Assembly (NCBI GenBank): GCA_030390025.1
Contig: CM059431.1
Location: 149,918,001-149,982,000 of the forward strand
Origin: Squalus acanthias
Taxonomy: Eukaryota
Direction of reading: 5' to 3'
DNA length: 64,000 nucleotides
In this document: positions 1-64,000 of the stretch, one piece after another
How positions within the stretch are numbered: position 1 is the stretch's first letter
Layout: each line of letters begins with the position of its first letter
The notes under the pieces: model-generated
Databases searched by the model: none
Told to the model about the DNA's origin: nothing
What the model saw: only the letters and a program-made list of their open reading frames with translations
Made by a program: the position numbers and the translations under genes

Positions 1-200
1 ATGGAGCCTGGGATCTTCCCTCTCTTTGTGTAAGGCTCAGCACCACAATCACTGTCAACAACTAACATACCACAGGCCGGTAATTGAGTCTGCGCCCTTT
101 CTTCTCTATGTGCAGGGCTCAGTACCACAATGACTGTGAACAACTAAATTACCACAGGAATCGAGCCTGGGCCCTTCTTGCTCTGTGTTTGGTTCAGAGC
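1..200. repeat. 80/82-bp satellite monomers (same family as 2927-28830)
   Basis: GGAGCCTGGG...CTCTGTGT...GCTCAGTACCAC...AACAACTAACATACCACAGGCCGG motifs, about 2.5 units. Confidence 0.9.
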
Positions 201-365
201 TGGGAATCGCCTGTGAAATCAGCCTAAAAATTCAAAGCACAAACCGCCTAACATCTATCTCGAAATTTAGAGATACATTTTCGAGTGGATGAGCTAGCCG
301 GAACCTACCTCAATCGGTCCTCCCTGTCTGATTAATTACTTAGGAGACGGTAGAAATGAACGGAA

Positions 366-736
366 GAGATTTACCAGAATGGGACCAGGGATGAGGGACT
401 TCAGTTACGTGGAGAGATTGGAGATGCGGGGATTGTTCTCCATAGAGCAGAGAAGGTTAAGGGAAGATTGACCAAAATGGTACCAGGGATGAGGGACTTC
501 AGTTATATCGAGAGACTGGAGAAGGTGGGATTGTTCTCCTTAGAGTAGAGACGGTTAAGGGGAGGTTTACTAGAATGGTACCAGGGGATGAGAGACTTCA
601 GTTACGTGGAGAGACTGGAGAAGCTGGGATTGTTCTCCTTGGAGCAGAGAAGGTAAAGGGGAGATTTACCAGAATCGTACCAGGGATGAGGCACTTCAGT
701 TATGTGGATAGACTAGAGAAGCTGGGATTGTTCTTC
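366..736 (+). repeat. 98-bp tandem repeat (~3.8 copies) of a CR1 LINE ORF2 C-terminal segment
   Basis: Units start at 366, 464, 562 and 661. They translate as RFTRxVPGMRxFSYVxRLEKLGLFSL, matching the RFTRMLP..SYEERLRELGLFSL region of the intact CR1 ORF2 in this window. Confidence 0.9.
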
Positions 737-752
737 GCCTTTGCGCAGAGCG

Positions 753-825
753 TCCTGGCTAGCCCAGTCGCCAGAGAATAAATCTCTTAATCGCAATGTC
801 GTGGGTTCCAGCTCGATGCTGGGTG
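753..825 (+). pseudogene. tRNA-Lys(CTT) pseudogene
   Basis: 73 nt colinear with vertebrate tRNA-Lys-CTT as recalled (55/73 identical by eye). Anticodon loop CTCTTAA is intact, B box is broken (GGTTCCAGC), stems are mismatched, and a T-run follows at ~839-845. Confidence 0.8.
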
Positions 826-1089
826 GTTTGTGGTTTGATTTTTTTAGGCTGGTTTCACAAGGCAATCCCCTGTTCTGAATTCCTGGGCAAAGAGTGCAAG
901 GAGTGTTTGATATAAATGAGATTCAGCAACAGTATTAGGAAATCTCTCCCTGATTCGTGACTCACTCCAACATCTCGCTGCTGAAGATTGAACGTTATTT
1001 AATTCCAGCTGCAGCTGGGGCGTCAGTTCGGCCCTGTGGGACTTCGAGCCCATCTCTCCCTCCATCACCCATGGGTGCCATGAAAACAA

Positions 1090-1302
1090 CGGAGAATTTG
1101 TATTGTGTTCAGTTTTGGTCTCCTTACCTAAGGAAGGATATACTTGCCTCAAAGAGGGTGTAATGAAGGCTCACTAGATTTATTACTGGGACGAGAGGAT
1201 TGTCCCATGGGGAGGGATTGAGTAAAATGGGCCTGTATTCTCTGGTGTTTAGAGGAATGAGAGGCAAACTGATTGAAACGTACAAAATTCATAGAGGGCT
1301 TG
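1090..1302 (+). mobile_element. CR1 LINE ORF2 C-terminal fragment
   Basis: YCVQFWSPYLRKDILA...MGLYSLVFRGMRGKLIETYKI, with an in-frame stop. Confidence 0.9.
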
Positions 1303-2250
1303 GTTCTACCATCTCAGATGCGAGTGTGCTCCAAGCTGAAACGCGGCAGACAGCTGGCGATTCAGAGAACCTCGTGGACTGTGATCTCTTTGTCACTTTA
1401 GAATGGCTGCTCTGACAACATTCCTGCTGACAAAAACAAGCTTTCCAATATTTATCAATTCTCTCGCCCCCTTGGTTACACCGACTGACGCTATCAGGCA
1501 GCACCTGTGTTGACGCGATCCCCATCGTCTTTCGAGGCTTCCTTTTCTGTTGCTTCTAAGACAGCCTGAATCACAATTTGGGAAATTGGTCAGCTTCCCA
1601 GCACACCTTCTTGAACAGTCAGTTTACATTTCCTTTGTTGAATTAATACCTTTAGCCAAACTCAACTCCTTTAGCAGGTCTATAATCCAGGTAAGGTTTT
1701 AGGATCCTTAAAAGCGATGTTGAAATGTCGGAAATCCTTCTGGAGGAAGCGGATTAAAGGATGCAAGCTATAACAAGCATTGAGTCCAAAACTGAGCGGA
1801 ATGGCCCAACAGTTTAAATTCTCAAATCGCCGATCCTGCACTGTGTGTTAAAGCTCTGCACCATTGCGCTGCTTTCGTGATGTTTAATTTGCAGCAAATT
1901 CACCAAATGGAAAAGAATCGAAGGGATCATTAAGATAATCTAACCCCTCCGATATTTAACGACTGTACAATATGTTGAAAATAGTTGCAATCCCACGTTG
2001 CATTTTATTCAAGTTTGTTGCGATGTGATTTCCATTACTGCCATTTGTGATACCTCTTTAAATCGCAGGTACACAAATGAGAAATTTTTGTCCACTCGCT
2101 CTCTGTACCTGACACTGAGCTGGCACTGTTCCAACAGAATGGGCTCCCCCTGCAGCTCTTACTCCTCGGTTTAAAACTTTGTCCATTTTTGAGCTCGATA
2201 AAGACTGAAGCTGGGTTAAGTTCTCATTCCCTGAGACATTAAGAAGATAC

Positions 2251-2390
2251 GAACATAAGAATTAGGAGCAGGAGAAGGTCAAAAGTTTCCTCCAGCCTGC
2301 TCCGCCAGTCAATAAGATCATGGCTTATCTTTGACCAACTCCACTTTCCCGCCCAATCCCCATATCCCTTGATTCAACTAGAGTCCAAAC
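2251..2390 (-). mobile_element. CR1 LINE 3' end fragment
   Basis: ACATAAGAATTAGGAGCAGGAG...CCTGCTCCGCC...AATAAGATCATGGCT is the reverse complement of the CR1 3' UTR seen at 40660-40750 and 63960-64000. Confidence 0.85.
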
Positions 2391-2430
2391 ATTACATTTA
2401 AAATGCATTTTTTGAGAAATTTTCCAATAG

Positions 2431-2926
2431 TGCAGGGAATCGAATCTTCATTACTGAGCCTGCCTCCCGCAGTTTAACAGGGCAGTTTACCTGATCTACA
2501 TTTCTTAGAGTTGTCCAGTCAGTGAGTTGATGATTGAAGTCACATTGATTGAATTGTTGGATTGCGTTGAGTGATCATCCTCAATATCGCTATTTAAATA
2601 TATTAACCATGAGTGGGAATAGTGTCTCACGCTGCTGTGCCCACCTGACTGGCACTAATAGGATCATGTAATTTGAGCGTCTCAGTGCAGGTTTCCTTTG
2701 TTTGCAATTCAGGCAAAAGTCAAGCGAACAGCAGCTACTCCAGGAACAGAAATCAGCACTTCTCACAGAAAGTGCGGGCATATTTAATCGTTTTTAGGAC
2801 CAAACATGATTTCTACCTTATGTGTCAACCTGTGTGATCAGTGAGTGTTTCAGCATAGTCCCTAACAGTGTAAATATTTATTCCACGGCATGTCTGCTTT
2901 TCCTCCGTCTGTTTGAGGATTCAGCC
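2431..2926 (+). repeat. Non-satellite cassette copy 1 (3'-truncated, unique left flank)
   Basis: Starts TGCAGGGAATCGAATCTTCATTACTGAGCC and is homologous to copies 2-6. Confidence 0.9.
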
Positions 2927-5900
2927 TGCGCCCATCCTGCTCTGTGTGTGGTTCTCGGTATCACACCGGGTGTGAACAGGGAAGACACCAAAGGACAGGA
3001 CATATCCTGGGCTCTTCTTGCTCTGTGTGCGGGGCACAGTCTTTCTCCAAATGAGAACAACTGACATACAACAGGTGAGAGAATGCTCCTGGGCATTTAC
3101 CGCACTCTGTGGAGCTCAGTGCCACACCGAATGAGAACAACTGATGTACCACAGGCCAAGAATGGAGCCTGACACCTTCCAGCTCTGTGTGGGGCTCAGT
3201 CCCTCACTGAATGAGAATAACTAACATACCACAGGCCGAGAATGGAGCCTAACCCCTTCCAGCTCTGTGTGGGGCTGAGTCCCTCACTGAATGAGAATAA
3301 CTAACATATCACTGGACGTCAATGTAACCTGTGCACATCGCTCGCCTTGTGTGGGGATCAGTACCTCAACAAATGAGAACCACTCTCCTACCAAAGGCCG
3401 GGAATTGAGACTGGGCCCATCCTGCTCTATGTGGGTCTCAGTCCCACACAGGTTGTGATCAGCTAACACAACACAGGCCGTGGAATGATCCTGGGCCCAA
3501 ACTACACAGTGTGGGGCTCAGTACCACACAGGTTTTGATCAGCTAACACACCACAGGCCGTGGAATTATCCTGGGCCTATCCTGCTCTGTGTGGGGCTCA
3601 GTACCACACAGGTTGTGATCAGCTAACACACCACAGGCCGTGGAATTATCCTGGTCCTATCCTGCTCTGTGTGGGGCTCAGTACCACACTGCGTGAGATC
3701 AGCTAACACATCACAGGCCGTGGAATTATCCTGGGCCCATCTTGCACTGTGTGGGGCTCAGTACCACACTGCGTGAGATCGTTTCACACACCACAGGCTG
3801 TGGAGTGTTACTGGCACAAACCTGCACTGTGTGGGGCTCAGTACAACACCGGGTGAGAGCTGTTCACTCAGCACAATTCGGGGATGGAGCCGGGGTCCTT
3901 CCTGCTCAGTGTGTGACTCTGTACCACATGAGGGAGATCAGCTAACACAGGACAGGCCGGTATGGATCCTGCATCCTTCCTGCTCTGTGGGGCTGAGCAC
4001 TACATCCCTTCAGATCTGTTAACAGAGCATGGGCCTTTCCTGCTCTATATTTGGTGATCAGTACCTCACCGAATGAGAACAACTGGTATACCAATGGCCG
4101 GGAATGGAAACAGGCCCATTCCAGCTTTGTGTGGGCTCAGTATCACACTTTGTGATATCAAGGAAAACACCACAGGAAAGGGATTGATCCTGGGCCCTTC
4201 CTGCACAGTGTGTGGGGCTCAGTAACTCACTGAATTAGAATATCTGACCAATCACAGGCAGGGAATGGATCCTGGGCCTTTCCTGCACTGTGTGGAGCTC
4301 AGTTACTCAACAAAAGAGAATAACAGACTTACCACAGTCCGGGGGTGATCAGTTAACACAGGACAGGCCGGGATGGATCCTGCCTTTTTCCTTTTCTGTG
4401 GGGCTGAGCACTGCACTGGTTCAGAAATGTAAACGGAGCCTGGGCCTTGCCTGTTCAATACCTTGCTGAATGAGAACAACTGATATACCACAGGCCTGGA
4501 ATGGTGCCTGGGTCCTTCCTGCTCTGTGTTTGCGGCCCAGTACCTCACGGAATGTGAACAACTAGCATACTACAGGCCGGTAATGGAGTCTGGGACCTTC
4601 CTGTTCTGTGTTTGCGGCTCAGTACATCACGGAATGTGAGCAACTTACATACTACAAGCCGGGAAAGGAGCCTGGGCCCAATCCTGCTCTGTGTGTGGTG
4701 CTCAGTATCTCAACGGGTGAGATCCGGAAAAAAAAACAGAGGAGAGGGAATGATGTTGGGCCCTTCCTGCGCTGCGTGGAGCTCAGTACGTCACCGAATG
4801 AGAATAACAACACATAACACAGGGCGGGAATGGAGCCTGAGCCAATCCTGCGTGGAGCGATCTTCAATAACACACTGAGTGATATCAGCTAAAACATCAC
4901 AATCACTGGAATGATCCTGGGCCCATTGTGGTCTGTGTGGTGCTCAGTACCACACCGGGTAATATCAGCTAACACATCACCAGCACTGGGATGATCCTGG
5001 CCCCAACCTGCTCGGTGTTGACTCAGTACCAAACTGGGCGAGATCAACTAGCACACTGCAGGCGGTGGAATGATCCTGGTCCCATCCTGCTCAATGAGGT
5101 GCTCAGCACCAAACTGGGCGAGATCAACTTGCACACTGCAGGCGGTGGAATGATCCTGGGCCCGTCCTGCTCTATGTGGTGCTCAGTTCCAAACTGGGCG
5201 AGATCAACTAGCACACTGCAGGTGGTGGAATGATCCTGGGCCCATCCTGCTCAGTGTGGTGCTCAGTACCACAATGGGTGCTGTCATCTAACACACCACA
5301 GGCCGTGGAATGATCCTGGGCCCAACCTGCTCTTTGTGGGGCTCAGTACCACATTGGGTGAGATCAGCTAACACACCACAGACCGAAGAATGATCCTGGG
5401 CCCATCCTGCTCAGTGTGGGGCACAGTACCACACTGGGTGAGATCAGCTAACAGACCACAGACCGTGGAATGATCCTGGGCTCAACCTGCTCTGTGTGGG
5501 GCTCAGTACTACGCCGGTTGAGATCAGCTAACACACCACAGACCGTGGAAATATTCTGGGCCTATCCTGCTCTATGTGTGGTGCACCGTGCAACACTGAA
5601 TAAGAACGACTGATATACCACAGGCCGGGAATGGAGCCAGGCCCCTTCTTGCACTGTGTGGAGCTCAGTACCTCACCGGATGAGGATAAAAGACATACCA
5701 ATGGTCGGGAATGGAGCCTGGGTCCTCCATTCTCTCTGTGTGTGCGCAATACCTCACCGAATACGATTAAGAGACATACCACAGTCCGGAAATGGAGCCT
5801 TGACTGTTCATACCATGTGTGTGTGTCTAAGTACCTCACCGACTGAGAACAGCTGACATACCACATCCCGGGACTGCAGCCTGGGACTTCCCTTCTCACT

Positions 5901-8900
5901 GTGTGGGGCTCAGTACCTCACTGAATGAGAATAACAGACATACCACAGTCCGAGAAAGGAGCCTTGACGGTTCTTATTCTCTCTGTAGTGCTCAGGACCT
6001 CACCGAATGATAACAACTAAAATACCACAGGCCGGAAATTGCACCTGGGCCCATCCTGCTGTGTGTGTTGAGCTCTGTTCCGCACCAAATGAGAATACCT
6101 TATACACCACAGGCCGGTATTGGATCCTGGACCCTTCCTGCTCCGTGTGTGATGCTCAACCCCACGGAATGTGAACAACTAACATACCTTAGAACGGGAA
6201 AGGATCCTGGGCCCATCTTTCTCTGTGTGTGGGGCTCAGTACCTCACCGATTGAGAATGACTGACACACTACAGGCCGGGAATGGAGCCTGGGCCCTACC
6301 TGCTCTGTGTGTGGGGCTCCGTAACTCACCAGGTGAGATCAGGAAAAATACCACAGTACAGGGAATGATCCTGGGCCCTTCCTGCACTGTGTGCAGCTCA
6401 GTCCCTCGCCGACTGAGAATAGCAGACATAACGCAGACCAGGAATGGAGCCTGGGCTCTTCCTGCTCTCTGGGTGGGGCTCAGTAACTCACCGAATGAGA
6501 ATAACTGGCATACCACAGGTCGAAAATGAAGCCAGTGGCCTCACTTCTCACTGTGTTGTGCTCATTACCTCACCGAATAAGAATAGCAGACATACCACTG
6601 GCCGGGAATGGGGCCTAGGCCCTACCTTCTCTCTGTTTGGCGCTCAGTATCTCACCAACTGACAAGAACTGACATACCACAGGCCGAGATTACAGCCTGG
6701 AGCCTCCCTTATCACTATGTGGGGCTCTGTACCTCACCGAATGAGAATTATAGACATACCACAGGCCGAGAATGGAGTCTTGACGCTTCCTACCTCTGTG
6801 TAGGGCTCAATACCTTACCGAATGAGAACAACTAAAATACCACAGGCCGGAAATTGCAACTGGGCCCTTCATGCTCTGTGTTTGGGGCTCTGTTCCTCAC
6901 CAAATAAGATTACATTGCACAACACCGGCCGGTAATGGATCATGTGCCCTTCCTACACTGTGTGTGATGCTCAGTGCCCCACGGAATGTGAACAACTAAC
7001 ATACCACAGGCCGGGAAAGGTGCTTGGGCCCATCTTTCTCTGTGTGTGGGGTTCAGTACCTCGCCGAATTAGAATAACTGACACACTACATGCCGGGAAT
7101 GGAGCCTAGGCCCTTTCTGCTCTGTGTGTGATGCTCAGTGCCCCACGGAATGTGGACAACTAACATAGCACAAGCCGGGAGTGGAACCTGGGCGCTTTCT
7201 GCTCGCTGTGTGGGACTCAGTAACTCAACAGGTGAAATCAGGAAAAGCACCACAGGACAGCGAATGGATCCTGGGCCCTTCCTGCTCTGTGTGTGATGTT
7301 CAGTACCCCACGGAATGTGGACAACTAACATACCACAGGCCGGGAATGGTGCCTGGGCCCATCTTTCTCTTTGTCTGGGGCTCAGTACCTCGCCGAATTA
7401 GAGTAACTGACACACTACATTCCGGGAATGGAGCCTAGGCCCTTTCTGCTCTGTGTGTGGGACTCAGTATCTCACCAGGTGAGATCAGGAAAACACCATA
7501 GGACAGGGAATGATCCTGGGCCGGTCCTGCGCTGTGTGTGGGGCTCAGTACCTCACCGAATGAGAATACCAGACATGCCACATGCCGGGAATGGAGCCTG
7601 GAATCGTCCTGCTCTGTGATTGACTGCGTAACCAATTTGGGGAGATCAGTTAACAGAGGATGGGCCGGGATGGATCCTGCGTCTATTATGTTCTGTAGGG
7701 CTGAGCTCAACACAGGTTCAGATTACTTTACAGAGCATGGGCCATTCTTGCTCTGTCTGTGGGGCTCAGTTAACCACCGAATGAGAATAACTGACACACC
7801 ACAGGCCGGTATGGATCTTAGGCCCTTCCTGCTCTGTTTGTGGGGCTCAGTACCTCACCGAATGAGAATAACTGACAAACCACAGGCCGGGATTAGAGCC
7901 TGGGCACATCATGCTCTGTGTGTATGGCTCAGTACGTCACCGAATGAGAATAACTTACACACCACATGCCGGTATGGAGCCTGGGCCATTCCTGCTCTCT
8001 GTTTGGAGATGAATATCTCACCGAATGAGAATAACTGACATACCTCAGCCCGGGAATGGAGCCTGGGCCCTTCCTGCTCTGTGTGTGGGGCTCAGTACCT
8101 CACTCAATGAGAACAACTGAAATACCTGAGCCCGGGAATGGAGCCTGGGCACATCATGCTCTGTGTGTGTTGCTCAGTAAGTCACCTAATGAGAGTACAT
8201 GACATACCTCAGCCCGGGAATGGAGCCTGCACCCTTCCTGCTCTCTGTGTGGGGCTCAGTACCACAACGAATGAGAACAACTGACATACCACAGGCCGGA
8301 GGTGGAACCTGGGCTCTTCCTCTGCTGTGTGTGGTGCTCAGTATCACTCCGATTGAGAACAACTGACATAGCACTGATCGGGAATGGAGCCTGGGACCTT
8401 CCTGCGCTGTGTGTGGGGCTCCGTACCTCACGGGATGTAAACAACTAACATAGTAAAGGCAAGGAATGGAGCCTGGGCCCATCCTGCTCTGTGTATGGGG
8501 TTCATACCTGCTCTATTTGTGTTGCTCATTATCACACCGGGTGAGATCACGCAAAACATAACAGGACAGGGAATGATCCTGGGCACTTCCTGCACTGTGT
8601 TAAGCTCAGTACCTCACTGAATACGAATAACAGACGGAACTCAGGCTGGCAATGGAGCCTGGGCCCTTCCTGCTCTGTATGTGGGGCTCAGTACCACACC
8701 GAATGTGAACTGACATACCATAGCCAGAAATGGAGCCTGGTTCCATGTTGCTCTATGTGGGGTTGAGTACCACACTGGGTGATATCAGAAAACACACCAA
8801 GAGCACTGGAATTATCTTGGGTCCATGCCGTGGAATGATCCTGGGCCTATCCTGCACTTTGTGTGGCGCTCAGTACCTCACTGAATGATAACAAAAGAAC

Positions 8901-9168
8901 TACCAAAGGCGGGGAATGGAGACTGGGTCCTTCCATCTTTGTGTGATGCTCAGTTCCTTACCAAATGAGAACGACTAAGATACCACAGGAGAGGACAATG
9001 CTGCTGGACACTTGCTGCTCTGTGTGTGGGGCACAGTCCATCTCCTAATGAGAATAACAGATATACCACAGGACAGGGAATTATCCTGGGCTCTACCTTC
9101 TCACTGGGTGGGGCTCAGAATCTCACCGAATGAGAACAACTGGAATACCACTGCCTGGGAATGGAGCC

Positions 9169-9765
9169 AGTACTACAGATAATCGAATCTTCATTACTGA
9201 GCCTGACTCCCGCAGTTAAAATGGTCAGTTTACCAGTCATAGTCTGATCTAGTTTCTTAGTGGTGTGCAGTCATTGAAGTGCATTTGATTGAATTGTTGG
9301 ATTGCTTTGAGTGTTCATCCTCAATATCTCCATTTAAATATATTAACCATGAGTGGGAATAGTGTCTCACGCTGCTGTGCCCACCTGACTGGCACTAATA
9401 GGATCATGTAATTTGAGCGTCTCAGTGCAGGTTTCCTTTGTTTGCAAATCAGGCATCCAGTAAAGCGAACAGCAGCTACTCCAAGAACAGAAATCACAAC
9501 TTCTCAAAGAAAGTGCGGAAACATTTAATCGCTATTGGGACCGAGGATGTTTTCTGCCTTACGCCGTCAACCTGTGTGGTCAGTGAATGCTTCTGTCCAG
9601 TCCCTAACAGTGTAAATATATATTTCACGGTATGAATGCTGTTCCTCCGTGTTTTTGAGGAATCAGCCCCATTGTTCTGAAATGTTTCTTACACAGGTGG
9701 CTGTTTTGTGATGTCAGTGCCAAGAATGCCATGCTTTTACCTTTTATTATTTATTCAATGTGATT
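9169..9765 (+). repeat. Non-satellite cassette copy 2 (3'-truncated)
   Basis: AATCGAATCTTCATTACTGAGCC...TTTAAATATATTAACCATGAGTGGGAATAG...ACACAGGTGGCTG. Confidence 0.9.
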
Positions 9766-12700
9766 TTGATTACATACACACCACAGGCCGGGGAATGTTT
9801 CTTGGCCCATGCTAATCTGTATGGGGCTCACTACCACGCTGGATGACGTCTGCTAGCAAACCACGGGTCTGGGAATGATCATGGGCCCATCCTGCTTTGT
9901 GTGGGGCTATGTACCACACTGGGTGGGATCAGCCATCCCACCACAAGCCGGTGAGTTGTTCTGGACCCCTCCTGCTCTGTGTAGGTCTCAGTACCACACT
10001 GGGTGAAATCTGCTAGCACAAGAATCCGGTGTATTGATCCTTCTCCCGTCCTGCTCTGTGCGGGGCCCAGTACCACACTGGGTGTGATCAGCTAAAACCG
10101 TGAATGCTCCTCGGCCTATCCTGCACTGCGTGTGGGGCTCACTGTGTGAGAACAGCTCACTCAGCACTGGCCTGGATCGATCCTGCCTCTTTCTTGTTGT
10201 GTGGGGCTGAGCACGACAACTGATCAGATCTGTTAAGAGAGCCTTGGCCATTTCTGCTCTGTGTGGTGGCCAGTACCTCACTGAATGAGAATAACTAACA
10301 TACCACAGTCCGGCAAGGAGTCTGGGCCCATCCTGCACTGTGTTGGGCTCAGTACTAAACTGGGTACGATCAGCTAACCCGCCACTGGATGCAGAATTAT
10401 CCTATGATCATCCTGGTCTGTGTGGGGCTCTGTACCTAACCGGCAGATATCAGCTAACAGACGACAGTCCGTAGAATAATCCTGGTCCCAACGTGCACAG
10501 TATGGGGCACAGCACCTCATCTAATGAGATTAACTGACATACCACAGGCCGGGAATTTGAGCCTGGGCACTTCCTGCTTTGTGTGAGTGCCTCAGTACCT
10601 CACCGAATGAGGATGACAAACATAGCACATGCCGGGAATGGAGCCTGGGCCCTTCCTACTCTCTGCGTGTGCCTCAGTACCTCACCGAATGAGAACAACT
10701 TACATACCCGAGGCCGGGAATGGAGCCTGGGCCATTCCTTCTCTCCGGGTGCAGATCAGTACCTGACCAACTGTGAACAACTGACATACCACAGACCGGG
10801 AATGGAGCCTGGGTCCTTTTTGCTCTGTGTGTGGTACTCAGTTCCTCACCAAATGAGATTAATTGACACACCACAGGATAGGGAATGGAGCCTGGGCCCT
10901 TCCTTCAGTACCTCTCGCAATGTGAACAACTAACATACTACAGGCCCGGAATGTAGCCTGGGCACATCCTGTTTCGTGTGTGGGGCTCAGTACCTTACCG
11001 AATGAGAATTACTGACATACCACAGGCCGTGAATGGAACTTGCGCTCTTCGTTCTTTCTGGGTGAGGCTCAGTATCACACCGTGTGAGATCAGAAAACAA
11101 AACACAGGTCAGGGAATGATCCTAAGCCCTTGTTGTTCTGAAATCGTGGCACAGTCCACCTCCAAATGAGATTAACTGACACATCACAGGATAGGGAATG
11201 ATTCTGGGCCCTCCCTGCACTGTGTGGAGCTCAGCACCTCACAGAATGAGAATAACAGACATAAAACAGGCCGGGAATGAAGCCTGGGCTCTTCCTTTTC
11301 TCTTTGCGGGCCTCAGTACTTCACCGAATGAGAACAACTGACATACCACAGGCCGGGAATGGAGCCTTGGCATTTCCTGCTCTGTGTGGGGCTCAGTCCC
11401 TAACTGAATGAGAAGAACTAACATACCACAGGCCGGGAATGGCGCCTGGGCACTTCCTTTGCTGTGTGTGGCGCTCAGTACCTCTGCGAATGAGAGCAAC
11501 AGATATAGCGCAAGCCAAGAATGGAGCCTGGGCACTTCCTTTGCTGTTTGTGGGGCTCAGTACCTCACTGGATGGGAACAACTGACATACCACAGGCCGG
11601 GAATGGTGCCTGTGCCGTTCCTGCTCTGTGGAGGGCTCAGTAGCTCATCAAATGAGAATAAATGACACACCACAGGCCTAGAATGTTGCCTGGGCCCTTC
11701 CTGCTCTGTGTAGGGCTCAGTACCTCACTGGATGGGAACAAATGACATACCAGATTCCGGGAATGGTGCTTGACCCGTCCTTCGTGTGTGGGCCTCAGTT
11801 CCTCATCGACGGTGATCAACTGACATACCACAGACCGGGAAGGGAGCCAGCACCCTTATTTCGCTGTGTTTGGGGCTCAGTACCGCATCAAATGAGAATA
11901 ACTGCATACCACAGTCTGGGAATGGAGCCTGGGTTCATCCTGCTCTTTCCGGGCTCAGTACCACAACGGGTAAAATTTGCGAACACACCAAATCGGTGGA
12001 ATGATCCAGAGCACAACCTGCTCTGTGTAGGGCTCAGTACCACAGCGGGTTTGATCAGCTAAAGCACCACATGCCGGGGATTGCTCCTGGGACTATCTTG
12101 CACTGTGTGTGGGGCTCTGTTGCACATTCTGCGGGAGCAGCTCACTCAACACAAGCCAGGGATGGAGCCTGGTATCTTCCTGCTCGTTGTGTGACTCGGT
12201 ACCACACGGGAGAGATCAGTTAACACAGGACAGGCCGGATTAGATCCTGAATCTTTTCTGCACTGTGGTGTGGAGCATTACACCGGTTCAGATCTGTTAA
12301 CAGAGCCTGGGCCATTCCTGCTCTGTGTTTGGGTCTCAGTACCTCACCGAATGAGAACAACTGATATAACACAGGCCGGGAATGGAGACTGAGCACTTCC
12401 TGCTCAGCGGGTGGTGCTCAGTACCTCACGGGATGTGAACAACGAACATAGTACAGTCCGGGAATGAAGCCTGGGCCCTTCCTGCGCAGTGGGTGGGGCT
12501 CAGTACCTCACCGAATGTGAACAACTGACTTACTACAGGCTGGGAATGGAGCCTGGGCCCAGCCTGTTCTGTATATGGGGCTCAGTACCTCATAGAATGA
12601 GAATAACTGACACACCACAGGTCGGGAATGAGCCTGGGCCCTAACCTGCTCTATTTGTGCTGCTCAGTATCACACCGGGTGAGATCAGGCAAAACACCAC

Positions 12701-13053
12701 AGAACAGGGAATGATCCTGGGCCCTTCCTGCACTGTATGAAGCTCAGTACCTTACCGAATGTGAATAACAGACATAACACCTGCTGGTAATGGAGCCTGG
12801 GACTATCCTGCACTTTTTGTGGAGCTCAGTACCTCACCAAATGTGAATAACAGACATAACACCGGCTGCCAATGGAGCCTGGCCCAATCCTGCTCTGTAT
12901 GTGGGGTTCAGTATCACACTGAATGATGACAACAGAAATACCTCAGGCGGGGAATGGAGACTGGGTCCTTCCATCTTTGTGAGGGGCTCAGTTCCTTACC
13001 AAATGAGAACAACTAAGATAACACAGGAGAGGGCATGATGCTGGACACTTGCT

Positions 13054-13700
13054 CACCTGAATGCCACTAATAGGATCAGGTAATTTGAGCTTCTCAGTGT
13101 AGGATTCTTTTGTGTGCAAATCAGGCATCCAATCAAGCGAACAGCAGCCACTCCAAGAAGAACAGAAATCATCACTTCTCACAGAAAGTGCGAGCATATT
13201 TAATCGTTATTAGGAGCGAAGATGATTTCTACCTTACACCGTCAACCTGTGCGGTGAGTGAGTATTTCTGGACAGTCCCTAACTGTGTAAATATGTATTC
13301 CACGATATGCCGGCTTCTCTCCCATCTGCTTGAGGATTCAGCCCCATTGTCCTGAGCTGTTTCTTACACAGGTGGCTGTGTAGTGATGTCAGTGCCGAGA
13401 ATGCCGTGCTTTAACCTTTTTAATATTCAATGTGATTGCTTTATTCAGACTGGAATATTATTTGAATCTGTGGCATCAGTAAGGCAATCGGGTTAATGTT
13501 TTCATCCAACAATTAATGATCCCTGAATCAGGCCGAGCTCACGCACCACTTTCGAGCAATGGCTACCTTTATGATTTGTCGTTGAGTTAATTGATACTGG
13601 AGCAGTTTCTGGGTGTTGGGTCAGTTTACAGATGTTGTGTTAAATCCAGACATCAGGTGAGATACGATAGTTCAGCATAGATCAGAGAGGAGGCCTGGAA
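13054..13700 (+). repeat. Non-satellite cassette copy 3 (5'-truncated)
   Basis: Begins at CACCTGAATGCCACTAATAGGATC and runs to GATAGTTCAGCATAG. Confidence 0.9.
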
Positions 13701-14635
13701 CTGCTCTGTTCTTTGTGGCTCAGTATCTCACCGGGCCATGGAATGATCCTGAGCCTATCCTGCACTGTGTGGTGCTCAGTACCACATCGGGTGAGATTAG
13801 CTAACACATCACAGGCCGTGGGATAATCCTGGCCACACCCTGAACTGTGTGGTGCTCAGTACCACACTGATTGATACCTGCTAACACAGGACAGGCCGTG
13901 GGATGATCCTGGGCACATCCTGCACTGTGAGGTGCTCAGTACCACACAGGTTGATACCTGCTAACAAACCACAGGCCGTGGGATGATCCTGGGCACATCC
14001 TGCACTGTGTGGTGCTCAGTACCACACTGGTTGTTACATGCTAACACACCACAGGCCGTGGGTTGATCCTGGGCGCATCCTGCTCTTTGTGGGGCTCAGT
14101 ACCACACTGGGTGAGATCAGCTACCACATCACAGACCGTGGAATGATCCTGGGCACATCCTGCTCTGTGTAAGGCTCAGTACCTCACTGGGTGAGAACTG
14201 CTAACACACCGCAAGTCGTGGAATGATCCTGGGCCTATCCTGCACTGTGTGGGGCTCAGTATCACACTGGGTGAGTACAGCTACCACATCACATGCCGTG
14301 GAATGATCCTGGGCCTATCCTCCTCTTTGTGTGGGGCTCAGTACCACACTGAATGAGAACAACAGAAATACCATAGGCCGGTAATGGAGACTGGATCCTT
14401 GAAGCTTTGTGTGGGGCTCAGTTCCTTACCAAATGAGAACAACTAAGATACCACAGGAGAGGGCATGATGCTGGTCACTTGCTGCTCTGTGTGCGGGGCA
14501 CAGTCCAGCTCCAAATGAGAATAACAGATATACCACAGGACAGGGAATTATCCTGGGCACTGCCTTCTCACTGGGTGGGGCACAGTATCTCACCGAATGA
14601 GAACAACTGACATATCACGGGCCGGAAATGGAGCC

Positions 14636-15500
14636 ACTACTGCAGGGAATCGAATCTTCATTACTGAGCCTGCCTCCCGCAGTTAAACGGATCAGTTAAC
14701 CTGTCATAGTCTGATCTACGTTTCTTAGCGGTGTCCAGTCATTGAAGTGCCATTGATTGAATTGTTGGATTGCTTTGAGTGTTCATCCTCAGTATCTCTT
14801 TTTAAATATATTAACCATGAGTGGGAATAGTGTCTCGCGCTGCTGTGCCCACCTGACTGGCATTAATAGGATCATGTAATTTGAACGTCTCAGAGCAGGT
14901 TTCCTTTGTTTGCAAATCAGTCATCCACTCAAGGGAACAGCACCTACTCCAAGAACAGAAATCACCACTTCTCACAGAAAGTGCGGGCATATTTAATCGT
15001 TATTTGGACCGAACATGATTTCTAACTTACGCCGTTAAACTCTGTGGTCAGCGATTGTTTCTGGACAGTCCCTAACTGTGTAAATATGTATTGCACGGTA
15101 TGCTTGCTTTTCTCCCGTCTGTTTGAGGATTCAACCGCATTGTTCTGAGCTGTTTCTTACACAGGTGGCTGATTAGTGATGTCAGTGCCGAGAATGCCGT
15201 GCTTTTATCTTTTACTTTTTATTACATGTGATTGCGTTATATAGGCTGGAATATTCTTTAAATCTCTGGCATGAGTAATGTAATCGGGTTATAGCTTTCT
15301 TCCTAGAATGAATGATACTTGAATTAGGCCGAGCACTGGCATCACTTTCGGGCAATGGCTACCTTTAAGGTTTCTGGTTGAGTTAATTGATACTGGAGCA
15401 GTTTCTGGGTGATGGGTCAGTTTACATGTGTTGTGTTAGGCCCAGACAGCAGGATAGATGCGATAGTTCAGCATAGACCAGAGAGGATGCCTGGAACTGT
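14636..15500 (+). repeat. Non-satellite cassette copy 4 (full, ~0.87 kb)
   Basis: Same colinear sequence, entered through GGAGCC|ACTACTGCAGGGAATCG. Confidence 0.9.
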
Positions 15501-18500
15501 CCTGTTCTTTGTGTCTCAGTAATTCACTAGGTCATGGAATGATCCTGGGCCCATCCTGCTCTGTGTAGGGCTCAGCAACACATCGGGTGAGATCAGCTAA
15601 CACACCACAGGTCGGAGATTTATTCTGGACACATCCTGCTCTTTGTGGGGCTCAGTACCACACTGGGTGTGATCAGTTAAAACTCCAGATGCCGGGGAAA
15701 GCTCCTGGACCTATGCTGCACTGTGTGTGAGGCTCAGTACCTCTCTGAATGAGAACAACTGACACACCACAAGCCGGGAATGGAGCCTGTGCCCATCCTG
15801 CTCTGTGTGTGGTTCTTGGTATCACACCTGGTGTAACCAGGGAAAACACCAAAGTACAGAACATATCCTGGGCTCTTCCTGCTCTGTGTGCGGTGCACAG
15901 TCCATCTCCAAATGAGAACAACTGACATACCACAGGACAGGGCATGCTACTGGGACATTGCTTCCTTCTGTAGGGGCTCAGTACCATACTGGGTTTGATT
16001 AGCATACACACCACAGGCCATGGAATGATCCTGGGCCGATCCTGCTCTGTGTGGGGGTCAGTACCACACTGAGTGAGATCGGGTAACACATCACAGGCTG
16101 TGGAATGCTGCTGGCCCAAACCTCCTCTGTGTGGGGCTCAGTACCACAATGGTTGACAACAGTTCAATCAGCACAGGTCTGGGATGGAGCCTGGGATCTT
16201 GCTGCGCTGTGTGTGACTCAGTCCCACACGGGGGAGATCAGCTAACACAGGACAGGCCGGGATGGATCCTGCATCTTTCCTGTTCTGTGGGGCTGAGCAC
16301 TACATCAGTTCAGATCTATTAACAGAGCCTGGGCCTTTCCTGGTCTATACTTGGGGATCAGTACCTCACCAAATGAGAACAACTTGATATACAACAGACC
16401 GGGAATTGAGACAGGCCCGTTCCTGCTCTGTGTGGGCTCAGTATCACATAGGATGATATCAGGGAAAACAACCCAGGAACGGGAATGATCCTGGGCCTTT
16501 CCTGCTCTGTGGTGTGGGGCTCAGTACCTCACTGAATGAGAATATTTGACAAACCACAGGCAGTGAATGGTGCCTGGGTCCTTCCTGCACTGTGTGGTGC
16601 TCAGTACCTCAACGAATGAGAATAACAGACATACCAGAGGCCGGTAATGGAGCCTGGGCCCTTCCTTATCTCTGGGTGGGGCTCAGTAGCTCACCGAATG
16701 AGAACAACTGAGACTCTACAGGCCAGGAATGGAGCCTGGCCACATCCTGCTCTGTCTGTGGGTTTCATTACCTCGCCGAATGAGAATAACATAACTTCTT
16801 CAGGCCGGAAATGGAGCCTGGGCCCGTCCTGCTCTTCATGGAGCTCAGTACCTCACTGAATGTGAACAACTAACATACGACCGGCCGGGAATGGACCCTG
16901 GGCCCATCCTGCTCTGTGTGTGGGTCTCATTACCTCACCGAATGAGAATAACATACAAAACTCAGGCCGGGAATGGAGCCTGGGCCCATCCTGCTCTGTG
17001 GGGGTCATTACCACACCAAATGAGAATAACTGACACAGCAAAGGCCGGTATGGAGCCTGGGCCTATCCTGCTCTGTGTGTGGTTGTCAGTACCTCACGGA
17101 GTGTGAACAAATAAATTACAACAGGTCAGAAATTGTGCCTGGGGCCTTCCTCCACTGTGTGTGCGGCACTGTTCCTCACCGAATGAGATTAACTGGCACA
17201 ACACAGGCCGGGAATTCAGCCCTGGCCCGACCTACTTTGTGTGTGGGGCTCGGTACCTCACGGAATGAGAACAACTAACATACCACAGCCTGGGAATGGA
17301 GCCTTGGCACATCCTGCTCTGTGTGTGACGATCAGTATCACATCGGGTGAGATCAGTGAGAACATCACCTGACAGGGAATGATCCTGGGAGCTTCTGACA
17401 GTTTGTGGCGATACGTACCTCAACTAATGAGAATAACAGACATACCACAGACCTGGAAGTGCGATTGGCCCCATCCTTCTCTCTGGGTGGGGCCCTGTAC
17501 CTCGCTGAATGAGAACAACTGACCTACCGCAGTCCGGGAATGTAGCCTGGGCACTTCCTGCTCTGTGTGGGTCTCAGTACCACACTGAATGAGAACAACT
17601 GACATACCATAGCCCGGGAATGTAGCTTGGTTCCTTCCTGGTCTGTGTTATGGGGCGCAATACCTCACGGAATGTGAAAAACTGGCATACTACAGGCCGG
17701 GAATGGGACCTGGGCCCTTCCTGCTCTGTGTGTGGGGCTCAGTACCTCACTGAATGTGAACAACTAACATACTACAGGCCGGAAATGGAGCCTGGGCCCA
17801 TCCTGCTCAAAGTGTGCAGCTCAGTACCTCACTGAATGTGAACAACTAACATACTACAGGCCGGAAATGGAGCCTGGGCCCTACCTACTCCGTGTGTGGG
17901 GCTCAGGACCTCTCATAATGAGAATAACTAACGTAACAGAGGCCGGGAATGGAGCCTGGGCCCATCCTGCTCTCTGTGTGCGGCTCAGTACCACACAGAA
18001 TGAGAATAACTGACACATTACAGGCCGGGAATAGAGCCTGCGCCCATCCTGCTCTGTGTGTGGTTCTCAGTACCTCACGGAATGTGAACAACTAGCATAT
18101 TACAGGTCGGGAATGGAGCCTGGGCCCATCCTGCTCTGTGTGTGGGGTTCAGTACCTCACAGAATGTGAACAACTAACACATTACAGGCCGGGAATGGAG
18201 CCTGGGCCCATCCTGCTCTGTGTGTGGGGTTCAGTACCTCACAGAATGTGAACAACTAACACATTACAGGCCATGAATGGAGCCTGGGCCCATCCTGCTC
18301 AGTGTGTGGTTCTCAGTACCTCACAGAATGTGAACAACTAACACATTACAGACCGGGAATGGAGCCTGGGCCCTGCCTGCTCTGTATGTGGAGCTCAGTA
18401 CCTCACCGAATGTGAACAACTAACACATCACAGGCCGGGAATGGAGCCTGGTCACATTCTGCTCTGCGTGGGGATCAATACCACACTGAGTGATATCAGT

Positions 18501-19339
18501 TCACACACCACAGCACTAGAATGATCCTGGGCCCATCCTGCTCTCCCTACTGCGCAGTACCACAACGGGTGAGATCAGCGAACACACCACAAGCTTAGGA
18601 TAATCCTATGCTCATACTGCTCTGTCTGTGTCTTGATACCGCGCTGGCCGAGATGAGATAACACACCACAGTCATTGGAATGATCCTCTGCCCATCCTGC
18701 TCTGTGTGGGGCTCAGCACCACGCCGGGTGAGATCAGCTAACAGATTACAGACCGTGGAATGATCCTGGGCCTATCCTGTACTATGTGTGGGGCTCAGTA
18801 CCACACTGAATGAGTACAACAGAAACTCGACAGGCCTTGAATGGAGAATGGGTCCTTCCTGCTCTGTATGTGGCCTCATTTCCTCCTCAAATGAGAACAA
18901 CTAACATATCACAGGCCTGGAATGGAGTCTTGACACATCCTGCTCTGTGTGTGGTGCTCAGTATCACAACGGGTGATAGCAGCTAACATACCACAGGGGA
19001 AAGTGGACGCACCTGGGCGCTTGCTGCTCTGTGTGCGGGTCACAGTCCATCTCCAAATGGGAAGAACTGACACACCACAGGACAGAGAATGATCGTGGGC
19101 CCTTCCTGCACTGTGTGAAGCTGACTACATTACCGAATGAGAATAACAGACATACCACAGGCAGGGAATGCAACCTTGATCCTTTCTTCTCACATGGTGG
19201 GGTTGAGTACCTCACGTAATGAGAACATCTGACATACCACATGCCGGGAATGATACCTTGGGCTTTCCTTCTCTGTGAGTGGGGCTCAGTACCTCACAAA
19301 ATGAGAAAAACTGAAATACAACAGGCTGGGAATGGAACC

Positions 19340-20205
19340 AGTAATACAGAGAATCGAATATTCATTACTGAGCCTGCCTCCCACAGTTAATCAGGTCAGT
19401 TTACCTGTCATAGTCTGATCTACATTTCTTAGGGTTGTCTAGTCAGGGACTTTTATAATTGAAGTTAAATTGATTGAAATGTTTCATTGCATTGTGTGTT
19501 CATCCTCAATATCTCTATTTAAATATATTAACCATGACTGGGAATAGTGTCTGACGCTGCTGTGCCCACCTGACTGGCACTAATAGGATCAGGTAATTTG
19601 AGTGACTCAGAGCAAGTTTCCTTTGTTTGCAAATCAGGCATCCAGTCAAGCGAACAGCAGCTACTCCAAGAACAGAAATCACCACTTCTCACAGGAAGTG
19701 CGGGCTTATTTAGTCATATTTAGAAGATGATGTAGACATTACGCCGTCAACTTGTGTGTTCAGTGACTGTTTCTGGACAGTCCCAAACTGTGTAAATATT
19801 TCTTCCACCGTGTGACTGCTTTTCTGCCGTCTGTTTGAGGATTCAGCCACATTGTTCTGAGCTGTTTCTTATACAGGTGGCTGTTTAGTGATGTCAGTGC
19901 CGAGAATGCCGTGTTTTTATATTTTAATATTTATTCCATGTGATTGCTTTATTCAGACTGGACCATTCTTTGAATCTCTGGCATCAATAATGTAATCGGG
20001 TTAATGTTTTCATCCAACAATTAATGATCCCTAAATCAGGCTGAGCATCGCATCACTTTCCTGAATTGGCTACCTTTAATGTTTCCGCTTGAGTTAATTG
20101 ATACTGGAGCAGTTTCTGGGTGATGGGTCAGTTTATAGGTGTTATGTTCGGTCCAGACAGCAGGTGAGATGCGATAGTTCAGCATAGATCCGAGATGATG
20201 CCTAG
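19340..20205 (+). repeat. Non-satellite cassette copy 5 (full)
   Basis: Same colinear sequence and same entry junction. Confidence 0.9.
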
Positions 20206-22987
20206 AACTGTCTTGTTCTTTGTGGCTAAGTAACTCACCAGGCCATGGAATTAACCTATTCCCATCCTGCTTTGTGTGGGGCTCAGCAACACATCGGTGA
20301 GATCAGCTAACCCACCACAGGCCGTGGAATGATCGTAGGCCCATCCTGCTCTGTGTGTGGCTCAGTACCACATTGGTTTCTTTCAGATAACCCACCAAAG
20401 ACCGGTTAATGTTTCTGGGCCCATCCTGCTCTGGGTGGGGCTCAGTACCAAACCGGCTGAAATCTACTTACACACCAATTCGCTGGATTGATCCTGAGCC
20501 CATCCTGCACTGTGTGTTGCTCAGTACCACACTGGGTTTGTTCAGCTAAACAACAGAGTCCAGGGAATGCTCCTGGGCCTATCCTGCACTGTGTGTGGGG
20601 CTCACTTGGTTAGAGCAGCTCTCTCAGCACAGGCCGGAATGGATCCTGCCTCTTTCCTCCTGTGTGGGGCTGAGCACTCTCTTGGTTGAGATCTGTTAAC
20701 AGAGCCTGGGCTATTCCTACGCTGTGTGTTGGTCCAGGTTCCTCACCAAATGAGAATAACTGACATACCACAGTTCGGGAATGGAGCCTGGGAGCATCCT
20801 GCTTTGTTTTTGGACCTCAGTCTCGCACCGGGTGAGTTCAGGGAAAACACCACAGGACAGGGAATGATCCTGGGGCATTCTGCTCTGTATATAGGGCACA
20901 GTCCAGCTCCAAATGAGAACAACTGACATGCCACAGGAGAGGGTTTGCTCCTGGGCCCATCGTCCCCTTTGTGTGGGGCTCATTATCACACCGTTTCAGA
21001 TCAGCTAACACACCACAGGACGGGGAATGATCCTGCGCCCTTTGTGCACTGTGTTGAGCTCAGTACTTCATCAAATGAGAATACAGACATTACTTAGGCC
21101 GGCAATTATCCTGGGGCCTCCCTTCTCTCTGGATTGGGTTCAGTATCTCACCAAATGAGAATACCCTACACAGCACAGGCCGGGAATGGAGCCTGGGCCT
21201 ATCCTGCACTCTGTGGGGCTCAGTACCACACCGGGCGCGATCAGCAACACACCGAAGGCCAGGGAAAGATCCTGGGCCCATCTTGCTCTGTGTGGGGCAC
21301 AGTACCACATAGAGTGAGTTCAGGAACCACACCACAGGCCTGGGAAAGGTCCTGGGCCTATCGTGCGCAGTTTGGTGCTCAATAGCACACTGGGTGTGAT
21401 CAGCTAATCAACCACAGGCCGGGGAATGATCCTGGGCAAATCCTGCTCAGTCTGGGGCCCAGTACCACACTGGGGGTATCAGCTGAACAGTTAAAGGCTG
21501 CGGAATGATCCTGGGCCCATCTTTCTCTGTGTGGGTCTCAATAGCACACCGAGTAAGCTTAGGAAACACACAACAGGCTTGGAAATGATCCTGGGCACAC
21601 CCTGATCTTTGTGAGGCTCAGTACCACACCGGTTGTGAACAGATAAAACACCATTGGCCGGGCAATGCTTCTGTACCTATCCTGCTCTATTTTTGTCTCA
21701 GTACTAAACTGACTGAGAGCAGCTCACTCAGCACAGGCCGGAGATGGAGCCTGGGATCTTCCTGCTCGGTGTTTGACTCGGTACCACACGCGGCACATCA
21801 GGTAAACAGGACAGGCCGGGATAGATCCTGCATATTTTCCCTGTTCTGTGGGGGTGAGCACTGCACCGATTCGGATCTGTTAACAGAGCCTGGGTCATTC
21901 CTGCTCTGTGTGTGAGGCCAGTACCTCACTGAATGAGAACGACTGATATACCACAGGCCGGGACTGGAACCTGGACCCATTTCTGCTCTGTGTGCAGTAC
22001 ACAGTAAATTACCGGGTGAGATCAGGGAAAACACCACAGAACAGGGAATGATCCTGGGTCCTCCATTCTCTCTGTGTGGTGCTCAGCACCTCATCGAATG
22101 AGAATAGTAGACATACCACAGGCCGGGAACGATGCCTTGACCCTTCATGCCCAGTGTGTGGGGCTCAGTACCTCATCGAATGAGAACAACTAATTGGAAA
22201 TTACGCCTGGGCCATTCCTGCTCTGTGTGTGACTGCCTACCACACAGGGGAGATCAGCTAACACAGGACAGACAGGTATAGATTCTGCACCTTTCCTGTA
22301 ATGTGGGGTTGAGCACTGCACCGGTTCAGAACTGTTAACAGATTCCGAGCACTTCCTGCTCTGTGTGGGGCTCAGTTACTCACCAATTGAGAACAACAGA
22401 ATACCACATGCCAGGAATGGAACCTGGGCATTTCGTCCTCTGTGTATGGGGTTCAGTTGCTCAACAAATGACAATAACTGGCACAGCAGAGGCCGGGAAT
22501 GTAACCTGGGCCAATCCAGCTCAGTGTGGTGCTCAGTACCACACCGGATGAGATCAGCTTACACATCAAAGGCTTGGAAATCATTCTCGGCCCATCCTGC
22601 TCTGTGTGGGGTTCCGTACCAAACTGGCTTATATCAGCTAACACCCCAACAGCACTGCAATGATCCCGGGCCCATCCTGCTCTGTGTGGTGCTCAGTACC
22701 ACACTGGGTGAGATCAGCTAACAGACCACAGGTCGTGGAATTATCCTGCGCCTATCCTGCACTGTGTGGTGCTCAGTTCCACACTGGGTGAGATCAGCTA
22801 ACAGACCACAGGTCGTGGAATGATCCTGGGCCTGTCCTGCACTGTGTGGTGCTCAGTTCCACACTGGGTGAGATCAGCTAACAGACCACAGGTCGTGGAA
22901 TTATCCTGGGCCTATCCTTCACTGTGTGTGGGGCTCAGTACCGCACTGAATGTGTCAATAGAAATACCACAGGGCGGGAATGGAGCC

Positions 22988-23855
22988 ACTACTGCAGGGA
23001 ATCGAATCTTCATTACTGAGCCAGCCTCCCGCACTTAAACAGGTCAGTTTACCTGTCATAGTTTGATCTACATTTCTTAGGGTTGTTCATTCAGGGAGTT
23101 TTATGATTGAAGTGACATTGATTGGATTGTTGGATTGCTTTGAATGTTCATCCTCAATATCTCTATTTAAATATATTAACCATGAATGGGAATATTGTCT
23201 CACGCTGGTGTGCCCACCTGACTGGCACTAATAGGATCATGTAATTTGAGCGTCTCAGCGCAGGTTTCCTTTGTTTGCAAATCAGGCACCAGTCAAGCGA
23301 ACAGCAGCTACTCCAAGAAGAACAGAAATCACCACTTCTCACAGAAAGTGCGGGCATATTTAATCGTTATTAGGACCGAAGATGATTTCTACCTTACGCC
23401 GTCAACCTGTGTGGTCAGTGATTCTTTCTGGAGAGTCCGTAACTGTGTAAATATGTAATCCACGGTAAGAATGCTTTCCCCCCGTCTGTTTGAGGATTCA
23501 GCCCCATTGTTCTGAAATGTTATTTACACAGGTGGCTGGTTAGTGATGTCAGTGCCGAGCTTTTACATTTTACCGTTTATTCAAGCTGATTGTTTTTTTC
23601 AGCCTAGAATATTCTTTGAATCTCAGGCATCAGTAATGTAATCGGGTTAATGTATTCATCCAACAACTAATGATCCCCGAATCAGGCTGATCACTGGCAT
23701 CACTTTCGGGCAATGGCTACCTTTAAGGTTTCTGGTTGAGTTAATATATTATGAAGCAGTTTCTGGGTGGTGGGTAACTTTACATGTGTTGTGTTAGGTC
23801 CAGACAGCATATGAGATGCGATAGTTCAGCATAGACCAGAGAGGATTCCTGGAAA
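22988..23855 (+). repeat. Non-satellite cassette copy 6 (full)
   Basis: Same colinear sequence and same entry junction. Confidence 0.9.
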
Positions 23856-24272
23856 TGTCCTGTTCTTTGTGACGCAGTAACTCACCGGGCCATGGAATGA
23901 TCTTGAGGGCATTCATGCTCTGTGTGGGACTCAGTACCACAATTGGTGCGATCAGCTAACCCACCACCGTCTGGGGAATGATCCTAGGCCCATACTGCTA
24001 TGTATGGGACTCAAAGCCACGCTGGTTGATATGTGCAAACACACGACTGCCCTGGGAATGATCCTAGGCCCATCCCATTCTTTGCGGGACTCAGTACCAC
24101 ACTGGTTGATATGTGCAAACACACGACTGCCCTGGGAATGATCCTAGGCCCATCCTGCTCTGTGTGAGGCTCAGTACCACACCGGGTCAGATCATCTATC
24201 ACACAACAGGCCGTGCAATGATTCTACGTCAATATTGCATCGTGTGGGACTCAGTCACATTGGTTGAGATTG

Positions 24273-24646
24273 TTTTTTTCATTCGTTCACGGAATGTGGG
24301 CGTATCTGGCAAGGCCAGCATTTATTGTCCATTCCTAATTGCCATTTCAGAGGGCAGTTAAGAGTCAACCACATTGCTGTGGATCTGGAGTCTCATATAG
24401 ACCAGACCAGGTTAGGATGGCAGATTTATTTCCCTGAAGGATATTATTGAACCAGATGGGTTTTTATGAAAATCTGTAAATTTTGTGGTCACCATTATAG
24501 TTATTAACTTTTTATTCCAGATGTATTAATTAACTGAATTTAAGTTTCACAGCTGCCATGGTGGAATTTGAACTCACGTCTCTGTGTCATTAGTCTAGGC
24601 CTCTGAATTACTAGTCCAGTAAAATAACCACTCTGAAACCGTTGCC
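24273..24646 (-). mobile_element. Full-length tRNA-derived SINE (~375 bp) inserted in a satellite monomer
   Basis: On the minus strand: A-box-like GGTTTCAGAGTGG, B-box-like GAGTTCAAATTCC, A-rich 3' end. It interrupts the monomer at GAGAT|...|GATATCAGCTA, a possible 5-bp imperfect TSD. Confidence 0.88.
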
Positions 24647-27600
24647 GATATCAGCTACCACACCACAGGCCAAGGAATATTTCTGGGCCCATCCTGCTCT
24701 AGGTGGGGCTCAGTAGGACACCGGGTGAAATCTGCTTACACACCAATTCGGTAGATTGATTCAGAGCCCATCCTGCTCTGTGTGGGGCTCAGTACCACAG
24801 TGGCTGTGAACAGCTAAGTCACCACAGGCCGGGGAATATTTCTCGGCCCATCCTGCTCTGAGTGGGGCTGAGTACCACAGCGGGTGAAATGTATTAACAC
24901 ACTGTTAACAATTCTGTGGGTTGATCCTCGGCCTATCCTGCACTGTGTGTGAGGCTCACTGTGTGAGATCAGCTCACTCAGCACAGGCCGGGATGGATCC
25001 TGCCTCTTTCCTGTTCTGTGGGGCTGAGTACTACTCCCGTTCTGTTCTTTTAAAATAACTAGACCATTCCTGTCCTGTTTGTGGGGACCAGTACCTCACC
25101 GAATGAGAACAACCGATAAACCACATGCCAGAAATGGAGCCTGGGCCCATCCTGCTCTGTGTGCGCGGCTCAGTATCACACCGGGTGAGATCAGGGAAAA
25201 CACCACAGGACAGGGAATGATCATGGGCCCTTGCTGCACTCTGTGGATCTCAGTACCTCACCGAATGAGAATAACAGACATACCACAGGTTGGGAATGTA
25301 GACTGGGCTCTTCCTAATCTGTGTGTGGGTAATAGTACCTTAACGACTGAAAACAACTGACACATAACAGGCCGGGAATGGAGCCTGGGGCCAACCTGCT
25401 CTGTGTGTGGTTGATTACCACACCGCGTGCAATCGGGAACAAAGCACAGGCTGTGGGATGATCCAGGGCCCATCCTGCTCCCTGTGGCGGACAGTACCAT
25501 ACCGTGTCAGATTAGCTAACACACCACAGGCCCAGATGGATCCTGCATCATTCCTGTTCTGTGCGGCTGAGCATTACACCAGTTCAGATCTGTTAACAGA
25601 GCCTGGGCCATTCCTGCTCTGTACGTGGGGATCAGTACCTCACCGAATGAGAACAACTGATATAGCACAGGTCGTTAATGGCGCCTGGGCCCATCGTTGT
25701 GTGTGTGTGTTGCTCAGTATCCCACCGGGTGAGACCAGGCAAATCACAACAGGCCAGGAGTGATCGTGGGCCCTTGCTGCACTGTGTGGAGCTCAGTACC
25801 ACACCGAATGAGAATAACTGACATCCCACAGGCTGGGAATGGAGCCTTGGTCTTTCCTGCTCTGTGTGAGGCTCAGCCCTCTCTGATTGACAACAACTAA
25901 CATACCAAAGGACAGCAATGGAGCCTGGGCTCATCCTGCTCTGTGTGTGGGTCTCCGGAACTCACCGAATGAGAATAACAGACATATCAAAGGCCAGGAA
26001 TGGCGCCTTGGTCCTTCCTGCTCTGTTTGTGGTGCTCTGTATCACACTGGTTGAGATCAGGGAAACCACCTCAGGACAGGGAATGGAGCATACGCCGTTC
26101 CTGCTCTGTTTGTAGGGCTCAGTTCCTCACCGAATGAGAATCACTGACATACCATCTGCCGGAAATGGAGCCTGGGCCCTTCCTGCTCTGTCTTTAAGTC
26201 TCAGTACCTCACCAAATGAGAATAAATGGCATACCACATGCCGGAAATGAAACCTAGGCCCTTTCTTCTCTATGTGTCGAGCTCAGTAACTCACCGAATG
26301 AGAATAAATGACATACCACCTTCCGGAAATGGAACCTGAGCACTTCCTGCTCTGTGTGTAGGCCTCAGTACCTCACTGAATGAGAATAACAGATATATCA
26401 CTAGCCGGAAATGGAGTCTGGGACCTTCCTGCTCTGTGTGTAGGGCTCACTACCTCATCGAATGAGAATAAATGACATACCACATGCCGGAAATGGAGCC
26501 TGGGACCTTCCTGCTCTGTCTGTAGGGCTCAGTAACTCACCGAATGAGAATAAATGACATACCACATGCCTTAACTGAAACCTGGGCCATTCCTGATCTG
26601 TGTGCAGCTCAGTCCCTCACCAAATGAGAATAACATATATACCACAGGCGGGGAATGGATCCTGGGCCCTTCCTGCTCTGTGTGGGGCTCAGTACCACAC
26701 CGACTGGGAACGACTGGCATACAATAGGCCAAAAAATGATCCTGAGCCTATCCAGCTTTGTGTGGGACTCAGTAGCACATTGGTGAGATCAGCTAACACA
26801 CCACAGGCCGCGGAATGTTCCTGGGCCCATCCACCTCTGTGTGGGGCTCAGTACTACACTGGGTGATATCTGCTAATGTACCACAGGCCTGTAATGATCT
26901 AGGTCCTCTAACTCTCTGTGGGACCCATTACCACACCGGTTAAGATCAGCTAACACAGAAAAGGCCCAAATGGACCCTGCTTCTTCCTGCTCTGTGGGGC
27001 TGAGCACTACAGCAGTTCAGAAGTATTACAAAGCCTGGGCCATTCCTGCTCTGTATGTGGGTTCAGTACATCACCGAATTACAACAACTGACATACCACA
27101 AGCCGGGAATGGAAAGTGGGCCCATCCTGCTCTGTGGGTGTTGGTCAGTATCACAACGGGTGGGATCAGGGAAAACACCAGACGCCAGGAACGATCCTGG
27201 GCCCTTGCTGCACTGTGTGGAGCTCAGTATCTCACCGAATGAGTATAAATGACATACCACAGGCCGGGAATGGAGCCTGGGCCCTTCCTGCTCTGTGTGG
27301 GGCTCAGTACCACAAACAAAAGTGACCAACTGACATACAACAGACCAAGAATGATCCTGAGCCCTTCCTGCACGATGTGCAGCACAGTATCTCACCGGAT
27401 GAGAATAACAGACAAACCACTATGAGAACAATTAACATAGAGCCTTGGCCCTTCCTGCTCTGTGTGGGCCTCAGCCCTCTCTAAATGAGAACAACTAACA
27501 TATAACACAACGGGAATGGAGCCTCTGCCCTTCCTGCTCTCTGTGTTTTGCTCAGTATCACACTGGTTGAGATCAGGGAAAGCACCACAGCACAGCGCAT

Positions 27601-28829
27601 GGAGCCTAGGACGTTCCATCACTCCGCGTGGGGCTCAGTAACTCAACGAATGAGAACAACGGACTTACTACAGGCCAAGAATGGAGCCTGGGCCCATCTT
27701 ACTCTGTGTGTGGGGCACAGTACCTCACCGAGTGAGAACAACATATATACATCAGGGCAGGAAAGAAGCCTGTCCCCTTCCTGCTCTGTGTGTGGTGCTC
27801 AGTTTCACATCTGGTGAGATCAGGGAAAACACCACAGGACAGAGAATGGAGCCGAGTCCCTTCCTGCTCAGTACCTCACCGAATGAGAATAAATGATATA
27901 TCAGATGCCGGAAATGGAGCTTGTGCCCTTCCCGCTCTGTGTTGGGCTCAGTACCTCACCGAATGAGAATAACTGAAAAACCACATGCCGGAAATAGAAC
28001 CGGGGCCATCCATCTCTTTGTGGGGCTCAGTACCACACCGGGTGTTTTCAGCTGACGCACCACAGGCCGTGGAATGATCCTGGGCCCATCCTGCACTGTG
28101 TGTTGGAAACAGATCCAAACCGGATGTTATCAGTAAACTCACCAAAGACCGGGGAATGATCCTGGGCCAATCCTGCACTGTGTGTGGGGCTCCATACCAC
28201 ACCGGGCGGGAGCAGCTCAATCAGCACAGTCCGGGGATAAGGCCTGCTATCTTCCTTCTCTGTGTGTGGGGCTCAGTTGCCCACCAAAGGATAACAACTA
28301 ACATTCCACGAGCCTGGGATGGAGCCAGGCCCATTCCTCTTCTGTGTGTGGGGCCAATACCTCACCAAATGAGAACAACAGAATTACCGCAGGACCCGAA
28401 TGGCACCCGGGCCCTTCGTCCTCTGTATTTGGGGCTCAGTTAATCAGCAAATGAAAATAACTGACACATCACAGGCCTTGAATGGAGCCTGGTGCAATCC
28501 TGCACTGTGTGGGGCTCAGTACCACACCGGGTGAGTTCAGGAAACACACCACAAGCCTTGGAATGATTCTGGGCCTATCCTGCTCAGTGTGGTACTCAGT
28601 AGCACACTGGGTGGGATCAGCTAACCCATCACAGACTTGGGAATAATCGTGGGCACATCCTGCTCAATGTGTGGCTCAGTTCCAGAATGGGGGGCATTAG
28701 CTAACACGCCACAGTCTGCGGAATGATCCTGGGCCCATTCTGCTCATTCCCACCCTGGGTGAGATCAGCAAACACAACACTGGCCTGGAAATGACCTGGG
28801 CGCTTTCCGCTCTGTGTGGTGATCATGAA

Positions 28830-29315
28830 TTGATCAGTTTCTGGGAACTGTGTCAATTTACATGTGCTGGGGTAAGTGTTGCTCATCGGTCTGTTTCTGT
28901 GTGCTGGGTCTGTTTATGTGTATTAGCGTTGATGAGTTCTACCTGATTAGTTTTTGGGAACTGTGCCATTTACATGGACAGGCTTAAGTGACGGAGACTT
29001 AGTCAGCTTCTGGGAACTGTGCCATTTACATGTGCTGGGTTAGTTGTTGTTCATTGGTCAATTTATCGGTGCGGGTTCAGCTTACACGTGTTCGGTTAGG
29101 ACATGGTCAATTGGTCAGTTTCTGGGTGAAGGGTCAGTTTACGTGTATTTGTTTAGGTGATGGTCAATTGGTCATATTCTGTGTGGTGGAAACAGTTTGC
29201 CTCTTTTCAGAAAAGTAATGGCCAACTGGTCAGTTTCCGGGAACTGGGTTATTTGCATAGGCTGACTTAAGTGATGGAGATTTGATCACTTTTTGGATGA
29301 TGGTTCATTTCCCCT
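28830..29315. repeat. ~56-bp degenerate minisatellite (~9 units)
   Basis: GGTCAGTTTCTGGG(AAC/TGA)...TTTACATGTG recurs at ~28834, 28888, 28947, 29002, 29057, 29113, 29170, 29228 and 29284. Confidence 0.75.
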
Positions 29316-29339
29316 TTACCAGAGGTTCTTCCTATTTCC

Positions 29340-30360
29340 TTGGTCTGTCGCCTCTCCGTCTGTCTCCCCCGTCTGTCTCTCTCTGTCACGCACCGCCTGT
29401 CTCACGCCCCCGCCTGTCTCCTTCCGTCTCTTGTGCCCCCAGTCTGTCTCCCCCGGTTTGTCTCTGTCTCTCTCTGTAACCCCAGTCTCTCTCCTCTCCG
29501 TTTAACTTCCCCATCACTCTCTCTGTTACCAACGCACTTTCCATCACCTCCCCAACACCGTCTATCTCAATTCGTTTCTGTTCTCAAAACGTTTCACTGC
29601 CATCTGTCCCCCAACTTCTATATCGCTCTCGGTCTCCCCGGTCTGTCTTTCTCTTTGTCTTCCCCGCCTGCTCCCCGTGTCTGTCCCACTCTCTCAATCA
29701 CCCACATTTGTGCCTCTTTGTCTGTCTACTGCCACGACTCTCTCTCTCTGTGTCTCCCCCTTCTGTCTCGCCCTGTTTCTCTCATTCTCTCTTTCCCCTC
29801 TGTCTATCACTTACCCTCATCTGAATCCCAGATCCATTTCACTCCGTTTGTCTCTCTCCGTCTCATCCCGTCTGTCTCTCTCTCGCTCCCGAAATCTCCC
29901 CATGTCTGACTCAACTGACTGTCTCCCCCTGTTTGACTCTCTCTTTCTGTGCCCCAGTCTTTCACCCGCGTCTTTTTCTCCCTATCTCCCCGTCTGTCAA
30001 TCTATCTCCCTCTCTCTCTCTCTCTTCGCCCCATCTGTCTCCCTGCCGTCTGTCTCTCCTATCGGTCTCCATCTCTCTCTGTCGTACACCATCTGTCTCC
30101 CCTAGAGTTTGTCCATTCATCTCTCCCCCCTCAACCCGGTTTGTCTCACCCTCATCTGTCACTTTCTCTCTGGCTCCCATCGTATCACTCTCTCTCTCTC
30201 TCCACGCGTGACCCTCCCCGGGTCTGTCCCTCTCTCCCTAGTTGTCCCCCCATCCATGTCCAAGACCACTCTCTCCCCGTCTCCATCTCTCTCTGTCTTC
30301 CTTTTTATTTCTCTCTTTGTCTCTTCGTCTGTTTCCCCATCTTTATCTTTCTCTGCCACC

Positions 30361-30427
<67 letters not shown>

Positions 30428-30601
30428 ACTCTGATTCCCCCATCTGTTTCCCCGTCTGGCTCCCTCTTTGCCTCCCTGTCTGTCTCACACTGTCCGTCTC
30501 CTCAAACGTTTTAAATAATCTGTCTCCCCTTCTCTCTCCCCCTTCTGTCTTTTTCCATGTCTGGAGTATTTAAATCACCAGCGTCTGTCGCCACAACTCG
30601 A

Positions 30602-30645
<44 letters not shown>

Positions 30646-32834
30646 CCCATCTGTCGACTCCTTCCTGACTACACCCGTCTGTTTGCTGCTGTCTGTCGCC
30701 TCCTGCCTGTCTCCCCCCGTTTGTTACTTTCTGTCTTCAACGTGTGTTTTCCCCGTCTGCCTCACTTCTCAACCACCACGTCCTCACTTCGCCGGTCTCA
30801 CTCTCACTCTGTCCCTCCCAACTGTCTCACCCATCTGCCTCCGTTGTCTGTCTATCTCTCTCTACCTGTTTCCCCACCGTCTGTCTCCCATTTCTGTCTC
30901 CCTACATCTCTCTCTCCCTTTCTCCCAATCTGTGTTTCTCCCTACCTGACTGCACCTCATCAGTCTCCCCCGTCTGTCTCCGCCACTTTTGTTTTCCCCA
31001 TCTGTCTCTCTCTTGTCTCCTCTGGTCTGTCTCTAACTCTGTCTCGCTCCCATCTATCTCCACGTCTGGCAAGCCCCATCTTTCTGCCCCACATCTCTCC
31101 CTATCTCTGTCTCTCCCCAACTGTCTCTATCGCTTTCGCCCTCGTCTGTCTCCCAGCCGTCTGTCACCTCTCGTTTTACCCTGTCTCCTTTAAGCTGTCT
31201 TCCCCGTCTGTCACATTCTCTTATTACCCGCTGCTTGCCTTCCCTCCATTTATCTCTCTCTCTCTCTCTCTGTCTCCCTCTCTCTCTCTCTCTCTCTGTC
31301 TATCCTTCTCTACCTTGGCTGTCTCCCCCATCTGCCTCTCTCTCCATCTACCTGTCTGTCGCCCCCCTATCCCTCTCTCTCTGCCTCCCCATCTGTTTCG
31401 CTCTCTCTCTCTCTGTCTCTCCGCTCTGTCTCTCTCTTTCTTTCTCCCTGTCTGCCTCCCCAACCCTTCTGAACCCATCTCTCTCTCTCTGTTTCCCACA
31501 ATCTGTCTCTGTGTCTCTCTCTCTATGTCACACCCCCATCTATCTTCCCCCTTTCTTTCCCTCCTGACTGTCACTCTCGCTGAATTTCCCCAGTCTGTCC
31601 TCTCTCTTTCCCCCTTCTGCGTTCCTTGTCTATCACCATTCCAACTGTCTCTCTTCATCTTTTGCCCGTCTTTCTTTCCCTCTGTCTCCCAGTTTCTGTC
31701 TGACATGTCAGTCTAAGCCATGTGTCTCCTCCGTCTATTTCATCTCTCTCTCCATCAATGCTCGTCTGTCTCTCTGTTTCTGTCTCTATGTCTATATCCT
31801 CCGTCTGTCGCTCCCAGTATTTCTCTCTCTGTCTCCCATCTATTTATCTCTCTTTGTTGCCCCGTCTGTCTCCCCAGTCTGTCGCCCCAGTCTCTCTCTC
31901 TCGCTCTCTGTCTCCCCCATCTGCCACCCCTGTCTTACTCTCCCTGTCTCCATCTCTCTCTCACCATCTGACACTTTCTGTCTCCTCTACCTGTCTGCCG
32001 CCGTCAGTCTCCGTAGTCTGTCTCCCCCATCTATCTTTGTCTCTCTCAACTGTGATTCTCCCTGTCTCACACCGTCTGTCTCACACCGGTCAGTCTGCTA
32101 ACACTTCTCTCTCTCTATCAACCCCATCGACAGTCTTTCTCTCTCTGTCCACCCGTCAGGCTCACTCTCTTTCCCCGATCTGTCACCTCTCTGTTAGTCT
32201 ACACCATCTCTCCCTCTCTCTGTCTCCCTCACAATCAGTCTCTTTCTTTTTCACCCAATCTGCCTCCTGTCCGTCTGCCACCCCCCAATCAGTGCCACTC
32301 TCTGCCTCCGCACGTCTGTCTCCACGTCTGTCTTTCTCTTTCTCTCCCCGTCTGTGTCCACCCGTCTGCCTACCCTCCATTTCTATTTCTCTCTTCCCCC
32401 CTCTGTCTCTCTATCTCTCTCCATATCTCTCACTCTCTCTGTCGTCCTCGCTTGTCTACTCTATCTGTCTCCCCCCACCAGTCGCCCCGTATCTGTCTCT
32501 CTCTCTGTGCCTCCCCAATCAATATCTCTATCTGTCTCACCCGTCTGTCTCTCTCTGTCTCCCCATCTGTGATTATCTCTGTCTCCCCGCGTCTGTCTCA
32601 CAACCTTGTGTCTCCTAACCCGTTTCTCTCTCGATTACACCAACCGTCAGTTTCTCTCTTGCTGCCCTCCCATCAATTTCTGTATCCTCTCCGTCTGTCT
32701 TCCCATCTCTCTCATCCTCTCAGCCCCATATCTGTCTCCCCTTCTTTCTCGCTCTCTCACTTTCCCCTCATCTGTCTCTCTCTCTATCTCCGAACGTCTG
32801 TCTCCCCCCCTCTCTATCTCACTATCTCTATCTC

Positions 32835-32884
<50 letters not shown>

Positions 32885-33132
32885 ACACCCGTCGTGTGTC
32901 TCTTAACCCCGTTTATCTCCAGTCATATCTCTCGCACCCGGTCTGATGCTCTCCCTGTCTCCAAACATATTTCTCCCTCTACAGGTTTGTCACACTTTCT
33001 CTGGCACCCCTGTTTCTCACGCTCTGTGTGCTCGTCTGTCTCTCTAAAATAAACTGTCTGTCTCCCCCCCTGTGTCTCTAATAGTCTATCAACCCCCACT
33101 CCCACCCCCTGGTCTATCTCACACTCATCTGA

Positions 33133-33163
<31 letters not shown>

Positions 33164-33297
33164 TTGCTATCTCCTACCGTATCTCTCTCTCTCTCGCTAA
33201 ACCCATGCCTCTCCCCAGTCTCTCTCTCTCTCGGTCCCTGCCCGTCCATCTCCTTGGTGACCGTCTTCCCCGTCTTTCATTCTCTCAGTCTCCCTGA
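29340..33297. repeat. CT-rich low-complexity / complex microsatellite (TCTG, TC, CCCGTCTGTC)
   Basis: Pyrimidine-dominated plus strand for about 4 kb. Confidence 0.95.
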
Positions 33298-35095
33298 CAG
33301 GTGTAGAGGTGACAGGTCGGGAGACACAGAAAGAGACAGGTGGGCGGCAGACTGAAGGGAGACAGACAGCTTGGAGATAGACGGGGGAGACATATATTTG
33401 GGGACAGATTGGGAGTAAGAGAGAGAGACACACATGTGGGCGAGACTGATAGAGAGACGGGGATGACAGATGGAGGGAGACAGATGAGGGTGACAGCGAT
33501 AGAGAGAGAATTACAGCGGTGACAGTGAGAGAAAGAGATAAATACGGAGGGATGGATGGGACGAGAAAGAGAGTGAGACAGGTGGGGATACATATGAGTG
33601 GAGACAGAGTGAGACAGACACGGGGGACAATGCTGGCTTGAGGCAGACAGACATAGACAGTTCGGGGTGACAGACGGTCGGTGACAGAGAGAGAGAGAGA
33701 TAAACCGGCGGGTGTGGGTGGCACGGGGGTGGTCGACAGATGGTGCATGACAGAGAGAGATATATGCAGCTTGAGAAAGAGAGAGACCAACAGACCCGGG
33801 GGAGGAGAGACAGACCAACGGTGTGAGAGACTGATGGAGACAGACTGAGGGGAGACAGATGGTGGGTGACACAGAAATAGACAGATGGGGAGACAGACGG
33901 GGGAAGAAAGAAAGTGAACAGACGGTATTGAAGCAGAGAGAGAGAGAGACAGATGGTGGGGTGTTACAGATACAGGGAGACAGATGGGGTGAGACAGGTG
34001 CGAGAGACCGACAGACTGGGGAGACAGAAGCGGGAAGCAGCTCAAGACATGTGTGGGAGACAGAGTCGGGAGACAGACAGGTGGTATAGACGGTGAGATT
34101 CACATATGGGAGAGACAGAGTGAGAAAGACAGACAGGAAGACAGCCGGGTGAGACAGATGAGGGAGACAGAAGGCGGAGACAGATGAGCGGGACTTATGG
34201 GCAGACAGACTGGGGAGACAGATAGGGGAGAAAGACGTGGGAGATAGACTTAGGAGATAGCTGGGGAGACAGAGTAAGAGAGACATATGGGGGAGACAGA
34301 GTGAGAGACAGATCGCGGGGTTGAGAATCTGATGGAGATAGATGGGGGTAGACAGACGGGGTGAGACATAGAGAGAGAGAGAGAAATGCGGGAGACAGAG
34401 AAATAAACAGACAGGGTGAGTCAGGCGGGGATGCAGCCCGAGTGGGAGATGGAGCGAAAGGGTGACAGACGAGTGAGACAGGCTTTGGTGATATGAATAG
34501 GGGAAACAAAGACAGAGAGACAGTTGGGTGAGATATCAAGAGAGAAAGGCGGGGAGACTTATGTGGGGAGACAGAGTGTGAGAGAGAGAAATACGGAGCA
34601 GAATAATAGACAGACAGCCGTTGGGGGGACAGATCGTGGAGACAGATAGAGTGAGACAGAGAGGGAGAGAGACGAACGGGGAGGGAGACAGGGAGACTGA
34701 AGTGGGGAGACAGAGAGAGAGAGCGAGAGACGGAGAGACAAATAGACCGACTGACAGACAGAGGAGTGACAGACCGGGGAGAAAGATAGAGTGAGACAGA
34801 GAGATAGAGATAAACGTGTGGGACAGAGAAATAGAAAGACATGGGGAGTCAGTGGGGGAGACAATTGAAGGGGAATAGAGCGAGAGTGAGATGGGTAACA
34901 GACGGGGAGACAGACGTGGAAGACAGAGAGAGACAGATGGTGAGAAACAGACGGGGGAGACAGACGTAGGCATAAACAGAGAGAGGCAGATTATGGAGAG
35001 AGAAAGAATGAAACAGACAGGGGAAGCAGCCGTGGTGAAGACAGACGCAGAGTACTGTTGAAGGGGTAAGAGAGAGATAGAGAGTTGGTGGAGGG
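33298..35095. repeat. GA-rich complex microsatellite (same family, opposite orientation)
   Basis: GAGACAGA and GACAGACGGGG motifs. Confidence 0.95.
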
Positions 35096-36548
35096 AGCAT
35101 ACCCCTTATCCCGAAACAATGTACCATAGATCCTGAAACTCCAGCCAGGAGAACAACCTCTCAGCAGCTACCCTGTCTATCCCCTTCAGAATCTTGTATG
35201 TTTCAATGAGATCACCCCTCATTCTTCTAAACACCAGAGAGTTTTGGCCCATTCTGCACAATCTTTCAAAAAGGACAGCCCTCTCATCCCAGGAATCAAT
35301 CTAGTGAACCTTCGTTATACTGTCTCCATTGCAAGGATATCTTTCCTTAGCAAAGGAAACCAAATCAGTGCATTGTACTCCAGGTGTGGTCACACTAAGG
35401 CCCTGTACAATTATAGCAAGGCATTCTTACTCTTATACTCGAAACACTTGCGATAAAGGGCAACATACAATTTGCCTTCCTTATTGCTTGCTGTACCAGC
35501 ATGCTAGCTTTCTGTGTTTCTCGCACGAGGACACCCAACACTCTCTGAACACCAACATCTGAAAGTTTCTCAGCATTGAAAAATTATTCTGTTTTTCCAA
35601 TCTTCGCACCAAAATCAATAACCTCACATTTCACAACATTATACTCCATCTGTCATCTTACTGCCCATTCTCTTAGCATATCTATATGCCTTTGCAGGCT
35701 CTTTGTGTTCTCCTCACAGCATACTGTCCCACCTAGCGTTGGTATCATCAGCAAACTTGGATACATTACGCTCGGTTCCTTCATCTAGGTCATTAATAAA
35801 GATTGTAAATAGCTGAGTACCCAAAACTGAACCTTGCAGCACCCCAATAGTTACATCCTGCCTAACTGAAAAAGATCCGTTTATCCCTACTCTCTGTTTT
35901 CTGTCCGATAACCAATCCTTTATCCATGCTATTATATTACCCCCAACCCCATGAGTCCTAATCTTGTGCAATAACCTTTTATATGGCATCTTATCGGATG
36001 CCTTTTGGAAATCCAAATATATTACATTCACTGGTTCCCCTTTATCTACCCTGCTAGTTACATCTTCCAAAAATTCTAATAAAAGTTGTCAAACACGATT
36101 TCTTTCAAAAAACCATGTTGACTCTGCCTAATCATGTTATGCTTTTCTAAATGACTTGATACCACTTCCATTACAATGGATTCCAGAATGTTCACGTCGA
36201 CTGATGTCAGGCTAACTGGCCTGTAGTTCCCTGTTTTTTTTGTCACTCCTTTCTTGAATAGCAGTGTTACATTTGCGACCTTCCAATCCGCTGGGACCAT
36301 TCCAGATTCTAGGGAATTTTGGAAGATCAAAACCAATGCATCCACTATCTCTTCAGCCATTTCTTTTAAAGCCCTAGGATGTAGGCCGTCAGGTCCAGGG
36401 TATTTGTCAGCTTTTAGTCCCACTAATTTCTCTATTACTTTTGCTCTACTTATATTAATTACGATGCGGAGATGCCGGTGCTGGACTGGGGTGGACAAAA
36501 ATGAGAAGTCGCACAACACCATGTTATAGACAACAGATTTATTTAAAA

Positions 36549-36586
36549 TTACAAGCTTTCGGAGCTGTTTCCCCTTCGTCAGGTAA
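36549..36586 (-). ncRNA. Minimal type I hammerhead ribozyme motif, second Penelope arm
   Basis: Minus strand reads TTAC-CTGACGA-A-GGGGAAACAGCTCC-GAAA-GCT-T-GTAA. Confidence 0.65.
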
Positions 36587-38210
36587 ATGTACAATGAGTG
36601 AATCGACAGTATTACACAGTATATAAACACAGGAAGCAATGTGTCTGCAGAGATACAATCTTTCAGGGAGGCATTACATCAAAGACACACCAGAGCACAG
36701 CCAAGACAATGAGATGGGTCACAGGGGGTCCAACGCGTCAAATCCTGCCGTCTGAAGTTGAGCTTTTAACCTTGTTTTTTGTGGGGTTTTTTTAAACTGG
36801 AAAGACAGACAACGATGTCGAGTCACGTTCTGTAGCGTCACATGAACCCGATATCCCTATTGAGGCCGTCCTCAAGGGTGCATAACTTGGCTATCAGTTT
36901 CTGCTCGATGATTTTGCGTTGTCGTGTGTCTCAAAGGCCGCCTTGGAGAACGCTAACCCGTAGATCCGAGGCTGAATATCCTTGACTGCTGAAGTGTTCC
37001 CCGACTGGGCGGTAACATTCCTGCCTGGCGATTGTTGCGCGGTGTCCGTTCATACATTGTCTCAGTGTCTGCAGAGTCTCGCCGATGTACCATGCTCCGG
37101 GCATCCTTTCCTGCAACCTATCAGGTAGACAACGTTTGCCGAGTCACATGAGTACGTACCCTGTACCAGGTGGGTAGTGTCCTCACGTGTGATGATGGTA
37201 TATGTGTTGGTGATCTGGCATGTCTTGCAGATGTTGCCGTGGCAGGGTTGTGTGGTGTTGTGGTCGCTGTTCTCCTGACAATTGGGTAATTTGCTGCAAA
37301 CGATGGTACTTTTGAGGTTAGGCGGCTGCTTGAAGACGAGTAATGGAGGCGTGGGGATGGCTTTAGCAGAGAAACTACGCCATCTTCTTCGCAGCCTTCA
37401 ACATGTAATCGATGATGACGAACACCTTGCTAAGGGCATCCCCACGCCTCCACTACTCGCCTTCAAGCAGCCGCCTAACCTCAAAAGTACCATCGTTCGC
37501 AGCAAATTACCCAGCCTTCAGGAGAACAGCTACCACGACACCACACAACCCTGCCACGGCAACCTCTGCAAGACATGCCAGATCATCAACACAGATACCA
37601 TCATCACACGTGAGGACACTACCCACCAGGTACATGGTGCATACTCATGTGACTCGGCCAACGTTGTCTACCTGATACATTGCAGGATGTGATGCCCCAG
37701 AGCATGGTACTTCGGTGAGACCATGCAGACACTGAGACAATGTATGAACGGACACCGCGCAACAATCGCCAGGCAGGATTGTTACATTCCAGTCGGGGAA
37801 CACTTCAGCAGTCAAGGACATTCAGCCTCGGATCTGCGGGTTAGCATTCTCCAAGGCGGCCTTTGAGACACACGACAACGCAAAATTATCGAGCAGAACC
37901 TGATAGCCAAGTTCCGCACCCATGAGGACGGCCTCAATAGGGATATTGGGTTCATGTCACGCTACAGAACGTGACTCGACATCGTTGTCTGTCTTTCCAG
38001 TTTTAAATAAAAACACAAAAAAAAAGGTTCAAAAGCTCAACTGCAGACGGCAGGATTTGACACGTTGGATCCCCTGTGACCCATCTCATTGTCTTGGCTG
38101 TGCTCTGGTGTGTCTTTGATGCAATGCCTCCCTGAAAGATTGCATCTCTGCAGACAAATTGCTTTCTGTGTTTATATACTGTGTAATACTGTTAATCCCT
38201 CATTGTACCT

Positions 38211-38248
38211 TTACCTGACGAAGGGGCAACAGCTCCGAAAGCTTGTAA
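38211..38248 (+). ncRNA. Minimal type I hammerhead ribozyme motif in Penelope pLTR
   Basis: TTAC-CTGACGA-A-GGGGC AACA GCTCC-GAAA-GCT-T-GTAA: CUGANGA and GAAA boxes, stem II, palindromic AGCU stem III, stem I TTAC/GTAA. Confidence 0.7.
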
Positions 38249-38675
38249 TTATAAATAAATCTGTTGGACCATAACCTGGTGTTGTGTGTCTTCTCATTTT
38301 TATATTAATTACGTTAAGTTCCGCACCCTCATTAGAACCTTGGTTCCCCACCATTTTTGGTATGCTTTTTGTGTTTTCTGCTGTGAAGGCAGATACAAAA
38401 TATATGTTTAACTTTTCTGCCAATTACATATTCCCCATAATATTTTCTCCTGTCTCAGCCTCTAAGGGACCAACGTTTACTTTTGCTACTCTTTACCTTT
38501 TTACATACTTGTAAAAACTCTTACAATCTGCTTTGCTATTTCTTGCTAGTTTTCTCTCATATTCTATTTTTTCCATTTTTTCTATTTGTGGGTCAGCCGT
38601 TGCTGGTTTCTGAAACTCTCCCAATCCTCAGGCATACTATTATTATTTGCAACATAATAGGCTTCTTCTTTCAAT

Positions 38676-49920: not shown

Positions 49921-50849
49921 TCCTTTCCGACTTGGTCTCTGCTTACTGATTTCCCTCCCTTCCAGTCTTTTTTGATTTAACCATTTCAATGCTTTTCCGT
50001 TAAAAATGTCCCACTTCGACCTTACACACTGGGCATTATTCACGACATCTTGCTTCATGATTTCACCTTTTCCAGCCGGGTCCGCCTCCATAGGTTTCGG
50101 GGACACCCGCAAAGCTACAATGTGTGGGACTGATCTAGTTCTGGTACGGCTGGAGGCCGGTTCGTTTTGGCTTGCAGAAATGGTGCAATCAAGGAGGTCG
50201 GTCGCCAGCTCGCGGAATCTATCAGTTGCAAAGCGGCCTGCATCCTCATTGCTGTCATTTCGTCCGACCAAGGCGCAGCCACACAGGCACGGTACTGCCC
50301 TGTTTAGCTCCGCAATCCCTTTCACCCACCGTTGACTCGTAGCAGATCCGATGTTGCCTTCCGAAGTAATCACCGACGTCCGGCGCAGTAAATGCCCGGC
50401 TGTCAGTTGAAGCGCCCTTTACACACTTTCCCTTGCTCGCTCTTGGGCCAGTGCACCGACATAGCATGTGCCAGCGACCGAGCATTCCAACCAGCGATCC
50501 CCGGAGGAAATGGGACACGGAACTCCGGAGCAAAAACAGTTCTGCCATTGATGGGCGGTTTCCACCGCTGGAGGGCAGCCCTCACTGCTTGCACTTTACA
50601 CAAGCCGACTGCGCTCGCTTCCGAGGAGCGGCAGTCGGATCCCTGTGTCGCACCGATTTCGTTGTGGTACCGTTGGGAGCCCTTCTCCTTTTGGACTTGG
50701 TCTCTGATTATTGATTTACCAGGCTTCCAGCCCTTGTTTAGTTAATCATTTCACGGCATTTCAGTGAACCATTTCCCCGGCGATAATGCTCGAGCGATAT
50801 CTTCCGGCGCTAAGCTGCTGAATATTTTCCCCTATGATCCTATGATGTA

Positions 50850-51126
50850 CCTACCATGGACCTGTTTAATGGGACAGTGTAGAGGGAGCTTTACTCTGTA
50901 TCTAACCCGTGTTGTACCTGCCCTGGTTCTGTTTGATGGAAGACATTAGAGGGTGCTTTGCTCTGTATCTAAACCGTGCTGTAGCTTCCATGGGAGAATT
51001 TCATGGGACACTGTAGAGGGAGATTTACTCTGTATTTAACACATGCTTTAACTTCCCTGGGAGTGTATGATGGGAGAGTGTAGAGGGAGCTTTACTCTGT
51101 ATCTAACCCGTGCTGTACCTCGCCCT
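50850..51126. repeat. 67-bp minisatellite (4 units)
   Basis: AGAGGGAGCTTTACTCTGTATCTAACCCGTGCTGTACC at ~50881, 50948, 51014 and 51082. Confidence 0.9.
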
Positions 51127-51129
51127 CCC

Positions 51130-52022
51130 AGATCTAGTCCTCCCACATCTATTCATTCCACAATAATCTTTCCACACCGAGGCATCCCACACCAAGTCCT
51201 CCAACACCTAGTCCTCCCAAATATACTCCTTCTAATCTAGTCCTCCCACACCTAGTCATTGCACAATTAGTCCTTCCACACGGAGTCCTCACACACCGGG
51301 TCATCCAACACCTAGTCCTCGCACACCTCCAGCCGCAGCACCTCGTCCTCCCAAACTTAGTCCTTCCACATCCAGGCGTCCCACAACTAGACTCCCCACA
51401 GCTAGTCCTCCCACAATGTCCTCCCACTTTGCTCTCTGACACCTAGTCCTCCCACAGCTAATGAAACGTCCTAGTCCTGCCATAACCCGTCCTCCTACAC
51501 GTAGTCCTCCCATATTTATTGCTGCCGCATCTTACCCTCCAGATATTTCACCGATATAGTCCTTCCACATCTAGCCTTCCCAAACCTAGTCCTACCACAC
51601 CTAGTCCTCACAAGCCTAATCCTGCCACACCTAGTACTGACACACCTAGCTCTCCCACAACAAGTTCTGGCAAACCTAGGCCGTCCACAAGTAGGCCTTC
51701 CATAACGCATCCTCCCACACCTAGACATCCCACAACTATTCCTCTCACGACTCCTCCTCCCACATCAATCCACCAAAACTTGGTCATCCCACACCTAGTT
51801 CTCCCACATCTAGTCCTCCCAAACCTAGTCCTTCCACAACTAGACCTTCCACACCTAGTCCTCCCACAACTAGTCCTACCACAACCAGTCCTTTCACACC
51901 GAGTCTTCTCATACTTAGTCCTGTCACACCTACCTTCCACAATAAGTCCTTCCGCAACACGTTCTCCAGACATTCTAACACCACAGGTATCCTTCCACAA
52001 CTAGTTCTTCCACACTTAGTCA
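51130..52022. repeat. 15-bp minisatellite (CACCTAGTCCTCCCA)n, left part
   Basis: 15-nt period, which yields the spurious (HLVLP)n and (GRTRC)n ORFs. Confidence 0.93.
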
Positions 52023-52300
52023 TAGATTCATAGAGTCATAGAGTCAAAACGGCACAGAGGGATGCCATTCGGCCCATCGAGTCGGTGCCGGTTCTCTGCA
52101 GAGCAATCCAGTCAGTTCCGTTCCCCCACTTTATCCCCGTATCCCTGCAAGTTTATTTCCCTCAAGTGCCGAACCAGTGTCCCCTTGAAAACATTGAGTC
52201 TCTCCACTTCCACCACTTCCGTCAGCAGCGAATCCAGGTCATCAACATTCGCTGTGTAAAAAGGCTTTCCTCACTGCCCCCCTTTATCTCACAAACCTAA
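52023..52300 (-). mobile_element. CR1 3' end fragment
   Basis: CATAGATTCATAGAGTCATAGAGTC tail; the body is the reverse complement of ~57090-57362. Confidence 0.9.
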
Positions 52301-52380
52301 TCCTCCCATTCGTTTTCCTCCAACACCTATTCATCAGTCACCTTGTGCTCGCACACAAAGCATAAAGCTTTGGAGCAGCG

Positions 52381-52680
52381 GCACTTAGAGCATCGAAAGT
52401 GGAAGCAGCGGTATAAAGAGCGCCGAGAGCGGGAGCAGCAATACAAAGAGCGCCGAGAGCGGGAGCAGTGGTATAAGAGTGCCGAAAGCGGGAGCAGCGA
52501 TAAAAAGAGCGCCGAGAGCGGGAGCAGCGGTACAAAGAGGGCCGAGAGTGGGAGCAGAGATTTAAAGAGCGCCGAGAGCTGGAGCAGTGGTACAGAGAGT
52601 ACCGAGAGCGGGAGCAGCGGTAGAAAGAGCGCCGAGAGCGGGAACAGCGTCATAAAGTCGCCGAGAGCGGGAGCAGCAGT
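52381..52680 (+). repeat. 30-bp CpG-rich tandem repeat (~10 units) at the CR1 5' end
   Basis: GTATAAAGAGCGCCGAGAGCGGGAGCAGCG-type units at 52411, 52441, 52471, 52500 ... 52650. Confidence 0.9.
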
Positions 52681-53265
52681 GTAAGGAGCGGACCTGGTGG
52701 AATAACAGCGAGAGCGAGCAGTTAGAAAGAGCAGTCCAGAGCGGCTGCAACTCAACAGAGGCAGTTTTTCAAATAGTGAAGTCAGATTAAAAAAAGTGAC
52801 ATCGGCTCAAGGGAAGGAGCAGATTGGTGAGTCTATTTTTTTTAGCTTATAAGTATACATCTGCTAAGTTAGTTAATAGCCTATTAAATCGATGGGAAGA
52901 GCTGATTAGTGAGTAGCTGGGGATTGTGTTTTGTTAAGTTTTAAGTTTATTTCTGCTGGGTTAGTTTTTAGCCTATTACAGCTCAGTTCCGTGGACTGCA
53001 TATCCTGTGCCATGTGGGTTGTCCTGGATGCTTCGTGTAGCCTGAATGAACACATGTGCGAGAAGTGTCGCCAGCGACAGCAGCTCGAACTCAGGTGAAT
53101 CTGTGACTCTTAAAGTTACGTGGATAGCACGTTTCTAGATGTGGTCACCCCACAGCTTAAGAGTATGCAAGCACAGAATGAATGGGTGACCACCAGATAG
53201 AAGAGGAGGACCAGGCAGATAGTGCAGGAGTCCCTGGAGTGCTACGCATTCTCCAACCAATATTC

Positions 53266-53898
53266 TTGCTTTTGTGGTATATATCAATGATCTAGACTTG
53301 ACAATAGCGGGTATGATTAAGAAGTTTGCAGATTATATTAAAATCGGCTGTGTTGTTGATCCTGAAGTAGGAAGCTGCAGACTGCAGGAACATATCAATA
53401 ATTTGGTCAGGTGGGCAGAACAGTGGCAAATGGAATTCAATCCTGAGAAGTGTGAGGTACTGCATTTGGGGAGGGCTAACAAAGAATTGGAATACACATC
53501 AATTGGTAAAACACTATATAGTGAAAAGGAATAAAGGGACCTTGAAGTGCAAGTCCACAGATCCCTGAAGGTAGCAGGCCAGGTAGATAACGGTCAAAAA
53601 CCAGGGGGCACAGATTTAAAGTAATTGGTGGAAGGTTTAGAGTGAATTTGAGGGGAGATTTCTTCACCCAGAGGGTTGTGGGGGTCTGGAACTCACTGCC
53701 TGAAAGGGTGGTAGAGGCAGGAACCCTAAACATATTGAAAAAGTACTTGGATGTTCACTTAGGACGCTCTTACCTGCAGGGCTACGGACCAAGAGCTGGG
53801 AAGTGGGATTAGGCTGGATAGCTTTGTGTTGGCTGGCGCGGACACAATGACCGAAATGTCCTCCTTCCGTGCTGTACATTTTTAGGATTCTTTGATTC
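53266..53898 (+). mobile_element. Nested 5'-truncated CR1 with internal deletion, inside ORF1 of the older CR1
   Basis: VYINDLD..KKFAD..WAEQWQMEFNPEKC, a jump at ~53590 to the TRGHRFK region, tail GATTCTTTGATTCT. Confidence 0.88.
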
Positions 53899-56800
53899 TC
53901 CCTGGTGCCAGGGTCAAGAATGACATGGAGTGGCTGCAGGACACTTTGTGAGGGAAGTGGGAACAGCCAAAGGTCGCTGGCCATATCGGTAGCAACGACA
54001 TAGGCAGAAAGAGGGATGAGTTTCTGCAGGCAGAATTTAGGGAGCTCGGAGAGAGATTAAAAATCAGGACCTCAAAGGTAGTAATCTCCGGATTACTCCT
54101 GGTGCCACGTGCTAAGGAGTACAGGAATAGCAGGATAGAGCAGATGAATGCGTGCCTGGAGAGATGGTGCAGGAAGGAGGGCTTTAGATTCCTGAGGCAT
54201 TACGACCATTTCTGGGGAAGTTGGGATCTGTACAATCCGGAAGGCTTACAACTTAACAGAGTGGTGACCATAATTCTCGCGGGGCGGATTGTTTGTGCTG
54301 TTGGGGAGAGTTTATGTAGCTTGGCAGGGGGATGGGAAACAGCATATACGATAAGAAAAGAGGAATAAGGTGTATAAAAGTGTGATTGTTTTGCATAGTA
54401 CTAGAGAAGATAGGACTCGAGGCGTTTTTAGTTCCATATTAGATAGGGGCAGACTAAGAAATGCTACGAAAAATTCAGAACTGGGTTTAGAGTGCATGTA
54501 CGGAAACAAACAAAGTATGGTGAATAAGGTTGGTGAGCTACAAGCACAATTAGCCTTGTGGCAATTTGATGTTGTGGCAATAACGGCAAGGTGGCATAAA
54601 ATCGGTGAGGACTGGGCACTTAATATCCAAAGGAACATGGTGTTCATAAAAGATAGGGATGGAAAAAAGGGAGGTGGGGCGGCAGTGCAGATTGAGGAAG
54701 ACGTTGTAGTGTTGGAAAAGTAAATTGTTCTTGAGGGGACATAATTCATTTGATTAGAGCTGAGGAGCAAAAAGGTGTGATCACACTATTTGGGGTATTC
54801 TATAGGCCTCCAAATAGTGAGGGGTAGGTAGAGCAGCAAATCTGCAGGGAAATCGCAGCGATATGTAAGAGCTATAAAATGGTGATATTGGAGGACATTA
54901 ATTACCCAAATATCGATTGGGATAATGCTAGGGTAAAGGGAAAGGAGTGGTGGAATTTCTGAAATGTGTTCAGGAAAATTTCCTTTATCAATATGTTCTT
55001 GGCCCAACTAGGAAAGAGGAATTGCTGGATCTGGTGCAGGGGAATGAGGTGGGCCAGGTCGACCAAGTGTTTGTGAGAGAACAATTGGGTAAGAGTGATC
55101 ATCGTATAATAAGTTTTAGATTAGCAATGGAGAGGAGCAAGGAACAATCTAGAGTCGACCTTCAAAACTGGAATAGGGCTAACTTCAATGGGATGTGAAA
55201 GGATCTAGCCAGGGTAAAATGGAAGCAAAGACTGTCAGGGAAATCTGTCACGGAACAATCGGTGATCTTTAAGGAGATGTACCAAGTACAGGCTAGGTAC
55301 ATTCCAACAAGTGGTATGGGTAAATTAACCAAAGCAAGGGCGCCTTGGATGATGAGGGAGATAGAGCAGATGATGAAACAAAAAAAGAGGGTTTATGATG
55401 CATGTCAGGTGAATTCTTCACAGGAGAAACAGACCAAATACAATAAGTTGAGAGGGGATGTGAAGATGAAAATAAGATTGGCAAAGAGAGAAAATGCAAG
55501 TAGAAATGCGATAAACATAAAACGGAAGCCCAACATCTTCTAACGGCATGTAAACAGTAAGCATGTAGTAAGAGGCGGGGTGGGGCCTATTAGAGATAAA
55601 GAAGGTGATGTATGCTTAGAGGTGCAGGGCAAGGCTAGAATACTCAATGAGTACTTTGTATCGGTGTTTACTAAGGAGGTGGATGCTGACAAAATATTGT
55701 CAGAAGTGGAAGAGTTAGAAGCAATGGAAGGGGTGAAAATCGACAGACAGGATGTACTATAAAGGCTGGCTGATCTTAGAGTGGCCAAGTCGCCTATTCA
55801 GATGGCTTGCATCGCAGGTTGCTAAGGAAATTGGGGAGGAGATTGCGGAAGGGCTTGCCATAATTTTCCCATCATCTCTAGATGCGGGGGCGGTGCCTGA
55901 GGATTGAATGTGGCAAATGTGACACCATTGTTCAAGAACGGGTGTAAGGATAATCCTAGTAACTATAGGCCGGCCGGTTAATATCAGTGGTGGGAAAAGT
56001 TTCAGAAACAATAATGAAGAAAAACATTTACGGACACTTGGAGTGGTTTAAGCAAATTGAGGAGAGCCAACATGGATTTGTAAAATGCACATCGTGTTTG
56101 ACTAATTTGATTTCATTTCTTTATGAAATATCAGTGTTGATTGATGAAGGGAATGCAATGGATGTTGTCTCCATGGATTTCCAGAAGCCGTTTGACAAAG
56201 TACCACATAGAAGGCAAGTTAACAAAATGGAGGCTCATGGAATAGGTGTGTCAGTGGCAGTGTGGTAAAGGAACTGATTAAGGACAGAAAACAGCGAGTG
56301 GTAGTAAATGGCTGTTTTTCAGAATGGAGGATGTTAGACAGTGGTGTTCTCCACCGCTCAGTGCTGGGGCCACTGCATCTTTTGATATATATATTTGATC
56401 GTATATTGGAATACGGAGTAGCCTTTCTAAATTTGCCGATGACACCACATTGGGGATTTGGCAAACAGTGATGATGATATCAATCGACTGGAATATGATA
56501 TAGAAAGGCTAGCAGAAAGGACAGACAAGTGGCAGATGGAATTTAACACAGAGAAGTGTGAGATGATGCATTTTGACAGAAGGTACAGGAAGAGGAAATA
56601 TACATTTAATGAAACAGTTTTAAATAATGTCTAGGGACAGAGGGACCTTTGAGTTAATGTGCACAGGTCCCTGAAGGTGGCAGGTCATATTGAGAGAATG
56701 GTTAACAAAACATATGGGATCTTGGGCATCATAAATAGAGGTTATTGAATACAAAAGTAGAGAAGTTATGCTGAACAGTTATAAAGCGCTGGTTAGGCCA

Positions 56801-57364
56801 CAGCTGGAGTAGTGCGTCCAGTTCTGATCACCACACTTTAGTAAGGATCTGAAGGCCCTTGAGAGTGTGCAGCGTAGATTTACCGGAATGGTTCCGGGGA
56901 TGGGCGATCTTAGCTACAAGAACAGGTTGGAGAAGCTGGATCTGTTTTCATTATAGCAAAGGAGGTTGAAGGGTGATTTGATATGTGTGTAAAAGGTAAT
57001 GACGGGTTTGGATAGGCAAGACGGTGAAAGGCTGTCCCACTAATTGACGGTAAATGGACTACGGGACACAGATTTTAGTTTTAATGCAAGAGATACAGGT
57101 GAGAATGTGAGGAAATATTTTTACGCAGCGAGTGCTGATGACCTGGAATTCGCTGCAGACGGAACTGGTGGAAATGGAGACATTCAATATTTTCAAGGGG
57201 AGACTGGATAGGCACTTGAGGGAAATAAAACTGCAGGGCTGCGGAGATAGAGCGGGGAATGGGACTGACTGGATTGCTCTAAAGAGAGCCGGCATGGACT
57301 CGATGGTGCGATGGCTTCCTTCTCTGCCGTTATGATTCCATGACTATGATTCTATGACTATGAA

Positions 57365-59025
57365 ATAGTCCTCCCAAACCCAGTCCTCCCATTGCTAGTC
57401 TTCCCAATCATAAAACCTTCCAAACCTAATTCCCACCACCTCTACCTCACACATCTTGACCTCCCACACCTATTCCTCCCACACCTAATCCTCCCAAATC
57501 TCGTCCTCCAACACTTACTTCTCCCACAACTATTCCATCCACATTTAGACCGCGCACATCTTGTCCTCCAACACCTAGTACTCCCAAACCTAGTCCTCCC
57601 AAACCTAGTCCTCCCACACTTAGTCCTCCCATTCGTTGTCCTCCACAGGTGGTCACCCACACCTCGTCCACCCAAATAAAACTCCCACGTAGTCCTCACA
57701 ACCCAAGTCATCCTCCACCTAGTCGTCACGCAACTCGTTCCTCCCACACCTGGAGCAGCCACACCCCATATTCCCACACCTAGTCCTTCCACACCTATTC
57801 CTCCCACACCTAGTAATCCCATAACTAGACCGTCTATATCTAGTCCTCCCACATATAGTGGTCGCCAACCTAGTCCTGCCACATCTAGCCCTCCAACACC
57901 TAATTATCCCACATCTCCTCCTCAACACTTAGACCTCCAAAACCTCTTCGTTTCACACCGAGTACTTCCCACAATTAGTTCACGCAAACCAAATCCTCCC
58001 ACACCTAGTCCTTCCTCAATCAGTCCTTCCTCACCAATCCTTCCATAACAATACTCCAACACCAAGGTCTCCCACACCTAGACATCGCACATCTTGTCCT
58101 CCCACACTTAGTCCTCCCACACCTCGTCCTCGCACATCTCGTCCTCTCACACCTCCTGGTCCAAGTCCAACACCTATTGTTCCCACACACAGTCATCCCA
58201 CACCCAGTCCACACAAGCCTAGTCCTCCAACACCTCGTCTTCCCAGACCTAGTGCTCCCATACCAAGTATTTCAAGAGCTTGTCCTCCGACACCTAGTCA
58301 TCCCACACCTAATCCTCCCAAACCTATACCTCAAACATCTTGTCTTTCCACACCTTGCCTCCCACACATTGTCTTCCCGCACCTAGTCCTCCCGCAACTC
58401 CTCCTTCAATAACTAGTCCTCTCACAACCAATCCTCCCTCACCTTGTCCACACACGACTAGTGCGCAAAGAACGCCTCCTCCAACACCTAGATCTCCCAC
58501 ACATCCTCCTCCAACATCTAGCCCACCCACACCCAGTCCTCCCGCACCAAGTCCACACAAGCCGAGTCCTCCCAAACCTAGTCCACCCACACCTTGTCTT
58601 CCCAAACGTAGTGCTCACACACCTTCTCGTCCAACACCTAGTGCTCCCACACCTCCTCGTCCAACACCTAGTGTTCTAACAACCTGTCATCCTGCACGCA
58701 GGCCACAAAGCCTAGTCCTCTCACACCTAACTCACCCACATCGTGCCCTCCCACATATAGTCCTCCCGCACCATATCCGCCCACACGTGTACCTCACACA
58801 TCTTGTCTTTTCACATCTTGTCCTCCCACACATGGCCCTCCCGCAACTAGTACTACCAGAGTTAGTCCTCCCACACATAGTTCTCCCACAACCAGTCCTC
58901 CCGCAGCTCCTCTTCCAACACCTAGTCCTCCCACTCCCAGTCCTCCCGCACCGAGTCCACACAAGCGTAGACCCCCCACACCTTGACCTCCCACACCGCC
59001 TCCACCAAAACCTAGTCGCCCCATA
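57365..59025. repeat. 15-bp minisatellite (CACCTAGTCCTCCCA)n, right part
   Basis: Same unit and orientation as 51130-52022. Confidence 0.93.
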
Positions 59026-59039
59026 ACAATTCTCCCCCA

Positions 59040-59750
59040 CCGAGAGAGACAGATACAGAGAGAGAGAGAGAGAGAGAGAGACAGGGAGAGAGAGACAGAC
59101 AGATACAGAGAGAGAGACAGACAGATGCTGATATAGAGACAGATAAAGAGAGAGAGTGACAGATACATAGAAAGAGTGCGAGACTGATAGAGAGAGAGAG
59201 AGAGAGAGAGGGAAAGATCCAGAGAGCGAGAGAGAGAGTCAGAGAGAAAGAGAGGGAGAGACAGATACAGAGAGAGAGAGAGACAGGAACATGGAGTGAG
59301 CGAGAAAGTTACAGAGCGAGAGACAGATACACAGAGAGAGTGACAAAGAGAGATACACTAAGAGGGAGACATATAAAAAGAGAGAGAGAGAGACTGATAC
59401 AGACAGAGACAGATGCAGAGAGAAAGAGAGAGATAGATGCAGAGAGAGAGAGATACAGAGAGGTAGAGAGATACAGAGAGAGAGAGATAAACAGAGAGGG
59501 AGAAACAGAAACACAGAAACAGAGAGTGAGCGAGACAGATTCAGCGTGAGAGAGAGCGATACAGAGAGCGAGAGACAGGTACAGAGACTTACATGCAGAG
59601 GGAGAGTTACAGAGAGAGAGAGTGAGATACAGCGAGAGAGAGGGAGACTGATAGAGTGAGAGAGAAATATACAGAGAGAGGTAGATACGGAGACGGTGAT
59701 ACAGAGAGAGGGAGAAACAGAAACACAGAAACAGAGAGCGAACGAGACAG
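59040..59750. repeat. GA-rich microsatellite (GAGACAGATACAGA)
   Basis: Low complexity. Confidence 0.95.
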
Positions 59751-60612
59751 ATTTTGTCTACAGTACATTCGGTCCCTTCATCCAAATCATTAATATAGAT
59801 TGCAAATAGTTGAGGCCCCAGCACTGAACCCTATGGCACCTCACTAGTTATTGGTTGCCAACCGGAAAATGAACGATTTATCCCGACTCTCTGTTTTCTG
59901 TTTCTTAGCCAATCCCCTATCCATGTCAAAATATGAACACCAACCCCGTGCGCTCTTATCTTGTGCAGCAACCATTTATGTGGCACCTTATCGAATGCCT
60001 TCTGGAAATCCAGATACAAAACATCTACTGGTTCCCCTTTATCCACCCTGTTTGCTACATCCTCAAAGAACTCTAGCAAATTTGTGAAACACGATTTCCC
60101 TTTCATAAAACCATGTTGACTCTGCTTGATTGCATTATGATTTTCTAAGTGTCCTGCTATTACATCCTTAATAATGGATTCCAGCATTTTCCCAATGACA
60201 GATGTTAGGCTAACTGGCCAAGAGTTTCCTACTTTCTGTCTCCCTCCTTTCTTGAATAGTGGCGTTACATTTGCGGTTTTCTGATCCGCTGGGACCTGTC
60301 CAGAATACAGGCAATTTTGGAAGATTACAACCAACGCATCCACTATCTCTACAGCCACTTATTTTAAGACCCTAGGATGCAAGCCATCAGATCCAGGGGA
60401 CTTGTCGGCCTTTAGCCCCATTAATTTGCCTAGTAATTTTTATCTAGTGTTAGAGTTGGTTTTAAGTTCCTCCCACCCGATTGCCCCTTGATTATCTATT
60501 ATTATTGAGATGTTTTTAGTATTTTCTACCGTGAAGATCGATCCAAAATAATTGTTTAATGTCTCTGCCATTTCTCTATTTCCCATTATTAATTCCCAGT
60601 TTCATCCTCTAA
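59751..60612 (-). mobile_element. CR1 RT internal fragment
   Basis: [45 protein letters not shown], with a stop in the PQGS motif. Confidence 0.93.
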
Positions 60613-62460
60613 GAGAGAGAGAGAGAGAGAGATAGATACAGAGATACAGAGAGAGACAGAGATACAGAAAGAGATACAGAGAGACAGAGAGAGATACAGA
60701 GAGACAGAAATACAGCGAGAGACAGAGATACGGAGAGAGATACAGAGAGACAGAGATACAGAGAGAGACAGAGATACAGAGAGAGATACAGAGCGACAGA
60801 GAGAGAGATACAGAGAGAGACAGAGATACAGAGAGAGACAGAGATACAGAGAGAGACAGAGATACAGAGAGAGAGAGACAGACAGAGAGAGAGATACAGA
60901 GAGAGATACAGAGAGAGAGAGAGAGACAGAGAGAGATACAGAGAGAGAGAGATAAAGAGAGAGATACAGAGAGAGAGAGATACAGAGAGAGATACAGAGA
61001 GAGAGATACATAGAGAGAGAGATACAGACAGCGAGAGATACAGAGAGCGATACAGAGAGAGAGAGAGATACAGAGAGAGATACAGAGAGACAGAGATACT
61101 GACAGAGATACAGAGAGGGAGAGACACAGAGAGAGATATAGAGAGACAGAGATACAGAGAGAGACAGAGATACAGACAGAGAGAGAGATACAGACAGAGA
61201 TACAGAGATACAGAGAGAGAGAGAGAGAGATACAGAGAGTGAGATAGAGAGATAAAGATACAGAGGGGGAGAGAGAGAGATACAGACAGAGAGTGAGATA
61301 CAGAGAGAGAGAGAGAGACAGAGAGAGACAAAGATACAGAGAGAGAGAGAGAGAGAGATACAGAGAGACAGAGAGACAGAGAGAGACAGAGATACAGAGA
61401 GGGAGATACAGACAGAGAGAGAGAGATACAGAGAGAGAGAGATACAGATGAGAGTGAGAGAAAGACAGAGATACAGAGTGAGAGATACAGACAGAGAGAG
61501 ATACAGAGAGAGAGACAGAGATACAGAGTGAGAGATACAGACAGAGAGATAGATACAGAGAGAGAGACAGAGATACAGAGAGAAACAGAGAGAGAGATAC
61601 AGACAGAGAGATACATATAGAGAGAGATACAGAGAGAGAGACAGAGATACAGAGAGAGAGATACAGAGAGAGACAGAGATACAGACAGAGAGAGAGCGAG
61701 AGATACAGAGAGAGATGCAGAGAGAGAAAGAGAGATACAGAGAGAGATACAGAGAGAGAGAGATACAGCGAGAGATACAGAGAGACAGAGAGAGAGAGAC
61801 AGAGAGAGAGAGAGAGATACAGACAGACTCAGATACAGAGAGAGATGCAGAGAGAGAGATACAGAGAGAGATACAGAGAGACAGAGATACAGACAGAGAT
61901 ACAGAGAGAGAGACACACAGAGAGAGATACAGAGAGACAGAGATACAGAGAGAGACAGAGATACAGACAGACAGAGAGATACAGAAAGAGAGAGATCAAG
62001 AGAGACAGAGATACAGACAGAGATACAGAGAGAGAGAGAGATACAGAGAGAGATACAGAGAGACAGAGATACAGAGAGAGACAGAGATAGAGAGAGAGAG
62101 ATACAGAGAGAGAGAGATACAGAGAGAGATACAGAGAAATACAGAGATACAGAGAGAAACAGAGATACAGACAGAGATAGAGATAACGACAGAGAGAGAG
62201 ATACAGACAGAGAGAGAGATACAGAGAGAGAGAGAGAGAGATAGAGAGAGAGTTACAGACAGAGAGAGATACAGACATGGAGAAAGATACACAGAGAGAG
62301 AGAGAAACAGAGACAGAGAGAGATACAGAAAGAGATAGAGGGATACAGAGATAGATAGTGAGAGAGACAGAGAGAGAGAGAGACAAATAGAGAGAGAGTG
62401 AGAGACAGCTAAAGAGAGCGAAATACAGAGAGAGAGAGGGAGAGAGAGCGAGAGAGACAG
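60613..62460. repeat. (GA)n-GATACA-GACA microsatellite
   Basis: GAGAGATACAGAGAGAGACA repeated over ~1.85 kb. Confidence 0.96.
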
Positions 62461-62559
62461 AGGCGGTAATGATTTATGAAGACTATCAGCAAGCTGCTTC
62501 ATTTCAGTCAGAGTTGCAAACACCAACAGCTGCTCTGTGAAAAGTGGCCAGTGGATTTC

Positions 62560-62772
62560 GCCGGCGAACTTGATGCCGCGGGTGATTGACAGCCGCACCA
62601 GCCAATCGAATGCGGACCGATCTTGAAGGGCAGCCAATGGGATTTGCGATGAGCGGTGCACAGCCCAGTGACTGTCAGGTCGGACCGGGAGCGAATGTTT
62701 TGGAAGCTTCTGGGACAGGAACCAAACTGCAACTGTAAATGTTGCTGATTTTGTGGGGATTTATTGGTGAGG
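62560..62772 (+). promoter_or_regulatory. Candidate Pol II promoter / first exon: CpG-rich, two CCAAT boxes 32 bp apart, splice donor
   Basis: CAGCCAATCG (CCAAT 62602-62606), CAGCCAATGG (62634-62638), TTG|GTGAGG at 62766/62767. Confidence 0.5.
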
Positions 62773-62879
62773 CGCGTTGTGCATATTTAAAAAAAATATT
62801 AATTGCAGAGCTGTCATGATGGATTCTTCTCTACGGTGACAATTTAGAAATAGAAAGTGGTGAGAATGTGAAACGGACC

Positions 62880-63715
62880 CTCCCTCACTCTCTCTCTCTC
62901 TCCAGTTTCTAGCTCTCTCTTCACCAGTCTATATCTCTCTCTCCCCCATTCTTTCTCTCCCTTCTCTCTCTCGCCCTAATGTCTCTCTCACTCTCTCATT
63001 CCGTCTCTCTCTCCAGTCTCTCTTTCCCAGTCTCTCTCTCTCCCCGCCAGTCTCTCTCTCTCCCTGAGTCACACTCTCTCTCGCCAATCTCACTCTCTCT
63101 CGCAGTCTCACTCTGTCTCTCCCAGTAACTCTCTCCCCCAGTCTCTCTCTCTCCCTGAGTCTCACTCTCTCCCAGTCTCAGTCTCTCTCCCAGTCCCTCT
63201 CTCTCCCTCAGTATCTCTCTCTCCAACAGTATCTCTCTCACTCTCTCCAGTCTCTCTCTCACTCCCAGATTCTCTCTTCCTCCCCAGTCTCTGTCTCACC
63301 AGTCTGTCTCTCCCCAGTCATCGCTCCCCTCAGTCTCTCTCTCTCTCCTCCAGTCTGGCTCATCCACCAGACTTTCACTCCCCAGTATCTCTCTCTGCCC
63401 CCCAGTATCTCTCTCTCCCAGTCTCTCTCTCTCACTCCCCTAGAATCTCTAACTCTCTTCCCCCAGTCTCTCTCTTTCCAGTCTCTATCTCCACCCAGTC
63501 TCTCTCAACAGTCTCTCTCTCTCTCTCTCTCTCACACTGTCTCTCTATCTCCCTGTCTCTCTCTCTCTCTCCCAGTTCCTTACTCCTCCTCAGTCTCTCT
63601 CCCTCCTGAGCCTCTTACCCTCTCCTCCAGTCTCTTTCTCTCTCTCTCTCTCTTCCCTAGCCTCTCTCTCTCTGCCAGACTCTCTCTCTCTCTTCCAGTC
63701 TCTCTCTCTCTACCA
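62880..63715. repeat. CT-rich repeat (TCTCTCTCTCCCCAG)n
   Basis: Low complexity with recurring CCAGTCTC. Confidence 0.93.
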
Positions 63716-64000
63716 GGTTTCCCCCCTGGCTGGTGTATTTAGTATTTGGGAGAATAATCTCAAGATAAGGGGTAGGCCATTTAAGACTCAGATGAGGAGC
63801 TTTTTCTGCACTCAGAGGGTTGTGAATCTTTGGAATTCTCTCCCCCAGAGGGATGTGGATGCTCAGTCGTTGAGTAAATTCAAGGCTGAGATAGAGATAA
63901 TTTTGGACTCTCGGAGAATCAAGAGATATGGCGATAGGGTGGGAAAGTGGAGTTGAGGTCGTTGATCAGCCATGATCTTAATGAATGGTAGGAGCAGACT
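63716..64000 (+). mobile_element. CR1 ORF2 C-terminus / 3' UTR, running off the window
   Basis: GGTAGGCCATTTAAGACT..ACTCAGAGGGTTGTGAAT..GATCAGCCATGATCTTA, matching 40470-40690. Confidence 0.9.

What the first reader, a model, noticed from the sequence alone, without database searches (positions are those of the whole stretch)
2927..28830. 26-kb satellite apparently built from the B-box region of an AmnSINE2-like tRNA-SINE head
Seen: minus-strand monomers read GTACTGAGCC..ACACAGAGCAGGAAGGGCCCAGG[CT]TCCAT[T]CCCGGCCTGTG..GTTAGCTGATCTCA. The best-preserved unit (21711-21764) reads CAGGAAGATCCCAGGCTCCATCTCCGGCCTGTGCTGAGTGAGCTGCTCTCAGTC. From memory, the AmnSINE2 head contains CAGGAAGGTCCCAGGTTTGATCCCTGGTCTGTGCTGAGTTAGCTGATCTCAGCC, about 80% identical by eye. 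Inference: ~80 bp of an ancient SINE head, including its degenerate Pol III B box (GGTTCGATCC to GGCTCCAT[T]CC), was amplified several hundred-fold. It could act as a TFIIIC-binding array, an RNA source or a centromeric/heterochromatic satellite.
Basis: partly seen in the sequence, partly recalled or inferred. Interest (0 to 1): 0.7.

Follow-up and report, generated by a model that had tools for sequence, protein, structure and literature searches.

The report
Old satellite from a tRNA-SINE head
This is a real but decayed block of about 275 head-to-tail 80-base repeats, probably copied from the front part of a common short jumping element; the polymerase III signal it carried is broken, so it is most likely ordinary heterochromatin-type repeat DNA of a kind already described in reptiles.

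Summary
The array is real: 275 monomer hits at 2915-28825, one orientation, two subtypes (80 and 82 bp), 68% mean pairwise identity. A tRNA-SINE-head origin is probable (about 0.7). A tRNA profile picks the B-box register (1 of 500 shuffles; a cruder test did not). There, 48 contigs leave the array in a variant form absent from the window, and one RNA(?) contig continues upstream into A-box-like letters. The name AmnSINE2 could not be tested: no reference was obtainable. The TFIIIC idea is weak: 4 of 195 monomers match the B-box consensus, and the box is no better conserved than the rest. It is too diverged for an active centromere. Verdict: a new member of a known kind (SINE-derived satellite, described in squamates), here in a shark-type genome. 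The scan had not logged this repeat, but had logged LINE-derived satellites in this genome. Unexplained: a 130-bp spacer block is unusually conserved.

The parts
1..197 (-). Three more monomers at the window's left edge; the array probably continues outside the window
   Evidence: nhmmer hits
198..2423 (.). Interrupting block with LINE-like 3' pieces (including a 98-bp tandem at 366-734); not part of the satellite
   Evidence: the CR1 label is recalled
2424..2914 (-). Spacer copy S1 (truncated); holds the conserved block at 2560-2689
2915..9171 (-). Monomer block U1, 77 hits, A-rich and B-rich runs, variant cassette at 3846-4140
9172..9768 (-). Spacer copy S2 (truncated); conserved block at 9300-9429
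9769..13053 (-). Monomer block U2, 42 hits
13054..13650 (-). Spacer copy S3 (truncated at the other end; lacks most of the conserved block)
13651..14635 (-). Monomer block U3, 13 hits, including a fairly uniform A run (84% TRF matches)
14636..15468 (-). Spacer copy S4 (full length); conserved block at 14768-14897
15469..19341 (-). Monomer block U4, 49 hits, with a long locally expanded B run
19342..20220 (-). Spacer copy S5 (full length; its boundary includes part of the terminal monomer); conserved block at 19485-19614
20221..22987 (-). Monomer block U5, 36 hits
21705..21784 (-).
   Evidence: depth spike and loose ends; control
22988..23810 (-). Spacer copy S6 (full length); conserved block at 23133-23262
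23811..28825 (-). Monomer block U6, 58 hits; right-hand end of the array
24256..24646 (-). Later insertion of a SINE of another family (tRNA-like head; tail like the LINE 3' end at 39841-39911); unrelated to the monomer
28826..29330 (-). Degenerate 56/57-bp tandem (about 8.6 copies) bounding the array; one piece of it recurs at the 5' end of the full spacers

Best explanation
An old, decaying composite satellite. About 80 bases from the 3' half of a tRNA-derived SINE head (from just downstream of the A box, through the B box, to about 25 bases past the tRNA-like part) were duplicated in tandem and amplified by unequal exchange (inferred). The monomers split into A and B subtypes and a few fixed variants (shown). 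A unit of monomers plus a 0.83-kb spacer was then duplicated head to tail at least six times (shown). Each copy gained or lost monomers locally, was truncated, or was hit by later retroelements (shown). The amplified piece left out the parent's A box, and its B box was altered early, since each subtype consensus carries its own fixed changes. The array is therefore most likely passive heterochromatin-type DNA, the worn part of a larger repeat family, and not a working polymerase III or TFIIIC element (inferred).
For: Array anatomy. Macro-unit duplication: spacers are 84-90% alike with a star-like tree. The same variant cassette recurs at 81-86% in other blocks. The same odd terminal monomer precedes 4 of 4 spacers with an intact 5' end. 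Local expansion: 76 of 195 nearest neighbours lie in the same block against 38 expected, and identity falls from 0.73 to 0.68 with distance. tRNA-like origin: a profile from 32 bacterial tRNA 3' halves scores the B consensus 9.3 bits at the B-box register (1 of 500 shuffles), like the inserted SINE's head used as positive control (8.6 bits, 0 of 500). Parent family: bin 21701-21767 has 63, 26 and 41 times the median depth in three DNA runs and 80% of all depth in the RNA(?) run, although only 13 of the other 194 window monomers resemble that unit as closely. 48 contigs leave it with loose ends of median 186 nt in a variant not found in the array. One RNA(?) contig continues upstream of a monomer start into letters with a tRNA D-loop/A-box pattern, and a 2371-nt RNA(?) contig is listed with one 52-nt match. 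Loss of promoter.
Against: No parent sequence was obtained. A crude 12-constraint T-arm test was not significant (832 of 2000 shuffles); the profile test was run second and with bacterial tRNAs. The A consensus scores only 1.2 bits (21 of 500). Rfam and ARAGORN find no tRNA match, though Rfam also misses the control SINE head. Part of the depth spike comes from tandem arrays of C-like units elsewhere (joints with 82-base period). The 48 loose ends agree poorly (0.49) and their consensus does not continue into the letters of the single A-box-like contig. No A-box-bearing leading unit is seen at the array's start. Contig depth is not a copy number. The conserved spacer block is not explained by pure decay.
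Confidence: 0.68

Rival explanations
1. The monomer is not SINE-derived. It is a satellite of other origin with a chance T-arm-like stretch, and the abundant matching family is other arrays and scattered solo monomers of the same satellite.
For: Crude T-arm test not significant; no Rfam tRNA hit; tandem C-like arrays exist elsewhere (joints); loose-end consensus becomes incoherent after about 23 letters.
Against: Profile score at the predicted register; long loose ends in a variant absent from the array; A-box-like upstream continuation in one contig.
Confidence: 0.14
2. The array works as a low-affinity TFIIIC or polymerase III platform. In A-type runs an Alu-like A-box 11-mer at the end of one monomer lies 55 bases before the B-like box of the next, so tandem duplication itself would have built a promoter across the junction.
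For: 4 of 80 A monomers have a perfect and 38 a one-mismatch B box; 14 cross-junction pairs with at most one B mismatch against 3.6 in shuffles, 2 with a perfect B box, at 10094/10039 and 14123/14068. One 114-nt RNA(?) contig spans a monomer junction.
Against: The commonest A mismatch hits the conserved A of the box, and B monomers mostly have two or more mismatches (95 of 115 have two or three). No pair with a strict A box and a perfect B box. The A-like motif carries only about 9 bits, and repeats are not independent, so the shuffle excess means little. No extra conservation of the box. The RNA label is a guess, and only 1 of 46 laid records is 99% alike or more.
Confidence: 0.07
3. The real unit is the spacer: a multi-copy regulatory or mobile module (promoter or enhancer of a tandem family, an rDNA-spacer-like island, or a rolling-circle-type element that carries a tandem array), and the monomers are its cargo or enhancer repeats.
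For: A 130-bp block is more alike than the rest of the spacer in 10 of 10 pairs (90-97% against 84-89%); 8-23 of 2000 block permutations reach it. It holds an AT-rich TATA-like run. Contigs with high depth on the spacer suggest near-identical copies elsewhere in organisms A, B and C. A 28S rRNA fragment lies 19 kb away.
Against: No Rfam family, no ORF over 79 codons in the spacer consensus, no covariation (0 of 37 pairs), no homology between monomer and spacer. Three of six copies are truncated. Gene conversion or low local mutation could give the same block. The 28S piece is a decayed fragment.
Confidence: 0.09
4. Active centromeric satellite.
For: Tandem, one orientation, higher-order organisation; two monomers span about one nucleosome repeat (inference).
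Against: 68% pairwise identity, best pair 97.5%, spacers and retroelement insertions; no CENP-B-type box in the array (0; motif recalled). It could still be an old flank of such an array.
Confidence: 0.02

Closest known systems
SINE-derived satellites (sSat1-3) of squamate reptiles, PMC10702118 (read: parts 1, 3 and 4 of 5 of the text)
   Same: Tandem units shorter than the SINE (70-290 nt there, 80/82 here), taken from part of a tRNA-SINE, including head-covering units; up to hundreds of units per locus; several variants.
   Different: Other host lineage: the paper says it is uncertain whether such satellites occur outside squamates. Far more diverged here (68% pairwise; 81-88% reported for three variants there, up to 100% in long loci). 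Nested in a macro-unit with a 0.83-kb spacer. No extended SINE-like leading unit seen. The parent is inferred, not aligned.
Amphibian tRNA-related tandem families PolIII/TAN, OAX, Rana/polIII, Hy/polIII (seen only as described in PMC10702118 and PMC12054243)
   Same: Tandem repeats that carry a tRNA-like region.
   Different: Those units are longer (about 200-360 nt for the three with lengths given) and PolIII/TAN is transcribed in vitro; their SINE parents are unconfirmed. Here the unit lacks the parent's A box and has a broken B box.
AmnSINE2 (name seen in one passage of PMC6904449 as one of the oldest SINE subfamilies in the human genome; sequence not seen)
   Different: Untested. Any parent here would be a shark-type relative, not the amniote family itself.
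Shark SINEs SacSINE1 and CmiSINEs (PMC5499810, part 2 of 6 read) and UCON3-domain SINEs (PMC7245038, passages and supplement 1)
   Same: tRNA-headed SINEs are abundant in cartilaginous fishes (over 200,000 copies each in the elephant shark), so a parent pool is plausible.
   Different: The UCON3, Deu and Meta domains and hagfish heads printed in the supplement do not match the monomer by eye or by three motif searches. SacSINE1 and CmiSINE sequences were not readable.

Membership tests
SINE-derived satellite (sSat) | At least four tandem middle monomers at a locus | tested here: met
   275 hits in six blocks
SINE-derived satellite (sSat) | Unit shorter than a SINE, about 70-290 nt | tested here: met
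   80 and 82 bp
SINE-derived satellite (sSat) | Unit homologous to part of a dispersed SINE of the same genome | tested here: inconclusive
   Indirect support from the tRNA profile and from depth and loose ends; no full parent obtained; crude T-arm test negative
SINE-derived satellite (sSat) | Longer terminal unit running to a SINE end (usual, not universal) | tested here: inconclusive
   No A-box-bearing extension at the array start; a fixed odd terminal monomer precedes four spacers, but a 3' extension cannot be judged without the SINE body
SINE-derived satellite (sSat) | Long loci are homogeneous (a reported trend) | tested here: not met
   68% mean pairwise, 82-84% to own consensus
SINE-derived satellite (sSat) | Subtelomeric location (a reported trend) | not testable with these tools
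   No genome held
AmnSINE2 | Significant alignment to the Dfam/Repbase consensus | not testable with these tools
   No consensus in reach:
AmnSINE2 | Head continues into the family's body and tail | not testable with these tools
   Loose ends are shown to 30 letters only; none listed gave a coherent body
Type-2 polymerase III promoter or TFIIIC-only site | B box GWTCRAnnC (consensus from PMC4333407) | tested here: not met
   4 of 195 perfect, 46 with one mismatch; 0 of 195 match the longer form
Type-2 polymerase III promoter or TFIIIC-only site | A box TRGYnnAnnnG upstream at tRNA- or Alu-like spacing | tested here: not met
   0 pairs of strict A box with perfect B box; 2 pairs with the Alu-like form
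Type-2 polymerase III promoter or TFIIIC-only site | TFIIIC occupancy or Pol III transcript | not testable with these tools
   Only contigs were available
Active centromeric satellite | Long, homogeneous, uninterrupted array | tested here: not met
Active centromeric satellite | CENP-A occupancy | not testable with these tools
   No such data

The most novel reading that the evidence does not exclude
The spacer-plus-monomers macro-unit is a maintained multi-copy module in this lineage. A 130-bp spacer core under selection sits beside a SINE-head-derived array in which tandem duplication rebuilt a polymerase III promoter across monomer junctions (Alu-like A box 55 bases before the next unit's B-like box). 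The younger, near-identical copies elsewhere in the genome would then bind TFIIIC or make RNA, and this window would be their decayed edge.
Probability: 0.07. Interest if true: 0.72.

Novelty: new member of a known kind. Interest (0 to 1): 0.3.

Why it matters
If the SINE origin holds, it answers the open remark in PMC10702118 on whether SINE-derived satellites exist outside squamates, with a large, old example in a shark-type genome. It also shows a later stage of the process: subtype split, capture in a macro-unit, decay. That interests repeat specialists, but it is not a new mechanism, and transposon-derived satellites appear to be common in this genome. It would matter more only if the conserved spacer block or the cross-junction promoter proved functional.

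Tried and rejected
Searches for a parent SINE in public collections: viral contigs 0 and 5 hits, metagenomes 0 and 44 hits, prokaryote genomes 0 and 4 hits. All 53 hits were judged chance: none extends convincingly beyond the pattern. Full-text motif search of papers: 1 unrelated paper. My idea that UCON3 is the same element: its printed domain does not match. Rfam: no tRNA in 2000-29000, in the best unit, in the control SINE or in the spacer. ARAGORN: 0. Crude T-arm score: not significant. Coding role: 14 stop-to-stop frames of 110 codons or more in 1-29400, repeat-like, not searched further. RNA structure in the spacer block: no covariation. Expression: no RNA holder listed, and the spacer bins have no cover in the RNA(?) run; neither is evidence. 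Cross-species conservation: organisms B and C hold monomers and spacer, but their word share of 0.05 fits much smaller runs of close kin, so it gives no age. Earlier-finding look-ups by sequence or nearness: nothing in 5 of 5. No whole genome was held. Supplements of PMC5499810 and PMC5753468 could not be read; the first holds shark SINE alignments that could bear on the parent.

Full report
Observation. Tandem Repeats Finder reports periods of 80, 82 and multiples across 3050-28746. A profile built from 32 window monomers finds 278 hits at E 0.01 or better, all on the minus strand: 3 at 1-197, 275 at 2915-28825, none beyond. Hits cover 20,713 of the 25,911 bases of 2915-28825. Of the 278, 195 are near full length, and only these were used for alignment statistics. 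They fall into A (80 copies, 80 bp) and B (115 copies, 82 bp), 82-84% alike to their own consensus, 68% pairwise overall and 63% between subtypes. The quoted unit at 21711-21764 is there. By eye it agrees at 44 of 54 letters with the finding's recalled string, which remains unverified.

Six copies of a spacer (2424-2914, 9172-9768, 13054-13650, 14636-15468, 19342-20220, 22988-23810) divide the array into macro-units of 1.6-6.7 kb. They are 84-90% alike with a star-like tree; three are truncated. The junctions were copied with them. The same odd terminal monomer precedes the four spacers with an intact 5' end, and four of the five spacers with an intact 3' end run into a monomer cut at the B-like box. 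A cassette of variant monomers (3846-4140) recurs at 86, 83 and 81% in other blocks. Within blocks there was local expansion: 76 of 195 nearest neighbours are in the same block against 38 expected, and identity declines with distance. A SINE of another family is inserted at 24256-24646; its tail resembles a LINE end at 39841-39911 and it has no significant likeness to the monomer. The host is not given. The LINE-like pieces look elasmobranch-like by my recall, and earlier scan notes call this genome shark-like; neither is a test.

Is the monomer tRNA-derived? Rfam and ARAGORN find nothing, but Rfam also misses the inserted SINE's head, so the blank is weak. A crude T-arm score was not significant (832 of 2000 shuffles). 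A second test used a profile of variable loop, T arm and acceptor strand from 32 of 36 distinct bacterial tRNAs. This is modest support.

Is there a parent in the genome? I laid contigs of 4 of 11 listed runs on 21500-23500 at 80% likeness. The array itself does not explain this: 13 of the other 194 monomers resemble that unit over 45 columns at 80%, against 36-64 for near-consensus units that draw far less. The largest loose-end group listed (48 contigs, median 186 nt) leaves at 21764 and reads like the monomer's first part in a shorter variant that occurs nowhere in 2915-28825, then loses agreement. One RNA(?) contig continues upstream of the monomer start at 22941 into letters with a tRNA D-loop/A-box pattern, about 57-59 bases before the B-like box by my count. 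A 2371-nt RNA(?) contig is listed with one 52-nt match near one end. These fit a dispersed tRNA-headed family of which the monomer is the part downstream of the A box. Against: joints with an 82-base period show tandem C-like arrays elsewhere, which add to the spike; the A-box evidence is one contig; the 48 loose ends do not continue into the same letters; 24 loose-end rows were shown and 686 were not; depth is not a copy number. I put SINE-head origin near 0.7-0.8.

Is it AmnSINE2? Not testable. Two papers mention the name; the passage I read gives no sequence. Six collection scans gave only chance hits. A full-text motif search found one unrelated paper. The hagfish SINE supplements do not hold the motifs in a SINE context that I saw. 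The likeness rests on recall.

Function. With the consensus of PMC4333407 (passages), 4 of 195 monomers have a perfect B box in register and 46 have one mismatch; 95 of 115 B monomers have two or three. The box columns are no more conserved than the rest (0.85 against 0.84 in B, 0.82 against 0.82 in A). No strict A box pairs with a perfect B box. One curiosity: A monomers end in an Alu-like A-box 11-mer 55 bases before the next unit's B-like box; 2 such pairs have a perfect B box and 14 at most one mismatch. The motif is short and the copies are not independent, so this is a lead only. The divergence and interruptions argue against an active centromere. The likeliest state is passive, heterochromatin-type DNA; that step is inference, as no chromatin data were available.

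The unexplained part. In the spacer a block of about 130 bp (23133-23262 in S6) differs from consensus at 2.5% in its best 80 columns against 8.5% overall. 0 of 2000 column permutations and 8-23 of 2000 block permutations reach that, and it is more alike than the remainder in 10 of 10 pairs. It has no Rfam match, no covariation and no long ORF. Contigs with depth 33-49 on the spacer in organisms B and C, beside many at depth 2-6, hint at near-identical copies elsewhere. Constraint, conversion and low mutation rate cannot be told apart with six copies.

Comparison and novelty. It works like the SINE-derived satellites of squamates (PMC10702118; parts 1, 3 and 4 of 5 read) and meets their size and tandem criteria. 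Parent homology is inconclusive, and the homogeneity trend is not met. I saw no description of this repeat or of a shark SINE-derived satellite in nine literature searches (listings), or in passages of PMC10620051, PMC11406177, PMC12054243, PMC5753468 and PMC12801901 and part 2 of 6 of PMC5499810. The library lacks most subscription papers and Repbase, and two supplements were unreadable. Earlier scan notes list LINE-derived satellites in this genome (unchecked), which lowers the surprise. Verdict: observation partly confirmed, interpretation partly supported, new member of a known kind, interest 0.3.

Noticed in passing
window 23133-23262 and copies at 2560-2689, 9300-9429, 14768-14897, 19485-19614: A 130-bp block of the spacer is much better conserved than the rest; it holds a TATA-like AT run. 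An octamer-like word lies just outside it in four copies, and a CRE-like decamer elsewhere in four spacer copies (motif names recalled).
   Followed up: partly
window 24256-24646 (-): Near-complete SINE of another family inserted in the array; its tail is 75% like the LINE end at 39841-39911. No clear target-site duplication seen.
   Followed up: partly
window 48210-49101 (-): Decayed fragment of 28S rRNA with internal deletions (Rfam 409 bits), flanked by a piece of the 67-bp repeat and a LINE-like piece.
   Followed up: no
window 36497-37340 and 37456-38301: Inverted duplication of about 845 bp at 92% identity inside a LINE-like region; looks Penelope-like by recall, not confirmed.
   Followed up: partly
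window 29300-35050: About 4 kb of TC-rich then 1.7 kb of GA-rich low-complexity DNA, back to back with a sharp strand switch near 33300; more such tracts at 40.8-41.9, 46-48.2 and 59-64 kb.
   Followed up: no
window 50863-51126, 51124-52014, 52372-52677, 57366-59017: Further tandem families: 67 bp, 15 bp (twice) and 30 bp units. By recall the 67-bp unit resembles a shark SINE/LINE tail repeat; not tested.
   Followed up: no
window 28826-29330: Degenerate 56/57-bp tandem bounding the array; a piece of it recurs in the 5' end of the full spacers, so two satellites may be joined in the macro-unit.
   Followed up: partly
window 2915-28825: Changes from subtype consensus are 987 transitions to 1561 transversions, close to random expectation and unusual for vertebrate neutral DNA.
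   Followed up: no
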